In this document: positions 1 to 64,000 of the stretch, in pieces
Layout of the letters: each line of letters starts with the position of its first letter
Numbering within the stretch: the first letter of the stretch is position 1
DNA from: an uncultured Desulfosarcina sp.
Lineage (GTDB): Bacteria; Desulfobacterota; Desulfobacteria; Desulfobacterales; Desulfosarcinaceae
DNA length: 64,000 nucleotides
Assembly: GCF_963668215.2 (NCBI RefSeq)
Contig: NZ_CAXXDI010000001.1
Span: forward strand, 1,418,844-1,482,843
Reading direction: 5' to 3'
Notes under the pieces: model-generated
What the model saw: the letters and a program-made list of their open reading frames with translations, nothing else
Told to the model about the DNA's origin: nothing
Database searches by the model: none
Position numbers and translations under genes: made by a program

Positions 1-2
1 AA

Positions 3-2912
3 AAAGCCGTTCCTCTCGATGAACACCTGCTTCTCGTGCATCCCGAAGACCGACCGAATGTCATCCGTTTTTTCGAAAACTATATTCACAAAGACGGCAA
101 GGAAATGTATGAGGCGGAACTTCGCATCCGCCGTGCGGACGATACCTGGTGCTGGGTGCTTTCCAAAGGCAAAGCCGTCGAATGGAATGACGAGGGTCTT
201 CCGACGAAAATCATCGGTTTGGATGTGAACATTCAGTCTACCAAGGAGGCCCGAATCAAGACAGCCCAGAGCGAATCGAAATTCCGGGCCATTTTCGACC
301 ACGCCCCCTATTCCATTGCCATCAACAGCTTCGAGGATGGAACCATTATTGACGCCAATCGGGCATTTCTCGAAAGCCGGGGCCTTAATAAAGAGCAATT
401 GGGCGCTGTCCGGCCAAAGGATTACACCCTCATCACGGATGATGAAGTTGAAGCCCTCCTCCAGACACTTGCGACACAAGGCTCCCTGAAGGATATCGAA
501 GCCACGGTCCTTAAAAGTGACGGAACCCCCACCCATATCATCTACTCGTCCGTATTGCTGGAACTCGAGGGGCCCAGGCAGATTCTCTCCATGACCGTGG
601 ACATCACCAAACGGCGGCAGAAGGAAGCGGCCCTTCAGGAAAGCATGGAGCTGCTGCGGGCAACTTTCAATGCCACCACCGACGGCATCCTTGTCGTCAA
701 CAACGATTTGAAGGTCATCCAGGCCAACCGGCAGTTCTACCGAATGTGGCGGGTGCCGCCCGAACTCAAGGAAACCGATGACGAGGTCTCTCTGAGAGAG
801 TTTGTTCGAGACCAGTTGGCGGACCCGGCCGGCTTCCAGGAGACAGTCGACCGGCTCTATCACAGCGGCATCCAGGATATGTACGAAATCCCCTTTAAAG
901 ACGGGCGGGTTTTCGAATGCCATACCGCCCCTATGGTCATCAACGAAAAGGAAATCGGACGTGTATGGGATTTCCGGGATATCTCGGAGCGCAAGCGCGA
1001 GGAAGAGGCTATCGATTTTGAGCGGCGGCAATTCCTCTCCATTTTCAACAGCATCGATGAGGCCATCTATGTTTCCGACCCCGCTACCTACGAGATCATC
1101 TTCGCCAACCGGCGTCTGCGTGAACTGCTCGGCAGCGATCCGACCGGGAAGCGCTGCTACGAAACGCTCCAGGGTTTTGACCATCCCTGTAATTTCTGCA
1201 CCAACGACATCATTCTCAACAACGATGGACAGCCTTACCGGTGGGAATACCACAACGCCACGATGAACGCGGATGTCGCCATCGTCGATCAGATCATTCG
1301 CTGGCCGGACGGCCGCGATTTACGGCTGGAAATCGCGGTGGACATCACCGAGCGCAAGAGAGCCGAAGAGATGCTGCGTCTGTCCGAGGAAAAATTTTCC
1401 AAAATCTTTATGATGGCACCGGATTTCATCACGATCAGCCGCCTGGAGGATGGACTTATCGCCGATGTCAATATCGGCTTCGAGGAGACCACCGGCTGGA
1501 AAAGAGACGAGGTCATCGGGCGCACATCCGCCGACATTCAGTTCTGGTTCGACCCTTCGGAACGGGCGCGTCTGGTCCAGGATTTGATAAGCAAAAAAGA
1601 GGTATCGCATCGTGAAATTGAATTCCGGCGCAAGGACGGTACGGTTCGTACCGGCATTTACTCGGCAAGAGAAATCAGTATATCGAACGAAGGCTATCTG
1701 ATCTTCACCATGCAGGACATAACGGATTGGAAGCATCTGGAAGAGGAGCGCCGCGAACTGGAATATCAGTTGCACCAGTCCCAGAAGCTGGAGGCCATAG
1801 GCGTGCTGGCCGGCGGGGTGGCCCACGATTTCAACAACATGCTGGGGGCCATTATGGGCTATGCCGAACTGGCCATGCAAACGCTGGATGCCGCCGATCC
1901 CATGCGTAAAAATTTCAGCAAGATCCTCGACGCCGCCCAGCGTTCGGCCAATCTCACCCGTCAGCTTCTGGCCTTCGCCCGCAAGCAGACCGTGGAGCCG
2001 GTCGTGTTCGATCTCAGCGCCTCGGTTGAGGGAACGCTCAAAATGCTGCGTCGGCTGATCGGCGAAAACATCGAGTTGACCTGGAACCCATCGGCCGGTC
2101 AATGCGGCGTTAAAATGGACCCCACCCATATGGATCAGATCCTGGCCAACCTGTGCGTCAACGCCCGGGATGCCATTGCCGATGTCGGTAAAATAACCAT
2201 CCAAACCGACACCGTATCCTTCGATGAGATCTCTTGCAGTGCCTATGCCGACTGCCTGCCGGGAGAGTATGTACGGCTCTCCGTCGGAGACAACGGTTGC
2301 GGCATGGACCCGGAGACCCAGAATCACGTCTTTGAACCGTTTTATACCACTAAAGGCGTTGGACAGGGGACGGGTCTGGGGCTTGCTACGGTTTACGGCA
2401 TCGTCAAGCAGAGCGATGGATTTATCCAGCTTTCCAGCGAACCCGGCATCGGCACGACCTTCAATATCTACCTGCCCCGGAAGGCCACAAACGCCGAAGA
2501 TGAAACCGTCGCTACCGAGGAAACAATCCCTCACAGCCGGGGCGAGACGGTCCTCATGGTGGAAGACGATCCGACCATTCGGGAAATGGGACTGATGATG
2601 CTCCAGCGTCTGGGATACAACGTCCTTCCGGCGGCAACTCCGAGCGAGGCCATCCGACGGGTCGAGGAAGATGGCAGCGACATCCATCTGTTCGTCACCG
2701 ACGTGGTCATGCCCGAAATGAACGGCCGCGAACTGGCCGACCGGCTGCTGGAAGTCCGGCCGGGGATGAAGCACCTGTTCATGTCCGGTTACACAGCTGA
2801 TGTCATCGCCCATCGCGGCGTTCTGGATGAAGGGATCAACTTCATCCAGAAGCCATTTTCGCTGAAAGACCTGGCGGCCAAGATCCGGGAAGTGCTGGAC
2901 CATAATCAATGA
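3..2912 (+). CDS. Multi-PAS hybrid sensor histidine kinase/response regulator (5' end outside window)
   Basis: Frame open from base 3. Several PAS/PAC repeats, H-box [12 protein letters not shown]-boxes GQGTGLGL, C-terminal receiver (LMVEDD, TDVVMP, FIQKPF). Confidence 0.93.
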   Translation, partial: KAVPLDEHLLLVHPEDRPNVIRFFENYIHKDGKEMYEAELRIRRADDTWCWVLSKGKAVEWNDEGLPTKIIGLDVNIQSTKEARIKTAQSESKFRAIFDHAPYSIAINSFEDGTIIDANRAFLESRGLNKEQLGAVRPKDYTLITDDEVEALLQTLATQGSLKDIEATVLKSDGTPTHIIYSSVLLELEGPRQILSMTVDITKRRQKEAALQESMELLRATFNATTDGILVVNNDLKVIQANRQFYRMWRVPPELKETDDEVSLREFVRDQLADPAGFQETVDRLYHSGIQDMYEIPFKDGRVFECHTAPMVINEKEIGRVWDFRDISERKREEEAIDFERRQFLSIFNSIDEAIYVSDPATYEIIFANRRLRELLGSDPTGKRCYETLQGFDHPCNFCTNDIILNNDGQPYRWEYHNATMNADVAIVDQIIRWPDGRDLRLEIAVDITERKRAEEMLRLSEEKFSKIFMMAPDFITISRLEDGLIADVNIGFEETTGWKRDEVIGRTSADIQFWFDPSERARLVQDLISKKEVSHREIEFRRKDGTVRTGIYSAREISISNEGYLIFTMQDITDWKHLEEERRELEYQLHQSQKLEAIGVLAGGVAHDFNNMLGAIMGYAELAMQTLDAADPMRKNFSKILDAAQRSANLTRQLLAFARKQTVEPVVFDLSASVEGTLKMLRRLIGENIELTWNPSAGQCGVKMDPTHMDQILANLCVNARDAIADVGKITIQTDTVSFDEISCSAYADCLPGEYVRLSVGDNGCGMDPETQNHVFEPFYTTKGVGQGTGLGLATVYGIVKQSDGFIQLSSEPGIGTTFNIYLPRKATNAEDETVATEETIPHSRGETVLMVEDDPTIREMGLMMLQRLGYNVLPAATPSEAIRRVEEDGSDIHLFVTDVVMPEMNGRELADRLLEVRPGMKHLFMSGYTADVIAHRGVLDEGINFIQKPFSLKDLAAKIREVLDHNQ

Positions 2913-2959
2913 GACTTTCAGTCTTTCGAAACCAGATCTCCCATCTTTTTAGCGAATCG

Positions 2960-3229
2960 TCATCGGGAAGCGCTACTGTTGATTCTCCCCTGGTTGTTAC
3001 CCACCAAGTCTAATAATTTGTTTAAATACTTTAATTCTTCATGCAGTTCACTTCTGAAGCATTGAAACATGATATCTATTATGGCCAGGCGATCTGCCTG
3101 GTCGGCGGCATTGGACAACCGCCGGTCAACTTCTTCCTGAAACGCCGCCAATGGCAGAGACTGCTCAATCATTTTTTCTGATTTGGCGCTCAGCATATCG
3201 ACAATCCCCGCAAACAGATTGTTGTTCAT
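2960..3229 (-). CDS. Small hypothetical protein (89 aa) downstream of MCP
   Basis: ORF with AAGGAG about 11 nt upstream of ATG, same strand as the MCP; helical-looking sequence, no family recognised. Confidence 0.6.
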   Translation of the reverse strand: MNNNLFAGIVDMLSAKSEKMIEQSLPLAAFQEEVDRRLSNAADQADRLAIIDIMFQCFRSELHEELKYLNKLLDLVGNNQGRINSSASR

Positions 3230-3289
3230 TATTACCGAGTCTCCTTATTGAACGGTTCGGTTGGCAACCGTATTCCCATTTTATTATTT

Positions 3290-5308
3290 TTAGGATGCCC
3301 TGATTTTGAATTTTGCAACCATTCCTTGCAGACGTTCGGATAAGGATGACAGTTCCTCTGAACTCAGTCGAACCTGAGAGCTTGCGTTAGCAATTTCTTG
3401 AGAGGCCGTGTTGACTTCAACGATATCGCTCGAGATCGTACCGGAAACCGTAGAAGCCTCTGAGACGTTCTGGGTCACCTCTTGGATACCCTGGGAAGCC
3501 TGAGCCACATTGCCGGCAATCTCTTTTGTAGCAATGGATTGCTCCTCGATCGCCGATGCGATGTTTGAGACAACATCGTTTACATCGTTTATAATTTCGG
3601 TTACCTGCTTGATTTCTTCGACGGAAGTTCCCGTTGATTCCTGTATCCCTTCGATTTGTTGCCTGATTTGACCGGTAGCTTCAGCGGTTTGTCTGGCCAG
3701 TTCCTTTATCTCGTTGGCGACAACGGCGAACCCTTTCCCCGCTTCGCCGGCACGCGCAGCTTCGATCGTAGCATTGAGCGCAAGCAAATTGGTCTGCTCC
3801 GAGATATCCGTTATGGTTTCCGTTACCTTGCCAACAGACTGGGCGGCGCGCCCCAGCTGCTCCATTTTTTGCGACGCACTGGTCGTTTGGGTAACTGCTT
3901 CGGAGGAGATCGACCGGCCCTTTTCCGTATTCCGGGCAATCTCCTGGATCGTCGAACTCATCTCTTCCGCGGACGATGCGACAATGTCGACATTTTGCGA
4001 GGCTTGTTCGGCAGCTGCGGCGACCGAAGCCATATTGGCACTCATCTCTTCGGCAGCCGCGGCTACACTGGAGGACTTGCCGGCTGATTGTTCGGAGTTA
4101 GACGCCATCTGCTGAGAAATTGCGGAAAGCTCGGTAGATGATGAAGCCAAAGTTTCGATACCCGTCGTGATATCGGAAAACATCGTGTTCAAATTATCAA
4201 CCATATTTTTCATGGCGGCCAGCAGCGTTCCAATTTCATCCTTGCTGCTGACTTCAATCTCCTGGGTCAAATCACCGTCTGCGACGCGGGTTGAAATTTC
4301 GACGGCATAAGCCATCGATTTTTTAATGGTTGAGGCAATCCATAGGGCCACGACACTTCCGGCGAAAAGGGCGATGCCAAAAAATGTGTAAATAAAAACA
4401 ATGGCTCTATGGATCTGGGCTTCCATCTTGGATTTCTGATCGGTCCGGGCTACCTCACAAACTTCGCTGGCGGCTCTAGCTGCCTGCACCATCTTCTCAT
4501 CGGCGGTTTTCTGTTCTTCAATTTTTCCCAAAAATTCGGCAAACGCCTCATTGTAGATCGAGAGAGATTCCAATGCCGATTTCATTTTGGCGGCGTTCTC
4601 TGGATTGTTGAATCTGCCTTTTATATCGGCCCCCAGAGCCATTGCTTTTTCCATACCCTCGGTGATCGCATCAAGATATTTCTGCTCTCCCGAAAGAATG
4701 AGTTCCTTCTCGTTTTTGCGTATGTCCAGAAACCATTTAATCATTCGGTTGGCGTCATCCGCCTTGGCGAGTTTATCATTCAAGGCTTCCTGAAAATTCG
4801 CTTGCGTACCTGCGAAGCGATCGCTCTGTTTTACGATACCCGCCAACTGCGCTTTCTGGTCGCTGCGAATTTCCTCAAGCTTTTCGATAACATCGCGGGC
4901 TCTGGATCTCATTTGTGCCATCAACTGTGTTTTGTCTTTTTCAATCTGTGTAAAAGTGTCGAATGCCTCCTTATATTCGGTTACCTTGGCAGCGACCTGA
5001 TCCATCTGTTCTTTATTGACCTTTTGGTCGAACTTCCCCTTTGTTTCCTCCACCTGGTTGACCAGGTCGGCAATGGTTTCGTCAACTTTTTCGATATATT
5101 CGTTCTTGCCGCGAATAATAAAGTTTTTCTCATATTGACGGGCATGTTGGATCATCTTTACCATACGGTTCACATCGTCGGCTTTTTCGACACGGTCTTT
5201 GGTGCCAGACATTCCATTTTGGCCGATATAACCGACAACCACCATCAAAAACAAAACAATGCCGAAGCCAACAATAATTTTGGTAGAAATTTTCACGTCA
5301 CGCAGCAT
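3290..5308 (-). CDS. Methyl-accepting chemotaxis protein with bimodular (HBM-like) periplasmic sensor
   Basis: Two TM segments, internally repeated KADDxNRM sensor modules, HAMP, signalling hairpin [27 protein letters not shown]. Confidence 0.95.
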
Positions 5309-5402
5309 TACAATAACTCCTCGCTTGAAAGGTTAAGTGGGTTTTACCTTTAGTGGTCGCCATTGAATCCAGGCTTTCCGTGCACATGCCATCAAGGCCA
5401 AT

Positions 5403-5418
5403 ATCAACATGCGTGCCA
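5403..5418 (-). promoter_or_regulatory. Candidate sigma54 (-24/-12) promoter of the MCP gene
   Basis: Minus strand reads TGGCAC-GCATG-TTGAT (consensus TGGCAC-N5-TTGC, with GA at -12), about 95 nt upstream of the MCP start. Confidence 0.6.
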
Positions 5419-5569
5419 GAAATCAGAAAATTTATTTATACAATATGTACAAATAGTTATATTATCTGATGCTCGAATATGGAGATGGTTGCGTCAAACC
5501 ATTCCGGAAAAGAGGAAATGTCTCGTTCCATTAAACCGGAATGAAGGGCTGGCATTCGGGTTGGATCGG

Positions 5570-6976
5570 CTAGACCGGGGATAAAGAGAGGTTATGTTTT
5601 TTCAGCAGTTCATACAATCTCGATTTCGAAAATCCGGCAAGTCGGCAGGCTTTTGTCCAATTGCCTTTGGATTCGGATAAGAGGCTCTGCAGATACGTTT
5701 TCTCTAATTGAAAACGGTAGTCCACCCATTTGACGATTTGACCATCGGAGGCAAAGCACGTTCCCGTCACCGGGAATACGCAACATTCGGGTCCGTTGCC
5801 ATGGCCAAGCTCCAACAAGGCAGCTCGGTATGCGGGCGGAAAATGTTTGGGGACCAGGGTAGGATCGGAACCGGCATTGGCAATGGAATGCTCAAGAACA
5901 TTAATCAGTTCCCGCACATTGCCGGGCCAATCATATTTACCTAAAATTTCAACAAATTCGGCGGAAACCCCCTTCGCCCCGAGGCCATTATGGTCACCAA
6001 TCTGACGAATCTTATTACAAACAATGGGTTGGATATCTTCGACGCGGTCCCGAAGAGGGGGGAGCTTAATTTCAATACCGCGTATCCGAAAAAGCAAGTC
6101 CTCGCGAAATTTCTTATCGCGGCCCCCTTTTTCCAGATCCCGATTGGTCGCAGCGACCAGACGAAAATCCACAGGCAATTCTTTTCTGCTGCCAACAGGT
6201 CTCAGGCGGCGTTCCTGCAATGTCCTTAGCAGTTTTTTTTGAACCGCCAGATCGAGTTCTCCAATTTCATCAAAAAAGAGCGTGCCCCCCTCAGCCTGAA
6301 CAATCAACCCTTCCTTGCGGTTGTCTGCTCCAGTGAAAGCGCCTTTTTCATGTCCAAACAAAGTGCTTTCCGCCAGAGTCTCCGGCAAGGCTCCGCAGTC
6401 TATGGTTACAAAGCTCTTCTCTGAACGGTTACTGTTGTTATGAATGGCTCGGGCAAACAGTTCTTTTCCGGTACCTGTCTCGCCAGTAATGAGAACATTG
6501 CTGTCTGTGACGGCCGCTTTTGCAACTTCATCCAAACAGGCGAGAATTGGCTCGGATTCTCCGATAATACCTCCTCTTTTCAGAACTGCCGGTGCTTTTC
6601 GGTCAGTTTTTTCAATACGATATTGAAGCGCACGGGTAATGTGAAGAGAAACTTCTTCAAGCAGGAAAGGCTTTCTGACATAATCCCAAGCGCCGTATTT
6701 GAATGCGATCTCGGCTGCCTTGGTATCGCCTGTGCCGGTGATGATGACCACTTCAGGCGAACTGGGCAATCGGGTCAGTTCCGGCAAAATTTCCAACCCG
6801 TTCCCTTCGGGGAAATCCAGGTCCAGCAGGATAAGGTCGAAATCGTTCTTTCTGGCCATCGATAACCCGGTCGCCAGATTGCCCGCCGAGGCAGATTCAT
6901 GCCCCATGCTTAGCATCAGATCTTCAAGAAGCAATTGGATGCTTCGATCATCGTCCAAAATCAATACGCTTGCCAT
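5570..6976 (-). CDS. Sigma54-dependent response regulator (NtrC family: REC-AAA+-HTH)
   Basis: Receiver ILDDD/LLDL, Walker A GETGTGKE, GAFTGA motif, Walker B FFDEIGE, C-terminal Fis-type HTH. Confidence 0.95.
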   Translation of the reverse strand: MASVLILDDDRSIQLLLEDLMLSMGHESASAGNLATGLSMARKNDFDLILLDLDFPEGNGLEILPELTRLPSSPEVVIITGTGDTKAAEIAFKYGAWDYVRKPFLLEEVSLHITRALQYRIEKTDRKAPAVLKRGGIIGESEPILACLDEVAKAAVTDSNVLITGETGTGKELFARAIHNNSNRSEKSFVTIDCGALPETLAESTLFGHEKGAFTGADNRKEGLIVQAEGGTLFFDEIGELDLAVQKKLLRTLQERRLRPVGSRKELPVDFRLVAATNRDLEKGGRDKKFREDLLFRIRGIEIKLPPLRDRVEDIQPIVCNKIRQIGDHNGLGAKGVSAEFVEILGKYDWPGNVRELINVLEHSIANAGSDPTLVPKHFPPAYRAALLELGHGNGPECCVFPVTGTCFASDGQIVKWVDYRFQLEKTYLQSLLSESKGNWTKACRLAGFSKSRLYELLKKHNLSLSPV

Positions 6977-7156
6977 TGTTTTACCGTTTCTTGTCCTGCA
7001 TGGAGCTTGCAGGAGCCATTTTGTTCAACACGAATCTCATGCACTTCGCCAGTTCATTTTCCGTTGCCGGTTTTGGCAAGACCGCCTTGATACTAATCTC
7101 CTTCGCGCTCATTCCTTCGAGGTTTCGGTTTTTCTACTGTTTTTTTCTGTGATACC

Positions 7157-8746
7157 CTAAGATGCTATACGGGGCAGAAAAACATGAAATGCGGTTCCAT
7201 GATCGGGTTCGCTGCGGATAAAAATTTGCCCGCCGTGCCTTTTTACAAGACCGTGAACGACAGACAACCCCAGACCGGTTCCCTCGCTTCTGTTTTTCGT
7301 TGTAAAATAGGGATCGAAAACCTTATCTATCGTCACATTGTCCATCCCATAGCCCGTATCGCTAATCCCCAGATGAATATAGTCCCCGGGGGCAATGGCG
7401 AACCCAGGATGAAAATCGCTCGGTCCGATTTCAACCTCCTTCAGGGAAATGGTTATTCTCCCCCCTTTGTCTCCAATCGCCTGGTATGCGTTCGTACAAA
7501 GGTTCATCACAATCTGATGAATTTGAACCCGATCGGCCAGGATGCGGCCGCATGAAGAGGCGATTTCCTCATGGATCTCTATATTTGTGGGAATCGACGC
7601 CCGAAGGAATTTGATGACTTCCTTGATGAGAATGCTTACCTGGACTGGCCTGAATTCCTGTTCAGACGTTTTGCTGAACGCAAGAATATTGTTGATAAGG
7701 TCTCGAGCCCTCATTCCTCCTTGCAACACCACTTCAAGCCTTCCTGCGATGGGGCTGTCGGGCGGCAGATCTCTTAAACTAAGTTGCGTAAATCCAATCA
7801 TGGAAGTTAAGATATTATTGAAATCATGGGCGATTCCACCTGCCAAAGTCCCGATCGCCTCCAGCTTCTGGGCTTGGAGAAGCCGGCGTTTTGTTTCTTC
7901 CTTTTCGATTTCTGTCTCTTTGAGTTGCGTGACATCCTGACAGGTTCCAATTATCCGGATCGGTTGGTTATTTTCATTATATTCGATATGGCCTATTGCA
8001 TGAATATACTTGATTCTTTCATCCGGCAGCAGAATTCGATGGACATGATCGATCGCGGTACCCTTTCCCATGGCAGCGGCAATCGAATCCTCAACCTTTT
8101 TTCTGTCCCCCGGGTGGACACGTTCAAAAAAGGATTCCAAAGATCCATCGAATTGCTTTTTATCGAACTCAAAAATCCTGAACATTTCCTCCGACCAGAC
8201 GGGCTTTTTACTGTCAGGTACGAACTCCCAATGACCCAGTCTAGCGATTCGCTGGGCTTCCCGATGCAATCGTTCTCTCTTTATTAAGGCTGATTCGGTC
8301 TGTTTACGTGCAGTTATATCTTCAATCGTACCGTCAATCTGAAATGGGTTCCCTTGACTGTCCCGAATCAACTGCAGCGCCATGTTCATAAACAGCGGCG
8401 AACCGTCGCGTTTTTTACCTTCCAGTTCCAGACCGGAAATCCGATCCTCTTTGATCAGTTTGATCAGCATCTGTTCCCGGATCCAGGGCTGATGGTAAAT
8501 GTCAATGACTGGCGCCTTTAACAAAGACGCAACGGATGGATAGCCTAGCAATTTTGCCAAAGCGGAATTGGCCATAACAAATTTGCCGTTACCTTTTACA
8601 CTTGTTCTGAACATGCCCACAGGCTGGTTCTCAATAAACTGGCGATACCAGGTTTCGCTCCCCTTAAAGGATTGCTCAGCTTCCTTTTCATCAGGGATGC
8701 CCTGTCCGACAGCCGGTGCATCATTTGTTATTTCTTCATTTTTCAT
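7157..8746 (-). CDS. Cytoplasmic PAS-PAS sensor histidine kinase
   Basis: Two PAS/PAC domains, GGIAHDFNNIL H-box, GTGLGLSVV; no receiver; lies directly upstream of the NtrC-type regulator. Confidence 0.92.
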   Translation of the reverse strand: MKNEEITNDAPAVGQGIPDEKEAEQSFKGSETWYRQFIENQPVGMFRTSVKGNGKFVMANSALAKLLGYPSVASLLKAPVIDIYHQPWIREQMLIKLIKEDRISGLELEGKKRDGSPLFMNMALQLIRDSQGNPFQIDGTIEDITARKQTESALIKRERLHREAQRIARLGHWEFVPDSKKPVWSEEMFRIFEFDKKQFDGSLESFFERVHPGDRKKVEDSIAAAMGKGTAIDHVHRILLPDERIKYIHAIGHIEYNENNQPIRIIGTCQDVTQLKETEIEKEETKRRLLQAQKLEAIGTLAGGIAHDFNNILTSMIGFTQLSLRDLPPDSPIAGRLEVVLQGGMRARDLINNILAFSKTSEQEFRPVQVSILIKEVIKFLRASIPTNIEIHEEIASSCGRILADRVQIHQIVMNLCTNAYQAIGDKGGRITISLKEVEIGPSDFHPGFAIAPGDYIHLGISDTGYGMDNVTIDKVFDPYFTTKNRSEGTGLGLSVVHGLVKRHGGQIFIRSEPDHGTAFHVFLPRIAS

Positions 8747-9015
8747 TTTGTAAACAAACCCCGATCAGAATGTGCTTAAATTCGGCTGAACCGAATAAAA
8801 ATCTATAGGATATAAATGGATACAGATTTGTTTCCGAATCATTGCCAGAAATATATTTTTCCTCAATCTTTTGATGAAACGAGAAAAGAGTAAATATCAG
8901 GAAAGCTTCTTTTCGTAAAGGTGTGCATCAGGGGAAAATCAAGCTTTCATTCATGGGAAAAGCCGTTTTCTCCCTTGCGGAGGGGAACGATTCAAATCGT
9001 AGCATTTTGGATGCG

Positions 9016-9046
9016 CCCGCCGGCCGATTGGGTTCCGGCCGGCGGG
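9016..9046. terminator. GC-rich hairpin downstream of MCP gene
   Basis: CCCGCCGGCC / GGCCGGCGGG 10-bp perfect stem with 11-nt loop; no clear U-tract. Confidence 0.5.
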
Positions 9047-9124
9047 TGAGCATACATCAAGATCAGGCAGGGTTAAAAACGTAAGCAATCATTATGATTT
9101 GCAATAGTAAGCTTCCTATAGAAC

Positions 9125-11128
9125 TTAAACCTTGAACTGTTCCACCATCCCCTTGAGGCTTTCCGCCAGTTTGGACAGTTCTTGAGCGCTGAGGTTGACC
9201 TGGCTGCTGCTGGTGGACATCTCGTCCATAGAAACACTCACGCCGGCAATGTCCCCGGAAATCTCACCGGCCACCGTGGAACTCTGGTTGACGTTTTCGT
9301 TGACCTCCTGGATGCCCTGGGAGGCCTGGGCCACGTTGGTGGCAATCTCCCTGGTGGCCGCCGACTGCTGTTCCACGGCCGTGGCGATGTTGGCCACTAC
9401 GTCGTTGACATCGTTGATCACCTGGGTGATTTCGGCAATCTGGCCCACGGTAGTCGATGTGGTTCCCTGGATGCCTTCGATCTTGTCCTTGATATCCTGG
9501 GTGGCCTCGGCAGTCTGCTTGGCCAGTTCCTTGATCTCGTTGGCCACCACGGCAAAGCCCTTGCCGGCCTCGCCGGCCCGGGCCGCCTCGATGGTGGCGT
9601 TGAGGGCCAGCAGGTTGACCTGCTCGCTGATGTCCGTGATGGTCTCGATCACTTTGCCAATGGAGTTGGCGGCGTTGCCCAACTGGTCCATATTGTTGGA
9701 GGCAGTGGAGGCCTTATGGGCCGCTTCGTCGGAAATGCCGCGTGCTTTTTCGGCGTTCTGGGCGATTTCGCCGATGGTAGCGGACATCTCTTCCGAGGCG
9801 GTGGCCACCATGTTGGTGTTGGTGGCGGACTGTTCCATGGCGGCGGCCACATTGTTCATGTTGGCGCTCATCTCCTCAGCCGCGGCCGAGACGGTGTTGG
9901 ACTTGTCGGTGACATTCTGGATGCCCTGGGTCATCTGCTCGGAGATGGCGGACAGCTCGGTGGAGGAGGAGGAGAGGGTTTCGACCCCGCCGGCGATATC
10001 CTTGATGATGCCCTGGAGTTTCTCGATGAAAGTGTTAAACCAGCGGGCCAGTTCGCCGACTTCGTCCTTGGTCGTGGCCTCCAGGCGCATGGTAAGGTCG
10101 CCTTCACCCTGGGCGATGTCCTTGAGACCGGCAACGGCGGCATTGATGGGTTTGACGATGGCCCGGGCGGAGAAGAAAACGAGGACGGCGACGATCAGGC
10201 CGGCCACAACCGCAATGACGATATTGGCGTTGCGGATGGCGTTGGAGGCGGCCAGAAACTCCGCAGCATCCTGGGTGGCACCGATAGACCAGCCGTTGAC
10301 GCCCACCGGGGCAAACCCGGCAATTTTTGGCGTACCCTGGAACACATATTCCTCTACACCGGCTTCGCCGGCCTGCATGCGCTTCATTATCACGTTCATT
10401 TCTTTAATGTTGTTGAAATTGGTCTTTAGTATATTGTCGGATTTTGGATGGGCAATGCACAGACCGTCTCCGGCGGTCATGAAACCATAGCCAGTTTCTC
10501 CGACTTTTCGATTGGCGATCAGATCGGTAAAATACTCGGCCTTGATAACTGTACCCAAAGCGCCTAAAAACTCTCCATTCTTCGATTTGATGGCTGCACA
10601 AGCTATGGCAACTGGTTTACCGGTGGCCTTGGAAACCGTCATTTCACTGATTACGGCACCGCTGCTCTGTTTGGCTCTTGGGAAATAATCACTGTTGGAA
10701 ATATCGATTCCCTTGTATACGCTGCCGTTCTCCAGCACGCCGTTATAGATGTTGCCGTTGACATCGGCGATGAAAACGCCCTGGTACTGGCTTCCCATCC
10801 TTGAGAACTGATTTTTGATGGCATTGAAGACACCCTCCACCTGATCTGCGGCAGCATCAACACCGTATGTTTTTACGGATTCGGCCAGATCGATGACCCG
10901 TTTCTGGGAGGCCATGGACGCAGCTTTGGTCATTTCGGAATCCAATATGCTTTTTGTCATACGCGCCAGATCCGATGCGATGCCCGAGGCCTGATGTTTG
11001 GATAGATCCATGAGCGCGGTCTTCGCTTTTGAGAATGATAAATAGCCCACGATAATCAGGGGGACCAGCACCGCCGTGACACCGCCGAGAATCAGTTTGG
11101 AAGAGATGGAATGCAGATTGATTTTCAT
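9125..11128 (-). CDS. Methyl-accepting chemotaxis protein with dCache sensor
   Basis: TM-dCache (YFPRAK, GETGYGF, IAHP)-TM-HAMP and [25 protein letters not shown] hairpin. Confidence 0.95.
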
Positions 11129-11249
11129 GGCAAATGCTCCTTTGAAGGTGGTAATTACGTTCCTGGCACAGCCGGATCAAACGATGTCCGATTTATCTGG
11201 CTTCCTGTTCAGACTGGCAGATTTGATTCGGTTGTACCCAACGCTTTTT

Positions 11250-11277
11250 CCATCGACGGTAGGATTAAAATACTTGA
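11250..11277 (-). promoter_or_regulatory. Possible sigma28 (FliA) promoter for MCP
   Basis: Minus strand TCAAG-N15-GTCGATGG resembles TAAAG-N15-GCCGATAA; about 120 nt upstream of an MCP start. Confidence 0.35.
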
Positions 11278-11297
11278 TGAGGAATTGGGGAGGGCAA

Positions 11298-11320
11298 AGG
11301 GAGGGCACAAACCCCTCCCT
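11298..11320 (-). terminator. Intrinsic terminator after PAS-LuxR gene
   Basis: AGGGAGGG/CCCTCCCT stem followed on the minus strand by TTT, about 25 nt after the stop at 11346. Confidence 0.6.
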
Positions 11321-11345
11321 TAATTGAACAGGCGTGGTAGATCGA

Positions 11346-12656
11346 TTACTCGGCTAAGGTGTTCAAATAAGTATAAAGATTCAATCGGTTGTTTGTCAGG
11401 CCCAATTTTTTACGAATGTTTCTGCGATGCCATTTCACCGAACTCGGAGCCAGTCTCAGCGATTCCGCAATCTCTTTGGTATTCTTGCCCTCACGGATCA
11501 AATCGGCAATGCGAATTTCGGCGGGAGTGAAATCGATGTATTTGGCAAAAACGTTTGTAGACTGATGGGAAACGACTTCGTTCAGGTTGGTGTCGATGAT
11601 GTTCGCATAGGCCCTTGCATCTGCGTCGATATTACATTTGTTCAATTCGTCGATATAAGGGAAAACAAACCGTTTCAAATTCACCAGAAGGTGCTCTTCC
11701 ACAGCCCGTTTTTCGACCTCGCGATGATCCAGGGCGGCTTTCAATGCCAGGTTGACTTTCTCAAGGTAGCGACGCTTTTCGTCCAGTTCTCTCTCTCGGA
11801 CCTCGAGGGCATCGATCATTTTCTTCCGGTCGGTGATATCCCGCACGATGGCCATTGCCTGAAGCGTATTGCCCACCTTGAAGCGGGTAAGGCTGACTTC
11901 GGTATCGAGGTAGGAACCATCCTTTCTGAGAAAACGCCATTCGTCAACAATGGGCGCACTGTTCAATGCAGTGGCAATTACTTTTTCGACGGCTTCTTTT
12001 GACAATTGGCCATCAGGTTGAACGGCCGGGGAAATCTCCAGGGGTGAAATTCCGACCATCTCCTTGCGGGTACGCTGGAAAAGATCCAGGGCTTTCTGGT
12101 TGCAAATCGAAATAGAACCGTTTTTCAGGAGAAGAATTGCGTCATTGGCGCATTCGAACAGGTGGCGATAATGGATTTCGCGGGTATCCAACGCCTGCTC
12201 GGCCGCCCGCAATGCGGTGAGATCCTGGAGGGTTTCGATCGCGCCAATGATCCTTCCCTTTTCATCCTTGATCGGTGCGGCGGTAAAAAAAAGCCACTTG
12301 CCGTTCTTCCCGAAGTTGGGGAAAAAATCTTCGCCTTCATACCCGCCCCGAATCAGGGAAGAGTGCCTGCATTTACCATCGTAGCGCGCTGCCAGTTCTG
12401 AGTCACTGGTGCCCTTGACGATGAGGTCGGCCAACACCTCGCGACGTTCGGGATAGAAGACTTCCCGATACCTGTCCGTACCGACCAAATCCTCCGGTCC
12501 GAAACCGGTCAACGATTGACAAGCCCGATTCCAGTGGGTCAGCTTGCATGTTGCGTCTACCACAAAGGTAGGAATGGGAGTCCCTTCCAGGATATGTTTC
12601 GAACGCAGGATCTCTTTTCCCTGAGCCGCTGGTTTATCCGGAGATACCGACATCAT
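11346..12656 (-). CDS. PAS-PAS LuxR-type HTH transcriptional regulator
   Basis: Two PAS/PAC domains, coiled coil, LuxR HTH FTPAEIRIADLIREGKNTKEIAESLRLAPSSVKWHRRNIRKKLG. Confidence 0.92.
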   Translation of the reverse strand: MMSVSPDKPAAQGKEILRSKHILEGTPIPTFVVDATCKLTHWNRACQSLTGFGPEDLVGTDRYREVFYPERREVLADLIVKGTSDSELAARYDGKCRHSSLIRGGYEGEDFFPNFGKNGKWLFFTAAPIKDEKGRIIGAIETLQDLTALRAAEQALDTREIHYRHLFECANDAILLLKNGSISICNQKALDLFQRTRKEMVGISPLEISPAVQPDGQLSKEAVEKVIATALNSAPIVDEWRFLRKDGSYLDTEVSLTRFKVGNTLQAMAIVRDITDRKKMIDALEVRERELDEKRRYLEKVNLALKAALDHREVEKRAVEEHLLVNLKRFVFPYIDELNKCNIDADARAYANIIDTNLNEVVSHQSTNVFAKYIDFTPAEIRIADLIREGKNTKEIAESLRLAPSSVKWHRRNIRKKLGLTNNRLNLYTYLNTLAE

Positions 12657-12788
12657 CGATGAATTCCTCTATGGTACTTGGTTTGATATCCCAGAAGACG
12701 ATTGTCCCCTTGCATTAAATTTGCTATTTTTAGCTTAACTGGTTTTTGTGGTCAACAGGGCCATAAAACCGAAAAGCGAGGTCTGGAC

Positions 12789-13448
12789 ATGCCCAATACT
12801 ATCAAATACAGGATCAAAGAACTGGAACGAAAGCATCGCCTGATTACCGAAAACCTGGTGGATGCCGTCTGGCTAATCAATCCCGAAAGCTTAAAGTTCG
12901 AGTACATCACCCCCTCCATTTCCAGGATCAGTGGATTCGGAGCCAACGAAACAATCGGCACCTCGATCCTGGAACGACTGACACCGGAATCCGCCCGACG
13001 CGCCGTCGCGATGATCGCCGAGATCAAAGCGGCGGGTCAGAATGCCATACAGGCCTCCCATTCGATGGAGCTGGAACTGAACAAAAAAAACGGCGACACC
13101 TGCTGGGCCGAAGTCAGGGTCAAACTAGTCGAAGAGCCTGATGGCCCGCCTAAACTCGTAGGCGTTACCCGCGATATTTCAAATCGAAAAAACGCCGAGC
13201 TGAAGCTGGAGAATCAGAATCAGGCCTTGGCCCGGGCGCTGGCGGAAAAAGAGGAATTATTGAAGGAAGTAAAGGTGCTGCGCAAGCTGTTGCCGATCTG
13301 CAGCGGATGCCGGCGAATCCGGGATGAAAACAACCAGTGGTGGCCTCTGGACGAATATGTCAGAGCCCATACCGATACGAATTTCACCCATACCATCTGC
13401 CCGTCCTGCAAAGATATTTATTACCCCGACCTTAAAAATCGGACCTGA
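12789..13448 (+). CDS. PAS-domain protein with C-terminal Cys-rich putative metal-binding tail
   Basis: Start M30 of the track ORF with GAGG upstream; PAS/PAC, coiled coil, then LLPICSGCRRIRD...FTHTICPSC. Confidence 0.85.
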   Translation: MPNTIKYRIKELERKHRLITENLVDAVWLINPESLKFEYITPSISRISGFGANETIGTSILERLTPESARRAVAMIAEIKAAGQNAIQASHSMELELNKKNGDTCWAEVRVKLVEEPDGPPKLVGVTRDISNRKNAELKLENQNQALARALAEKEELLKEVKVLRKLLPICSGCRRIRDENNQWWPLDEYVRAHTDTNFTHTICPSCKDIYYPDLKNRT

Positions 13449-13555
13449 CTCCCCCCCGGCACCGATCCTTCCGAAAACAGCCAGTACTCGACAATTGTCC
13501 CATTACCGTGTATGAGCAACGGGATAATCTATCTTGATGTTCAGGTGAGGAAAGC

Positions 13556-15385
13556 ATGAAACAGGCAGTCGCAAAAGAACTGATGATGGGCAATGAAGCC
13601 ATTGCCCGCGGATTGATCGAAAACGGGTGTGCCATGGCCACGGCCTATCCGGGCACCCCTTCTTCGGAAATTCTGGCGGCGGTGGCCAAAATCGCCCGTA
13701 GTTTAGACAGAAAGATGCACATCCAGTGGGCCGTGAACGAGAAAGTGGCTTTTGAAATCGCCTACGCCGGCTGCCAGGCCGGGCTGCGAACGGCGGTAAG
13801 CATGAAGCAGGTGGGCCTCAACGTGGCCTCGGATCCGCTGATGAGCGCGGCGTACATGGGCACGGCGGGCGGATTCGTGATCGTCAGCGCCGACGACCCC
13901 GGCCCCCACTCGTCCCAGACCGAGCAGGACAGCCGCATGATGGCCATGATGGCCAAGATCCCCGTGTTGGACCCGGACTCCCCCCGCCAGGCCAAGGAGA
14001 TGGTCGCCCTGGCCTATGGCCTCTCCGAAGCCTTTAAAACTCCGGTGATGCTGCGCCCCACCACGCGGGTGTGCCACTCCCGGCAGGATGTGCGCCCGGG
14101 TGAAATTCTTCCGCTGGAATCAAAAGCCGATTTCAAAAAAGATCCCCTGCGCTGGGCGGCCACCCCCAAATTCCGATTCCAGCTCCATCTGGAGTTGGAG
14201 GAAAAGCTGGCCCGCATGGCCAAACATCCGGACACCGCACCCCTGCTCCACAATCCCAAGGCCGATGCACGGCAGGCCGTGGTCGCCTCGGGGGTGGCCG
14301 CAGCCTACACGGCCGAAGCGCTCAAAGACCTCGGGCTGTGGGACCGGCTGCCGTTCTATCAGGTGTTGCAGCCTTTTCCCCTGCACACCCCTTTTATCGA
14401 GCACCTGCTGACCACCTACGACAAAATCCTGGTGTTGGAGGAAACCACCGGGATCATCGAGATGCAGCTGGCCGACCGTGGACGCGTCCAGGGAAAATTG
14501 AACCTCGTGGTCCCGCGGGTCGGCGAACTGCTGCCCGAAAAGGCCGAAGCGCTGCTGGCCGACTTTGCCGGCGTCCGCGTCGATATTCCCGAGCTGCCCC
14601 AGGTACCCGGACGGCGGCCGACCCTGTGCGCCGGATGTCCCCACCGGGCCAGTTTCTATGCGATCAAGAAAGCGTCCCCGCGGGGCATTTACACCAGCGA
14701 CATCGGCTGCTACACGCTGGGGTTGAACCTCAAGGCGGTGGACACGGTCCTGTGCATGGGCGCGGCTGTCAGCCAGGCGGCCGGTTTTTTCCATGCCTAT
14801 GAAGGGGCCGAAAAACGGCCCGACGTCGTGGCCACCATCGGCGACTCCACCTTTTTCCACGCCGGCGTGCCGGCCCTGATCGACGCCGTGGTCCAGAACG
14901 TCGGTTTCGTGCTGGTCATCCTGGACAACCGCACCACGGCCATGACCGGCAGCCAGCCCACACCGGCCACGGGAAAAAGCGCCACCGGAGAGGACCTGGC
15001 CAAGGTGAATCTGGAAGCCATCGTGCAGGGATGCGGGGTGGGATTTCTCGAAACCGGCGATCCCTACGACACCCAAACCTTCATCGCGATTCTCAAAAAA
15101 GCGGTGGCGTACAGCCGCGAGACGGGACCGGCCGTGGTCATCGCCCGCCATCCCTGCATTCTCGATCTGGTGCGCCAGGGCAAGGCCCCCGAGCCCATCC
15201 AAATCACGGTGACCGAGGATTGCGACGGCTGCGGATACTGCCACCAGCACTTCGAGTGTCCGGGACTGATCGCGGTGGACGACGGCGGTCGCACCCAGGT
15301 GGACCCGCTGGTGTGCATCGGCTGCGGGGTCTGCCTGAACGTCTGTCCCAAGGGAGCCATCGTCGAAAAGAAAGAAGAAAAATGA
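13556..15385 (+). CDS. iorA: Indolepyruvate:ferredoxin oxidoreductase alpha subunit
   Basis: LMMGNEAIARG, AYPGTPSSEI, NEKVAFE, MKQVGLNVASD, RPTLCAGCPHR, SDIGCYTL, TPP motif IGDSTFFH, two C-terminal 4Fe-4S motifs. Confidence 0.95.
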   Translation: MKQAVAKELMMGNEAIARGLIENGCAMATAYPGTPSSEILAAVAKIARSLDRKMHIQWAVNEKVAFEIAYAGCQAGLRTAVSMKQVGLNVASDPLMSAAYMGTAGGFVIVSADDPGPHSSQTEQDSRMMAMMAKIPVLDPDSPRQAKEMVALAYGLSEAFKTPVMLRPTTRVCHSRQDVRPGEILPLESKADFKKDPLRWAATPKFRFQLHLELEEKLARMAKHPDTAPLLHNPKADARQAVVASGVAAAYTAEALKDLGLWDRLPFYQVLQPFPLHTPFIEHLLTTYDKILVLEETTGIIEMQLADRGRVQGKLNLVVPRVGELLPEKAEALLADFAGVRVDIPELPQVPGRRPTLCAGCPHRASFYAIKKASPRGIYTSDIGCYTLGLNLKAVDTVLCMGAAVSQAAGFFHAYEGAEKRPDVVATIGDSTFFHAGVPALIDAVVQNVGFVLVILDNRTTAMTGSQPTPATGKSATGEDLAKVNLEAIVQGCGVGFLETGDPYDTQTFIAILKKAVAYSRETGPAVVIARHPCILDLVRQGKAPEPIQITVTEDCDGCGYCHQHFECPGLIAVDDGGRTQVDPLVCIGCGVCLNVCPKGAIVEKKEEK

Positions 15386-15957
15386 AAGACAAACCCCGAA
15401 ACCAAATCGTCATCAGCGGCGTGGGCGGCCAGGGGGTGCTGTTCATCACCCGGCTGTTGGCCGAAGCAGCCATTGCCAAGGGGCTGCCGGTGTTTACATC
15501 CGAAACCCACGGCATGGCCCAGCGCGGCGGCACGGTGATCTCCCACCTCAAGGTTGGGGAATTCAGCAGCCCGCTGATCAATCCCGGCCAGGCCGACGGT
15601 CTGATCGCCCTGAAAGCCGAAAACCTTTCGCAACACGGAGGCTACCTCAAAAAAGACGGCTGGGCGACTGTTAACAGCCCCGCACCCGTGGAGGCTGCGG
15701 CAACCGGAGGGCTCTTTTTTATCGATGCGGACCGGTTGGCCCGGCAGATGGACGACACCAAAACCCTGAACCTGCTGATGCTGGGGTTCACGCTGCACCA
15801 GATATCCGAGGTAGACGATAGCAGCGGCGGGCTGCACTGCGATTTGGATGATATTGCTGCCGTCCTGAAAAAACGGCTAAAAGGAAAAACACAACTGCTA
15901 CAGAACGCTATCCGGGCCCTCGAAGCGGGCGCATCGGCCGTCACTGGAAGAGCATAG
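15382..15957 (+). CDS. iorB: Indolepyruvate:ferredoxin oxidoreductase beta subunit
   Basis: ATGA overlap with the iorA stop; GVGGQGV and SETHGMAQRGG motifs. Confidence 0.93.
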   Translation: MKDKPRNQIVISGVGGQGVLFITRLLAEAAIAKGLPVFTSETHGMAQRGGTVISHLKVGEFSSPLINPGQADGLIALKAENLSQHGGYLKKDGWATVNSPAPVEAAATGGLFFIDADRLARQMDDTKTLNLLMLGFTLHQISEVDDSSGGLHCDLDDIAAVLKKRLKGKTQLLQNAIRALEAGASAVTGRA

Positions 15958-16006
15958 ATTCTTTATGGGTCTGCGATTCAGCCGCCAGCCGATGGATAAA
16001 AACGAA

Positions 16007-16558
16007 TTATAAGGCGCAGGCCTTCATAATCTTCGAAACCTTTTTGTACACATCGGAAAACCGCAGCAGGCCGATAATTTCATTGTCCTCGACAACGAAC
16101 AGCGAGTCGTGGCGGTTCATAACAAAAAGGTGGAAGCATTTGGCCAGAGCATCTTCGGTTCCGACAATCTGGCCTTCACCCGGTGCCTTGATGAAGTTTC
16201 GTATTTTAACCTCTATGGCCTTGCGACAAAGATCGTTGAACGGGTCTTCCCACAGCCGGTAGTCTTTCTGCATGGCCGTCCAGATATAGGTAAGCCCGGA
16301 CCGCCGGATAATTTCACCCATGTTGATCTGCTCGTAATGTTTTTCAAGCCCCCGCATCAGATCGATGGGTGATATTTTGGAGACAATCTTTCCGTGCTCA
16401 TCTTCGACAAGCAGAATTCTCTGCTCGACTTTCCCGGCCAGATATCTTTCCTGTGCCTTTTCCAGGGCGACAAGCGCATCGAAAAAGGTTGTTTCGTCGG
16501 ATATTTTTGGGAATCGATCCTTCGTGACCATGAGGTCCAGAACTTTCATTTTTTCCAT
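16007..16558 (-). CDS. CBS-domain protein
   Basis: Start MEKMKVLDLM; CBS-like segments including HDSLFVVEDNEIIGLLRFSDVY. Confidence 0.75.
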   Translation of the reverse strand: MEKMKVLDLMVTKDRFPKISDETTFFDALVALEKAQERYLAGKVEQRILLVEDEHGKIVSKISPIDLMRGLEKHYEQINMGEIIRRSGLTYIWTAMQKDYRLWEDPFNDLCRKAIEVKIRNFIKAPGEGQIVGTEDALAKCFHLFVMNRHDSLFVVEDNEIIGLLRFSDVYKKVSKIMKACAL

Positions 16559-16943
16559 GTTGCTGTCACTCCTTGTGTTTGGGTGGGTGTTTGAGGTGGG
16601 GTCTCTCATATACTTTTGTTGCTGGTACTGTTAAATAGTATTCTGTTATTATAAGAATATCGAAGCGATGGCGTTTTTGTCCAGTGTGAATTCCAAAACA
16701 CCGGAATTGATCGAAGCGTGATTAGCTGAAACCATTTGAAAGTCTGCAATCCCCGGTTGCCGGCCACGGATTAAAATTGAATTAAATGGATAGTGTTGCG
16801 CCTGGCGCCTGCCGGAATGATGTATAGATGAGATTCTCAACTTTTTTCGGAACCGTCAAAACTGGGTTGATCCTTGGCCGGGAATCTATTACACCTGTCC
16901 CGGTCTGAACATTGATGTTGACTTTAAGCGATTGGGAGCGCCT

Positions 16944-17405
16944 ATGTTTACCGCCCAGGATATCCTTGATATTGCCATCCGGCTGGAAAGCAACGGTGAG
17001 AAAACCTACCGGGATGCCCGCGGGCATACGGAAAACGAGGATCTGAAATCGCTGCTGGAATGGATCGCCCGGGAGGAGCGAAATCATGGCCGCTGGTTCA
17101 CCGAATTGAAGGATCGACTTTCCAAAGGCGAGGACGACCACCTGCTGGCAGAAATGAGCAAAGCCCTGGCCGAAGACGTGGTCCGGGAGCAGGCCTTTTC
17201 CCTGCAGGAGGTGAATTTCGAGGCCATCGCCGGCCCCGACGAAATGATTCGCACCTTCATCGGCTTCGAAGAGGACACCATCGCCTTTTACAACATCCTC
17301 AAGACCTTCGTTGACGACCCGACCATCGCCGCGAATCTGGATCAGATTGTCGCCGAGGAGAAAAAGCACGTCGCCCAGTTCAAGGCGCTGCTCTCTTCTC
17401 CCTGA
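16944..17405 (+). CDS. Ferritin-like/rubrerythrin-family protein
   Basis: AIRLESNGEKTY, EERNH, FEEDTIAFY and EEKKH (paired ExxH diiron motifs); GGAG RBS. Confidence 0.88.
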   Translation: MFTAQDILDIAIRLESNGEKTYRDARGHTENEDLKSLLEWIAREERNHGRWFTELKDRLSKGEDDHLLAEMSKALAEDVVREQAFSLQEVNFEAIAGPDEMIRTFIGFEEDTIAFYNILKTFVDDPTIAANLDQIVAEEKKHVAQFKALLSSP

Positions 17406-17456
17406 GTTGCGCTCAATTTTGGTTTATGCGTCACTTACGGAGGAATATCGATATTC

Positions 17457-18635
17457 ATGGGTAGACAGTCGCAAACGCAACCCGAATTGCTGCTGCTGGT
17501 GGCCGGAGCAAAAGGTGCCATCGGCAGCACCCTGGCCGCCTCCATCGCGGCCATGCAGAACGACCCTCAACTGATACTGCAAGGGCTCACCACCGCCGGC
17601 AGGTTTGCCTTTATGGGCGATGTTCCCTCGGTGGTCATGGCCGGATGGGATCGTTCCGACGAGACCATCTCCGATGCCATCTGCCGCCATGGCGTGCTGC
17701 CCGAGGGTATTTGGCGGCCCCACGTGGACCGTCTGGCCGAGATGACCGTTTTCACCGCCCCGGCCGCCAAAGGCGCTATCGGCGACCAGTCAAAACGGAT
17801 TGGCGACGATATCGCCCGCTGCCGCGACCGTTTCCCGGAAAGCCGGCCGGTACTGATCAACCTGCTGCCGGCGGCCTGCGATGTGGCCAATCCAGACCGC
17901 TACCCGGACCCGAAGGCCCTCATGGCCGAAGACGCAGGCACCGTCCTTCCGGACCTGGCCTATGTCGCTGCCGCCATCGACGCCGGCATCCCCGTGGTCA
18001 ACTTCACCCCCAACTCCGTGGAACTGCCGGTCATCTGCGATCTTGCCAGCCAGAAAAACGTTCCCATCGCCGGGCGCGACGGCAAGACCGGCCAGACCTA
18101 TTTCAAGGTGGTGCTGGCCTCGGCCCTCAAGGCGCGCGGACTTTATGTAGACGGCTGGTACAGCCTCAACATCCTGGGCAATGCCGATGGGCTCAACCTG
18201 ATGGACCCGGACAACGCCTGCGGCAAGCTGAACAACAAGACCCGTCTTCTGGACGACATTCTCGGCTACCCGGTGGGCGAACGTCACGGACGGTCGACCC
18301 ACAAGGTGCACATCGACTACTACCCGCCCCGCGGCGATGCCAAGGAGGCCTGGGACGTCATCGACATCACCGGCATCTTCGGCCTGCCCATGAGCCTGCG
18401 CCTCAACCTCCAGGGCCGCGATTCCATCCTGGCCGCCCCCATGGCCCTGGATCTGGCCCGTTGGGCGGCAGCCCTGCAAACGGCCGGCATCGGCGGCCCG
18501 GTTGCCGACCTGGGCTTTTACTTCAAAAAGCCGGTGGGGGACAACGCCCCGTTGACCTTCGAAGCGCAGTTGACGGCCCTGAAAAATCTGGAGACCCGTA
18601 TCGAAACGCGCGTCAACGAAGCCGGCAAAAATTAA
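17457..18635 (+). CDS. ino1: myo-Inositol-1-phosphate synthase family protein
   Basis: NFTPN, GRDGKTGQT, SLNILGNADG, K...HIDYYPPRGDAKEAWD and RDSILAAP motifs. Confidence 0.9.
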   Translation: MGRQSQTQPELLLLVAGAKGAIGSTLAASIAAMQNDPQLILQGLTTAGRFAFMGDVPSVVMAGWDRSDETISDAICRHGVLPEGIWRPHVDRLAEMTVFTAPAAKGAIGDQSKRIGDDIARCRDRFPESRPVLINLLPAACDVANPDRYPDPKALMAEDAGTVLPDLAYVAAAIDAGIPVVNFTPNSVELPVICDLASQKNVPIAGRDGKTGQTYFKVVLASALKARGLYVDGWYSLNILGNADGLNLMDPDNACGKLNNKTRLLDDILGYPVGERHGRSTHKVHIDYYPPRGDAKEAWDVIDITGIFGLPMSLRLNLQGRDSILAAPMALDLARWAAALQTAGIGGPVADLGFYFKKPVGDNAPLTFEAQLTALKNLETRIETRVNEAGKN

Positions 18636-18674
18636 CCGTTTTTCGTTTCGCTACAAGTCTTTGAATTACGAGGC

Positions 18675-18768
18675 GTATAGAGATTGTTTTTGGCAAGGCC
18701 AGAGGGAGGAAGCTGTATGCGGTTATACCGCGACGACCGATAACGCCGTCCAAAAATAATCTCTTTAC
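18675..18768. repeat. Intergenic palindromic MITE/REP-like element (copy 1)
   Basis: GTATAGAGATTGTTTTTGG ... CCAAAAATAATCTCTTTAC inverted ends; internal CAAGGC, GTAT-N6-ATAC, TAACGC. Confidence 0.65.
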
Positions 18769-18790
18769 GTTGAATCGAAAGGAAGATCCT

Positions 18791-19636
18791 ATGGTTTTCG
18801 GCTACAGCACCAACGCCTTCGTTAAATTCTCGCTGCTGGATTCATTCGACCGCATCGCCCGGCTGGGTTTTAAAGGCGTCGAGATCATGTGCGACCAGCC
18901 CCATCTTTATCCCCCCGAGTATGACGAAGAGAAATTGAAAACGGTAAAAACCAGTCTTGAGAAGAACGGGTTGAAACCGACCAACCTGAACAGCTTCACC
19001 CTATTTGCCGTGGGCGACACCTATCTTCCCTCCTGGATCGAACCGGAGGAAGACCGCCGGAAAATCCGCGTGGACCACACCCTGGCCTGCCTGGATATCG
19101 CCGCCGTTATTGGATGCGGCAACATATCGATTCCGCCGGGCGGCCCCCTGCCCGCCGGCATGACCCGCCAGGAAGCCCTGCGCCTGTTTCACCAGGGCAT
19201 GGATCAGGTCATTCCCAGGGCCGAGGAACTGGGCGTCCGTCTGCTTGTCGAGCCCGAGCCGGACCTGCTCATGGAGCGCACCTCGGAAATCAAACCCTTC
19301 GTGGCCGACATCCAGTCAGCCATCGTCGGCGTCAATTTCGACATCGGCCATTTTTTCTGCGCCGGCGAAGATCCGGCGGCAGCCTTCGAAGAACTCTTCC
19401 CCTGGGTGGGCCACATACACATCGAGGACATCGCCCCCACCCGTGAGCACAATCACCTTATCGCCGGCTTGGGCGCCATCGATTTTCCATCGGTTTTCGC
19501 CGCCATGAAACGTCTGGAGTACAGCCATGACATGAGTCTGGAGCTTTACCCCTACACCGACCGTCCCGAGGAAGCCGGCCGGGAAAGCCTGGCGCACCTT
19601 CTGCCCATGATGCAGGCGGCGGGATTGACATCCTAG
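18791..19636 (+). CDS. Sugar-phosphate isomerase/epimerase (AP-endonuclease-2 TIM barrel)
   Basis: GFKGVEI, LLVEPEP, VNFDIGH, HIHIED, SLELY metal-ligand motifs. Confidence 0.9.
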   Translation: MVFGYSTNAFVKFSLLDSFDRIARLGFKGVEIMCDQPHLYPPEYDEEKLKTVKTSLEKNGLKPTNLNSFTLFAVGDTYLPSWIEPEEDRRKIRVDHTLACLDIAAVIGCGNISIPPGGPLPAGMTRQEALRLFHQGMDQVIPRAEELGVRLLVEPEPDLLMERTSEIKPFVADIQSAIVGVNFDIGHFFCAGEDPAAAFEELFPWVGHIHIEDIAPTREHNHLIAGLGAIDFPSVFAAMKRLEYSHDMSLELYPYTDRPEEAGRESLAHLLPMMQAAGLTS

Positions 19637-19640
19637 CCGG

Positions 19641-21656
19641 TCAGCCAAGCACCTCCCGCAACCGTTTGGACAACTCGACAATCGTAAAGGGCTTTTGAAT
19701 AAAGGCACGACAGCCCCGGGCCATAATTTCCTCGGCCTGGCCATCAATGCTGTAGCCGCTGGCCAGCAACACCGCGACATGGGGGTTAATAGCCTTCAAT
19801 CGATCAAAGACCTCGTCGCCGCCCATCTGCGGCATGATGATATCCAGAATCACCAGGTCGATCCGATCCGCGTTTTGGGCATAAATGTCCAGGGCGGATT
19901 CTCCCGAACTGGCAGTGAGGACTGTATAACCGATCTTGTTGAGCAGTTTTTCGCCCACTTCCAGCACCATGGATTCGTCGTCAACCAGCAGCACGGTTCC
20001 ATGCCCCGAGACCGGCAGTTCGTATCGTCTGGATTCTTCGCGGGCGCTTTTCCGCGAAACGGGAAGATAAAAGAAAAATGTGCTTCCGCGGCCCGGTTCG
20101 CTGTCAACATCGATGGCGCCGTGATGGTTCTTGACGATGCCGAAGGCGGATGCCAATCCGAGCCCGCTGCCCTGGCCGACTTTTTTGGTTGTGAAAAAAG
20201 GATCGAAAATCTTTTTGCGGACCTCCGGGTCGATTCCCGTGCCCGTATCCGTTACGGCAACCCGGACGTACCTGCCCGGCTGGATGCCATAAGCGGCGGC
20301 AACGTCCTCTGCAAGGTGAACGTTGTGTGCGCCGATAGTCAAACGCCCACCCTTGGGCATCGCATGCGATGCGTTGATGCATAGGTTGAGCAGCACCTGA
20401 TCGATTTGCCCGCGATCTACTTCAACGGACCACAAGCCCTTTTCCACGGCCAGTTCGATCTGAATCTCCTTTTTTGTGCGCCCGAACATTTCGGCGCTGT
20501 TGACGATCAGATCCTTCAGGTCGGTCGGTTTGGCTTCGTATTTACCGCCCCTGGCCAGCCCCAGCAGCTGACGGGTCAGACCGACGCCCCGCTGGACGTA
20601 GGTTTCGATGTTTTTCAGATGTTTGTGGTCCTTCGCACCCGGATCGTTTTCCATCAGAGCCAGGGAGGCATTGCCCTGGATGCCCATGAGGAGGTTGTTG
20701 AAATCGTGGGCGATGCCACCTGCCAGGGTTCCCAGGGATTCCAGTTTCTGGGTCTGTTGAAGCGTGGCTTCCAGCTGCTTTTTCGCCTCCTCGGCCTCCC
20801 GCAGGGCCGTCACATCATGGACCACGGCCATGGCCCGTTTGGGAAGGTCGCCTTCGAAAAAGAATCGAGCATGGACCAGGACACGGATGATTCGACCGTC
20901 CTTGCATTGGAACGAAAATTCGGCGGGAGCTGGGCGGCGGTCACCTGCCAATACTTCCTCGATCATTCGGTCAAAGGCGCTTTTATTCTCATCGGTCAAA
21001 AGGATGTTGGGATCGAGGGACAAAAATTCCTCTTCGCTGTAGCCGGTATACTTGCACATGACTTCGTTAACGCTGGTAAAACCCCGCGTTTCGATGTCGA
21101 ACTCGCAGATGCCGGCGGGCGCATGATGAACCAGTTCCCTGTTCTTGGCTTCGCTTTCCCGCAAGGCGTTTTCAGCCCGTTTGCGTTCGGTCAGGTCATG
21201 GGTGAGGCCGTAAAAACCGAGCACCGTACCATCCTCTTCCACATAAGGAACATAATTGGCCTCCAGCCAGATGGTCCCTTGGCCCTTTTCGGGCAGCATC
21301 ACCTCGAAACGGACATGGTTTCCAGCCAGTACTTCTCCAACCTGTTTTTCTATTTTGCCGTAATGGTCCTCTCCCAGGACGTCACGCATATGACGGCCGA
21401 CAATGGCGTCTCGGCCAAGACCCAAAACACGCTCGTACTCGCGGTTTACGAACTGAAACCGCCGGTCGGCATCGACGTAGGAAATACGGGCCGGCAGGTT
21501 GTCGGTCAAAAGGCGCAACCGCCGTTCATTTTCTCGCAGGGCGGACAGCTGGGCCTGGAGCTGGGGGTAGTAGCTTTTGCGGGTGGATTGCAGGCTCAGC
21601 CCCAAAAATTTTTCACGGGCATGATTGGCTTTGGCGGATGGGTCAGATTTCGACAT
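19641..21656 (-). CDS. ErcS/NahK-like cytoplasmic PAS hybrid histidine kinase
   Basis: N-terminal LGLSLQSTRKSYYPQL motif resembling ErcS-family kinases, two PAS domains, GGIAHDFNNLL, C-terminal receiver. Confidence 0.88.
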   Translation of the reverse strand: MSKSDPSAKANHAREKFLGLSLQSTRKSYYPQLQAQLSALRENERRLRLLTDNLPARISYVDADRRFQFVNREYERVLGLGRDAIVGRHMRDVLGEDHYGKIEKQVGEVLAGNHVRFEVMLPEKGQGTIWLEANYVPYVEEDGTVLGFYGLTHDLTERKRAENALRESEAKNRELVHHAPAGICEFDIETRGFTSVNEVMCKYTGYSEEEFLSLDPNILLTDENKSAFDRMIEEVLAGDRRPAPAEFSFQCKDGRIIRVLVHARFFFEGDLPKRAMAVVHDVTALREAEEAKKQLEATLQQTQKLESLGTLAGGIAHDFNNLLMGIQGNASLALMENDPGAKDHKHLKNIETYVQRGVGLTRQLLGLARGGKYEAKPTDLKDLIVNSAEMFGRTKKEIQIELAVEKGLWSVEVDRGQIDQVLLNLCINASHAMPKGGRLTIGAHNVHLAEDVAAAYGIQPGRYVRVAVTDTGTGIDPEVRKKIFDPFFTTKKVGQGSGLGLASAFGIVKNHHGAIDVDSEPGRGSTFFFYLPVSRKSAREESRRYELPVSGHGTVLLVDDESMVLEVGEKLLNKIGYTVLTASSGESALDIYAQNADRIDLVILDIIMPQMGGDEVFDRLKAINPHVAVLLASGYSIDGQAEEIMARGCRAFIQKPFTIVELSKRLREVLG

Positions 21657-21713
21657 GATGGCTTGATCCGACTGCTGAAAATTTCGGTTTTGTTTTGAGG
21701 GCTCCGTTTGGGC

Positions 21714-22880
21714 TTAATAAATTTCCTGAAAAATCGAGGCAATCTCATCAGATTGGGCCTGGCGCGGATTGGTTGCCAGGCAGGGGTCCTGAAATGCAAA
21801 CTCGGCCAGTTGGGGCAGTTCTGTCAAAGCCACACCCATATCCCGCAGCCGCTGCGTGATCCCCAAGCTGCTCCGCAAAGAAGCAATCCGGTCCACGAGC
21901 GCCGCGGCGGTCTCCCCGGGTTCCTGCCCGTTTGTTCTCAATCCCATATCTCCGGCAAGCTGAATGTATTTATCGGATGCGGCTGGAAAATTGAAGCGCA
22001 CCACTTTTTCCAATAAAAGAGAATTGCATTCTCCATGGTTTAAATCTTTGGCCCCACCCAGACTGTGGGCCATGGCATGGACCAGCCCAAGGCTGGCATT
22101 GGAAAAGGCCAGACCGGCCATGAGGCTGGCCATCATCATGTTCTCCCTGAAAGTCATGTTGGCCGGTTCCCGGTAGGCTCCTTCCAGATTGTCGGCGACC
22201 AGCCGGACAGCCTGCCTGGCGGCCATATCGGTCAACGGGGAAGCGGCCGTAGATACATAGGCCTCGAAAGCGTGGCACAGGGCGTCCATGCCGGTGGCGG
22301 CCGTCAGATCCGACGGCACGGTCAATGTCGTTTCGGGATCGACCAGAGCGATATCGGGGATCACCATTTTGCTGATGATCGCAATTTTGCCTCCCCGTTC
22401 CGTGTCGGTGATGATGGCGAACTGGGAAACATCGGCCGATGACCCCGCTGTCGTGGGAATGAAGATCAGGGGCGGACCCGGACTGGGGACGGCATCCACA
22501 CCTTCGAAATCGACCACATCACCCGGATTGCCCACCACGACGCCGATCCCCTTGGCGCAGTCCATGGGGCTGCCGCCACCCACGGCCAGAATCAGGTCGC
22601 AGCCCTGGCGGCGGCAGATTTCCGCGCCCGCCATGACCTCATGATCCTTGGGGTTGGGAGAAACCGCACTGAAAACCCGGTAAGCGATGCCGGCATCTTC
22701 CAGGCTGGCTTCCACCTTTTCCATCCACCCGGCGGCAATCACCCCCGGATCGGTAACGATCAATACCTTTGACGCACCGAAATTCGCAACATGACGGCCG
22801 GCCAGCATTAACGCACCGGGGCCGTACACGATTTCCGGCACCAGGAATTTTCTCAAGCACAAGAGTGTAGACGGATCCAT
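21714..22880 (-). CDS. Iron-containing alcohol dehydrogenase-like protein (ErcA-like)
   Basis: LRKFLVPEIVYGPG N-terminus, GGGSPMD, IPTTAGSSAD, DALCHAFE, GLVHAMAHSLGG, HGECN; directly upstream of the ErcS-like kinase. Confidence 0.9.
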   Translation of the reverse strand: MDPSTLLCLRKFLVPEIVYGPGALMLAGRHVANFGASKVLIVTDPGVIAAGWMEKVEASLEDAGIAYRVFSAVSPNPKDHEVMAGAEICRRQGCDLILAVGGGSPMDCAKGIGVVVGNPGDVVDFEGVDAVPSPGPPLIFIPTTAGSSADVSQFAIITDTERGGKIAIISKMVIPDIALVDPETTLTVPSDLTAATGMDALCHAFEAYVSTAASPLTDMAARQAVRLVADNLEGAYREPANMTFRENMMMASLMAGLAFSNASLGLVHAMAHSLGGAKDLNHGECNSLLLEKVVRFNFPAASDKYIQLAGDMGLRTNGQEPGETAAALVDRIASLRSSLGITQRLRDMGVALTELPQLAEFAFQDPCLATNPRQAQSDEIASIFQEIY

Positions 22881-22982
22881 GCAATCAGCTCCCGGATCGA
22901 ACGTTTCGATTTTCAAACGGCTGTCAACCAGATCCAAAAGACGTTGTGGTTAGGATATCATATAAATTTATTTAAGCTCAAT

Positions 22983-22997
22983 AAATGATTATCATTT
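22983..22997. promoter_or_regulatory. Fur-box-like 7-1-7 inverted repeat
   Basis: AAATGAT-T-ATCATTT perfect 7-1-7 palindrome matching the core of the Fur consensus GATAATGATAATCATTATC; lies in the divergent intergenic region. Confidence 0.55.
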
Positions 22998-23227
22998 GCC
23001 AAACACCTGCCGACTTTCATGTCGACCAAAATTTGATCCCTTGACAGTCGGGAAAGAATACTAATTATTTTTTAATTCGGGCATCTACCGCATAACGGGC
23101 AGACAATCAGGCAAGCAAGATCGATCCCGGAAGGAATAACTCGCATCGATGCCTGTTTGGCAAATGACAACTCCGCCCCGCGTCGGATGGCGGAAATAAG
23201 AATCGGGTCTTTTAAGAAAGGAAATCA

Positions 23228-24928
23228 ATGGCTCAGGATATACTCATCGTCGGCGGTGTGGCTCTTGGATCAAAGGCGGCCTGCCGCTTCAAACGTCTCG
23301 AACCCGGCTCCCGCGTCACGATCATCGATCAGGATCGCTTTGTATCCTACGGCGGGTGCGGCATTCCCTTCTACGTTTCCGGCGATGTCAACGATGTCAA
23401 CGATCTGCGCAAAACCAGCTTCCACATGCTGCGCGACGAAGCTTTTTTCAAGAATTGCAAGGATATCGAAGTACTCACCCGAACCCGTGTCGAGCGCATC
23501 GACCGGGAAAACCGGCAGATCCACATCCTTCGGGAGGATGGATCCACCGATGCCTTACCCTACGACCAGCTTGTTCTGGGAACGGGCAGCAGCCCCCGGC
23601 GCCTGCCCATCCCCGGCGCGGATCTTCCCATGGTGCACACGGCATCCAACCTCAACGATGCCCAGGCCATCAAGGAACTGATGACCAACGGCAAAGTCGA
23701 GCGCGCGGTCGTCATCGGCGGGGGATTCATCGGCCTGGAAATGGCCGAGGCTCTGGCCGACATGTGGGAAGTGGAAACCACCATTGTCGAGTATACCAGC
23801 CAGATCATGCCGGGCTTCGTAAGCTCCATGTTCGCCCGTATGGCCCAGCACGAGATGGAAAAAAACGGGGTCCGCTTCTACCTTGGCGAGCAGGTCCAGG
23901 CCATTGAGGGAACCGATTCCGTAAAAGCCGTAGTGACGGACAAACGCCGGCTGGAGGCCGATCTGGTTGTCATGGCCGTCGGGGTCACCCCCAATGTGGA
24001 GCTGGCCCGGGACGCCGGCCTGACCATCGGACCCACCGGCGCCATTGCGGTGGACGAGCATCTGCGAACGTCCGACCCCACCATCTATGCCGGCGGCGAC
24101 TGCGCCGAGGTCCGCAACCTGGTGACCGGCCAGCCTGGCTATTTCCCCTTGGGCTCCATGGCCAACCGTCAAGGCCGGGTGATCGGCACCAACCTGGCCG
24201 GCGGCAACGCCCTGTTCAAGGGGGCTGTGGGCGCCTTTGCGGTGAAAACCTTCGATGCCGCCCTGGCCGGCGCCGGACTGAGCATCGAGAGCGCGCGCAA
24301 GGCCGGTTACGACGCCGTCAGCGTTCAGGCCGCCCAACTCGACCGGGCCCACTTTTATCCGAAAAAATCCATGCTGCACCTGGAATTGGTCGTGGATCGC
24401 CAATCCCGGCGCATCCTCGGTGTTCAGGGATTCGGCAAGGACGGCGATGCCGTGGTCGGCCGGATCAACGCGGTGGCCGCCATACTGGAGGACCACCCCA
24501 CCATCGATCGGCTCAGCAACGTGGAGCTGGCCTATTCACCTCCCTTCTCGTCGGCCATGGATGCCCTCAACAGCCTGGCCAATGCGGCCGAGAACATGCT
24601 GGATGGACGCTTCCAGCCCATCGACGCCGAGGGGTTCGCCCAAAAATGGTCCCAGGGCAACGGCAACCTCATGATTCTCGACTGCCGCGCCCGACAGGAT
24701 GGCGAGGCCTTTGCCGAAAAATACCCCGAGCGCTGGATCAACATTCCCCAGGACGAACTTCGGCGGCGTTTCGGGGAAGTTCCCCGGGATAAGGATCTGA
24801 TCCTGCTTTGCAACACCGGGGTGCGCTCCTACGAAGCCCAATTGAACCTCAGGGAGATGGGAATGAAAGACCCGGTCAGCGTCCAGGGTGGAATCGTGAC
24901 CTTGAAGGAATGCGGGCTGGATTTGTAA
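23228..24928 (+). CDS. FAD-dependent pyridine nucleotide-disulfide oxidoreductase with C-terminal rhodanese (CoA-disulfide/persulfide reductase-like)
   Basis: VGGVALG FAD motif, SYGGCGIP single active Cys, GGGFIGLE, IYAGGD, LAYSPPFS, rhodanese LLCNTGVRS. Confidence 0.92.
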   Translation: MAQDILIVGGVALGSKAACRFKRLEPGSRVTIIDQDRFVSYGGCGIPFYVSGDVNDVNDLRKTSFHMLRDEAFFKNCKDIEVLTRTRVERIDRENRQIHILREDGSTDALPYDQLVLGTGSSPRRLPIPGADLPMVHTASNLNDAQAIKELMTNGKVERAVVIGGGFIGLEMAEALADMWEVETTIVEYTSQIMPGFVSSMFARMAQHEMEKNGVRFYLGEQVQAIEGTDSVKAVVTDKRRLEADLVVMAVGVTPNVELARDAGLTIGPTGAIAVDEHLRTSDPTIYAGGDCAEVRNLVTGQPGYFPLGSMANRQGRVIGTNLAGGNALFKGAVGAFAVKTFDAALAGAGLSIESARKAGYDAVSVQAAQLDRAHFYPKKSMLHLELVVDRQSRRILGVQGFGKDGDAVVGRINAVAAILEDHPTIDRLSNVELAYSPPFSSAMDALNSLANAAENMLDGRFQPIDAEGFAQKWSQGNGNLMILDCRARQDGEAFAEKYPERWINIPQDELRRRFGEVPRDKDLILLCNTGVRSYEAQLNLREMGMKDPVSVQGGIVTLKECGLDL

Positions 24929-24963
24929 AGCGGCCTTGAAGACGCCCCTCCCTCAATAAACAA

Positions 24964-25017
24964 AAGGGCCCGGGTTTCAACGCCTCCGAATACTACCGGG
25001 GCTGGAACCGGGCCCTT
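24964..25017. terminator. Hairpin between convergent genes (likely bidirectional terminator)
   Basis: AAGGGCCCGG / CCGGGCCCTT stem, flanked by an A-run and a T-rich run. Confidence 0.6.
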
Positions 25018-25080
25018 CTTGTTCTGAAATGCAATTTCTACTGCTGCGCCCGATTCCGCTGGAAGACCGCCATCCGTTTT

Positions 25081-25938
25081 TTACGGCCTCCAGGCATCCT
25101 GCGGATAGCGCACCCCCCATTTATCGTAGATCGCCTTCAGTTCTCCGGATACAGCCAATTCCAGAATGCGCCGATCGAAGATGCGTATCAGCCGGTCGGA
25201 TTTTTCAGTGGGGGCGAACGCCACATAGGCATTTTCGCCCCAAAGGATCTCCAGCCGGTAGGGCTTCATGTCCATGGACTGCTCCGCGATGTAAAATTCG
25301 ATATCGATCAACGCGTCGATGTAAACGTCATAGTGTTCGCTTTTTAGCAGCAGCCATGCCCGAGCATAATCGTCCACTTCCGTCCAGCGTGAAAAATGGA
25401 CAGGCTTGAGATGGGCGAAGGTATGGTAGTCGTAGCCCCGAAGCCAAACGGCGCTTTTACCATCCAGGCTTTTCAACCCGTCCCAGGATGAAATCCGATC
25501 CTTTTTGAAAACCACGGCGGTATATTCCACAAAAAGCGGCCAGCGGGGGATGCGCTGCCCCTCTTCTTGGGCGTGTTCGCGCCATACGCAAAGCATGGCG
25601 TCTGCTTGTTTGTCGCTGACCATCAGCTGGGCCCGTTTCCAGGGAACGAAATTGAATTTCATTTCAATTCCCTCGGGAGAATACACCCGTTTCACAATCT
25701 CGAAAAAAAGTCCGCTGCCGTCGGCGTTGGTCTGCCCGTCCCACTGCGGTGTAGCGATATCGATGAAATCGGCCCCGGCAACATCTCCCGCCAAGACGGC
25801 ACCGGTGGCCGGCAGCCACAGGAAAAGGGTCAGAAAGAAAAGGATCGGAAGCGAATGCCGTGCGCGCAGGTGGGCCGCGGCAGTGAAATTCGCGCGAGGT
25901 GACGGGTTTCGGCTGGCCAAACGTGTAAGTGTTTGCAT
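25081..25938 (-). CDS. Periplasmic solute-binding protein, family 3 (polar amino-acid type)
   Basis: Signal-like hydrophobic stretch, GLFFEIVKRVY, VPWKRAQ, WLRGYDY, GELKAIYDKW. Confidence 0.85.
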   Translation of the reverse strand: MQTLTRLASRNPSPRANFTAAAHLRARHSLPILFFLTLFLWLPATGAVLAGDVAGADFIDIATPQWDGQTNADGSGLFFEIVKRVYSPEGIEMKFNFVPWKRAQLMVSDKQADAMLCVWREHAQEEGQRIPRWPLFVEYTAVVFKKDRISSWDGLKSLDGKSAVWLRGYDYHTFAHLKPVHFSRWTEVDDYARAWLLLKSEHYDVYIDALIDIEFYIAEQSMDMKPYRLEILWGENAYVAFAPTEKSDRLIRIFDRRILELAVSGELKAIYDKWGVRYPQDAWRP

Positions 25939-26248
25939 GGCAACTCCCGTTTTGCACTGCGGATGGTCAAGCGGCAGGATCACGCTTGTGGATCAATCGG
26001 GGATTTTTTCTGAAATCGGCCTCCCTTGGATAAGGAGCCTTATGTATTTGCAAAAAACAGTTACTACAAAACGGAAGTGAACACAAAGCATAAAAAAGAC
26101 GATTTGATCGACTGCTGCATCGCTTTTTGGAAAAGAATCGTTGAATGGCAAACACGGATATTGTTCTTTGGACCATGCCGTCTTATTTGCCTCCACGGGC
26201 GAAATTGCGCTATGTTGACCGGACGCAACCAAGGAGATCTGCCGAACG

Positions 26249-27136
26249 ATGTTCATAGATATAAGAGACCGCCCTTCCATCGGCCATGACGACGTCCTGG
26301 ACCTGAACTTCATCAATTCTTCGGCTCCCTGTGTATTCAGAAAGCATTTCCGTCAGGGGCTGCGATCCCACATCATGGAAATCCTCGATCCGTTGGACAT
26401 AGAGACCGAACGGAATGGGGCCATCGCCGCCGACGGCATGCGCTGGTTTCCCAAAGCCCGGCCGCAGCGCATGCTGCGCATCTTCCGCTCGCGACTGCGC
26501 ACCCTGGACAACGCCCTGAAAGAAATCGGGCGGGTGAAAACCGTCGAGCGCTACCTGGCCCCGAATTTCATGGCCACCTCTCAAGAGTGCATTGTGGACT
26601 ACCAGGGACCGGAAGGCCGGGATCTATTGCTGTGCGGTTTTCAGGAATATGTGGCCGGCAGCATTGTGGACCCGTGGACGATTCTCGACCGATCCGACCT
26701 GCTGCCGGCGCTATACGATGGCGCGGCAGGACCTGCCGATGGAGACGCCCCGCCCATGAACCGATGGGTCCGGACCGTGCGTCAAAATGCCAGGGAGTTC
26801 GTTGCGCGAATCAAGCGCATGATCGTCGAAGCCGCGACCATTCCGGACCTTGCCGGAGCCGGCAATCTGATCGTAACCGCATCCGGCGAGACCCGCCTGG
26901 TGGATATCAACAACATCTCGCCGGTCGATTTCGAGGGGGCCATTTTCCTGGACGAGAAAGGGTACCCCGTGTGCGACAAATCGATCGAAGCACTGTCCCT
27001 CATCGAAGAAAAGGTCGCCGGCCAACCGATCGACAAGTATAACGGATTGTATAAGCGCTTTTTCGATCCTGTCCGGTGGGCGGCCGTCAAGGCCAGGGAG
27101 AGAGAGTTCTGGAACCGAATCCAAAACATCGCGTGA
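26249..27136 (+). CDS. Hypothetical protein with protein-kinase-like (APH/RIO-type) motifs
   Basis: FQEYVAG hinge-like motif, PDLAGAGNLIV catalytic-loop-like motif and RLVD Mg-site-like motif. Confidence 0.7.
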   Translation: MFIDIRDRPSIGHDDVLDLNFINSSAPCVFRKHFRQGLRSHIMEILDPLDIETERNGAIAADGMRWFPKARPQRMLRIFRSRLRTLDNALKEIGRVKTVERYLAPNFMATSQECIVDYQGPEGRDLLLCGFQEYVAGSIVDPWTILDRSDLLPALYDGAAGPADGDAPPMNRWVRTVRQNAREFVARIKRMIVEAATIPDLAGAGNLIVTASGETRLVDINNISPVDFEGAIFLDEKGYPVCDKSIEALSLIEEKVAGQPIDKYNGLYKRFFDPVRWAAVKAREREFWNRIQNIA

Positions 27137-27159
27137 CATCATTGGGGCAAGGCTGTTTT

Positions 27160-28023
27160 CTACTTCTCTATCGATTGAAAGTCAGGATAAAAGGCATTCC
27201 ATTTTTCGTACAGCTTTCTGAGCGAGTCTGTTTTTATCAGTTCATCCATCCGGCTGTCGTAGATTTCGATCAGTTTTTTCGATTTTTCCGTCTTTGCAAA
27301 TCGAACGAACAGGTTTTTTACCATCACGACCTTTATCTGAAAATCAGCCAGGTCGATCTTGTTCCGATTGACGTACCTGTTGATCGCATTCAATGAATTC
27401 ATAAAAAAACCGACGCGATCCAACGCCAGCATCTTCCATCCCTGCTCGCTTTTGCTCACTTCATGATAATTCACTTTCACGGGCAGATATTTATGATAAT
27501 TGTATCCCCGCACCCAGACGACATCTTTATTTTCGATGGTAGTTACTCCGTTCCATTTCTCCACGGAGTCCGTTTTGTAAACAACGGCTGTATATTCAGT
27601 ATCTAGTGGATATTTTGGGAAAAAGGCATCGACGGTATTATACGAGCCCAACATGGCATCGCTGCTTTTCAAATCCACCCTTTTAACGGCTCTTGCCCAG
27701 GGAACAAATTCGATTTTAACCACGATCCCAACCGGCTCGTATACCATTTGCAGCAGCTCAAAATACAATCCTGTCCCGTCTTTATTGGTTATGCCCTCCC
27801 AGGCGGGCGTAACGATGTCAATTGTCGAAATTTTATTTTCTTCTGCAAATGCCACACAAGTGCTGATGGAAAAAAGAATCAGGATTTGTCCCAATCCAAA
27901 AATGAATTTCAGCTTATCGTTAAAATCGTGCAACGATGCAACCCTTTCGGCCAACCCCTTTTGTGTATATGTTCTATTAAAATAGAGAGCACTTAATAGC
28001 AAGCTTCCTCTTTCTCCACACAA
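27160..28023 (-). CDS. Solute-binding protein, family 3 (AT-rich gene; true start probably downstream of 28023)
   Basis: GLYFELLQMVY, VPWARAV, WVRGYNY, LRKLYEKW; visibly more AT-rich than its flanks. Confidence 0.85.
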   Translation of the reverse strand: MCGERGSLLLSALYFNRTYTQKGLAERVASLHDFNDKLKFIFGLGQILILFSISTCVAFAEENKISTIDIVTPAWEGITNKDGTGLYFELLQMVYEPVGIVVKIEFVPWARAVKRVDLKSSDAMLGSYNTVDAFFPKYPLDTEYTAVVYKTDSVEKWNGVTTIENKDVVWVRGYNYHKYLPVKVNYHEVSKSEQGWKMLALDRVGFFMNSLNAINRYVNRNKIDLADFQIKVVMVKNLFVRFAKTEKSKKLIEIYDSRMDELIKTDSLRKLYEKWNAFYPDFQSIEK

Positions 28024-28077
28024 CGTCGATCCACCAGAAATATCCGGCCGGCGACAGAAACGATTCCAACGGCAGCA

Positions 28078-28230
28078 TTACGGCGGCCATCGGGAAAGCA
28101 AATGCCACCTGGCACTCAATTCAATCCCGTCGCAATTGCTCAGCCTTGCCCGGCTCCGGTGTACCCCCGATTTCACGTTCAACCAAAGCAGAACGATCAC
28201 AAGAATTATAAACATCACCAGAACAGACAT
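28078..28230 (-). CDS. Small 50-aa membrane-anchored protein (below ORF-track cutoff)
   Basis: Hand translation MSVLVMFIILVIVLLWLNVKSGVHRSRARLSNCDGIELSARWHLLSRWPP; AAGGAG RBS; one N-terminal TM segment. Confidence 0.5.
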   Translation of the reverse strand: MSVLVMFIILVIVLLWLNVKSGVHRSRARLSNCDGIELSARWHLLSRWPP

Positions 28231-28414
28231 TTCCCCCTCTCCTTTTATTTACCGGCGATCTCCCCGATGGGAAAACTGGTTTGCAAAGCCGGCCGAATTA
28301 TAAAAAAGATGGGTAATGTCTGGAATGGGAATTGAATCCTTTTTGAAAGGATTCGATTAACAATTCACGGAATCACGGGGCATTGACCGTGGATTCAAAA
28401 GAATGGGGAATTCT

Positions 28415-29062
28415 TCATGGGGCTGTCGATGCACCACTGCCGCTGCGTGTGATCACGAACAGCCCGATATGGGCCAGCAGGTTGACGGCACGTTTCCAGA
28501 AAAGCCGCTTCACCCAGCGACCGCCCATGAGGTAGCGCTGGTGAACGATGTCGATCTTCTCCCTTCGGCAATAATCGAAGAAATCCTGGATGGAGAGCAC
28601 CCGGATATTGGGGGTGTCGTACCATTCGAAGGGCAGGGCCGGCGACTTGGGCGCCCGGCCGCCGAAAAACAATCCCCGGCGAAGCTGCCACTGGGCGAAA
28701 TTGGGGAATCCCAATATGCCGTATCGCCCGATGCGCAGGACCTCTTCAAGAACCAGCATGGGATGCTTGACTACCTGTAAGGTCTGGTTGAGAATCACGT
28801 AGTCGTAGGACTGGTCGGGAAAATCCGTGAGGCCGTCGTCCAGGTTGCCTTGGTAGACATTCAAGCCGCTGGCCAGGCCGTTGACCAGTTGCATGCCGTC
28901 GATGTCCAGCCCCGTGCCCCGAATTCGTTTTTCACGCACCAGTTGATTGAGCAGGCTGCAGTCTCCGCAGCCCAGATCCAGCACCCGCGCCCCTTCGGGA
29001 ACCAGGGTCAGGATCATATCCCGGTCGGTGCGGCTGAGCCGGTCCACGTATTGCGATGTCAT
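28415..29062 (-). CDS. metW: Methionine biosynthesis protein MetW (SAM-dependent methyltransferase fold)
   Basis: ATGA overlap with the metX stop; RVLDLGCGDC, YDYVILNQTL, GFPNFAQW, WYDTPNI. Confidence 0.92.
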   Translation of the reverse strand: MTSQYVDRLSRTDRDMILTLVPEGARVLDLGCGDCSLLNQLVREKRIRGTGLDIDGMQLVNGLASGLNVYQGNLDDGLTDFPDQSYDYVILNQTLQVVKHPMLVLEEVLRIGRYGILGFPNFAQWQLRRGLFFGGRAPKSPALPFEWYDTPNIRVLSIQDFFDYCRREKIDIVHQRYLMGGRWVKRLFWKRAVNLLAHIGLFVITRSGSGASTAP

Positions 29063-30198
29063 GGGGACACCTCCTCGCTCACGCCGGTGAGAAATCCGGA
29101 AACGATACGGGTCAGCTTCTCCTCCTCCAGCAAAAAGGCATCGTGCCCGTGGGGGGATTCGATATCGATAAAAGAGACATCTTTTCCCCGGGAGAGCAAT
29201 GCCCGCACGATTTCCCGGCTCTGGTCCGTTGGAAACAGCCAATCCGTGGAGTAGGAAACGAACAGGTAGCGCGCCCGGGCATCGGCAAAGGCATCTTTCA
29301 GGGGGCCGTATGTTCGGGCGATGTCGAAATAGTCCATGGCTTTGGTAATATACAGATAGCTGTTGGCGTCGAAGCGCTTGGTAAAGGCGCTGCCCTGGTA
29401 ATCCAGGTAGGACTCGATGGCGAACTCGGTGGAAAAGTTGTAGCTGAGACGGTTGGCCGACTGCAGGCGCCGGCCGAACTTCTCATCCAGCAGCAGTTCG
29501 GACAGGTAGGTAATGTGGCCCACCATGCGGGCGATGGCCAGCCCCTTTTCAGGCCCTTTGTCGTTGTAGCTGCCGCCCTGCCACTCCGGATCGCGGGTGA
29601 TGGCGCTGCGTCCCACGGCATTGAAGGCAATGGCCTGGGTGGACAGCCGCGCGGCCGAGGCGATGCAGATGGCCGACCGCACCATTTCGGGATAACGCAG
29701 GCTCCACTCCAGCACCTGGAAGCCCCCCATGGAACCGCCGGCGACGCTGTAGAGCCGGGTAATGCCCAGATGGTCGATCAGCCGCTTCTGGGCCGCCACC
29801 ATGTCGCCGATGGTTACCACGGGGAAATCCAGGCCGTAGGGTGCACCGGTTTCCGGATTGATGCTGCCCGGTCCGGTGGACCCGCGGCACCCGGCAATGA
29901 CATTGGAACAGATCACCCAGTATCGTTCGGTATCGAAGGCCTTGCCCGGACCGATCATGCCGTCCCACCAGCCCGTGTAGCGGTCGTGGGGGCTGTGAAC
30001 ACCGGCGGCGTGATGGTCGCCGGAAAGGGCGTGGCAGATCAGGATGGCGTTGCTGCGATCCTCGTTGGGCTGACCATAAGTCTCGTAGGCAATCTCAACC
30101 GGTCCCAACGTATAGCCCGACTCCAACGGCAGCGGTTTTTCGCGGCTGCCGAAAACGAAAACCTCCGGGGTGACTTGCCCGACCGATTGTCTCTCCAT
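29059..30198 (-). CDS. metX: Homoserine O-acetyltransferase
   Basis: LICHALSGD, GWWDGMIGPG, GGSMGG nucleophile elbow, FDANSY, HGHDAFL. Confidence 0.95.
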   Translation of the reverse strand: MERQSVGQVTPEVFVFGSREKPLPLESGYTLGPVEIAYETYGQPNEDRSNAILICHALSGDHHAAGVHSPHDRYTGWWDGMIGPGKAFDTERYWVICSNVIAGCRGSTGPGSINPETGAPYGLDFPVVTIGDMVAAQKRLIDHLGITRLYSVAGGSMGGFQVLEWSLRYPEMVRSAICIASAARLSTQAIAFNAVGRSAITRDPEWQGGSYNDKGPEKGLAIARMVGHITYLSELLLDEKFGRRLQSANRLSYNFSTEFAIESYLDYQGSAFTKRFDANSYLYITKAMDYFDIARTYGPLKDAFADARARYLFVSYSTDWLFPTDQSREIVRALLSRGKDVSFIDIESPHGHDAFLLEEEKLTRIVSGFLTGVSEEVSP

Positions 30199-30220
30199 TC
30201 GTCTCCTCTCCCACCTGCCG

Positions 30221-31708
<1,488 letters not shown>

Positions 31709-31765
31709 TCAATTTTTAAAAAGAAGTAAGACGGGTGGTTTCGATTGTCAAGCTGGACGACGGTG

Positions 31766-31891
31766 TTAACCCCAGCGTTGCAAAAGCCGGAGGGAGCCAG
31801 AGCCAAGGCGCCAAGGGTGAAGCCGTAGTGGTCTACTGCAATCCCTTGGCAACGCCGGATCTGGTTTCCTCCGGCTTTCCCGCCAGGGTAA
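31766..31891. repeat. Intergenic palindromic MITE/REP-like element (copy 2)
   Basis: Long nested hairpin (CCCCAGCG/CGCCAGGG; AAAGCCGGAGG/CCTCCGGCTTT; CCAAGGG/CCCTTGG) with CAAGGCG, GTAG-TGGT-CTAC and GCAACGC. Confidence 0.7.
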
Positions 31892-32037
31892 AAAAAGAGA
31901 AAATTATCGTTACCCCTGGAATACACACATGGTGCATACCAGAGCGCAGGCAAAAATAATGAATTATATATATCATTTCAAATAGTAACGAAAATTTTCG
32001 CATTTTTTATGCAACGATGGGGTTAATCCATCAACGT

Positions 32038-32973
32038 CTATTTGGCCTTCAACGGTCGGCATGTCTTGCGGAAAAGACGCATCCGTAAAGCCGGCAAATC
32101 GAGTTTGGCCAGCGACAGGGCGTTTCCAGCCAAAATGACAGCGACGCCGGTTACAGCCGGCAATGACCAGCGGTAGTCCTCGAACAGGGTGGATATGGCC
32201 AAGGCGACGATGGGAAACAGCAGCGAGGCGTATGCGGCCCGGTCCGCACCGATGCGTCCCACCAGGGTCAGGTAGCAGCCGAAGGCCACCACCGAACCGA
32301 AAAGGGCTAAATAAACAAGGGAGAGGATGTAGGTTGGCGACGGATCGAAGCCGAAGTGCTTGCCCGCAACCATTGCCGCTGCAAGGAGGGACAGAACGCC
32401 GTATGCCATGCCGTAGGCGTTTGTCTGGACGACCGGCAGGCCGTGCCGCTGGTTGCGGGCCGACAGGATGTTGCCCAAAGAGGCCATCAGGGTGGCGGTC
32501 ACGCTCAACAAAAACCCCTTGAAACCGGCATCGTCCAGACTGAATTCGGAAAGCTCGGGCCAGAACACCAGGCCGATGCCCATGATGCCCAGCACAGCTC
32601 CGGCGACGACGTTGCCCCGGATGGGGGCGCTTAGGAAGATACGCCCGTTAAGGATGTTCCAAAAAACGATGGTGGAGAAGACCACGGCTACGATTCCGCT
32701 GGTCAAGTGCACTTCAGCCAGGTAGACCAGCCAGTAGTTGACGCCGAACAGGCAGGCGCCCTGCAGGGCGATGAACAGGTGGTCGCGCAGGGTAAAACGC
32801 ATCTTCAAGCCACGCAGGCCGCACCAGGCGAAGAGTAGAGCCGTTGCCAGACAAAACCGGTAAACTACTGAAACCAGGGGGTCCACATGCCCCAGCTGGA
32901 ACTTGATCCCAAGCCAGGTCGATCCCCAGATGAACACTGTGAGGGTATAAAGGAACAGGTTTCTGGTCGGCAC
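32038..32973 (-). CDS. EamA/DMT family transporter
   Basis: About 10 TM segments, IWGSTWLGIK, GSVVAFGCYLTL, GNALSL; GTG start. Confidence 0.92.
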   Translation of the reverse strand: MPTRNLFLYTLTVFIWGSTWLGIKFQLGHVDPLVSVVYRFCLATALLFAWCGLRGLKMRFTLRDHLFIALQGACLFGVNYWLVYLAEVHLTSGIVAVVFSTIVFWNILNGRIFLSAPIRGNVVAGAVLGIMGIGLVFWPELSEFSLDDAGFKGFLLSVTATLMASLGNILSARNQRHGLPVVQTNAYGMAYGVLSLLAAAMVAGKHFGFDPSPTYILSLVYLALFGSVVAFGCYLTLVGRIGADRAAYASLLFPIVALAISTLFEDYRWSLPAVTGVAVILAGNALSLAKLDLPALRMRLFRKTCRPLKAK

Positions 32974-33299
32974 GGTACCCCCGCCTTCCTTTGGGTTTTT
33001 CTCTTAAAGGGGAAGCATGATTTCAAAATTGGAATATATTGTGTCGTACCATATTCCTGAATATAGTCACAGATACAGAATTCAATAAAAAAACAAATAA
33101 CAGTATTATGGCAGAAAAACGATTATCGTAAACCGCCCCGTAAAGGCGGGCGTTGCTTATTGGTTCGAAGATATAGTTATCGTGCCGACCCGGCTATAAA
33201 TTGACAAATCGCCACAATTCTGACAAGTTGCAACGATCCTGATCGCAAGAAACCATCAACCTCAATAGACGGCCCACTGAAGCCGACAACACCAATCTC

Positions 33300-34232
33300 A
33301 TGACCTTACAAGCCATTCTCACCCATCCGCGTCTAAAGCTCTTTCTCGCGCTGTCCCGCACACCCCACGGGATAATCGATATCGCCACGCCAATGCTGGC
33401 CGCCCTGCTATGCCTGGGACATTTTCCTCCGCCGACCACGATCCTGTTGGGGATCATTACCGTCTTCGCCGGCTATACAGCCGTTTATGCCCTCAATGAT
33501 CTGGTGGACTATCGAACGGACAGGGAAAAGGTCCGCGCCGGGGGCTACGAAGACGGTGAGGATTATATCGACGGGGTGCTGGTTCGGCACCCGCTGGCCA
33601 AGGGCGTATTGAGCCTGCCCGAAGGCATTGTGTGGGCCGGGGGATGGGCTCTGGTGGCCATGGTCGGCGCCTGGCTGCTCAATCCGGTGTGTCTTGCCGT
33701 CTTTCTGGTCGGCGGTCTGCTGGAGGTTGTTTATTGTCTGCTGTGGCGGGTAACGCCGTTCAGGGCGCTGATCAACGGCATCGTCAAAACCTTGGGCTCC
33801 GTCGCCGCCGTGTACGCCGTCAATCCGCAACCGTCCATGGTTTTTCTTATCACCCTCTTTCTCTGGATCTTTTTCTGGGAGATCGGCGGGCAGAACATCC
33901 CCAACGACTGGACCGATATCGAAGAAGATCGCCGATTCAATGCCAAAACCATTCCCGTCAAACTAGGCCTCAGGCGGGCCGGTCTGTTGTCCCTGGTTTG
34001 TCTGGTGGCAGCCTTTTTCCTGACCTTTCTGACGCTATGGATTTCACCGCTGGTTTTCGGCGCCATCCACCTGATAGCCGCCGCCGGCCTGGGCATCTGG
34101 CTGTTGCTGCTGCCCGCCATGCGACTGGTGGAAACCAACGACCGCAGCCAGGCCATGACGCTGTTCAACAGGGCCAGCCACTTTCCCCTTAGCATGTTTG
34201 CGGTCGTGCTGGTGCGGCTTCTGTTTCTATAA
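33300..34232 (+). CDS. UbiA-family prenyltransferase
   Basis: Multi-TM; NDLVDYRTD and NDWTDIEED Asp-rich motifs. Confidence 0.88.
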   Translation: MTLQAILTHPRLKLFLALSRTPHGIIDIATPMLAALLCLGHFPPPTTILLGIITVFAGYTAVYALNDLVDYRTDREKVRAGGYEDGEDYIDGVLVRHPLAKGVLSLPEGIVWAGGWALVAMVGAWLLNPVCLAVFLVGGLLEVVYCLLWRVTPFRALINGIVKTLGSVAAVYAVNPQPSMVFLITLFLWIFFWEIGGQNIPNDWTDIEEDRRFNAKTIPVKLGLRRAGLLSLVCLVAAFFLTFLTLWISPLVFGAIHLIAAAGLGIWLLLLPAMRLVETNDRSQAMTLFNRASHFPLSMFAVVLVRLLFL

Positions 34233-34241
34233 TCAACCCAC

Positions 34242-35054
34242 TCATTTCATGCCCACATGGGCCACAGATATCCCGTTGGTCATCGATTTCCAGTGCACGT
34301 CGCGCAGTCCCAGGCCGGTCAGCATATCCGCCAGTTCGTCCGGCAGGGGAAACATGCGGATGGTTTCGGGCAGGCAGGCATAGGATTCGGCCGAGCCCAC
34401 CAGCAACTGCCCCAGCGCCGGCATGACGTTGAAGGAGTAAAAGTCGTACAGGGCGCAAAACAATGGGTTGGTGGGCCGTGAAAACTCCAGGCAGAGGAAA
34501 CGGCCCCCGGGCTTGAGCACCCGCACCATTTCGGAAAACCCCTGCCGCAGATGGGTCAAATTGCGAATGCCGAAACCCACCATGGCGCAGTCGAAGCTGT
34601 TGTCGGGAAAGGCGATCCGCTCGGCGTCGCCCTGGACATAGCCGATTTGGCTGTATTTCGCATAGGGATCGATCTTGTGGCGGCCGGCCGCGATCATGGC
34701 GTAGTTGATGTCGTAAATGGTCACCTGGCCGGTGGGTCCGGTGCGCCGGGCGGCCAGCATCGCCAGATCACCTGTGCCGCCGCACACGTCCAGCACCCTG
34801 TCTCCCTTTTTTACGCCGAGCATGCGTACGGCCGACCGTTTCCAGGCATGCTGGATGCCGAAGCTGAGCAGGGAGTTCATGAAGTCGTATTTGGGCGCCA
34901 CCCGCTCGAAATGGACCCGAACGGCGTCGGCCTTCTTCTTCTCGTCATACTCGCGAATGCCGAAGCGGGCCTTGCCGGTGGCGCGAATATGATCGTCCAA
35001 CTGCTCTTTGCGTTTGTTGTCGTCGAACCAGTTCGGATTTTTCCAGAAAGCCAT
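34242..35054 (-). CDS. ubiE: UbiE/MenG quinone C-methyltransferase
   Basis: YDFMNSLLSFGIQHAWK, VLDVCGGTGD, GFGIRN, VLKPGG, LEFSRP, ETIRMFP. Confidence 0.93.
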   Translation of the reverse strand: MAFWKNPNWFDDNKRKEQLDDHIRATGKARFGIREYDEKKKADAVRVHFERVAPKYDFMNSLLSFGIQHAWKRSAVRMLGVKKGDRVLDVCGGTGDLAMLAARRTGPTGQVTIYDINYAMIAAGRHKIDPYAKYSQIGYVQGDAERIAFPDNSFDCAMVGFGIRNLTHLRQGFSEMVRVLKPGGRFLCLEFSRPTNPLFCALYDFYSFNVMPALGQLLVGSAESYACLPETIRMFPLPDELADMLTGLGLRDVHWKSMTNGISVAHVGMK

Positions 35055-35070
35055 TATCGTCCCTTCCGGA

Positions 35071-35772
35071 TCATTTTTTAAAGTGCATCAGATAATTCAT
35101 CTTGGTACTGCGGCACAGCGCCGCATACCCGCCGAAAGGAATGTAGCGCAGCCCGGAAAGATTCTCAAAATGCAAACCGGCCGCCCGGCCCCACTGTTTC
35201 AGCTCCTCGGGCCTGACCAGTTTCCCGTATGTATGAGTGCCTTTTCTCACAATGCCCATGACATGCTCGGCGGCCACGATTACCAGCAGCCAGGAAAGCC
35301 AGGTTCGGTTGACCGTGGCGAAAAAAACGTCTCCGCCGGCTTTTACCAGGCGGCCGCAGGCGTTAAGAATGGATGCCGGCCGGGGAACGTGTTCGAGCAG
35401 TTCCATGCAGACGACCACATCGTAGCGGCCCGGCGCTTCTTCCGCCAACTTTTCCGCCGTGGTCTGCCGGTAGTCGATCTGCAGACCGCCAGCCCGTGTA
35501 TGCGCCCGGGCCACCGCCAGGGAAGCTCCGACCATGTCGATGCCGGTCACCAGACCTCCGGCCGCGGCCAGGCCCTCGGAAAGCAACCCACCGCCGCAGC
35601 CCACGTCCAGCAACTGTTTGCCGTTGACGTCGACGCGATCACACACATAGCCCAGGCGCACGGGATTGATATCGTGCAGGGCCTTGAATTCGCCGTAGCG
35701 GTCCCACCAGATGTCGGCCATGGCCGAAAAACGGGCGATTTCGCCGGCGTCGATATTGTCGATAGTATTCAT
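35071..35772 (-). CDS. ubiG: UbiG-like quinone O-methyltransferase
   Basis: EIARFSAMADIWWD..GEFKALHDINPVRL, LLDVGCGGGLLSE, MELLEHV, FATVNRT, GTHTY. Confidence 0.88.
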   Translation of the reverse strand: MNTIDNIDAGEIARFSAMADIWWDRYGEFKALHDINPVRLGYVCDRVDVNGKQLLDVGCGGGLLSEGLAAAGGLVTGIDMVGASLAVARAHTRAGGLQIDYRQTTAEKLAEEAPGRYDVVVCMELLEHVPRPASILNACGRLVKAGGDVFFATVNRTWLSWLLVIVAAEHVMGIVRKGTHTYGKLVRPEELKQWGRAAGLHFENLSGLRYIPFGGYAALCRSTKMNYLMHFKK

Positions 35773-36072
35773 GGGTGCTGTCTGCGCCTTTCGAATCGAT
35801 AGGAGATAACAGATCGAAGATTGCGGATCAAGATCGATGAGCCGTTTCAACGGGTATTCGTATCTGGCTTTGCGCATACCAACGCCACTTTCAACGTGTT
35901 GCCCGACAATGGCCTTGACCGTCGATGGCCAACTGGGTTACGCATACGTATCCCGCTCTTTTTTCTGAACCGAAGCTACCGACAAGAATCAATTCGCTGA
36001 ATTCTACCGGACGGTTTGTCTCACTCAGGAACAGGGATGGATCAGTCACATTCACACCTTGAGGTGGCATGC

Positions 36073-37026
36073 ATGAACAAAAACGCAATTCTAATTATTT
36101 TGCTTCTTTTTCTCACACTGTGCATTTGCTGTTCAAAATCGGTAGAGCTGCAGACCCAATGCAAAACCCATTATACATTCCGCGATGGCGTTCCATGCAA
36201 AACTTTTATGCAGGAACACCTGTCGGAAGACTTTCTGGATGTCACCTTTACCAAAAGGCCCAAGGTTTCCCAAGACAACAATTTCTGGGTATTCACCTGG
36301 AACGGAATCGATGTCATCCTGCCCCCTGCAGCGTTTGAGCATATATTCCTCTTTAAAGATTCGGGCGGCCAATATCTCCTTCATTTGTCCGCAGCCGATG
36401 ACATCCGAATCAGTCTGCTCGCCAATAAAAATGAATTGTTTGAGGACGTTTTTGCCGTTTCGGAGATCGGGGAACCTAAAGTGACCACTACGGCAAAAGG
36501 GATCGCCGCGACCGAAGCCATGTATGGCGGCCCTGTCCGATTTTCCGAGTTGATGACGCTTGCCTACGAATGCACACCCAAAGAGATCACCTGCTGCGCT
36601 GAAAAGGGCGAAGAGGAAATGGGAAAGGTTGTCGCCTTGATCATGAAGGTGATCGACGGGCCTGACATCGTTGCCGCCTACAAAGGCGTAGGCCGGTATA
36701 ATGGCTGGCTTACGAAAAGCAGATCAGGCGGCCGAGTGGAATATCGGCTGAACATTCTATCGGAAAGCGATGAGGAGCACATCTATCAGGCTACCTACCA
36801 GATAACCGAAAACGCCCCGTATCATACCTTTCCGCATTTGGTGGGGGCGGTGGACCGCCATGACGCCGCGCAGCCGCCGGATTGGGTTCCGGCACTGGAA
36901 GCGGCGTTGAAAGAAGATTCCGCCGAGGCCTGGCAAGACTTTCTATCTGCCGCCGAAGAAGGGGGCATCAGCGAAAAAAGCCGCTCATCCGTGAGAAAAA
37001 TTATCGAGAAGAAAAACACCCCCTAA
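36073..37026 (+). CDS. Hypothetical exported protein/lipoprotein
   Basis: GAGG RBS; MNKNAILIILLLFLTLCICC signal with lipobox-like Cys; no family recognised. Confidence 0.7.
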   Translation: MNKNAILIILLLFLTLCICCSKSVELQTQCKTHYTFRDGVPCKTFMQEHLSEDFLDVTFTKRPKVSQDNNFWVFTWNGIDVILPPAAFEHIFLFKDSGGQYLLHLSAADDIRISLLANKNELFEDVFAVSEIGEPKVTTTAKGIAATEAMYGGPVRFSELMTLAYECTPKEITCCAEKGEEEMGKVVALIMKVIDGPDIVAAYKGVGRYNGWLTKSRSGGRVEYRLNILSESDEEHIYQATYQITENAPYHTFPHLVGAVDRHDAAQPPDWVPALEAALKEDSAEAWQDFLSAAEEGGISEKSRSSVRKIIEKKNTP

Positions 37027-37166
37027 CCGTCTTCCATCGGACCGATCATGATTTCCAGACCTTTCGCACGCTCTCGATGGCCGCGCAGACGACGGCCTCT
37101 TTTTCCCGCTTACGGTTGTATACGAAATTCAAATCGATGCGGCCGACCACCTCGTCCCAGATGGAT

Positions 37167-38438
37167 TTAGGCCATAAACAACCGTCTGTCCCGATCCCCC
37201 GCCCGGATCAGGCTGCCTCCGACGATGGTGTGTTCGGGAATGATCCGCCTGCCGCAGGCCAATGCATGGCCGCCGGTATCGACGTATTCGAACGTGCCCT
37301 CGGCAATGGAGAAGAGGGTCAGATCCATGGGCCTTCCGATCTGTATTTCCGACTCGATTGTCAACAGCCGCCTTGGCCGGGATGAGATTCGTTCGGTCAC
37401 CTCTTCGATGCTCAACCCCAGGGCAAGAAATTTCGAGGCGACGTTGGCCAACGTCCGGCTTTTGAACCAGGAGGGCAGCAGCCACAAATCCGTACTGATC
37501 GTGAAATCCATGAAATCCTGATCGAAAGCCCTTCTCGCGGAGTCGAATTCAAAACTCCCCACACCATGGCCGACATCGAAAAGGACGCCTTCGGCTTTTG
37601 CCTGGAGGGCTTCGGGCCTCACGTTTCCGGAAGCATCGACAATGGAATTGTTACTTTTTCTGAAACAATGGGTGATGACATCCCCGGGTTTGGACATTCC
37701 CAGAAAATCGACGATCGATGGTGCCGGATTGCCAAGGTGGTACATCACCGGCAGTCGCCGTTCCTTTCCCAGTTCCGCCGTCACACCCGCCAGATAAGCC
37801 GGGTTCTCGTCCGGCGTGTTCATTGAATCCAGGCGCACTTTCAATCCCTTGATGACATGTGGATACTGATCGATAAGGCGACACGCGCCGTTGACATCCT
37901 CGACGCCTGGCCTGCTCTTAAAGAGAATGTTTCTATATTGGATACCGTTTTTCCTGACATTGAGAAAAACATAAACCGGGATATTGGCGCGCCTGTGACA
38001 TCGATTCATGAAAGCCTCAAAAGTCTCGGGGCCATAGGTTCCCGCCTCCACAATCGCCGTGATACCCATTTCAGGCCCCAAAAGATCGAGATCCACACCG
38101 ACGCCGCCCAGATGGCAATGAAAATCGACCCATCCCGGAGAGATGAAAAACCGCGAACAATCGATGACTTTGGCATCCGCAACCCTGCGGCCGGCCTCCT
38201 CCTTTCCGATTTTGACAATGACGCCGTTTTCCATGATCAGATCCGTTTTTTCAAAAGCTCCGTTCAGGAAAACCGATCCATCCTTGAGGATGTATGCAGG
38301 GTGTCGGACTGCGCCGGGGGAAGAGGACCGCTTGGCACACCCATAGAAAAAGCCCGCATTCAGGAAAAAGGGAAAAGCGGCGACACTGCTGCCTATCGCT
38401 TGGAGAAAACGTCGGCGGTTGGTCTCTGGAAGTTTCAT
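37167..38438 (-). CDS. Amidohydrolase (dihydroorotase-like/deacetylase family) with Tat-type signal
   Basis: NRRRFLQ twin-Arg motif; PGWVDFHCH, GLKVR, MYH, ITH, DVGHG, ISTD metal-site motifs. Confidence 0.88.
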   Translation of the reverse strand: MKLPETNRRRFLQAIGSSVAAFPFFLNAGFFYGCAKRSSSPGAVRHPAYILKDGSVFLNGAFEKTDLIMENGVIVKIGKEEAGRRVADAKVIDCSRFFISPGWVDFHCHLGGVGVDLDLLGPEMGITAIVEAGTYGPETFEAFMNRCHRRANIPVYVFLNVRKNGIQYRNILFKSRPGVEDVNGACRLIDQYPHVIKGLKVRLDSMNTPDENPAYLAGVTAELGKERRLPVMYHLGNPAPSIVDFLGMSKPGDVITHCFRKSNNSIVDASGNVRPEALQAKAEGVLFDVGHGVGSFEFDSARRAFDQDFMDFTISTDLWLLPSWFKSRTLANVASKFLALGLSIEEVTERISSRPRRLLTIESEIQIGRPMDLTLFSIAEGTFEYVDTGGHALACGRRIIPEHTIVGGSLIRAGDRDRRLFMA

Positions 38439-38783
38439 TTTCGATATCTTGGCAAAGTAAACGGGGGATGGACGGTTACAGAAACCCTGCCCTTTATGGG
38501 CCATCTTATCGGCTGCCATGCGGGTTGCCAAGCAAAAAGGCGATCACCCCGATTCTCAGGGAAAGCCGATGCCCACGGACAAGGTCCGGCGCCCGTCTTG
38601 ACCATCGAGTCGGACCCGCGCCGGACTTGTTGACACAAATGACGTTTCATCTTAGTCTATTACATTAATGCGCTTTCCTGACATTGCAGTACCCGCGCAC
38701 ACCCTGGCGGCTTCCGACGTTCTCTTTGCGATCGGTTTCCCAATAAAATCAGGTCGATCAAACCTGGAGGGCACCGAATCATC

Positions 38784-41417
38784 ATGGCCGGAAAACCAAC
38801 ATACGAAGCCCTTTTTCAACAGGTTCGGGAACTGGAAAAGGTCCTGGCCGAAAAAGAACGCAAGGAAAAGGCCCTGCAACGGCGGATTCTGGCGCTGACC
38901 CAGCCCCGCGACAGCACCGCCGAGGGACTTGAACTCGAAGATCTGTTCGACATGGACGATATCCAGCGCCTCCAGGATGAATTTTCCAGAGCCACAGGTG
39001 TGGCTTCGATCATCACCCGGGTGGATGGCAGCCCGATCACCCATCCGAGTAATTTCTGCAGGCTATGCGAAAAAATTATTCGTAAAACGGAAAAAGGATT
39101 CGCCAACTGCTGCAAATCCGATGCGGCCCTTGGCAAGCTGAGTTCCGACGGGCCAATCGTCCAGCCCTGCATGAGCGGCGGTCTCTGGGACGCGGGTGCC
39201 GGGATCTCGATCAGCGGAAGGCATATCGCCAACTGGCTCATCGGTCAGGTGCGTGACGAAACCCAGACCGAAGAAAACATGTGCGCCTATGCCCGGTTGA
39301 TCGGGGTCGACGAGGCGATCATGATCGAGGCCTTCCGGGAAGTGCCGTCCATGTCCGTCGAGACGTTCGGGCACATTGCCCAAATGCTCTTCACCCTGGC
39401 CAACCAATTATCCGCCATTGCCTATCAGAACGTCCAGCAGGTCCGTTTCATCGCCGATCTCAAGCGGGCGGAGGAGGCCCTGAAAGAGAGCGAGGCACGC
39501 CTGCAAACCCTGATCCGAACCCTTCCCGACCTGATTTGGTTGAAGGATCCCCAGGGGGTTTATCTTTCCTGCAATCCGCGATTCGAAGCCCACTTCGGGG
39601 CCAAGGAAAAAGACATTGTCGGTAAAACAGACTACGATTTTCTGAGCAAAAAAAGGGCCGAACTCCATCGCAAGGAGGATCGGCAGGTCCTTGAGGAGGG
39701 ACGCCCGAGCCGGAACGAAAGCGAGTTTACCTTCGCCAGCGACGGCCACCACGAAATTCTCGAAACCATCAAGACCCCCATGTATCGCAGCGACGGCAGA
39801 CTCATTGGCGTGCTGGGAATCGGCCGAGACACCACCGATCGGAAAAAAGCCGAAACAAAGCTTCAACGCTCGCGGGAGAGATATCAATCGCTTTACCAGG
39901 AATCGCTGAAACAGACCAAGCTTTACGAATCCCTGCTGCGATCCGCCCCCATCCCTCTGGTGATATACGACCTCGACGGCCAGGCGACTTACGTCAACCC
40001 GGCGTTTACAGGCACCTTCGGATTTACCATGGAGGACGTCGAGGGCCGGCGGATTCCCTTCATACCCAAGGAAGAAGAGGAACAATCGCTGGCTGCCGTC
40101 CAAAAGGTGCTCTCCGGTGATCCGGTTTTCAGCATGGCAAATCGCCGGTTGACCAAGGATGGCCGCACACTGGATGTCCAGGTCAGCTCTTCCTGTTATG
40201 ACGACGATGCGGGCAACCGTGCCGGAATCGTCGTTTTCCTCAAGGATGTCACCCGGGTGAAACACACCGAAGCGCAACTCATGCAGGCTCAGAAGATGGA
40301 ATCCGTGGGACGCTTGGCCGGAGGAGTGGCCCATGACTTCAACAACATGCTCAGTGTGATTCTCGGCCATACCGAGCTGGAAATGGCCCAACTGGACGAG
40401 ACCCAGCCACTGTTCAAAAGCCTGAATGTAATTCGCCAGGCCGCTACCCGATCGGCAGATCTCACCCGGCAGCTGTTGGCCTTCGCCCGCAAGCAGACCG
40501 TCACGCCTAAAGTGCTCGATCTGAACAAGACCCTGGAAGGAATGCTGAAAATGCTGCGCCGCTTGCTGGGAGAGGACATCAATCTGACCTGGCGGCCGAA
40601 AGAGGACCTTTGGCCGGTCAAAATAGACGCCTCCCAGGTGGACCAGCTGCTGACCAATCTTTGCGTCAACGCTCGCGATGCAATCAAGGATGTGGGGAAA
40701 ATCATAATCGAAACGGACACGATCATTTTTGACACAGCCTATTGCCGGGAGCACCAGGGTTTTATTCCCGGCGAGTTCGTCGTACTGGCGGTCAGCGACA
40801 ATGGCCGAGGTATGGACAGGGACACCCAGGAAAAAATTTTCGAACCGTTTTTCACCACCAAGGGACCTGGGCAGGGTACCGGTCTGGGACTCTCTACGGT
40901 CTACGGCATCGTCAAACAGAACAACGGCTTTCTCAACGTTTACAGCGAGCCGGGCATGGGAACGACTTTCAAGATCTACCTGCCGAGTTATCTGGGGCAG
41001 ACGGTCGAAGAGATAAGACTTGAAGCGGAAACGGTTCCCCACGGAAACGGTGAAGTGGTGCTTATCGTGGAGGATGAACCGCTGATTCTCAACCTGGCGG
41101 GCAAAATACTGCAAAACGTCGGCTATACGGTTCTCCCGGCGGGCAGTCCCACGAAAGCACTGCGGATGGCACAGGCGCACACCGGCGATATCGCGCTGGT
41201 CGTCACCGATGTGGTCATGCCCGAGTTGAATGGCCGGGAGCTGGTCATGCGCCTGAAAAGCTTTTATCCTGACATCAAATGCCTCTTCATGTCCGGTTAC
41301 ACCGCCGATGTAATCGCCCATCGCGGCGTGATCGACGAAGACTTTAATTTTATCCAGAAACCTTTCTCCACACGAGATCTCGCGCTCAAGGTCGCCGAAG
41401 CGATGACAGGCGAGTAG
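38784..41417 (+). CDS. PocR-domain PAS hybrid sensor histidine kinase
   Basis: PocR-like ([35 protein letters not shown]), two PAS domains, [11 protein letters not shown], receiver. Confidence 0.93.
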
Positions 41418-41489
41418 ATTCCTGCGGTTGAACGCATGAAAAAAAGCATATTTTGAAAAGTATTCTTCTAAATAATTCCGGAGAAATCG

Positions 41490-41963
41490 ATGAATTATTG
41501 GCTGATGAAATCCGAACCTTCGGTGTTCGGCATCGATGATCTGAAATCGATGCCGAACCGGACGGAACACTGGGACGGCGTGCGCAATTACCAGGCCCGC
41601 AACATGATGCGCGATACGATGAAAGTCGGCGACAGCGCTTTCTTTTATCACTCCAACTGCAAGGTACCGGGGATTGTCGGATTGATGGAAGTGGTGCGCG
41701 AAGGCTACCCGGACCACACCGCCTTCGAACCCGGCAGCAAGTATTTCGATGAGAAAAGCGACCCAAACAACCCGCGCTGGTATATGGTTGACGTCAAATA
41801 TCTCCGACACACCAAACGGGTCATTCCCCTGACCGAACTCAAGGCGCATGCAGCGCTTGAAAACATGCCGCTGGTGCGCAGGGGAAACCGGCTTTCGATC
41901 ATGCCGGTGTCCAAAAACGAGTGGCAATTTATCCTGTCCCTTGAGAATCGACCGGAACCGTAA
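41490..41963 (+). CDS. EVE-domain protein
   Basis: YWLMKSEP, WDGVRNYQARN, FFYHSNC, YFDEKS, PRWYMVDV, RLSIMPV. Confidence 0.95.
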   Translation: MNYWLMKSEPSVFGIDDLKSMPNRTEHWDGVRNYQARNMMRDTMKVGDSAFFYHSNCKVPGIVGLMEVVREGYPDHTAFEPGSKYFDEKSDPNNPRWYMVDVKYLRHTKRVIPLTELKAHAALENMPLVRRGNRLSIMPVSKNEWQFILSLENRPEP

Positions 41964-42272
41964 TGAAGCTGGTGACAGGCAAATTGGATGCGTTTATCCA
42001 GACAACTGGAGTTTTATAGCGAACCCAATTATATTTTTTATTTGGTCAACCAATACCTCTCGCAGTGAAAACGATAGCCATTCATAGTGAAAAAAGAAAT
42101 CAATCCACTGTAATGGCCATCGTTATGATTTGCCGGTTCAAAACCGCCCAACCAACATACGCTCAAGGAGGTGGCAGGGCACGCAGCATCAAATTGCTTT
42201 TGGAATCTTCGTTCTGATTTCGGCTCCGGGTTTTACGAGAAAAGATAATAAAGGTTGCAGCGGGAGGTTGCC

Positions 42273-43160
42273 ATGCATCGTTTCCACGGTTTTGCCCTGG
42301 CCGTTTTCCTCATCCTGGCAGGTTCGACGGCCGCCACTTCGCAGGAGATCGCCTTCGAGTCCGACATCCGCATGGGAGAAAACGGCCGGGTCCAGGGCCG
42401 GCTGATCGCGTCCGGCGAACGCTACCGGATCGACTTCCAGCGGGACGATAATCCTTTGGCGCTACTGGTAGACGGTCCCGGCGGCCAGACGTATATCATC
42501 GATCCGTCGGCAAATACCTGCCAAAACGTCGCTACCCGGGACCGCCAAAGCCTGGATTTGAATCCCATCGAGGTGTTCCGGTCGACCGCCGGGTTTTATG
42601 CCCGGGAAACCCGCGGGCGGTCGGCCGTCAACGGGATCGACTGCCAACAGATCGATTACCGCAGCGGAGGCGGCCTTCTGATGACCGCCTGGTTCGCCGA
42701 CAATCTCTCCATTCCCGTCAAAGTAGTCAATCCCCGCTTTCCACAAATGAATATCGAACTGCTGGACATCCGTCGCGGCACCATCGACCCGGATCGGCTG
42801 CTCCTGCCGGCAGATTGCCGGCCCGCTCCCGGACAGGCAGGACAAGCGTCCGCGGCCCGGGCCGAACAGACCGAATGGCACATCGTTGCAGGCAGTTCCC
42901 AGACCGTGTCTCTGGCGCAGGGTGAGGATTTTACCCTGACGGTCGCCGACGATGCAGCCGACGGCAAGGAGACCCGCGGGCAGATGATTTTCCACCGCAA
43001 CGCCCCACAGCCCGCCGATCGGGTAGCGGCCCCGCTCAAGGTGCCCAACGGCCAATCGTTCGAGCTGTCCTACCCGGCCTCCGCCCTGATCACGGCCGTG
43101 GAATTCGACCTTTCCCAGGGCGGCCTGTACGTGAAAAAAGCCGCTGCCGCAAAGAAATAG
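42273..43160 (+). CDS. Exported protein with DUF4412/LolA-like N-terminal domain
   Basis: Signal peptide; RYRIDF...TYIIDP...G..AVNGIDCQQIDY...TAWFADNLSIPVK pattern. Confidence 0.7.
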   Translation: MHRFHGFALAVFLILAGSTAATSQEIAFESDIRMGENGRVQGRLIASGERYRIDFQRDDNPLALLVDGPGGQTYIIDPSANTCQNVATRDRQSLDLNPIEVFRSTAGFYARETRGRSAVNGIDCQQIDYRSGGGLLMTAWFADNLSIPVKVVNPRFPQMNIELLDIRRGTIDPDRLLLPADCRPAPGQAGQASAARAEQTEWHIVAGSSQTVSLAQGEDFTLTVADDAADGKETRGQMIFHRNAPQPADRVAAPLKVPNGQSFELSYPASALITAVEFDLSQGGLYVKKAAAAKK

Positions 43161-43173
43161 AAAGGACTCGACC

Positions 43174-44739
43174 ATGATCGATTATCGTTCGTTCATCGGA
43201 GTTCTGATGGTTTTCGCCGCTTCGTTTCTCATAGCCATGCCGGCAGCGGCGGATTATGAATGCAGTAAGTGCCCGAAACGGGATGTCGCCGTTTTTGCCG
43301 TGACCGTCCCGCCCATCACCCAGGATGCCATGCTCAGCTACGGGGATTGGTTCATGATGCATCTGGCCAGCGGCGGCGTTTATGAAGCCCTGTTCGAGGA
43401 CGATCCCAGCAAGTCCTGCCTGAATTTCATCGAAGCCCAGATGGCGGTGGAGGGCTCCGATGCCGGCCATGCCTTCCAATACGGCATGGCCGGCATGGCG
43501 GCGCCCGAAGGCAGCATCACCCACGCGGACTACATCGTCACCGGTTCCATCGCCATTCCGCTGCTGGAACGCGATTACTTCATCACGCTCAGCGTCCAGG
43601 CGGCTGATTCCCGGGAAGTGGTGGCTACCGCAACCGAACCCTACGATGCCTCGATGGATTGGCACGATAACGGCGAGCGGATTGCCCGGCAGTTCATGCC
43701 CCTGATGGAGAAAATCCGCGATTTCGAAAGGCGCAAGCGCCGCGAGAGTCCGGCCGTGGCCATCTACATGAACGAGGAGGGTCTCACCGTGACGCCGGAT
43801 CGTGACTTCATCAAGACCCACGATACCGTAAAGGTGACCTATCGCCTGGTGGACTGCGACGGACAGCCCCTCAAGGTCCGTATCTTTGCGCCCTTTGCTA
43901 CGCTGGGCCGGCTGGATGTCAAACCGCCGCCGCAGACCGATGACAACGGCGAACTGGAGCTGGAATTCATCGCCGGCGGCAAAACGGGCACCGCCCTATT
44001 GACCGCCGAATTTCCCTATGTGCTGCCCTTCGGACGTGAGAATACAGGCGGCGGCGAAGGCCGCATTCGAATCGTGGACCATGCCCTGTGGGCCAGCGTG
44101 AAGGTTTTCCATGAAGGGCATGTCAACCAGGATGAGGAAGAGGACGGCCATATCGAAAAACAAAGCAACCACAACAGCCGGGCCTTTTCGGTATACATGT
44201 ATTTCGAGGATAAACCGTTTCGCGTCTATTATGCGGAAGGCAGCCTGACGCCCATCCGATTCAAACACCGACTGGCCGGCATCGTGCCCGGCCGATTCAA
44301 CTACACCAATTCGGGCAGCTCCTACGAGGCGCGCCGATCCATCGCCGGACTGGACTGGGAGATTAAAGCCTCCTACGCCAACATGACCCAAAGCGGTCCC
44401 ATCGGCCTCTACCAGGAAGATGCCGATTACCTCACTTACGAGATCGATCCCCAGAGCAAAAAGGTGACCCGCGTGACCTTGCCGGTGATCGATATGCATT
44501 ATACGGTCACCCACAACCGCACCTGCCAGAAAAAGGATTACTACCGGAATACCACCAGCGACTGCAGCGACACCTGGCATACCGAAGAGACCATCAGCAC
44601 AACGATGCCGGCCGAAAAGCGCTGCGAAGAGATCGCGGACGCCGGCCCGACCATGGCCGCCGGAAGATGCAAAATCCCCCGATCCGGGAAATACAGCACC
44701 GGCAGCACCACCTACGAATGGGAGTTTCATCGGGAGTAG
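43174..44739 (+). CDS. Exported multidomain hypothetical protein (TolB-N/CsgG-like region, Ig-like region, beta-rich C-terminus)
   Basis: Signal peptide ending AAA; ADYIVTGSI..ITLSV; VKVTYRLVDCDGQPL..TDDNGELELEF; multiple Cys. Confidence 0.65.
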   Translation: MIDYRSFIGVLMVFAASFLIAMPAAADYECSKCPKRDVAVFAVTVPPITQDAMLSYGDWFMMHLASGGVYEALFEDDPSKSCLNFIEAQMAVEGSDAGHAFQYGMAGMAAPEGSITHADYIVTGSIAIPLLERDYFITLSVQAADSREVVATATEPYDASMDWHDNGERIARQFMPLMEKIRDFERRKRRESPAVAIYMNEEGLTVTPDRDFIKTHDTVKVTYRLVDCDGQPLKVRIFAPFATLGRLDVKPPPQTDDNGELELEFIAGGKTGTALLTAEFPYVLPFGRENTGGGEGRIRIVDHALWASVKVFHEGHVNQDEEEDGHIEKQSNHNSRAFSVYMYFEDKPFRVYYAEGSLTPIRFKHRLAGIVPGRFNYTNSGSSYEARRSIAGLDWEIKASYANMTQSGPIGLYQEDADYLTYEIDPQSKKVTRVTLPVIDMHYTVTHNRTCQKKDYYRNTTSDCSDTWHTEETISTTMPAEKRCEEIADAGPTMAAGRCKIPRSGKYSTGSTTYEWEFHRE

Positions 44740-44797
44740 TTGGCGCCAGGGACGCCGCGGGAGCAGTTGCCGGAGCGGCTGTGATACACGTTCGCAA

Positions 44798-45634
44798 TTA
44801 AGAAGCCGCTTTTCTTGCGATCATGCGTTTCTCCTCCAAAGGGGGCGGCGGAACCGGTTCGTCCACGATCGTGCAGATGGCACCGAACTTCGGGGGGCAG
44901 ACATCGAGGCAGGTGCCGCAGTGGATGCATCGCTTTTGATCGATGACATGAATGCGGTTTTTCCTGCCGTCGATGGCATTGACGGGGCACCGCCGGCTGC
45001 AGATCATACAGGCCTGACAACGATCCGGATCGATATAAAACGACGGCACACTGCCGAGCAGTTCTTCGATCTCGTCCATGGTGTAAAGATCATCGTAGGC
45101 CGCAGGATTCTCGCGCAGGTGCAAGGAGAGTTTCTCCTTTTTCACCAGCTTGATATACGGAATCAAGCGGGTCACTGCGGCCAGGCCCGCTTCCAATTCA
45201 TCCGGTTTTTCACCCTCGGCCTGGCCGAGCGGTCCCAGCCCTTCGATCTCGCGGCTGAATTCGTTCATCAGATTGGCAAAGCGGATCCCTTCCCCGGCGG
45301 AGACCCATTCGATCCGCAACCGTCGCGGATCGACGCCCGCATGGGCAAGCAGTTTTTTGGCCAGTTGAACCATGCTCATGGCCTCGTAGTTGCCGTGGGT
45401 AATGTAGTGGCAGTCGTCGAGATGACAGCCCCCAACGAGCATGCCGTCGGCACCGTTGGAAAAGGCGTGGAAAATGTGCTTTATATCGGCCCTCGCGGAG
45501 CACATCACCCGGATCAGCCGGATATGCGGGGGATATTGAAAGCGCGACACGCCACATAAATCCGCGCCCCCGTAGCAGCACCAATTGCAGATAATCCCGA
45601 CGATTTTTGGCGGCAACGCGATCTTTGCACTCAT
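44798..45634 (-). CDS. mvhD: MvhD-type [2Fe-2S] subunit fused to C-terminal 2x[4Fe-4S] ferredoxin
   Basis: CNWCCYGGAD, RVMCSAR, GGCHLDDCHY, EWVSAGEG; CQACMIC..CP and CIHCGTC..CP. Confidence 0.9.
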   Translation of the reverse strand: MSAKIALPPKIVGIICNWCCYGGADLCGVSRFQYPPHIRLIRVMCSARADIKHIFHAFSNGADGMLVGGCHLDDCHYITHGNYEAMSMVQLAKKLLAHAGVDPRRLRIEWVSAGEGIRFANLMNEFSREIEGLGPLGQAEGEKPDELEAGLAAVTRLIPYIKLVKKEKLSLHLRENPAAYDDLYTMDEIEELLGSVPSFYIDPDRCQACMICSRRCPVNAIDGRKNRIHVIDQKRCIHCGTCLDVCPPKFGAICTIVDEPVPPPPLEEKRMIARKAAS

Positions 45635-45667
45635 AGCGGCAAGTTCTCCTTACGCACGCTTCAGGGT

Positions 45668-48600
45668 TTATGGATTGACGACGATTTCCGGCCGGAGCGC
45701 CGCACGGATCTGGTTCAACAGTGCATCATCGGTGTAATGTTTGAGCTGGATCGCCCCAGTGGGACAGCGGGCGTTGCAAAGTCCGTCGCCTTTGCAAAGC
45801 ACCGGATTGACCATCGCTTTTTCGCCCTGCCGGGTCTTCTTGATCGTGATGGCGCCGAAAGCACAGGCGCTGACACAGATCCCGCACCCCAGACACCGGT
45901 CCTCATCCACTTCACAGACGGAGCCGGAGGCGGCCACCGTATCGTTGGCCAGCAGGGTCAATGCGCGGCCGGCGGCGCCATATGCCTGGCTGATGGTTTC
46001 GGCGATCAGCTTCGGGTAGTGCGCTGTCCCGCACAGAAAAACGCCTTCGGCCCCGCAATCGACGGGCCGCAGCTTGGCATGGGCCTCCTGGAAGAAGCCG
46101 TCCGCGCCCAGAGTCGCCTTGAACCATTGGGCGGTTTCCCTGGCGTCGGAACGGGGAACGATGGCCGACGCCAGCACAAGCCAGTCGGCGTCGATGCCCA
46201 GCACACGGTCCAGGATCGGATCGGTCGCCCGAATCCGAAGCGTCGATTCTTGGCCCGTACCGGCCGATTCCACCGCAGGCATCCGCTCCGTTGTATAGCG
46301 GATAAAGCGCACCCCCTTGTCGGCCGCTTTTCGGTAGAAATCCTCCTTGAATCCGTAAGTCCGCATATCCCGGAAGAGAATGGTGACGTCCATTTCGGGA
46401 TTCAGGACCTTCAGCTGTAATGCCTGCTTGATTGACGTGCTGCAGCAGATCCGGCTGCAATAATTCCGATCCGCGGTGCGGCACCCGACACACTGGATCA
46501 TCACCACACTTTGCGCTGTGCGAAGATCCGCATCGGCGGCGGCGATCTTCTCTTCCAGTTGGAGTTGGGTGACGACCCGCGGATTCTGCCCGTACAGGTA
46601 TTCGGCGGGTTGATGAAGATCGGCACCCACGGCGATAACCGTTGCACCGTGCCGAATCTCGGCGCAACCCCGTTCGGATTCGATTCGGGTAACGAAGTTG
46701 CCCACGTAGCCGCCGGCATCGGTAATGACCGCATCCGTGTAAACATGAACCAAAGGGTGCCGGTAGACGCCACGGATGAGATCTCGCAGATGCGATTGGA
46801 CATCGAAGCCTTCCAGGGTGGTGTGAAGCCGACGGGCCATGCCTCCCAGTTCGGAATCCTTTTCCAGCAGGTAGACCTCATGTCCCTGCCCGGCGATGCT
46901 CAGCGCGCAAGTCAGGCCGGCAATGCCGCCGCCCACGACCAGCGCCCGGTTGTCCATGGGCAGATCGTATTCCTTGAGCGGTTCGAGGAAATGGGCCCTG
47001 GCCACCGACATGCGAATGATGTCCTTGGCTTTGCGGGTGGCGGCCGATCCCTCTTTCGAATGGACCCAGGAGCAATGCTCCCTGATGTTGGCCATGTCGA
47101 AATAGTAAGGATTGATCCCCGCTTCCCGCAGCGTGTCGCGAAACAGCGGTTCATGGGTCCGGGGGGTGCAGGCGGCTACGATTACGCGATTCAGCCCCCG
47201 TTCGCGGATATCTTCTGCCAGCATGGCGGCGGCTTCGGTGGAGCAGATGAAAAGATTTTCCTCGGCGTGAACCACATGGGGCAGGGTGCGGGCATAATCG
47301 ACCGTGGACGGCACATCCACGACGCGGCCGATGTTAGCACCGCAGTGGCAGACGTAAACGCCGATACGGGGCTCCTCGCGCGAGACGTCCCGCTCCGGCG
47401 GATAGACCCTGTCGCTGGATAGGTTCCCCCGCCGGTAATCGAGCCGCTGGCCGCACTGCGCGCCGCAGCCGGAGGCGGTAACCACTGACTCGGGAATGTC
47501 CATGGGCCCCTGGAAGGCACCGCCGACGAATATTCCCGGTCGCGTGGTTTCCATGGGGTTGAAAGGGTTTGTTCGGCAGAAGCCATGGCCGTTCAGTTGG
47601 ATGCCGAATATCCCGGCCAGTTTGTTGAAATCACGCGGCGGGGCCAACCCGACGGAGAGGACCACCATATCGAAGGTCTCCTCTTTCACGCCCTTGTCCG
47701 CAGTCGTATAGCGGATGGCGACATCCCCGGTATCCGGGTTCTGCCCGGCAATCGACGCATAACTCCTGATGAAGCGGACTCCCGGAAGCTGCCGGGCGCG
47801 TTCGAAGAACCGTTCGAACTCCTTGCCGTAGGCGCGAATATCGTTGTGGAAAACCGTGCAGCGGGCCTCGGCGTCGTGATCCTTGGTGAGAATGACCTGC
47901 TTTTGGGTATAGGTGCAGCACACGGCCGAGCAGTAGCTGTTTTCCCCGGAAGTCGCCTTGCGGGAACCGACACACTGGATCCAGGCGATGTTGCGGGGAT
48001 GGCGTTTGTCCGAACGCCGCAGGATCTCCCCCTCGTAAGGGCCTGTGGCGCACAGCAGCCGTTCGTAGTCCATGGCGGTGACCACGTTGGCCAGTTCGCC
48101 GTAACGATACGCTTCCCGCAGCCTCGGATCGAAGGGCGCATACCCCGGCGACAGGATCAGTGCCCCGACATTGACCGTTACCGTCGTTGCCGTCTGGCTG
48201 AAATCGATGGCATCGGTTTTACAGACGGATTCGCAGATTCGACAGGATCGATTTTTCAGGTAGAGGCAGCTTTGATCGATATACGGCTTGAGCGGAATGG
48301 CCTGGGCAAAATAGATGTGAATGGCCTTATTCGCCGATATCTCCTGATTAAACGGATCCGGATAGGTGGCCGGGCAGTATTCCGCGCAAACCGTGCAGCC
48401 GGTGCAGCGGCTCTCCACGATGTAGCGGGGCTTTTTCATCAGGGTAACGGTAAAGTCTCCCGCCTCGCCATCGACCTTTACGACTTCGGCATAGGTCATG
48501 ATCTCGATATTGGGATGCCGGTTGCATTCCACGAACTTGGGCGATTCGATGCACATGGAGCAGTCGTTGGTGGGAAACGTCTTGTCCAACTGGGCCATGT

Positions 48601-48769
48601 GACCGCCGATGGTCGGCGCCGTATCCACCAGAATCACCCTGAAGCCGGCGGTGCCCAGATCCAGCGCTGCCTGGATGCCGCTGATTCCGCCACCGACAAC
48701 CATCACGTCACCGAAATGCAGATGGTCCGGCAGGCATGAAACCGCATTGGCTGTGGGACTGTCTTCCAT
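45668..48769 (-). CDS. hdrA: Large HdrA-like FAD/Fe-S protein (heterodisulfide reductase subunit A family, duplicated FAD modules)
   Basis: VVGGGISG, LDKTFPTNDC, WIQCVGSR, CSAVCC, VAACTPRTHE, second VVGGGIAG, C-terminal ferredoxin; GGAG RBS before M26. Confidence 0.92.
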   Translation of the reverse strand: MEDSPTANAVSCLPDHLHFGDVMVVGGGISGIQAALDLGTAGFRVILVDTAPTIGGHMAQLDKTFPTNDCSMCIESPKFVECNRHPNIEIMTYAEVVKVDGEAGDFTVTLMKKPRYIVESRCTGCTVCAEYCPATYPDPFNQEISANKAIHIYFAQAIPLKPYIDQSCLYLKNRSCRICESVCKTDAIDFSQTATTVTVNVGALILSPGYAPFDPRLREAYRYGELANVVTAMDYERLLCATGPYEGEILRRSDKRHPRNIAWIQCVGSRKATSGENSYCSAVCCTYTQKQVILTKDHDAEARCTVFHNDIRAYGKEFERFFERARQLPGVRFIRSYASIAGQNPDTGDVAIRYTTADKGVKEETFDMVVLSVGLAPPRDFNKLAGIFGIQLNGHGFCRTNPFNPMETTRPGIFVGGAFQGPMDIPESVVTASGCGAQCGQRLDYRRGNLSSDRVYPPERDVSREEPRIGVYVCHCGANIGRVVDVPSTVDYARTLPHVVHAEENLFICSTEAAAMLAEDIRERGLNRVIVAACTPRTHEPLFRDTLREAGINPYYFDMANIREHCSWVHSKEGSAATRKAKDIIRMSVARAHFLEPLKEYDLPMDNRALVVGGGIAGLTCALSIAGQGHEVYLLEKDSELGGMARRLHTTLEGFDVQSHLRDLIRGVYRHPLVHVYTDAVITDAGGYVGNFVTRIESERGCAEIRHGATVIAVGADLHQPAEYLYGQNPRVVTQLQLEEKIAAADADLRTAQSVVMIQCVGCRTADRNYCSRICCSTSIKQALQLKVLNPEMDVTILFRDMRTYGFKEDFYRKAADKGVRFIRYTTERMPAVESAGTGQESTLRIRATDPILDRVLGIDADWLVLASAIVPRSDARETAQWFKATLGADGFFQEAHAKLRPVDCGAEGVFLCGTAHYPKLIAETISQAYGAAGRALTLLANDTVAASGSVCEVDEDRCLGCGICVSACAFGAITIKKTRQGEKAMVNPVLCKGDGLCNARCPTGAIQLKHYTDDALLNQIRAALRPEIVVNP

Positions 48770-48903
48770 GCTGTCGCTCCCTTTTCTGTTGTCCGGCGGC
48801 CTCGGTTCCTCCCCGAATCGCCGTGACCCCGTCGTTACGGACATGAATCTGTAAAAGCGAGCGGGATGACCGGAGCGAAGCGGCGACGCATCGCTGCATC
48901 AGC

Positions 48904-48950
48904 CGCCAACGAAAATCCACGTGCCGGGGGCAGTGGATGACACGTTATGA
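48904..48950 (+). other. Very short attC-like inverted repeat
   Basis: CGCCAAC-5nt-TCCACGTG-7nt-CAGTGGA-6nt-GTTATGA; box spacing is canonical but length is only 47 bp and the extra base is in an atypical position. Confidence 0.35.
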
Positions 48951-49178
48951 TGGAAACAGGAAAAAGGCGGGACTAACCGTCCCCCCGACACCGATCAACC
49001 CGATGGGTGTCTACACGGACACCCGCTTTCGGAAAACCTCAGGTAAATCCGATGTGGCGGAAGTTTGGGAGCATGATGACGTGAAATGTTTGAGGGTATA
49101 ACACATGGAACTGAATAGCCATTTTGTAGCTACATTAGCGCTATTTGAGTGCAAAGTCAATTGGTCAATACGGTTGCG

Positions 49179-49206
49179 TTGACAATAAATACCTAATTGG
49201 TATAAT
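49179..49206 (+). promoter_or_regulatory. Sigma70 promoter of the TA operon
   Basis: Perfect TTGACA-N16-TATAAT ending 9 nt before the toxin ATG. Confidence 0.8.
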
Positions 49207-49215
49207 TTATATACC

Positions 49216-49476
49216 ATGAATTTTGAATTTGACCCGAAAAAATCAGACAGCAATAAAAAAAAACACGGGATTGATTTTATTGCGGCCCAAGCGCTTTGGG
49301 ACGATATTGATTTATTAGAGATTCCAGCCAGAACAACTGATGAAGCGAGATTTCTGGTACTTGGCAAAATAGGCGAGAAACACTGGGCTGGGATTATTAC
49401 CTATCGCAATGGCAACATACGCATTATCTCAGTACGGCGTGCCAGGAATGAGGAAATTGAGATTTATGAAAGCTAA
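49216..49476 (+). CDS. brnT: BrnT-family toxin
   Basis: FEFDPKKSDSNKKKHGIDF..AQALW..E.RFLVLG..RIISVRRAR..E.EIYE. Confidence 0.9.
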   Translation: MNFEFDPKKSDSNKKKHGIDFIAAQALWDDIDLLEIPARTTDEARFLVLGKIGEKHWAGIITYRNGNIRIISVRRARNEEIEIYES

Positions 49477-49696
49477 AGACCTAGATAAAAAATTCGATGA
49501 GGGGAAAAGCATTATAGAACATCTTGACCTCTCCAAAGTAAGACGGCCGAACCAGGAGCAAAAAAGGGTTAATGTCGATTTCCCTCTATGGATGATTCAA
49601 TCGTTGGACAAAGAAGCAAAGCGTCTTGGTGTTCCACGGCAGTCGATTATTAAAATTTGGCTTGCTGAACGATTGAATAAATCCGCTGCCGGTTAG
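49466..49696 (+). CDS. CopG/RHH antitoxin (BrnA-like)
   Basis: Overlaps the toxin 3' end; MKAKDLDKKFDEG..KRVNVDFP.WMI.SLD.EA.RLGV.RQSIIK.WL. Confidence 0.88.
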   Translation: MKAKDLDKKFDEGKSIIEHLDLSKVRRPNQEQKRVNVDFPLWMIQSLDKEAKRLGVPRQSIIKIWLAERLNKSAAG

Positions 49697-49855
49697 GGTT
49701 CGCGCAAAAATAAATTCGCAGAATTGGGTGTTGAGTCGCCCGTCTGACAAGGCGCGAGAACGTAAGGCATATTTGGAATATTCCGACGTTTTCGCAACGC
49801 CGTCGGGCGGGATGAATCGACGACGAAAATGTGAATTTATTTTTGCGCGAGCCCT
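49695..49855. repeat. Intergenic palindromic MITE/REP-like element (copy 3)
   Basis: 26-bp imperfect TIR AGGGTTCGCGCAAAAATAAATTCGCA / TGTGAATTTATTTTTGCGCGAGCCCT; internal CAAGGCG, ATATT-TGG-AATAT, GCAACGC. Confidence 0.75.
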
Positions 49856-49881
49856 TAGTGGCCGAACCTGCCGTTTCGCAT

Positions 49882-51776
49882 CATACTTTCGACACCCCTT
49901 TTCCTTGAAACGAACTGAATTTATTTCCCAATGAGCCTGGAACGTTATAGGCTTTAACGTATTGATATTACGTTAAATGTTTATGCCTAGACTTTGTTAA
50001 TAATATCTGATAGTTATGCCCTCACGTGTTCAATATGAGCTTAGGGAGGGCAAAATGGAGAATCTGGTTCCCGATAATCTGACATTTTCAGAAGTCGGCC
50101 ATCTGCCGATCATCAAAGACTTCGCCAAAAAGATTGAGCTGGTCGAGACACTGGACACCCTGGTTGACAGCGAAATGGAACTCTCACCGGGAGTCGCTAT
50201 TCTGGCCATGGTGTTGGACACACTTTCGGGAAGAACCCCTTTGTACCGGATGGAAGAATTCTTTCAGGAGAAGGACACTGAATTGATGTTGGGTTGCGAT
50301 GTCAAACCGGAACTTTTCTGTGACTACAATATTGGCCGTGTGCTGGACAAGATCTTCGACACCGGCACACAAAAGGTGTTCTCGCAGATCGCTCAAAATG
50401 CCATTGGCGTGTTTGACGTCGATCCCCGTCGTTTACATTTCGATACCACCTCCATCAGTGTTTTCGGAGATTATGACTTTGTCGATCCACCACTTAAAAT
50501 CACCTATGGTCACAGCAAGGACAAGCGTCCGGATCTGAAGCAGTTTATCGTTTCAATGCTGTGCGTGGATCGGAACATCCCCATCTTGGGGACCACCGAA
50601 GACGGCAACGCTTCGGATAAAACGTTGAACAACGAACTTTTAGGAGGCGTCTCAAAGCACATGGCCCGGCACGGGCTTAAACCGGGAGCCTTCGTATACG
50701 TAGCGGACTCGGCTTTTGTCACGCCGGACAATCTCGAAAAATCGAGAGATAAAAACGTAAAATTCCTGACCCGGCTGCCAGCCACCTACAAGGAGTGTAG
50801 CCGTGCCATCTCCGAGGCCGTTATCGCCGAGAATTGGATTGATTTTGGCGAACTCAATCAGACACCGGCTACGAAAAAACGCCCTGCTGCGATTTACCGT
50901 GGATTTGAAACCACCGTAGAGCTCTATGGTGAAACCTACCGCGCCATCGTTGTGCACTCTTCCGCTCATGACAAACGTCGCCATAAGCGTATTGATCGAT
51001 TGCTTGAGCAAAAACGCAAAGATCTGGAAACCCACGGCAAAAAGATTAACGCAGGTCCCTTTTATTGCCGGGCCGATGCCGAGGCTGCAGCAGAAAAGAT
51101 CGGTAAAGCCACCCCAAACAGCTATCACAGACTACGGTATGAAATCAGGGAAAAGGCCAAATATCGCCGGGGAAGACCCGCCAAAGGAAAACCACGTACG
51201 CCCATCGGTTACGAATATCTTCTTGATGTCAAGATTGAAAAGGATACGGATGCAATCACTCCCTTGCGTCTTGAGGCCGGATGCTTTGTTTTATTAACCA
51301 ACCTGTCCGGGACCAAGGAGCAGGTCCAATGGCCCGCCGTTACTCTTTTGGAGTTGTATAAGAACCAGAGCGGTATCGAACAAAACTTCGGATTTTTGAA
51401 AGACCCGGTAATCGTCAACTCCATCTTTTTGAAAAAGCCGAAACGTATCGAAGTGCTTGGTTTGATCCTTGTAATCGCACTTCTGATTTGGCGCTTGATG
51501 GAGCGCTGTATGCGTCAACATCTGGAAAGAACGAAAAGCGAAATCAGCGGCTGGAAAAATCGCCCGACCAAGCGACCGACCTCTTTCATGATGACGACGA
51601 AATTCTTAAGCATACTGGTAGCGAAATCAGGAAAACGAAGACAACTGGTCAGGCCGTTAAAGCCTGTTCAGCTGGAATTTCTACAGGCTATGGGAGTTGA
51701 CCCGGAAGTCTTTATCAAACCGTAAAGGCAAAAATTAATTGCACGTAAAACTATTAACAGGGGTGTCGAAAGTACG
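49882..51776 (+). mobile_element. Complete IS1634-family insertion sequence
   Basis: 18-bp TIRs CATACTTTCGACACCCCT / AGGGGTGTCGAAAGTACG (1 mismatch); 6-bp direct repeat TCGCAT at 49876-49881 and 51777-51782. Confidence 0.92.
50055..51725 (+). CDS. IS1634-family DDE transposase
   Basis: LHFDTTS, YGHSKDKRPDLKQF, GNASD, YVADSA, Y..QSGIEQNFGFLK. Confidence 0.95.
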   Translation: MENLVPDNLTFSEVGHLPIIKDFAKKIELVETLDTLVDSEMELSPGVAILAMVLDTLSGRTPLYRMEEFFQEKDTELMLGCDVKPELFCDYNIGRVLDKIFDTGTQKVFSQIAQNAIGVFDVDPRRLHFDTTSISVFGDYDFVDPPLKITYGHSKDKRPDLKQFIVSMLCVDRNIPILGTTEDGNASDKTLNNELLGGVSKHMARHGLKPGAFVYVADSAFVTPDNLEKSRDKNVKFLTRLPATYKECSRAISEAVIAENWIDFGELNQTPATKKRPAAIYRGFETTVELYGETYRAIVVHSSAHDKRRHKRIDRLLEQKRKDLETHGKKINAGPFYCRADAEAAAEKIGKATPNSYHRLRYEIREKAKYRRGRPAKGKPRTPIGYEYLLDVKIEKDTDAITPLRLEAGCFVLLTNLSGTKEQVQWPAVTLLELYKNQSGIEQNFGFLKDPVIVNSIFLKKPKRIEVLGLILVIALLIWRLMERCMRQHLERTKSEISGWKNRPTKRPTSFMMTTKFLSILVAKSGKRRQLVRPLKPVQLEFLQAMGVDPEVFIKP

Positions 51777-51826
51777 TCGCATTAACGCAGCCCCTGGATC
51801 GGCCCGCTTGCAATACTCGCTTCCAT

Positions 51827-52561
51827 TCAAAGTGTCTCTGCCGTGCGGACAAAACCGGCGGCAAAGACCGTTCCCTGCTGAAAAAACCGGAAACGGATCG
51901 TATCGTTGTCCTTGACCAGCCCGCCCTGAACAGCCTGGACATCCCGGTCGATCTCCTTCAAGTACTGGATGCCCACTTCTCCGATGCTGCCGTCGGCCAC
52001 GCCCGAACGGTTGACCAGCGTGTCCAGGTAATCCAGATAGACCGTATTGTTCACGTGGCCGTTGGGATCGTAATCTCCCTCGCGGGTGGTAAGGGTCAGC
52101 GTCTGTTCCGGCTCGAAGGTCTTGTCCACGGCAAAATCGATGGCGCCGGATTCCAGTGCTTCGTCCGGCTCGTCGGTGTAAGGCGCCGATACCTTCTCCG
52201 GAATCTTGGCAATGCGTTTGCGGCCGATATCGTAGTAGAGCCATTGGCTGGCGGCGGCGGCAACCTGCTCATCCCCGCATGAAACGATAAAATCCCTGCC
52301 GGCCCGGAATCCGGCCGAACCTTTATGCCAGGTTCTCACGGTGAGCGGTTCCCGGTATCCGGGCATCCGCTGGATCTTTACCCGTATCCGGTTCAGGATC
52401 CAGACCGCACCGGCCGCGACCATGGTCTGGGTATCCAGGCCCACCGAATCCGAATGGTGCAGGGCCGCTCGCTGAAACCGCTGGAACAGCGCCGGCAGCT
52501 TCATGCGAAAATGCGTATCCACCTCTTCGTATTCCACAATGGATGTCTGCTCGATTTTCAT
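51827..52561 (-). CDS. Acyl-ACP thioesterase family (double hot-dog)
   Basis: YEEVD, WILNR, RDF, DYDPNGHVNNTVY. Confidence 0.88.
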   Translation of the reverse strand: MKIEQTSIVEYEEVDTHFRMKLPALFQRFQRAALHHSDSVGLDTQTMVAAGAVWILNRIRVKIQRMPGYREPLTVRTWHKGSAGFRAGRDFIVSCGDEQVAAAASQWLYYDIGRKRIAKIPEKVSAPYTDEPDEALESGAIDFAVDKTFEPEQTLTLTTREGDYDPNGHVNNTVYLDYLDTLVNRSGVADGSIGEVGIQYLKEIDRDVQAVQGGLVKDNDTIRFRFFQQGTVFAAGFVRTAETL

Positions 52562-52576
52562 GAAAGCCTCATGGTC

Positions 52577-55500
52577 TTAAAAGTCGACGGTCCGCGCCCG
52601 CTTGCGCCACGCAGGCGTTTGATCGGGCCATTTCTCTCCGTCCAGCCCCATGGCCAGTTCTTCGGCCAGGTGCCGAACCCGGATTCCAAGGATTTCCTGC
52701 CGACCGAGACCGGAAAGGCAGGAAGGGCAATTGGTGAGAACGATCTTCTCGGTTTGCGACGACTCGCCCATCGCGTCCCGCAGGGCATCCTGTTTCCGCG
52801 CCCGCATGGCCGCGGCGATATCGGGCCGGCTCAGGGCCAGGGTCCCGGCCTCGCCGCAGCAGTGGGGCACGGCGACTACCGGGCTTCCCAGGCGGCCCAA
52901 CAAGACTTCTCCCTCCCCCTCCAGGGAATCGTGGCAGGGCGCATGATACATCCGGGGTCCCGGAATCCCGACCGAAAGGCCATGCTCCACGGCCAGCCGG
53001 CTGACATCGACAATCGGACAGCCGAACATGGCGGCGGCCTGCATGTCGACCAGGGATTCCATGCAGGTGCCGCAGCTGACAGCCAGGGCATCGAAGCGCA
53101 AATGGCCGAGCCGCTCACGGATCTGGTTCAGAATCACCGCCGTGCGCATGGCCTGGCGGCGGTGCAGATCGGTTTTGGCGTTGACCCGCGCCGGGAAACC
53201 GCAGCACAGAAACGGCGGCGGCAGGATCACGCGGGCGCCCGTGGACAGCAGAACATGGATGGCGGCCAAGGCCACCCGTGAATAGAGGCGCTCGGAACCG
53301 CAGCCGGGAAAATAGAAAACCGTGTGCCCGACGTCGCCGGACGGTTCGACGATCACCGCCTGATTCCTGCCGCAAGCCGGCAGGCGGTCGAAAAGGGTTC
53401 CGGCAGGCACCGGCGGCATGGGGGTGCGCAGCAAGGCCAGCCGGTCCGCCGGCCGCGGCGTTCGTGCACCCGACAGATGCCGGAGCATCCAGGCGCCGGC
53501 CCGCTGGAGCCGGCTGCCCGCCCACAGGGCCGTGGGCCGCACCACGGCATTGAACATCGGAGAACGGCTGTCCAGGTATGTCAAAGCCATGCCGGTGGCC
53601 GCTTTGGTTTTGCGATAGCGGCGGGCGGCGAGAATCCTGCGCTCCAGGATCGCGACCTCGCCGCTGTCGATATCCACCGGGCAGGGCGGCTGGCATTTGT
53701 GGCAGATAGTGCAGTGGTCGGCCACCTGGCCCAGATATTTCAAGGCGTTGAGCCCGGTGGAGCGAAAGCGCTGGGTCTCGTACAAAATCGCCTCGATAAG
53801 GGCCACCACGGCCAGGTTCTTGTTGCGCGGGTGGTAAAACAGGTTTTCTCCGGGATGGAACACGCAGCAGGGGGTCTTGCAACGGCCGCAGCGCACGCAG
53901 CCGGAAATCTTCTCGGCCAGGGCCTCCAGTTCGGCATGGCGCAGGATATTGGCCTCCAGTTCCAGCAGGTTGAACGAAGGGGCGAAGACCAGCCTCGGCG
54001 CCTGCGGATCGCTGAGCTTGCCCGGATTCATGATCCCGTCCGGGTCCACCTGCTCCCGATAGCGGGCCAGTTCTTCGAGGCGGTCCGGATCGAGATACTT
54101 GAACTTGGTGAACCCGATGCCGTGCTCCCCGCTGACGACGCCGTCCAGTTCTACCGCTTTGGCCATGACCGCATCGGCGGTTTCGGCGGCCCGGATCATC
54201 ATCTCCCGGTCATTGGAGAACACCGGGATATTGACGTGGATATTGCCGTCCCCGGCATGCATGTGGGTGGCGATGACGATCAGGCGCGAGCGCGTATCCG
54301 CGTAAATCTCCTCGATCTCACGGTTGATCTTGACGTAGCCGCTGAACAGCTCGGCCAGCTCGTCCTTGAGCCGCCGGATGTGGGTTTCCTCCTGGAGGTG
54401 GTGCTTGCCGGCCAGCCGGAGGCGCTCCAGGGCAGCCATGAACAACTCCTTGGCGGCAGGCAGTTTGGCGGCCAGCCACTCGGGGTCTTCCAGGGGCTGG
54501 GCCGTTTCCAGGTGGGCGCCCAGGCGAAACACCAGGTCCTTCTGGTTGCGACGCTGCTCCTCGGCGTTGACGTCGTCGGCGAACTGGGCGAACTCGGCCA
54601 GGGCGTCGATGGGCAGCACGATGTCTTCGTTGAGCTTGAACGACCGGGTCCGGCGGGCGATGGCCCCCAGCCGTTTGCGGTCCCGCCAGAAGCGCTCGGC
54701 TTCGCTCTCGGAATCGGCCACGAACAGATGGGTGTTGGGGTAGAGCGACATCAACTGCTTGAGCCGCACCAGCCCCCGTTCAATCTGGGCGCGGTCATGC
54801 CCCACCATGTCCATGAGCAGCACCGCCTTGGGTTGATCCTGGCGGGGGGCCTTGACCTTGTACCCGATGGCCCGCACGTAGGCGTCGTCGAAATGCTCCA
54901 GGGCCATGAGGGTTTCTTCTCCCCGGTTGGCGAACGCCTCGCAGATGGCGGCAATGGCCCGGCTGGCCTCGTCCATGTCCGCGCCAAAGAACTCCAGGCA
55001 GCAGGTGGCTTTCTCTTCGTAGGCCCGGTGAAGAATGAAGCGGGCCGACGTGATGATGCCGTCGGTGCCCTCTTTCTGGATGCCGGGCAATCCGGACAGG
55101 GCCTTGTTGGTGATGTCCTTGCCCAGACCGGCCTGCCGGATCTGAAGCCCGTCCAGGGAGATCTTGCGCACAATGGCGCCGGCATCGTCCAGCACATCGA
55201 AATCGATGCGGTCTTCGGGCCGGATGCGGCGCAGGCTGTGCGCGCTTCGCCGGACCGTGTACAGCCGGCCGTCGGGCATGGCGATGGAAAAGGAAAGCAG
55301 GTTGTCGATGGCCGTGCCCCAGAGCACGGCGGTCTTGCCGCCGGCATTTTCGGCGATATTGCCCCCGATGGTGCAAGCCCAGGCGCTGGTCGGATCGGTG
55401 GCAAAGACCAGGCCCTGTTCCTTGGCGGCGGTCATGGCCGCCTGGGTGATCACCCCGGCCTCCAGGTGAATGACGGGAACTGCCTGCCGGCCTTGTGCGG

Positions 55501-56203
55501 TCTCCATTTCAACGGTTTCGATGCCGTGGATGCGGTTGAGGCCCTCGGTGTTGACGATCACGCATCCGTTGTCCAGGGGCACGCTGCCGCCGGTCAAGCC
55601 GGTGCCCCCACCCCGGGGAATGACCTTGAAGCCGTCGGCGCCAAGAACCCGGATCAATTCCGGAACCTGATCTTCCCGGTTGGGGCGCACCACGGCCAGC
55701 GGCAGGTGCAGGCGCCAGTTGGTGGCGTCGGTCACATGGGCGTTGAGCGTGAACGGGTCAGTGAAAATGTTGTCCCTGCCGATCAGCGCGGCCAGGCGTT
55801 TGTGAATCCGCCGCTGGCGGTCGCCAATCTTCCGGATGCCGGTATCGGTCGCTTCCAGGCAGCGGCGGCAGTCCTCCAGCACCGTCGATCCTTCGGGATA
55901 CCCGTCAGATTGATCGGGCACGGCAGCGGCCGCCATTTCCAGATCCAGGGCTGCGGCCTCGAAAAACCGTCGATGGCGGCGGGGGGAAACGATCAGTTCG
56001 TTGCGCACGAAGGGATTGCGCCGGAGCATGAACATGTCGCCGAAAAAACGCATCAGGGGGTGCAGGGCCGGACCGCTACTTTTCAGCAGCCGGCTTTTCT
56101 GCAGGCGCCGGTATCCCTGGTCGCCGATGAGCAGGCGCACGATCTGACTGTCGTCGGCGCTGGTGTAATTGTATGGAATTTTCCGGATGTCGCTTGCGGC
56201 CAT
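52577..56203 (-). CDS. Large FAD-linked oxidoreductase with Fe-S and CCG domains (DUF3683-type N-terminus)
   Basis: IPYNYTS N-terminus, PRGGGTGLTGG, TIGGNIAENAGG, HAGDGNIH, SGEHGIG, CVRCGRC, CTICHKC, CCG motifs. Confidence 0.9.
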   Translation of the reverse strand: MAASDIRKIPYNYTSADDSQIVRLLIGDQGYRRLQKSRLLKSSGPALHPLMRFFGDMFMLRRNPFVRNELIVSPRRHRRFFEAAALDLEMAAAAVPDQSDGYPEGSTVLEDCRRCLEATDTGIRKIGDRQRRIHKRLAALIGRDNIFTDPFTLNAHVTDATNWRLHLPLAVVRPNREDQVPELIRVLGADGFKVIPRGGGTGLTGGSVPLDNGCVIVNTEGLNRIHGIETVEMETAQGRQAVPVIHLEAGVITQAAMTAAKEQGLVFATDPTSAWACTIGGNIAENAGGKTAVLWGTAIDNLLSFSIAMPDGRLYTVRRSAHSLRRIRPEDRIDFDVLDDAGAIVRKISLDGLQIRQAGLGKDITNKALSGLPGIQKEGTDGIITSARFILHRAYEEKATCCLEFFGADMDEASRAIAAICEAFANRGEETLMALEHFDDAYVRAIGYKVKAPRQDQPKAVLLMDMVGHDRAQIERGLVRLKQLMSLYPNTHLFVADSESEAERFWRDRKRLGAIARRTRSFKLNEDIVLPIDALAEFAQFADDVNAEEQRRNQKDLVFRLGAHLETAQPLEDPEWLAAKLPAAKELFMAALERLRLAGKHHLQEETHIRRLKDELAELFSGYVKINREIEEIYADTRSRLIVIATHMHAGDGNIHVNIPVFSNDREMMIRAAETADAVMAKAVELDGVVSGEHGIGFTKFKYLDPDRLEELARYREQVDPDGIMNPGKLSDPQAPRLVFAPSFNLLELEANILRHAELEALAEKISGCVRCGRCKTPCCVFHPGENLFYHPRNKNLAVVALIEAILYETQRFRSTGLNALKYLGQVADHCTICHKCQPPCPVDIDSGEVAILERRILAARRYRKTKAATGMALTYLDSRSPMFNAVVRPTALWAGSRLQRAGAWMLRHLSGARTPRPADRLALLRTPMPPVPAGTLFDRLPACGRNQAVIVEPSGDVGHTVFYFPGCGSERLYSRVALAAIHVLLSTGARVILPPPFLCCGFPARVNAKTDLHRRQAMRTAVILNQIRERLGHLRFDALAVSCGTCMESLVDMQAAAMFGCPIVDVSRLAVEHGLSVGIPGPRMYHAPCHDSLEGEGEVLLGRLGSPVVAVPHCCGEAGTLALSRPDIAAAMRARKQDALRDAMGESSQTEKIVLTNCPSCLSGLGRQEILGIRVRHLAEELAMGLDGEKWPDQTPAWRKRARTVDF

Positions 56204-56453
56204 GGACGCTCTTTCTCTCTTACGGGAAAGCGGTTTTCAAATCACAATTCGGCGCAATTGGCAACCGCTGCGGCTTGATGGCTTTATTCATCAATCATTT
56301 CAAATGTGTATAATAATTTTAAAATGTTTTTTATGCAACGATGGGCAGAATGTGGTATAGAAAACGGTTAATTTAGTTGATTGCCATTGCATTGCTCGAT
56401 CGATCCTGTTCATCCAGTATCATCTATCCAACACCGGCAGGGGGAGGAAAGGC

Positions 56454-56876
56454 ATGTCAGGCGCCAGTCAGGAAAAAAGCTCCGCTTCATTCGACCGCGA
56501 AACCTATGTAAAAATGCTGATCACCATTGCCCGGGCCGACAAGGAAAACGGCCCGCCGGAGTACCGCTTCATCCGCAGGCAGGCCATCCAGATGGGCGTC
56601 AACTACCAGAAAGTCCTGCATGAAACGGACCCGGATTTCGACATCGGCACCCATAAGGTCTCCCGCCTGACCGCCATGCGCGTTCTCAAAGATGCCATCA
56701 TGATCGCCTCCATGGACGGCAACTTCACCCTGCCTGAAAAGCAGAAAATCTATACCTATGCGGAAAGATTGGACATTCCCCGCACTGATGTGGACACGCT
56801 GGAAGTTCTCGTCCGGGAGTTGAAAGTGTTGGATGATCGATGGAAGGAACTGGTGGCCGGGCATCCCCATGAATGA
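56454..56876 (+). CDS. TerB-like (tellurite-resistance/DjlA-N fold) protein
   Basis: MLITIARAD..GPPE..FIR and IASMDGNFTLPEK..I duplicated motifs. Confidence 0.75.
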   Translation: MSGASQEKSSASFDRETYVKMLITIARADKENGPPEYRFIRRQAIQMGVNYQKVLHETDPDFDIGTHKVSRLTAMRVLKDAIMIASMDGNFTLPEKQKIYTYAERLDIPRTDVDTLEVLVRELKVLDDRWKELVAGHPHE

Positions 56877-57939
56877 CACCGGCTTTCTCGACTCCCTTTT
56901 GGGCATCCTCAACGCGATGTCGGCCAATCTTAAGGCGGGTCTTGCGCGGCTGGACGGACTGTGGCGGTTTTTTTCGGCCCTGGACCCCTGGTTTTCACTA
57001 GCCCTGTTCCTAGCCTGCTCCATGCTCATGGTCTACCGCCTCAACGTATTGGAGCGCAAGGGCCTCGAAGGCACCGTGCTGGGCACGCTGGTCATGCCCT
57101 ACGCCTCCGGGTTTCCCAATCTGGTGTTTGCCTATTCCCTGGGCCGCCAGGGCGGCAGCGGTGCAGTCATCGTCGAAAACTGCATCGTCAACAATGTCAC
57201 CAACCTGACCCTGCTCATCGGTTTGCCGGCCCTGATCTGGGGTCTGAACGTCCTGCCCAACCGGTCTGTACGCAATGTGCGCCCTTCCGCGTCCAAACTC
57301 CAGCAGCTCAACACCCTGTCCTTGATGCTCACCCTCGTGGCCCTGTTCTTTTTCACCGGCGCCTTGTGGGCATTGGGACGCGACGGCCGCCTGGATTTCG
57401 GCGACGGTCTGGTGCTGGTGGGCCTTTTTCTCTTCTGGCAGGTCCTGCACGTATTCGACGTTCTCAAATACAACATCCACCAGCGGCGCTCGCTGCCGTG
57501 GACCGTTTTCGTGGACGTCCTGCTGGTGGTCATTCTGGGGGCCGGCGTGCTTTCCGGAATCGACCGCCTGGTGGCCTGGGTCATGGCCCTGGGTCCCGGC
57601 TTTATTCTCTACGATCAGTTGGGCATTCTCAGCGGCTGCCTCATGGTGCTGCCCAACGCGGTTCTGGCGATGTACTATGCCTGGGCCCGGCGGGCGGACA
57701 TCGTTTACAGCTCCCAGGTGGGAGACGGTCATATCTGCATCCCCATGTGCATCGGCCTTTTTGCCCTATTTTCCGTCATCCAGGTGCCGGACCGGATGGT
57801 TCTGGGCATCCTGGTGATTCTCGGGGCCGGACTGCTGCATCTCTTTTTCGTCGCCATCGTCGGCCGGCTTCCCCGCTTCATGGGGGCATTGCTGACCATT
57901 GCCTATGGGGTGTTCCTTTACACCGGATTCATGGGATAA
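56869..57939 (+). CDS. CaCA-superfamily (Na+/Ca2+ antiporter-like) membrane protein
   Basis: About 10 TM segments; alpha-repeat-like GTLVMPYASGFPN and CLMVLPN..DIVYSSQVGD. Confidence 0.75.
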   Translation: MNDTGFLDSLLGILNAMSANLKAGLARLDGLWRFFSALDPWFSLALFLACSMLMVYRLNVLERKGLEGTVLGTLVMPYASGFPNLVFAYSLGRQGGSGAVIVENCIVNNVTNLTLLIGLPALIWGLNVLPNRSVRNVRPSASKLQQLNTLSLMLTLVALFFFTGALWALGRDGRLDFGDGLVLVGLFLFWQVLHVFDVLKYNIHQRRSLPWTVFVDVLLVVILGAGVLSGIDRLVAWVMALGPGFILYDQLGILSGCLMVLPNAVLAMYYAWARRADIVYSSQVGDGHICIPMCIGLFALFSVIQVPDRMVLGILVILGAGLLHLFFVAIVGRLPRFMGALLTIAYGVFLYTGFMG

Positions 57940-57978
57940 CGATTTCGCAGAAAGTCCGATATCTGCGCTGCAATTCCA

Positions 57979-59181
57979 ATGAAAAACAACCATACCCGAT
58001 TCATCATTCTATGGATTGCCCTGACCGCTGTTCTGCTCCTTTGCGCCTGCCAGGACGCTGCCAGGGATCAGTTGACGGCCGATCTGCAAACCGGCATTAC
58101 CGATGACGAAATTCTGATCGGCTCATCACTGGCCCTGGGAGGGCACGCCGGATATCTGGGCACCCAGACCCTGCACGGAGCCATGGCTTATCTGCGGCAC
58201 ATCAATACCGCCGGCGGCGTCAACGGCCGCCGCATCCGGGTCGTGGCCTACGACGACGGCTATGATCCGCCCCACTGCCTGGTGAACACCCAGCGCCTGC
58301 TCATCGAAGACCGCGTCTTTGCCCTTTTTTGCTACGTGGGCACGCCCACCACCGTCAGGGTGCTTCCCCTGATCGAAGAAGCCCGCATCCCCCTGGTCGG
58401 GATGTTCACCGGCGCGAATGCCCTGCGGGAACCGTTAAATCCCTATTTGATCAATGTCCGGGCGTCTTACTACCAGGAAACCGCCGCCGCCGTCCGCTAC
58501 CTGGTCAAACGCCTGAACATCAGTGAGATCGCCGTTTTCTACCAGTACGACGCCTATGGATTCGACGGATTGCGGGGTACCGAACTGGCATTGAAGGCCT
58601 TCGGTCTGGTGCCGGTGGCCAATGGCAGTTATGTCCGGGGCACCCTGGATGTGGAAGCCGGCCTGGACCGTATCCGCGCCAGCGGTGCGCGTTCCGTGGT
58701 AATGATCGGCACCTACGAACCCTGCGCCAAGTTTATCCGCATGGCCAGGCAAGACGGCTATGATCCGGTGTTTTACAATGTCTCTTTCGTGGGCGCGGAT
58801 GCACTGGCCCGCCTGCTGGGCGAAAACGGAGAAGGCGTAATTGTCTCTCAGGTGGTGCCGCCTCCCGAAACCATCGGGGAGGACAAACCACTTTGGGGGG
58901 CCGAAGAATACGTCAAGCTTCTGGCGGCCTATTATCCGGAAGACCGCCCCAATTTTGTCGGCCTCGAGGGGTATATCAACGCCCGCGTGCTGGTGGAAGG
59001 GCTGAGGCGGGCCGGCCGGCAATTGGACCGTGAATCCTTTGTCCGGGCCATCGAGTCCATTCGGGACTACGATCTGGGCATCGCCAATCCGCTTTCCTTC
59101 AGTTCCCTGGACCATCAGGGCCTGGAGCGGGTTTATTTTACGAAGATAGAGGGCGGTCGGTTCGTCCTGCTGGAAGACTGA
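57979..59181 (+). CDS. Type-1 periplasmic binding lipoprotein (branched-chain amino-acid-like)
   Basis: Lipobox LCAC; DDGYDPP, YVGTPT, NVRASY..E, LEGYI. Confidence 0.88.
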   Translation: MKNNHTRFIILWIALTAVLLLCACQDAARDQLTADLQTGITDDEILIGSSLALGGHAGYLGTQTLHGAMAYLRHINTAGGVNGRRIRVVAYDDGYDPPHCLVNTQRLLIEDRVFALFCYVGTPTTVRVLPLIEEARIPLVGMFTGANALREPLNPYLINVRASYYQETAAAVRYLVKRLNISEIAVFYQYDAYGFDGLRGTELALKAFGLVPVANGSYVRGTLDVEAGLDRIRASGARSVVMIGTYEPCAKFIRMARQDGYDPVFYNVSFVGADALARLLGENGEGVIVSQVVPPPETIGEDKPLWGAEEYVKLLAAYYPEDRPNFVGLEGYINARVLVEGLRRAGRQLDRESFVRAIESIRDYDLGIANPLSFSSLDHQGLERVYFTKIEGGRFVLLED

Positions 59182-59268
59182 GGGTTTCGTTCATAGACCC
59201 GGCATTGACCGGTTTGAACATCGTTGATCAAAACACCGGAAAAGAGCGAGCCCCTCACCTGGAGCCCT

Positions 59269-61107
59269 ATGCCACTGGAAAAGATAAAACGCTCCTCTTT
59301 GAAGAACAAAATCTTCTTCTCCATCACATTGGTGATTCTTCTCATCAGCGTGTTGATCGCCCTTTTTACCCGATGGGTGCTTATCTCCAGCCTGACATCC
59401 GAACTCAAACGGCGGGGGTTGGGAATCGGCCAGAGCATCGCCGAGAGTTGTCGGGGGCCTATTCTGACGGAAGATATTCCACAGCTCACCAGCCTCCTGT
59501 TCGACGCCCGCCTGGGCGAACGCAAGCTTCTCATCGTCTATGTCTACATACAGGACAAAAAGGACCGCGTGCTGGCCCACACCTTCACCCATCCTTTTCC
59601 CCAGGGCCTGACCGATGCCAACCCCCTGCCGCCCGATCGGCCCAACGCCATCCGTTTGCTGAAGATGACGGGCAGCTCCGTTTATGATGTCGCCATCCCG
59701 GTGCTGGAGGGAATCTACCGGATCGGAACCGTTCATCTGGGGGTGGATAAAAACCATATCGATCAGTTGATCGGAAAACTGCGCACCACATTTTTGGGGT
59801 TTGTTTCCACGGTAACCATCATCTTTTTCGTCATCAGCCACGGCCTGGCGCGCTATATCACCCGCCCGATTTCGCAGCTTACCCGGGTTTCCGATGAAAT
59901 CAGCCGGGGGAATTTCAATTTTTCCGTTCCCTTGGAAGATCGCATGGGCGGCGAAGACGAGGTCCGCCAGCTGGCCAGTTCCTTCATGAACATGGCCCAG
60001 CGGATCAAAGAGTCCCAGGTTCGCCTTCAGGAGTCCGAGGCCAAATACCGGTCCCTGTTCAACAGCGGCCCAAACCCCATTTTCGCTCTGGATCAGGACC
60101 GGCACCGTATTCTGGATGCCAACCCCAGGGCCGAAGCCGTGTTCGGCTACGCCCGGGAAGAACTTATCGGACGGCCCTTTTCGGACTTGGGCCCCATTGA
60201 CGATTCGGGCCGGCAGCGCATCGGCGGTAAAAACGAAGAAGTGGCCATCTCCAAGGTACAATATACGAAAAAGGGCGGCAGCCCCATCCACGTCAACGTG
60301 CATGCCATCCCGGCCCGCTATGGCTCCGTTGATGCCCTGATTGTGGCCACCACGGACATCAGCGAAATGGTGGAAAAGGACAGCCAACTGATTCAGGCCA
60401 GCAAAATGACCACCCTGGGGGAGATGTCCGCCGGCATCGCCCACGAAGTCAACCAACCCCTCAACGCCATAAAAATGGGCAGCGAATTTCTGGAATTCAT
60501 GGTCCAGTCCGGAAAGGAGATCCCCAAAGCGGACCTGTTGCACGTGGTGGCGGAAATCAGCGGACAGGTGGATCGTGCCGTGGCCATCATTCAGCGGCTG
60601 CGGGATTTCGGACGCAAATCGGATTTCAGCAAGAACCAGGTGCAGATTAACGACTGTGTGCGGAGCGTTCTGGAGATCATCGGCCGGCAGTTGACCCTGC
60701 AGAACATTCGCCTGGACCTTGAGCTTGCAGACGGAATCGCTCCGGTAATGGCCCACAACAATCGCTTGGAGCAGGTGATTTTCAACCTGCTCACCAACGC
60801 GCGCGATGCCATCGTTCAGCGGCAGGAAAACGGCGACGACGACCTCGATCATTGCATCCGCATCGCCAGTAAACAGGACAACAGGCACGTTCGCCTGACC
60901 GTATCCGACACCGGAGTGGGCATTTCGGAAACGGTCAAGGATCGGATCTTCGAAGCTTTTTTTACCACCAAGCAGATGGGCGAAGGCATGGGGCTGGGGC
61001 TGTCCATCACCAATGAGATCGTCGAGGATTACGGCGGCACCATCCGGATCGGCAGCGGCATCCATGGCGGCACCGCCTTCGTTCTCACTTTTCCGGCCGC
61101 CGGATAA
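59269..61107 (+). CDS. Membrane HAMP-PAS sensor histidine kinase
   Basis: Two TM segments, [26 protein letters not shown]; GGAG RBS. Confidence 0.92.
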
Positions 61108-61137
61108 AAACATAGGATAAAAACGAAAGGAGACGAC

Positions 61138-61455
61138 ATGTATCTTCCCCAGGTCTACCAGAAATTCCAGGAACGGTTCCCTGAAGTCTTCAACCATTTC
61201 AAACAGCTCGGCAAGGCAACCCGGGAGGCGGGGCCCCTGGACGAGAAAACCCAGGACCTGATCAAATTGGGCATCGCTGCGGGGGCAAACTCGCGTGGGG
61301 GCGTGATGTCGAATACCCGCAAGGCCATGGCTGCCGGCGCAACGGTTGAAGAGGTAGAACATGCCATTCTTCTGGCAATGACCACAACCGGCTTTCCCAA
61401 CACGATTGCGGCTTTGAGTTGGGTGCAGGAGGTGCTGGCGGAAACGAAAGGCTGA
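61138..61455 (+). CDS. Carboxymuconolactone-decarboxylase/AhpD-like family protein
   Basis: GPLDEKT..LIKLGIA..A..AGATVEEV.HAIL..GFP. Confidence 0.88.
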   Translation: MYLPQVYQKFQERFPEVFNHFKQLGKATREAGPLDEKTQDLIKLGIAAGANSRGGVMSNTRKAMAAGATVEEVEHAILLAMTTTGFPNTIAALSWVQEVLAETKG

Positions 61456-61529
61456 TTGAACCAATAAAAAAATGGCGTGATTGGTTTGACGACAGTTTGC
61501 ATGAAATAGAAAACAGCAAAAATTTTTAG

Positions 61530-61598
61530 CCCTCACCACGGCATAAACTCGGACCGGGGCCAAACTGCGTCCCCGTCCGGTTATGCCGAACGTTATAC
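61530..61598 (+). other. attC-like site 1
   Basis: CCCTCAC (R'' with AAC>CAC)-5-CATAAACT ... GGTTATG-6-GTTATAC; inner CGGAC..GGGG/CCCC..GTCCG stem with extra-helical bases. Confidence 0.75.
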
Positions 61599-61622
61599 AT
61601 CAGCAAATAAGGTGGAAATTCG

Positions 61623-62504
61623 ATGAAAAGTCATAACCAGATGCCGAAATACCATGAACTTATGAACCCACTTCTCGCAGCCCTTCATGAGTTAGGCGGT
61701 TCTGGTTCTATTGAAGAGATCGCACAAAAAGTTTCGGAATTATCTGAATTGCCCGAAGAGGTTTTGAATATACCGCATAATCCGGAAAAAAGTAGTCAAA
61801 CGGAGATCGAATATCGTTTAGCATGGGCTCGCACTTATTTAAAAAAATATGGCATATTGGAAAATTCAGATAGGGGTATTTGGCTAATTGTTCCAGAAAA
61901 ACGTGATGTGAAATCGGTTGATTCTCAAGTCGTTGTAAAAACAGTACGAGACGAACACAAAAAACAGAAAGAAGCTGTCGAAAAAGAAAAAGCATCTGAA
62001 GAAGACACAGATACAGATATTGAAATTCCAGATGAGGCTGAGTCCTGGCGCAGCAGCCTCCATCATGTCCTCATACATGAAATATCACCAGATGCTTTTG
62101 AAAGATTGGCAAAAAGGATTTTAAGAGAGTCTGGTTTTGTACAGGTTGAAGTAACCGGTCGTTCTGGCGATGGCGGCATCGACGGTAAAGGCATAATGCG
62201 ATTAAGTGGCTTGCTAAGTTTTCACGTAATTTTTCAGTGCAAAAAATATAAAGGTACTGTCACCGCTTCAGATATCCGTGATTTCAGGGGCGCAATGATA
62301 GGACGGGCTGACAAGGGGCTGTTTATTACAACAGGCACTTTTACTCGAGATGCCATCCGAGAGGCTACAAGAGACGGTGCGCCACCAATCGACCTCGTTG
62401 ATGGAGACCAACTCGCTGACAAGCTGAAGGAATTGGGCCTTGGAATAAAGAAGGAAATGGTTGAAAAAATTTCAGTTGATACTGAGTGGTTCAAATCAAT
62501 ATAG
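61623..62504 (+). CDS. mrr: Mrr-family (type IV, modification-dependent) restriction endonuclease
   Basis: Mrr_N region (PKYHELMNPLL..RLAWARTYLKK) and catalytic region (FERL..SGDGGIDG..QCKKY); AT-rich. Confidence 0.92.
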   Translation: MKSHNQMPKYHELMNPLLAALHELGGSGSIEEIAQKVSELSELPEEVLNIPHNPEKSSQTEIEYRLAWARTYLKKYGILENSDRGIWLIVPEKRDVKSVDSQVVVKTVRDEHKKQKEAVEKEKASEEDTDTDIEIPDEAESWRSSLHHVLIHEISPDAFERLAKRILRESGFVQVEVTGRSGDGGIDGKGIMRLSGLLSFHVIFQCKKYKGTVTASDIRDFRGAMIGRADKGLFITTGTFTRDAIREATRDGAPPIDLVDGDQLADKLKELGLGIKKEMVEKISVDTEWFKSI

Positions 62505-62505
62505 A

Positions 62506-62578
62506 ATTCAACAAGCAAATTAACTCGGATGCAAATTCCGCTGCGCTCCATTTGTACCGGTTAGTTGCAGCGTGGGAC
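62506..62578 (+). other. attC-like site 2
   Basis: 1 nt after the mrr stop: ATTCAAC-5-AATTAACT ... GGTTAGT-6-GTGGGAC (GTT core altered). Confidence 0.75.
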
Positions 62579-62590
62579 AAAAATGAAGGG

Positions 62591-62845
62591 TCAGTAGTGA
62601 TATCTCAGTTGGGCAATGAGAATCGCATCTTCTGAAACTTTATAAACGAATCGATGTTCGTCATTTATCCGCCTGGACCAGTATCCGGATAGGGCATGTT
62701 TCAATGGTTCAGGTTTGCCAACACCCTCAAAAGGGCTGCGTTTTGTTTCTTTAATGAGGGTGTTGATACGGCGAAGGATTTTTTTTACCGTTTTTTGCCA
62801 ATAGAGGTAATCGTCCCAGGCATGATCTGAGAAGATGAGCCTCAC
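62591..62845 (-). CDS. yoeB: Txe/YoeB toxin
   Basis: AWDDYLYWQ, GKPEPLK..LSGYWSRRINDEHR.VY, C-terminal RYHY. Confidence 0.95.
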   Translation of the reverse strand: MRLIFSDHAWDDYLYWQKTVKKILRRINTLIKETKRSPFEGVGKPEPLKHALSGYWSRRINDEHRFVYKVSEDAILIAQLRYHY

Positions 62846-63093
62846 TCTATAAGTTCCTTTTCATTTCCTTTGCCATTTTCGAGCTGGGCGACCGATTCGA
62901 TCAGACGTCTGGTGTTTTTTGGTGACCGCAACAGGTAGGCTGTCTCTTCAAGGGCTTCAAAGTCCTCAAGGGACATAATGACCACCGATTCCGACGATTT
63001 TCGTGTCACAATTATCGGGGCGCGGTCTCTGCAAACTTTTTCCATTGTTTTCGCAAGGTTTTGCCTTGCAGCGGTATAGGTTATGGCTTCCAT
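62842..63093 (-). CDS. yefM: YefM (Phd) antitoxin
   Basis: MEAITYTAARQNLA..PIIVTR..VIMSLEDF..LEETAYLLRSP.N..RL; GGAGG RBS; overlaps yoeB. Confidence 0.95.
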   Translation of the reverse strand: MEAITYTAARQNLAKTMEKVCRDRAPIIVTRKSSESVVIMSLEDFEALEETAYLLRSPKNTRRLIESVAQLENGKGNEKELIE

Positions 63094-63105
63094 GTCGTTA
63101 CCTCC

Positions 63106-63143
63106 TGTACAGTATGTTGTACAAGTACGTGGTTTTTTGTCAA
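63106..63143 (-). promoter_or_regulatory. yefM-yoeB promoter and operator
   Basis: TTGACA at 63143-63138; two TGTACA palindromes (63106-63111 and 63118-63123) 12 bp apart, as in the E. coli yefM operator. Confidence 0.8.
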
Positions 63144-63154
63144 CGTTTATCTTG

Positions 63155-63240
63155 CCCCAACCTGTCATTTCGCCAGAAATCCAGGGCCGGGTGGCGTGCC
63201 AGGGTCACAGCCTTGGCTTCTGCTGAACTCCACGTTGGGG
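63155..63240 (+). other. attC-like site 3
   Basis: CCCCAAC ... TGCTGAACTCCAC-GTTGGGG; ends extend to an 11-bp perfect inverted repeat CTTGCCCCAAC/GTTGGGGCAAG; L boxes imperfect. Confidence 0.65.
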
Positions 63241-63252
63241 CAAGCGCTCAAG

Positions 63253-63361
63253 GTAAGCGTTCACAGGGTACCGCATCTGCTTTGTTCCCGGGCACTTGAA
63301 GTATGACCAATACGTCGGCGTGCCCGGCGCCTCACATCTGCGGCACCCTGTAAACGCTTAC
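63253..63361. repeat. Intergenic palindromic MITE/REP-like element (copy 4)
   Basis: GTAAGCGTT.ACAGGGT..CCGCA / TGCGG.ACCCTGT.AACGCTTAC; inner CCGGGCAC/GTGCCCGG; minus strand GAGGCG and GTAT-TGGTC-ATAC. Confidence 0.75.
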
Positions 63362-63496
63362 TGGTCAGGCAGTTGCAGCACATTAGGCATTTCAACCCCG
63401 TGAATACGTACCGCTCAAGATACGGATTACCAGGTGGTGACCGGCCATCTTCCTCACTGTTCGGTTATCGAAATATGATGTGGGTTCGGATTTTTA

Positions 63497-63558
63497 TTCT
63501 AACGATAAATAAAGCGACATAGCTGGAACGAAACGCTGACTAAGTTCGCCTGTTGACG
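63497..63558 (-). other. Degenerate attC-like site (opposite orientation)
   Basis: Immediately after the stop of the minus-strand SBP gene: CGTCAAC ... GCTTTAT-TTATC-GTTAGAA; left L box apparently shortened by about 8 nt. Confidence 0.45.
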
Positions 63559-63559
63559 T

Positions 63560-64000
63560 TCACTTGTAATACCCATTTTCGATTCGATCAATAACTCCAT
63601 CCCCACGCATTTCTTTAAGGACGCTGTCAATTTCATCGATTCTGTCTTTGTATGACGAATGTTTGCCCACACACAAATAAAAGGATACTGAAGATAAATT
63701 ATGAGGGAAAATTTTAATCAGAGGATCGTAGCCTTGGCGGTGCATTTCAAAAATAGTCCGTGTGGATAAAATAACAACATCCGCGCGACCTTGAATTAAA
63801 AAAGGGAAGATACTATCGATATCCGATAGCCAGTGGACATTCATATTTTTTAAATGCTGCTGGGCCCATCCGTCTCCGAGATAGTCTACGATCGTATAAT
63901 CTTTAAGTTGCTCAATGGTCGTGATTTGTTCTATTTCGCTGATTTTTGGATGATTTTGCCGAGTAGCAAGTTTAAGTGTAAATACGATGATGGGTTCATT
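63560..64000 (-). CDS. Solute-binding protein family 3, C-terminal part (5' end outside window)
   Basis: Frame open to base 64000 (NEPIIVFT...DYLGDGW...QGRADV...GVIDRI); AT-rich. Confidence 0.8.
   Translation of the reverse strand, partial: NEPIIVFTLKLATRQNHPKISEIEQITTIEQLKDYTIVDYLGDGWAQQHLKNMNVHWLSDIDSIFPFLIQGRADVVILSTRTIFEMHRQGYDPLIKIFPHNLSSVSFYLCVGKHSSYKDRIDEIDSVLKEMRGDGVIDRIENGYYK

Follow-up and report, generated by a model that had tools for sequence, protein, structure and literature searches.

Intergenic palindromic elements sharing a strand-specific hairpin core in a Desulfosarcina genome and its relatives

Results

Four long hairpins and their boundaries

The window, the whole stretch of 64,000 nucleotides analysed here, contains four palindromes (E1 to E4) noted in a preliminary description at 18675-18768, 31766-31891, 49695-49855 and 63253-63361. 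The palindromes proved to be real, and each folds as a single long hairpin, with minimum free energies of -40 (E1), -73 (E2), -93 (E3) and -70 kcal/mol (E4) on the strand that reads CAAGGC..AACGCC. The four loci stood, but their exact ends had to be corrected. E1 is a long hairpin at 18672..18771 on the plus strand, palindromic out to its ends, with a core (CAAGGCC .. AACGCC, GTAT/ATAC apical hairpin) at 18694..18747 on the same strand; no recognisable target-site duplication (TSD) was found at its site. For E2, the interval given previously covered the left hairpin only (31770-31891), and the full element is a MITE of 253 bp at 31770..32022 on the plus strand, whose left terminal inverted repeat (TIR) starts with CCCCAGCGTTGCAAAAG and whose right TIR ends with TTTATGCAACGATGGGG. 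It is flanked by TTAA duplications at 31766..31769 and 32023..32026, and its core (CAAGGCG .. CAACGCC, GTAG/CTAC apical hairpin) lies at 31804..31856, plus strand.

E3 is a fully palindromic MITE of 159 bp at 49696..49854 on the plus strand with ends GGGTTCGCGC .. GCGCGAGCCC, and its core (CAAGGCG .. CAACGCC, ATATT/AATAT apical hairpin) occupies 49748..49801, plus strand. The left copy of its TTA duplication (49693..49695) overlaps the TAG stop (49694-49696) of a 95-codon ORF upstream of E3, and the right copy lies at 49855..49857. E4, also 159 bp, is a MITE on the minus strand at 63253..63411 with IS66-like ends (GTAAGCGTTCAC..), and its end repeat occurs three times, i.e., at the left end, internally in inverted orientation, and at the right end. 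Its core (GAGGCG .. GAACAAAG, GTAT/ATAC apical hairpin) is located at 63280..63333, minus strand, and the 8-bp TSD CGCTCAAG is present at 63245..63252 and 63412..63419. In line with the earlier description of the elements as intergenic, all four fall between ORFs called roughly from codon usage; near E4, in the final 2.4 kb of the window, these calls overlooked several long ORFs. Across the genome, 114 of 120 elements lie between ORF calls.

Element families, target duplications and occupied sites in relatives

The 6.7-Mb Desulfosarcina genome harbors 122 core-bearing elements that belong to at least 14 families. Each window element is a member of its own multi-copy family, with about 15 (E1), 5 (E2), 5 (E3) and 14 (E4) paralogues, the last comprising 10 copies of 94-99% identity and 4 older ones. 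The elements are 84-253 bp long, non-coding and dispersed singly. As suggested earlier, they form a class of non-autonomous elements in Desulfobacterota, and this class is multi-copy. TIRs were defined in the E2, E3, E4 and VI families, whose end sequences are CCCCAACGTTGCAAAAG, GGGTTCGCGCAAAAAT, GTAAGCGTTCACAGGG and GTGTTCATCCAGAAAT, respectively. TSDs were 3 bp (TNA; TAA or TTA) in the E3 family, 4 bp (TTAA, TTTA, TACA and TAAA) in the E2 family, 6 bp (TAACTA and TAGGTA) in family VI, and 8 bp in E4, where visual inspection showed matching duplications for about 8 of the 10 copies. The outer stems, previously described as unrelated, are not arbitrary but family-specific transposon ends. E2, E3 and E4 are classical MITEs. 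Their TIRs and fixed TSDs of 4, 3 and 8 bp are the signature of DDE transposition. The four different TSD lengths imply at least four transposase specificities.

Empty sites in relatives, which the MITE reading predicts, were also found. Specifically, the E3 site is empty in one congener, whose insertion point carries a single TAG, shifted by one position relative to the TTA that is duplicated in the window. E1 is an old element. Two other genomes also have it in the corresponding intergenic region, a third has a degraded copy there, and a fourth matches across the element. In the closest relative, bases 18682-18765 (84 nt) of E1 are absent at the orthologous site. We considered this site as an empty hairpin-loop target; however, what is left there corresponds to the two ends of the E1 consensus, which makes a deletion in that relative at least as likely.

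A shared core at the centre of the hairpins

Alignment bore out the common layout of the four elements. The core reads, in order, CAA, GGC(G), an inner stem, a 2-bp helix with a Y.Y mismatch, a GTAN..NTAC hairpin, the returning inner stem, (C)AA and (C)GCC. The CAAGGC(G) and AACGC motifs had been described as bulges, which holds for the unpaired AA and (C)AA; GGC(G), on the other hand, pairs with (C)GCC. The AA and (C)AA bulges are fixed around this GGC:GCC helix, G.A mismatches occur at the core junction, and the apex is the conserved GTA..TAC hairpin with a 1x1 pyrimidine mismatch below it. The core is 52-72 nt long and is placed at the centre of its hairpin in all families.

A covariance model of the core (R1) gave 39 matches in this genome and found further copies in related ones, being positive in 48 of the 60 other genomes searched within the order and in 12 of 150 other genomes sampled from the phylum. 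More than one thousand core copies were counted across sulfate-reducing Desulfobacterota. The motifs shared by the four window elements are short (CAAGGC, AACGCC), as would be expected if unrelated hairpins or terminators merely looked alike by chance. The copy numbers refute this explanation, and we give it virtually no credence, because hundreds of R1 matches across many genomes had E < 1e-10, the elements form paralogous families, and a strict core descriptor matched 99 times in the genome versus 38 times in the reversed sequence. Searches with Rfam 15 at gathering and relaxed thresholds assigned no family to the elements: in the window, a SAM riboswitch alone scored, and 20 element loci returned weak miRNA-hairpin noise only (E of 0.025 or worse). 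The searched literature contained no description of core-bearing repeats, and neither E2 nor E4 had a match in the plasmid database. With respect to Rfam and the searched literature, the earlier supposition of a poorly described class holds. The genome of the related Desulfobacterium autotrophicum was noted to be large and repeat-rich, and repeats of the present kind are not described there (PMC2702500). Note that contigs of public assemblies break at core-bearing elements.

The constant centre within differing shells could mean that the core is itself a tiny mobile module that inserts into the centres of existing palindromes and so produces nested elements with unrelated outer layers. Several observations are in keeping with such insertion: the core is always exactly central in its host hairpin, which in E2 and E4 lies at one element end, and the shells around it have 3-, 4-, 6- and 8-bp TSDs. 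Shell-only copies exist in the genome but are rare, i.e., two E4-like copies and two VI shells of 44-45 bp, and on one contig from sediment, an E3-like element is missing its central 98 nt. In addition, some copies contain extra small hairpin modules at fixed junctions. However, no direct repeat is found at the core junction of E1, E2 and E3, and a search for shell-only E2 and E3 among 30 congeners gave nothing above the control level. The direct repeats that do occur at core junctions (CAGATG, CAAATTTG) are themselves palindromic and may be paired structure or deletion substrates. We rejected the 7-bp GCAGATG flanking the E4, D and T5 cores as proof of a TSD of an inserted core, because two facing CAGATG copies pair with each other and form tandem G.A; CAAATTTG in family VI was treated likewise. 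Moreover, xAGATx opposite xAGATx is common to several families outside the core, suggesting common descent over a longer stretch. Independent insertion of the core is, on this balance, decidedly unlikely.

Strand asymmetry and compensatory change

The strand carrying CAAGGC..AACGCC folds better than its complement in 112 of 120 copies, by 10.8 kcal/mol on average and in all 14 families. On this strand, 598 G.U pairs were counted versus 31 A.C 1x1 mismatches. Such strongly strand-specific pairing fits the earlier idea of a structure read as single-stranded DNA or RNA. Shuffle tests of the core and the outer arms also upheld the claim of stems that change in concert around constant unpaired motifs: the core showed 104 double-change cells versus 40.2 +/- 5.1 in shuffles (0 of 500 shuffles reached the observed value), slid controls gave a maximum of 0.138 versus 0.370 observed, and 0 of 300 shuffles reached the observed value for the outer arms of each of families IV, E1, III and VI. 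Note that significance is inflated when covariation is tested, as here, among repeat copies that are related.

Element orientation was biased 80:40 relative to the GC-skew replichores, and the bias held between genes that are convergent or divergent (27:11). By the same replichore assignment, the well-folding strand is mostly the expected leading-strand template, and it is mostly C-rich. We asked whether a mutational strand bias had produced the surplus of G.U pairs and rejected this, because deamination bias predicts the opposite.

These properties bear on whether the hairpin is a functional RNA of the host or of the element, such as a 3'-end stabiliser, terminator, processing site or small RNA, which MITEs have spread. 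Helices that covary, unpaired bases that do not change, hairpins inserted in some copies and a strong asymmetry of G.U over A.C are usual marks of structured RNA, and tandem G.A motifs are present. By eye, the loops of families IV and E1 may contain a K-turn-like arrangement, with a 3-nt loop and tandem G.A, although its non-canonical stem is irregular, and we treat it as a lead only; a hammerhead, also considered by eye for these loops, does not fit in topology. The elements lie at a median of 36 nt past the upstream stop codon, and several families show, by eye, a layout of A-tract, stem and T-tract. Against an RNA function, the strand that folds well runs antisense to its neighbours in 56 of 76 cases between co-directional genes, and Rfam contains no matching family. 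Furthermore, promoter- or terminator-like signals at the four window copies, including intrinsic terminators (GC-rich stem plus T-run), did not exceed chance. Taken with these points, a functional RNA spread by MITEs seems unlikely to us.

Candidate transposase partners

IS66-family inverted repeats start with GTAAGCG (PMC12888890). The ends of E4 begin with the same GTAAGCG and are accompanied by an 8-bp TSD. An 8-bp TSD is the rule in the IS66 family. Of 30 congeners, 20 contain PF03050, the IS66 transposase domain. Judged from its ends, the transposase of E4 looks IS66-type. However, the IS66 copies of the congeners, which end with GTAAGCGT, have only this tip in common with E4, and PF03050 had no match in this genome despite the 94-99% identity among E4 copies. 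E3 would fit IS5-type elements, which produce a TNA duplication. A scan of this genome with the IV, E3 and VI ends revealed no autonomous element that carries them. Specifically, no long pairs of IV or E3 ends were detected, and two 1756-bp pairs of VI ends, which we examined as a possible autonomous partner, turned out to be VI elements with an IS701-like IS in the apical loop.

The preliminary description had likened the elements to REPINs and attC sites. Elements of this kind would be moved as folded single-stranded DNA, either by an integrase or by a Y1/HUH transposase such as RAYT or IS200/IS605. The strand-specific hairpin with its fixed extrahelical bases and the orientation bias relative to the replichores are compatible with such a mechanism, and compensatory changes are also known in REPIN hairpins (PMC3116915). 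The genome does encode three Y1_Tnp genes, but core elements do not flank them, and no R1 match within about 1.5 kb on either side of the three loci was better than 8 bits. In addition, TIRs and fixed-length TSDs are present in E2, E3, E4 and VI, and neither cassette arrays nor R''/R' boxes were found. The placement of the well-folding strand mostly on the expected leading-strand template is also the opposite of the preference of IS608-type elements. These results did not sustain the proposed RAYT/Y1 link, and we regard a REPIN- or attC-type mechanism as highly improbable.

Discussion

We consider it probable, with considerable reservation, that the four elements represent MITE families of one superfamily whose hairpin is under selection in a folded, single-stranded form. 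They would be copies of four families within a large superfamily of intergenic palindromes of Desulfobacterota, and would be moved in trans by several kinds of DDE transposases. The compensatory changes in core and arms, together with wobble pairs on one strand only, suggest selection of the hairpin as a folded single strand of that strand's sequence. Whether that strand is folded single-stranded DNA, during transposition or replication, or RNA appears about equally likely, and the element most probably needs the hairpin in order to spread or persist, with no function for the host. As a counterpoint, a folded single strand is not known to be required for DDE transposition. A further counterpoint is that one core occurs in all four TSD classes without explanation.

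In relation to known bacterial MITEs (Correia/NEMIS of Neisseria and IS-derived ones), the present elements are alike in being small, non-coding, multi-copy and intergenic, in having TIRs, fixed TSDs and long hairpins, and in their presence or absence between relatives. They differ in that families with different ends and TSD lengths share one asymmetric central hairpin, in that the arms covary with wobble pairs on one strand only, and in that no cognate IS was identified. Like REPINs and REP sequences with their RAYTs, they are intergenic palindromes in long-lived families with compensatory hairpin changes and likely single-strand reading. However, REPINs have two conserved outer REPs and a free centre, whereas a conserved centre with differing outer arms is found here, together with TSDs and no RAYT association.

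ERIC/IRU and BIME are enterobacterial mosaic repeats with inserts at fixed sites. The resemblance to them lies in imperfect palindromes that are conserved between genera, modularity with optional inserts and location near gene ends, whereas the sequence and taxon differ and clear TSDs and TIRs indicate transposon-type insertion here. The SDR repeats of the cyanobacterium Nostoc, reportedly 21-27 nt long according to Elhai et al. in 2008, a study that PMC3116915 cites, likewise form families of dissimilar sequence with a common predicted structure, show compensatory changes, and nest in each other and in mini-transposons; the present core, by contrast, is 52-72 nt long with fixed bulges and belongs to Desulfobacterota. 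Finally, structure is conserved over stem sequence in integron attC sites as well, and extrahelical bases mark one strand, but here cassette arrays are absent, the ends carry neither the R'' box (RYYYAAC) nor the R' box (GTTRRRY), and TSDs and TIRs are present.

With its A-rich bulges around the GGC:GCC helix, tandem G.A motifs and GTA..TAC apex, the core may be a previously unrecognised, strand-specific structured nucleic-acid module that is read by a dedicated protein. Such a module could drive a novel, hairpin-dependent form of mobility together with several kinds of DDE ends, or it could be a mobile structured RNA spread by MITEs; we offer this proposal as possible but doubtful.

In marine sediments, Desulfosarcina and related bacteria play a key part in the cycling of carbon and sulfur. 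The phylum-wide repeat superfamily defined here, with exact boundaries, TSDs and a searchable structural core, aids the annotation and assembly of their genomes. It also poses the question of why MITE families with differing ends and transposition signatures all keep one asymmetric, strand-specific hairpin. Should mobility depend on this hairpin, hairpin- or single-stranded-DNA-dependent transposition would extend beyond the HUH families, and if the hairpin acts as RNA, the elements would constitute an abundant mobile structured RNA.

Structure and distribution of the core-bearing elements

Each of the four palindromic elements of the window, E1 (18672-18771), E2 (31770-32022), E3 (49696-49854) and E4 (63253-63411, minus strand), folded into one long hairpin. 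An alignment (A1) of their centres with four paralogues made a common core visible, whose 5' half comprises, in order, C-AA-GGC(G), a 7-10-bp inner stem, a small internal loop, a helix of 2 bp and a 1x1 pyrimidine mismatch. The apex is a hairpin, GTA-N..N-TAC, with a loop of 3-6 nt, and the 3' half consists of the returning strands followed by (C)AA and (C)GCC. Fold and alignment bear out the layout that the preliminary description ascribed to all four elements, but not its wholly unpaired "bulge" motifs; these words are half helix because GGC(G) is base-paired to (C)GCC, which leaves just the 5' AA and the 3' (C)AA unpaired. In E4, the 3' word has diverged to GAACAAAG. Adjacent to the core, where xAGATx opposes xAGATx, a single or tandem G.A mismatch is constant across families, and the two A-rich bulges form a fixed asymmetry that persists from family to family. 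Cores of different families also carry an extra hairpin module of ~25 nt, CCGAAGG..CCTTGGGG, beside the apical hairpin (chromosome C1:1160627-1160793, 1594957-1595053 and 5055433-5055546), and 5 of 26 copies of the repeat family IV have another module, of 29 nt, which separates GAGATC from AAGGC.

The genome (6.54-Mb chromosome and 148-kb plasmid) was searched by blastn, which gave about 15 copies of the E1 family (72-94% identity), about 5 of E2, about 5 of E3 (78-81%), and, for E4, 10 copies with 94-99% identity and a further 4 that are older. Screening by pattern and fold, followed by blastn with 14 representative cores, counted 122 core-bearing elements, which fall into at least 14 families. 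Among these, families IV (42 copies) and VI (13 copies) carry a longer, 70-nt version of the core, and the family IV pattern matches records of Desulfosarcina widdelii and D. cetonica. The covariance-model search proposed in the preliminary description found further copies, both here and in related taxa: the short-core model R1 (8 seeds, 17 pairs) matched 39 copies in the source genome. Of 60 other genomes in this order, at least 48 gave hits, which together exceed a thousand by a wide margin with up to 82 candidates scored per genome; of 150 others sampled throughout the phylum, at least 12 did, and some of these contain at least 24-33 copies, with up to 33 candidates scored. In distant genomes, E2-type ends are still recognisable, and the stems between them are different. 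No Rfam family matched the elements and no description of them was found in the literature, in agreement with the suggestion of a poorly described class; the genome paper of Desulfobacterium autotrophicum mentions numerous repeats but gives no description of elements like these (PMC2702500).

Boundaries and insertion signatures

E4 is 159 bp long with ends GTAAGCGTTCAC.., and a third end copy, internal and inverted, makes up the hairpin seen at first. As judged by eye in the alignment, 8-bp direct repeats match in ~8 of 10 young E4 copies, their sequences being unrelated (target-site duplication, TSD, of the window copy, CGCTCAAG), and at least three young copies, also by eye, lie within the T-run of a hairpin resembling a terminator. 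In runs of the organism itself, contig depth was 10x baseline at about 62515-62575 and 62527-63528, and many contigs terminate at 62515 and 62573; therefore, another multi-copy repeat lies just left of E4.

E3 (159 bp) has ends GGGTTCGCGC with TAA/TTA on either side, and its TSD overlaps the stop codon (TAG, 49694-49696) of an ORF of 95 codons (49409-49696, plus strand). The orthologous site is empty in the congener G016, where a single TAG stands at the insertion point, one position off the duplicated TTA of the window. For E2, the palindrome described earlier is real but its extent is not, as only the left part had been seen of a 253-bp element whose right end repeats the left one in inverted orientation. 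TSDs of E2 are 4 bp (TTAA, TTTA, TACA and TAAA across copies and genomes) and those of family VI are 6 bp (TAACTA and TAGGTA).

No clear target duplication was seen at E1. In the closest relative, G015 (flanks 92% identical), 84 nt of E1 are missing, and since its few leftover bases match both E1 ends, a deletion there would be as likely as an insertion in the window genome. G013 matches across the whole E1 stretch, and the same intergenic site holds an E1-type element in the more distant congeners G019 and G023 and a degraded one in G028. Empty sites in relatives, a check suggested in the preliminary description, are thus represented by E3 and, with this qualification, E1.

Candidate transposases and the nature of the elements

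Inverted repeats of the IS66 family start with GTAAGCG (PMC12888890), and IS66 copies of the congeners end in GTAAGCGT. An IS66 transposase is encoded by 20 of the 30 congeners, and a whole-genome search found none in the host of E4. TSD lengths of 3, 4, 6 and 8 bp among families would hence point to several transposases.

Three Y1_Tnp (IS200/RAYT-like) genes are present (C1:3587424, 2554300 and 1754072, loci L001-L003; 351, 257 and 123 codons), and no core element flanks any of them, contrary to the co-occurrence considered at first. An inverted repeat of 25 nt, with just 3 occurrences in the genome, stands on either side of locus L002. The elements are neither REPINs nor attC sites, to which they had been likened, because they have TSDs and terminal inverted repeats, the Y1_Tnp genes are unflanked, and the conserved part is the centre instead of the ends. 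By every test save a matched autonomous partner they are MITEs, which agrees with the non-autonomous mobile class suggested earlier. ERIC/BIME repeats and cyanobacterial SDRs are among their nearest analogues, as are REPINs (PMC3116915).

Two insertion sequences were found close to or inside core-bearing elements. A 1.9-kb IS (49880-51775, plus strand; ends ATACTTTCGACACCC / GGGTGTCGAAAGTA) encodes a 569-aa transposase with DUF4277 and DDE_Tnp_1; 3 of its 8 full copies (identity at least 99%) lie within ~80 nt of, or inside, such an element (E3, a T5 copy and a family-IV variant). A 1.6-kb IS701-like IS, with a DDE_5 transposase of 465 aa, occupies the apical loop of a family-VI core at two loci (plasmid C2:79752-81507 and C1:3102328-3104083; L105 and L106), with an 8-bp flanking repeat TAGTTGAT or a variant thereof; it may target the core hairpin, or a composite may have moved as a unit.

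Covariation and strand specificity

In 39 cores of 16 genomes, aligned to the model, 10 of the 17 pairs changed on both sides, including 7 of 7 inner-stem pairs. In tests that overstate significance, the copies being related, double-change cells numbered 104 in the core against 40.2 ± 5.1 after shuffling (0 of 500), the core covariation score was 0.370 against at most 0.138 with slid partners, and outer arms gave 125 vs 45 (family IV), 55 vs 18 (E1 family), 80 vs 26 (family III) and 16 vs 3 (family VI) cells (0 of 300 shuffles each). Despite this relatedness, the pattern is plain in the alignments, and the original observation that stems vary while unpaired motifs stay fixed holds, with stems covarying in core and outer arms.

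The CAAGGC..AACGCC strand outfolds its complement in 112 of 120 elements and in 14 of 14 families (mean difference, 10.8 kcal/mol), with 598 G.U pairs vs 31 A.C 1x1 mismatches. The persistence of the fixed asymmetries argues that the folded single strand is under selection, because neutral decay or quasi-palindrome arm-to-arm correction would erase them.

Genomic context

The intergenic position claimed earlier was largely upheld genome-wide, with 114 of 120 elements between our own ORF calls, and the core lies a median of 36 nt past the upstream stop. Many elements adjoin the stop codon of the preceding ORF or provide it themselves, and its distance from the core clusters at 25-40 nt. At the window copies E1-E4, neither promoter-like nor terminator-like signals exceeded chance. 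A SAM-I riboswitch (RF00162, 64.7 bits; 31612-31710, minus strand), upstream of a 468-codon ORF (30221-31627), is 59 nt from the E2 end.

Of 76 elements between co-directional genes, 56 had the well-folding strand antisense to the genes (p about 4e-5). When scored against the GC-skew replichores, this strand fell on the C-rich side in a ratio of 80:40 (p about 3e-4), a bias that holds in convergent and divergent intervals (27:11), and genes are not co-oriented with replication (52%). The two replichores are clean, switching at 1.95 and 5.15 Mb; origin and terminus were assigned solely by the usual skew rule, because dnaA (C1:6106518-6107000, ~6.1 Mb) is ~1 Mb from the nearer switch at 5.15 Mb and far from that at 1.95 Mb. 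The folded strand may act as ssDNA, for which replichore bias and antisense preference speak, or as RNA, which is favoured by the tolerance of G.U pairs, the tandem G.A motifs and the modular helices.

Origin of the shared core

We considered nested insertion, in which a tiny core element enters palindrome centres. Core-less E4-type copies (two in this genome, two more in G017), a contig whose E3-like element lacks the inner 98 nt and mini-hairpins that are optional in some copies are consistent with it, as are two family-VI mini-palindromes of 44-45 bp (C1:1721363-1721407 and 4925578-4925621; two VI ends around CAAATTTG), which are either never-cored shells or deletion products. However, the junction "repeats" are ambiguous because they are palindromic, shell-only E2 and E3 did not rise above control level among the 30 congeners, and junction motifs common to families extend past the core. 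We therefore prefer common descent with structure-preserving evolution. It is unusual that families with 3-, 4-, 6- and 8-bp duplications retain one asymmetric, strand-specific hairpin core.

Follow-up and report, generated by a model that had tools for sequence, protein, structure and literature searches.

The segment at positions 61530-63240 of the window, i.e., of the whole 64-kb stretch of DNA that was analyzed, is very probably a CALIN, a reading to which we give a probability of around 0.88. It consists of an orphan leading attC site (attC1) followed by two complete gene cassettes, one encoding an Mrr-type restriction endonuclease and the other an inverted YefM-YoeB toxin-antitoxin (TA) pair. 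We took as CALIN a group of two or more attC sites that share a strand, lie within less than 4 kb of one another, and are recognized by a covariance model of sequence and structure, with no integron integrase or pseudogene of it within 4-10 kb. The original prediction was of a small array of attC cassettes with no intI next to it, and it is backed by the matches of the model, the co-orientation of the sites, the homology at the cassette boundaries, and the absence of the cassettes from the nearest species. The features of the locus are the following.

61138-61455, plus strand: CMD gene (gene call)
61458-61529, plus strand: filler of 72 bp from the CMD stop codon to attC1, left edge of the variable region
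61530-61598, plus strand: attC1 (covariance model R2, 34.6 bits)
61593-62572, plus strand: Mrr gene cassette, 980 bp, delimited by boundary homology to independent contigs
61623-62504, plus strand: mrr, predicted type IV (modification-dependent) restriction endonuclease, 293 aa, Mrr_N and Mrr_cat domains
62506-62578, plus strand: attC2, the degenerate attC of the mrr cassette (R1 12.1 bits, R2 13.7 bits)
62573-63234, plus strand: YefM-YoeB cassette, 662 bp, its genes inverted relative to the array
62591-62845, minus strand: yoeB toxin gene, 84 aa, GTG start overlapping the yefM stop
62842-63093, minus strand: yefM antitoxin gene, 83 aa, ORF start taken from the sequence, Shine-Dalgarno (SD) sequence GGAGG at 63101-63105
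63106-63143, minus strand: putative yefM-yoeB promoter/operator, read from the sequence
63155-63240, plus strand: attC3, the attC of the TA cassette (R1 20.4 bits, R2 19.1 bits)
63245-63411, no strand: MITE-like palindromic repeat with dispersed genomic copies, outside the array

The attC sites were searched with a covariance model built from 85 IntI-adjacent sites of around 35 other taxa, in two versions (R1 and R2). MAFFT misaligned the long attC sites, and these were left out of the seed alignment. The model is home-made and is not the curated one of IntegronFinder, and its E-values are rough estimates. In the rest of this genome and in relatives it found only strand-consistent clusters, which argues for its specificity. 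A scan for R''/R' pairs by regular expressions and stems did not separate the array sides from the control sides of IntI loci (0.148 vs. 0.135 matches per kb) and was used for picking seeds only. Rfam has no family matching the locus and gave chance-level matches only.

Over both strands of the window, the three best R2 matches are attC1 (34.6 bits), attC3 (19.1 bits), and attC2 (13.7 bits), and the next best scores 11.5 bits. With both versions of the model all three lie on the plus strand at three intergenic positions, and they are the very sites that had been proposed from their attC geometry; the covariance-model support that had been called for is there, from the home-built model, with attC2 weak by itself. 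The distance between attC1 and attC3 is 1.55 kb, with attC2 between them, which corresponds to the number and spacing of sites in the definition of CALIN. We compared their anatomy to the consensus R'' RYYYAAC and R' GTTRRRY, from which the R'' of attC1 and both R'' and R' of attC2 deviate, whereas the R box of attC3 is perfect. The first site has an E-value of 2.9e-6 in the window (R2) and is the third best match genome-wide. Its R'' is CCCTCAC (61530-61536) and its R' GTTATAC (61592-61598), with 3 of the 7 R box pairs being Watson-Crick in the model alignment; its L boxes, AAAC(T)CGGAC and GTCCGGTT, are good, and in the top strand the bulges sit on the 5' arm. The third site (E 0.0015 with R1, 0.017 with R2) has CCCCAAC as R'' and GTTGGGG as R', i.e., a perfect 7-bp R box, and a paired L box with bulges. 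Bottom-strand folding gave -17.9 kcal/mol for attC1 (z -3.6 to -3.8) and -21.4 kcal/mol for attC3 (z -2.7, R box paired); the fold of attC2 is no better than that of shuffled sequence (z -0.25).

The second site is not significant on its own (E 0.36 in the window), and its R2 alignment is local and leaves the R box out. Its L boxes are good: the strings AACTCGGA and CCGGTTA, already noticed as common to sites 1 and 2, turned out to be the L'' and L' boxes in the model alignment. Its R'' (ATTCAAC) has a gap of 2 nt relative to the GTATAAC of its homologues, and its R' is GTGGGAC where they have GTT. The site is homologous to well-scoring attC sites in an unrelated contig carrying the closest Mrr homologue (L139, 37 bits) and in a genome of another genus (G031, 33.5 bits). 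A further possible site that had been suspected at around 63498-63558 has no model match at E <10.

The strongest indication that the two units are true mobile cassettes comes from where their homology to unrelated genomes stops, namely at the G/TT crossover points. For the Mrr cassette, homology to unrelated contigs encoding 84-96% identical Mrr proteins starts at the G/TT of attC1 (61591/2) and stops at the G of attC2 (62572/3). By blastn, the matching stretches are 61591-62573 in L139 (89.8% identity), 61591/2-62508 in L135 and L134, and 61604-62572 in L132; the same boundaries are seen in two further alignments (A8 and A9). In three contig runs (X3, X5, and X8), the core 62515-62573 is common to many contigs, which depart from attC2 exactly at 62573 and have varied continuations, and 3 of the 4 loose ends listed at this position go on with a T, which restores GTT. 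The closest Mrr homologue (L139, 95% amino acid identity) lies between attC sites of 39.6 and 37 bits, and G031 has a 92% identical C-terminal fragment of Mrr, together with its homologous attC, inside an array of five attC sites. The ends of the TA cassette likewise align with attC-flanked copies in relatives. Of 64 genomes of the family, 19 have homologues of it (72-87% nucleotide identity) at different positions in the genome; in three of them (G004, G005, and G042) co-oriented attC sites flank the homologue and its genes are inverted as they are here, the arrangement of a reverse-oriented TA pair bracketed by attC sites that had been described for this locus. The R'' half of attC3 is homologous to the attC behind the TA cassette in G004 and G005.

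The Mrr cassette starts with TTATAC, followed by an SD sequence (AAGGTGG, 61609-61615), the mrr ORF, and, as far as the G of R', the attC of the cassette itself. As had been noted, attC2 starts 1-2 nt past the mrr stop codon, and mrr is AT-rich relative to the upstream genes: the GC content of the gene and its cassette is 41.8%, that of the TA cassette 46.8%, and that of the neighboring histidine kinase (HK) and CMD genes 57%. The protein matches the Pfam families Mrr_cat (2.1e-30) and Mrr_N (2.7e-17), both above cut-off, and the PADLOC family mREase_IV (2.7e-20). It combines a winged-helix Mrr_N domain with a PD-(D/E)xK Mrr_cat domain in which the D...QxK motif is present (GDGGID ... FQCKKY). 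The catalytic D and QxK residues align to the catalytic region of MspJI (PDB 4F0P), the only match to a solved structure and a weak one (E 2.4e-4). No NCBIfam equivalog matched Mrr, and exact-protein look-ups gave no match for CMD or Mrr. These family matches place it among the Mrr-type type IV restriction endonucleases, and modification-dependent cleavage and protection from phages are predicted from its family membership. More than 100 protein clusters from several phyla are 78-96% identical to it in amino acid sequence, with Margulisbacteria, Lentisphaerae, Desulfobacterium, and Proteobacteria among their source labels, and we found it in only 2 of the 30 other genomes of the genus. The clusters show the cassette to be cosmopolitan, in support of recent suggestions that compact restriction systems are moved from phylum to phylum by integrons.

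In the other cassette, the toxin matches Pfam YoeB_toxin (3.3e-39) and TIGR02116 (120.9 bits vs. a cut-off of 51.8). The antitoxin matches PhdYeFM_antitox (2e-22) and the phd_fam model above cut-off, and scores 118.9 bits with NF008499 (YefM), just below the cut-off of 121. The genes overlap by 4 nt in the order antitoxin then toxin, as in type II YefM-YoeB modules. Upstream of them there is a putative -35 box TTGACA (63143-63138), a TACAAC 16 nt downstream, and a palindrome TGTACA-N6-TGTACA (63106-63123), which, by analogy with the E. coli yefM-yoeB system, would be the operator. The TA cassettes of G004 and G005 have this region conserved; a strict consensus promoter scan called nothing in it.

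Both cassettes are accessory genes, because they are absent from the syntenic locus of the closest species (G015, 93% nucleotide identity in the flanks). Together with the rarity of Mrr in the genus, this goes against mrr and the TA pair being fixed, syntenic core genes. The HK-CMD and SBP genes that flank the array are syntenic in G015 across the gap. Homology to G015 ends at 61457 and a second relative (contig run X6) diverges after 61459, which places the left break at the stop codon of CMD, 72 bp short of attC1. The 72-bp filler (61458-61529) matches nothing else in the genome or the compared loci; filler and attC1 may be the tail of an upstream cassette that was lost or lacked an ORF. The region past the CMD stop is hypervariable, with three different continuations in close relatives. 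We looked in the relatives for an empty CMD-to-SBP junction: the nearest species lacks the two cassettes as expected, but it has a different filler and a truncated SBP gene in their place, and no empty junction was found. More distant species are not syntenic at this locus.

A six-frame search of the whole genome with TIGR02249, the search for IntI that had been suggested, gave a single match over the cut-off, an intact IntI at C1:6226268-6227206. It is full length, free of stops, and scores 464 bits vs. a cut-off of 265. It lies 4.74 Mb from the array on the same replicon. Near the locus the search found no IntI, as predicted, and the nearest match to a tyrosine recombinase, a weak one, is around 165 kb away. 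Besides this array, three or more further attC clusters are present in the genome; clusters lie near 3.006-3.016 Mb, near 5.555-5.558 Mb, and at the end of C2. A 140-nt palindrome-rich segment beside IntI (L009:1430-1569) was considered as a candidate attI; the G015 junction has it too, as does the surrounding of another copy of a multi-copy recombinase element, and it is more likely linked to that element.

How the cluster came to this place is a separate matter from its being a CALIN. We considered its capture by IntI at a secondary site, and the bases shared at the left junction are CTGATT, which do not include the canonical GTT. It is conceivable, though we consider it doubtful, that the cluster was instead split from the IntI-linked array by rearrangement or by insertion of other elements. 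The non-canonical left junction and the other attC clusters of the genome would fit this origin, as would the region next to IntI, where there are just two weak-to-moderate attC sites and where a multi-copy tyrosine-recombinase element breaks the sequence. The synteny of HK-CMD and SBP with G015 across the gap argues against a large rearrangement, and the array is only 1.7 kb long.

Within the CALIN, the cassettes would work as follows. The mrr gene has its own ribosome-binding site and would be promoterless, as the consensus promoter scan found no promoter for it. There being no Pc promoter, it would be expressed by read-through from the HK/CMD transcription unit on the same strand. The N-terminal winged helix would read modified DNA and the PD-(D/E)xK nuclease would cleave incoming DNA that is methylated or modified in another way, e.g., phage genomes. 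The inverted yefM-yoeB pair would be transcribed from its own autoregulated promoter. Upon loss of the segment, the stable YoeB mRNA interferase would outlast the labile YefM antitoxin and poison the cells, which would favor retention of the array.

Excision in trans by the intact IntI would be possible in principle, and the state of the sites suggests that the array is decaying, with a badly paired R'' in attC1, a gapped R'' in attC2, and GTG rather than GTT in the R' of the latter. Given this damage to the cores of attC1 and attC2, single cassettes are probably not excised efficiently, and the two genes may now form a fixed defense-plus-addiction islet. A stronger version of this is tentative: the loss of a single T in the R' of attC2 (GTT to GT-G), the loss of 2 nt in its R'', and the decay of the R'' of attC1 may have locked once-mobile cassettes into such a unit at the hypervariable spot past the CMD stop. 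If true, this would be a natural case of cassette domestication, together with a chromosomal hotspot where mobile DNA is captured time and again.

It is in our opinion unlikely that the array is still fully recombination-competent, with the distal IntI excising and reshuffling the mrr and TA cassettes one by one as in a working satellite of the integron. IntI is intact and on the same replicon, the R box of attC3 is perfect, and the R' of attC1 retains GTT. Half of all CALINs are in replicons encoding IntI, and their cassettes may be mobilized in trans (Cury et al. 2016, PMC4889954). Against such competence stand the GTG and the 2-nt gap of attC2, its fold that does not exceed shuffled sequence, and the poor pairing of the R'' of attC1. 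Four contig runs had no excision joint between attC sites, with the caveat that contigs drop rare variants.

We regard as very improbable that the attC likeness of the hairpins is a matter of chance, with common terminators or palindromes between genes behind it, and that mrr and the TA pair form a generic defense islet brought by some other route such as transposition or homologous replacement of a variable region: the hypervariability after the CMD stop, the other mobile DNA around (the MITE here, and in G015 sequence flanking the multi-copy recombinase element), and the statistical weakness of attC2 would fit, but the three co-oriented top matches of the model are at the expected intergenic spots, the same genes are in clear attC arrays elsewhere, and the homology to unrelated contigs is bounded at G/TT points; the attC-flanked Mrr homologue of L139 and these boundaries already contradict it.

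Read as a CALIN with defense and TA cassettes, the element is genuine, but an unremarkable case of a known kind. It resembles the CALINs of Cury et al. (2016, PMC4889954) in having two or more co-oriented attC sites with less than 4 kb between them, and neither IntI nor a pseudogene of it nearby, with few cassettes, genes other than resistance genes, and an IntI elsewhere on the replicon. It differs in that its sites were called with a home-made model, two of the three are damaged in their cores, and a MITE lies 4 nt past the last one. The Mrr cassette is comparable to the anti-phage cassettes that chromosomal integrons carry (Darracq et al. 2024, bioRxiv 10.1101/2024.07.02.601686), as a compact single-gene defense in a promoterless cassette. 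Those are Vibrio cassettes with experimental validation, whereas here we have a predicted, plain full-length Mrr in a CALIN of a Desulfobacterales-type genome. With E. coli Mrr and MspJI-type enzymes it has in common the order Mrr_N then Mrr_cat and the D...QxK that aligns to 4F0P; unlike them, it has no NCBIfam equivalog and its structural match is weak. The TA pair is like the TA cassettes known from sedentary chromosomal integrons (Richard et al. 2024, PMC13108822, PMC11023631), which are type II, inverted, have their own promoter, and are thought to stabilize arrays; here the promoter is a putative one, there are just two cassettes and no adjacent integrase, and stabilization would follow by analogy. 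The locus raises no new question and its use is in annotation: it adds a cleanly delimited CALIN with defense and TA cassettes in a genome of sulfate-reducer type (Desulfobacterales). In addition, the intact and core-damaged attC variants of one cassette are a handy natural set for recombination assays.

Past the array, a further R'/L' half-site had been suspected at 63369-63388. We discarded it as an attC remnant, since it lies inside the MITE-like repeat (63245-63411) and is absent from that place in one sequenced strain. The repeat is palindromic, around 152-160 nt long, and inserted 4 nt past attC3. Copies of it that are 94-99% identical, at least 10 in number, are dispersed along chromosome C1, and it folds as a long hairpin (z -4.5). 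In one contig of run X6 the whole array is present and 63245-63411 is skipped, with 8 ambiguous bases at the joint.

The window is G000:C1:1418844-1482843 (G000 being this genome and C1 its contig). We take the array in it for a small CALIN (a cluster of integron attC sites without a neighbouring integrase) that has partly decayed. The features of the region are:

59224-61107, +, PAS/HAMP histidine kinase
61138-61455, +, small CMD-family gene
61530-61598, +, attC1, R boxes CCCTCAC / GTTATAC
61623-62504, +, Mrr, 293 aa, domains Mrr_N and Mrr_cat
62506-62578, +, attC2, R boxes ATTCAAC / GTGGGAC
62591-62845, -, yoeB
62842-63093, -, yefM
63155-63240, +, attC3, R boxes CCCCAAC / GTTGGGG
63245-63411 (core 63253-63404), MITE-like palindromic repeat of ~160 nt
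63560 onward, -, periplasmic-binding-type gene, 3' end

The observation holds up, has clear limits and is an ordinary case, all elements being of known kinds. CALINs are a defined class, often found with an IntI in the same replicon (PMC4889954), type II and IV restriction systems are prevalent among integron cassettes (10.1101/2024.07.02.601686), and TA cassettes occur in chromosomal integrons (PMC13108822, PMC11023631). Mrr matches a type IV methyl-directed restriction endonuclease model (PADLOC), and has a D...QxK motif that aligns to MspJI. The mrr unit is AT-rich relative to the upstream genes, as first noted: its GC content is 41.8%, that of the kinase and CMD genes 57%, and that of the TA (YefM-YoeB) unit 46.8%. 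The binding-protein gene beside the array (63560-64000 and beyond) has 38.5% GC, yet is 91% conserved at the nucleotide level in the nearest species (G015), whose copy has a replaced 3' end, with homology back from 63644.

Homology at the cassette boundaries is the decisive test of the array. More than 100 close relatives of Mrr have 78-96% amino acid identity, under source labels including Margulisbacteria, Desulfobacterium, Lentisphaerae and Proteobacteria. We fetched the contexts of six and compared them with the window by blastn. Homology spans 61591-62573 in contig L139 (89.8% nucleotide identity), 61591/2-62508 in L135 and L134, and 61604-62572 in L132. The block extends from the G|TT in the R' of attC1, whose G is 61592, as far as the G in the R' of attC2 (62572), and 5' of 61592 these contigs hold unrelated sequence. 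Upstream of the Mrr unit, L139 and L138 have different, well-scoring attC sites (39.6 and 42.4 bits); L139 also has a homologue of attC2 (37 bits) downstream. Another genus of the family (G031) has a C-terminal Mrr fragment, 92% identical, followed by a homologous attC (33.5 bits), within a five-attC array and adjoining a yefM/yoeB-type cassette. In three public runs, contigs match the core of attC2, diverge at 62573 and continue variously, the canonical GTT being restored in three of the four continuations listed. In L134:4862-4890 and L135:4862-4890, homology of the Mrr cassette stops just after the R'' (GTATAAC) of its attC, the remainder of which is absent; this suggests truncation or recombination at R''. 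A Lentisphaerae MAG has a group II intron reverse transcriptase (L137:653-2218) immediately 5' of an 80%-identical Mrr cassette; this may be an attC-targeting intron.

Of 64 genomes of the family, 19 have homologues of the TA unit (72-87% nucleotide identity), located elsewhere in the genome. In three relatives (G004, G005, G042) these homologues are bracketed by attC sites of one orientation and their genes are likewise inverted; the R'' half of attC3 and the cassette's start align with these copies. The pair had been described as self-promotered, and this seems plausible from the TTGACA, TGTACA-N6-TGTACA palindrome and GGAGG 5' of yefM, all conserved in relatives, but a strict promoter scan upstream of yefM gave no call. 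The inverted, self-regulated cassette would keep the restriction cassette in place. Expression of the promoterless mrr probably depends on read-through from the kinase/CMD unit; a scan called no terminator between them.

To model attC sites, we used the full-length IntI of this genome (C1:6226268-6227206; 464 bits against a TIGR02249 cut-off of 265) as the query that fetched 80 IntI loci from other organisms. A crude scan of these loci gave repeated sites in clear arrays, of which 27 aligned well (R box and two inner stems 89% paired; covariation score 0.407 against 0.137 in shuffles). The resulting model, R1, recovered 216 sites in the IntI loci, and 85 of these, on the correct strand and from ~35 taxa, trained model R2; no training site came from this genome. 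Among relatives and metagenome contigs, R2 matches again form co-oriented clusters. Elsewhere in this genome, in keeping with a specific model, R2 finds nothing but strand-consistent clusters, namely two sites beside IntI (below) and:

C1:3006000-3016000 (L106), 7 co-oriented attC sites
C1:5555100-5558100 (L107), 6 co-oriented attC sites
C2:145000-147650 (L109), at the end of contig C2, 3 co-oriented attC sites
C1:3846375-3846438, attC singleton

Both models, run without filters on both strands of all 64 kb, place their top three matches in the array, all on the plus strand and precisely where a two-cassette array needs sites, in its three intergenic gaps. R1 scored 63152-63243 at 20.4 bits, 61527-61601 at 18.3 and 62503-62581 at 12.1 (next best 10.2); R2 scored attC1 (61527-61601) at 34.6 bits (E 2.9e-6), attC3 (63152-63243) at 19.1 (E 0.017) and attC2 (62511-62573) at 13.7 (E 0.36; next best 11.5). 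The three plus-strand sites first noted are thereby recovered. Aligned to the model, AACTCGGA and CCGGTTA, which sites 1 and 2 have in common, correspond to the L'' and L' boxes. The bottom strand folds better than shuffled sequence for attC1 (z -3.6) and attC3 (z -2.7), but not for attC2 (z -0.25). Compared with its homologues, attC2 shows a gap of 2 nt in R'' and reads GTG at R'; in attC1, pairing of R'' is poor.

The cassettes are accessory rather than fixed syntenic core genes, because two relatives differ here and Mrr was found in just 2 of 30 further genomes of the genus. G015 (kinase 95% identical in amino acids, flanks 91-93.5% in nucleotides) follows the window as far as the CMD stop codon (61457) and then from 63644 on; 978 bp of different DNA fill the interval, and its binding-protein gene is truncated. 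The second relative (run X6) departs from the window after 61459 and continues with a third sequence. No truly empty junction between the CMD and binding-protein genes was found among the relatives compared. At this junction, the hotspot that holds the cassette array in the present genome, G015 has a 140-nt segment with two ATTAG(G/A)AG(C/G)CCAATTGGGCT(C/T)CTAAT palindromes (L022:11115-11255).

Positions 63369-63388, once taken for a further R'/L' half-site, lie inside the 152-nt palindromic repeat, of which this genome has 10 or more dispersed copies, 94-99% identical (including C1:1604479-1604630, 1369258-1369421, 2492859-2493010, 894337-894488 and 329688-329839). Other listed copies are L024:2253-2411 and L134:5868-5991; outside this genome, the repeat occurs in the relative G009 directly 3' of the orthologous kinase and in a 331-kb metagenome contig. 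In run X6, one contig includes the complete array yet jumps over 63245-63411, leaving 8 bases ambiguous at the joint; this empty site is as expected for a MITE with target duplication.

The array indeed lacks an adjacent intI, but the genome does encode an intact IntI at a distance of 4.74 Mb (or 1.8 Mb in the shorter direction, should C1 be circular), besides its other attC clusters. Two attC sites, weak to moderate by R2, lie beside this IntI on the expected strand. The genome has a single IntI, few attC sites next to it, and several CALINs. A multi-copy tyrosine-recombinase element (L009:1570-3800, C1:6227569 onward; copies near C1:4809829, 4817406 and 3704441) is inserted ~250 bp 5' of the start of intI, the position expected for attI, and may have disrupted the genome's own integron. 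Four copies share an identical 344-aa frame, with a 401-aa ORF beside it in the L009 copy, and two are flanked by the 140-nt palindrome segment (L009:1430-1569, C1:4809501-4809640), which stands without the element in G015.
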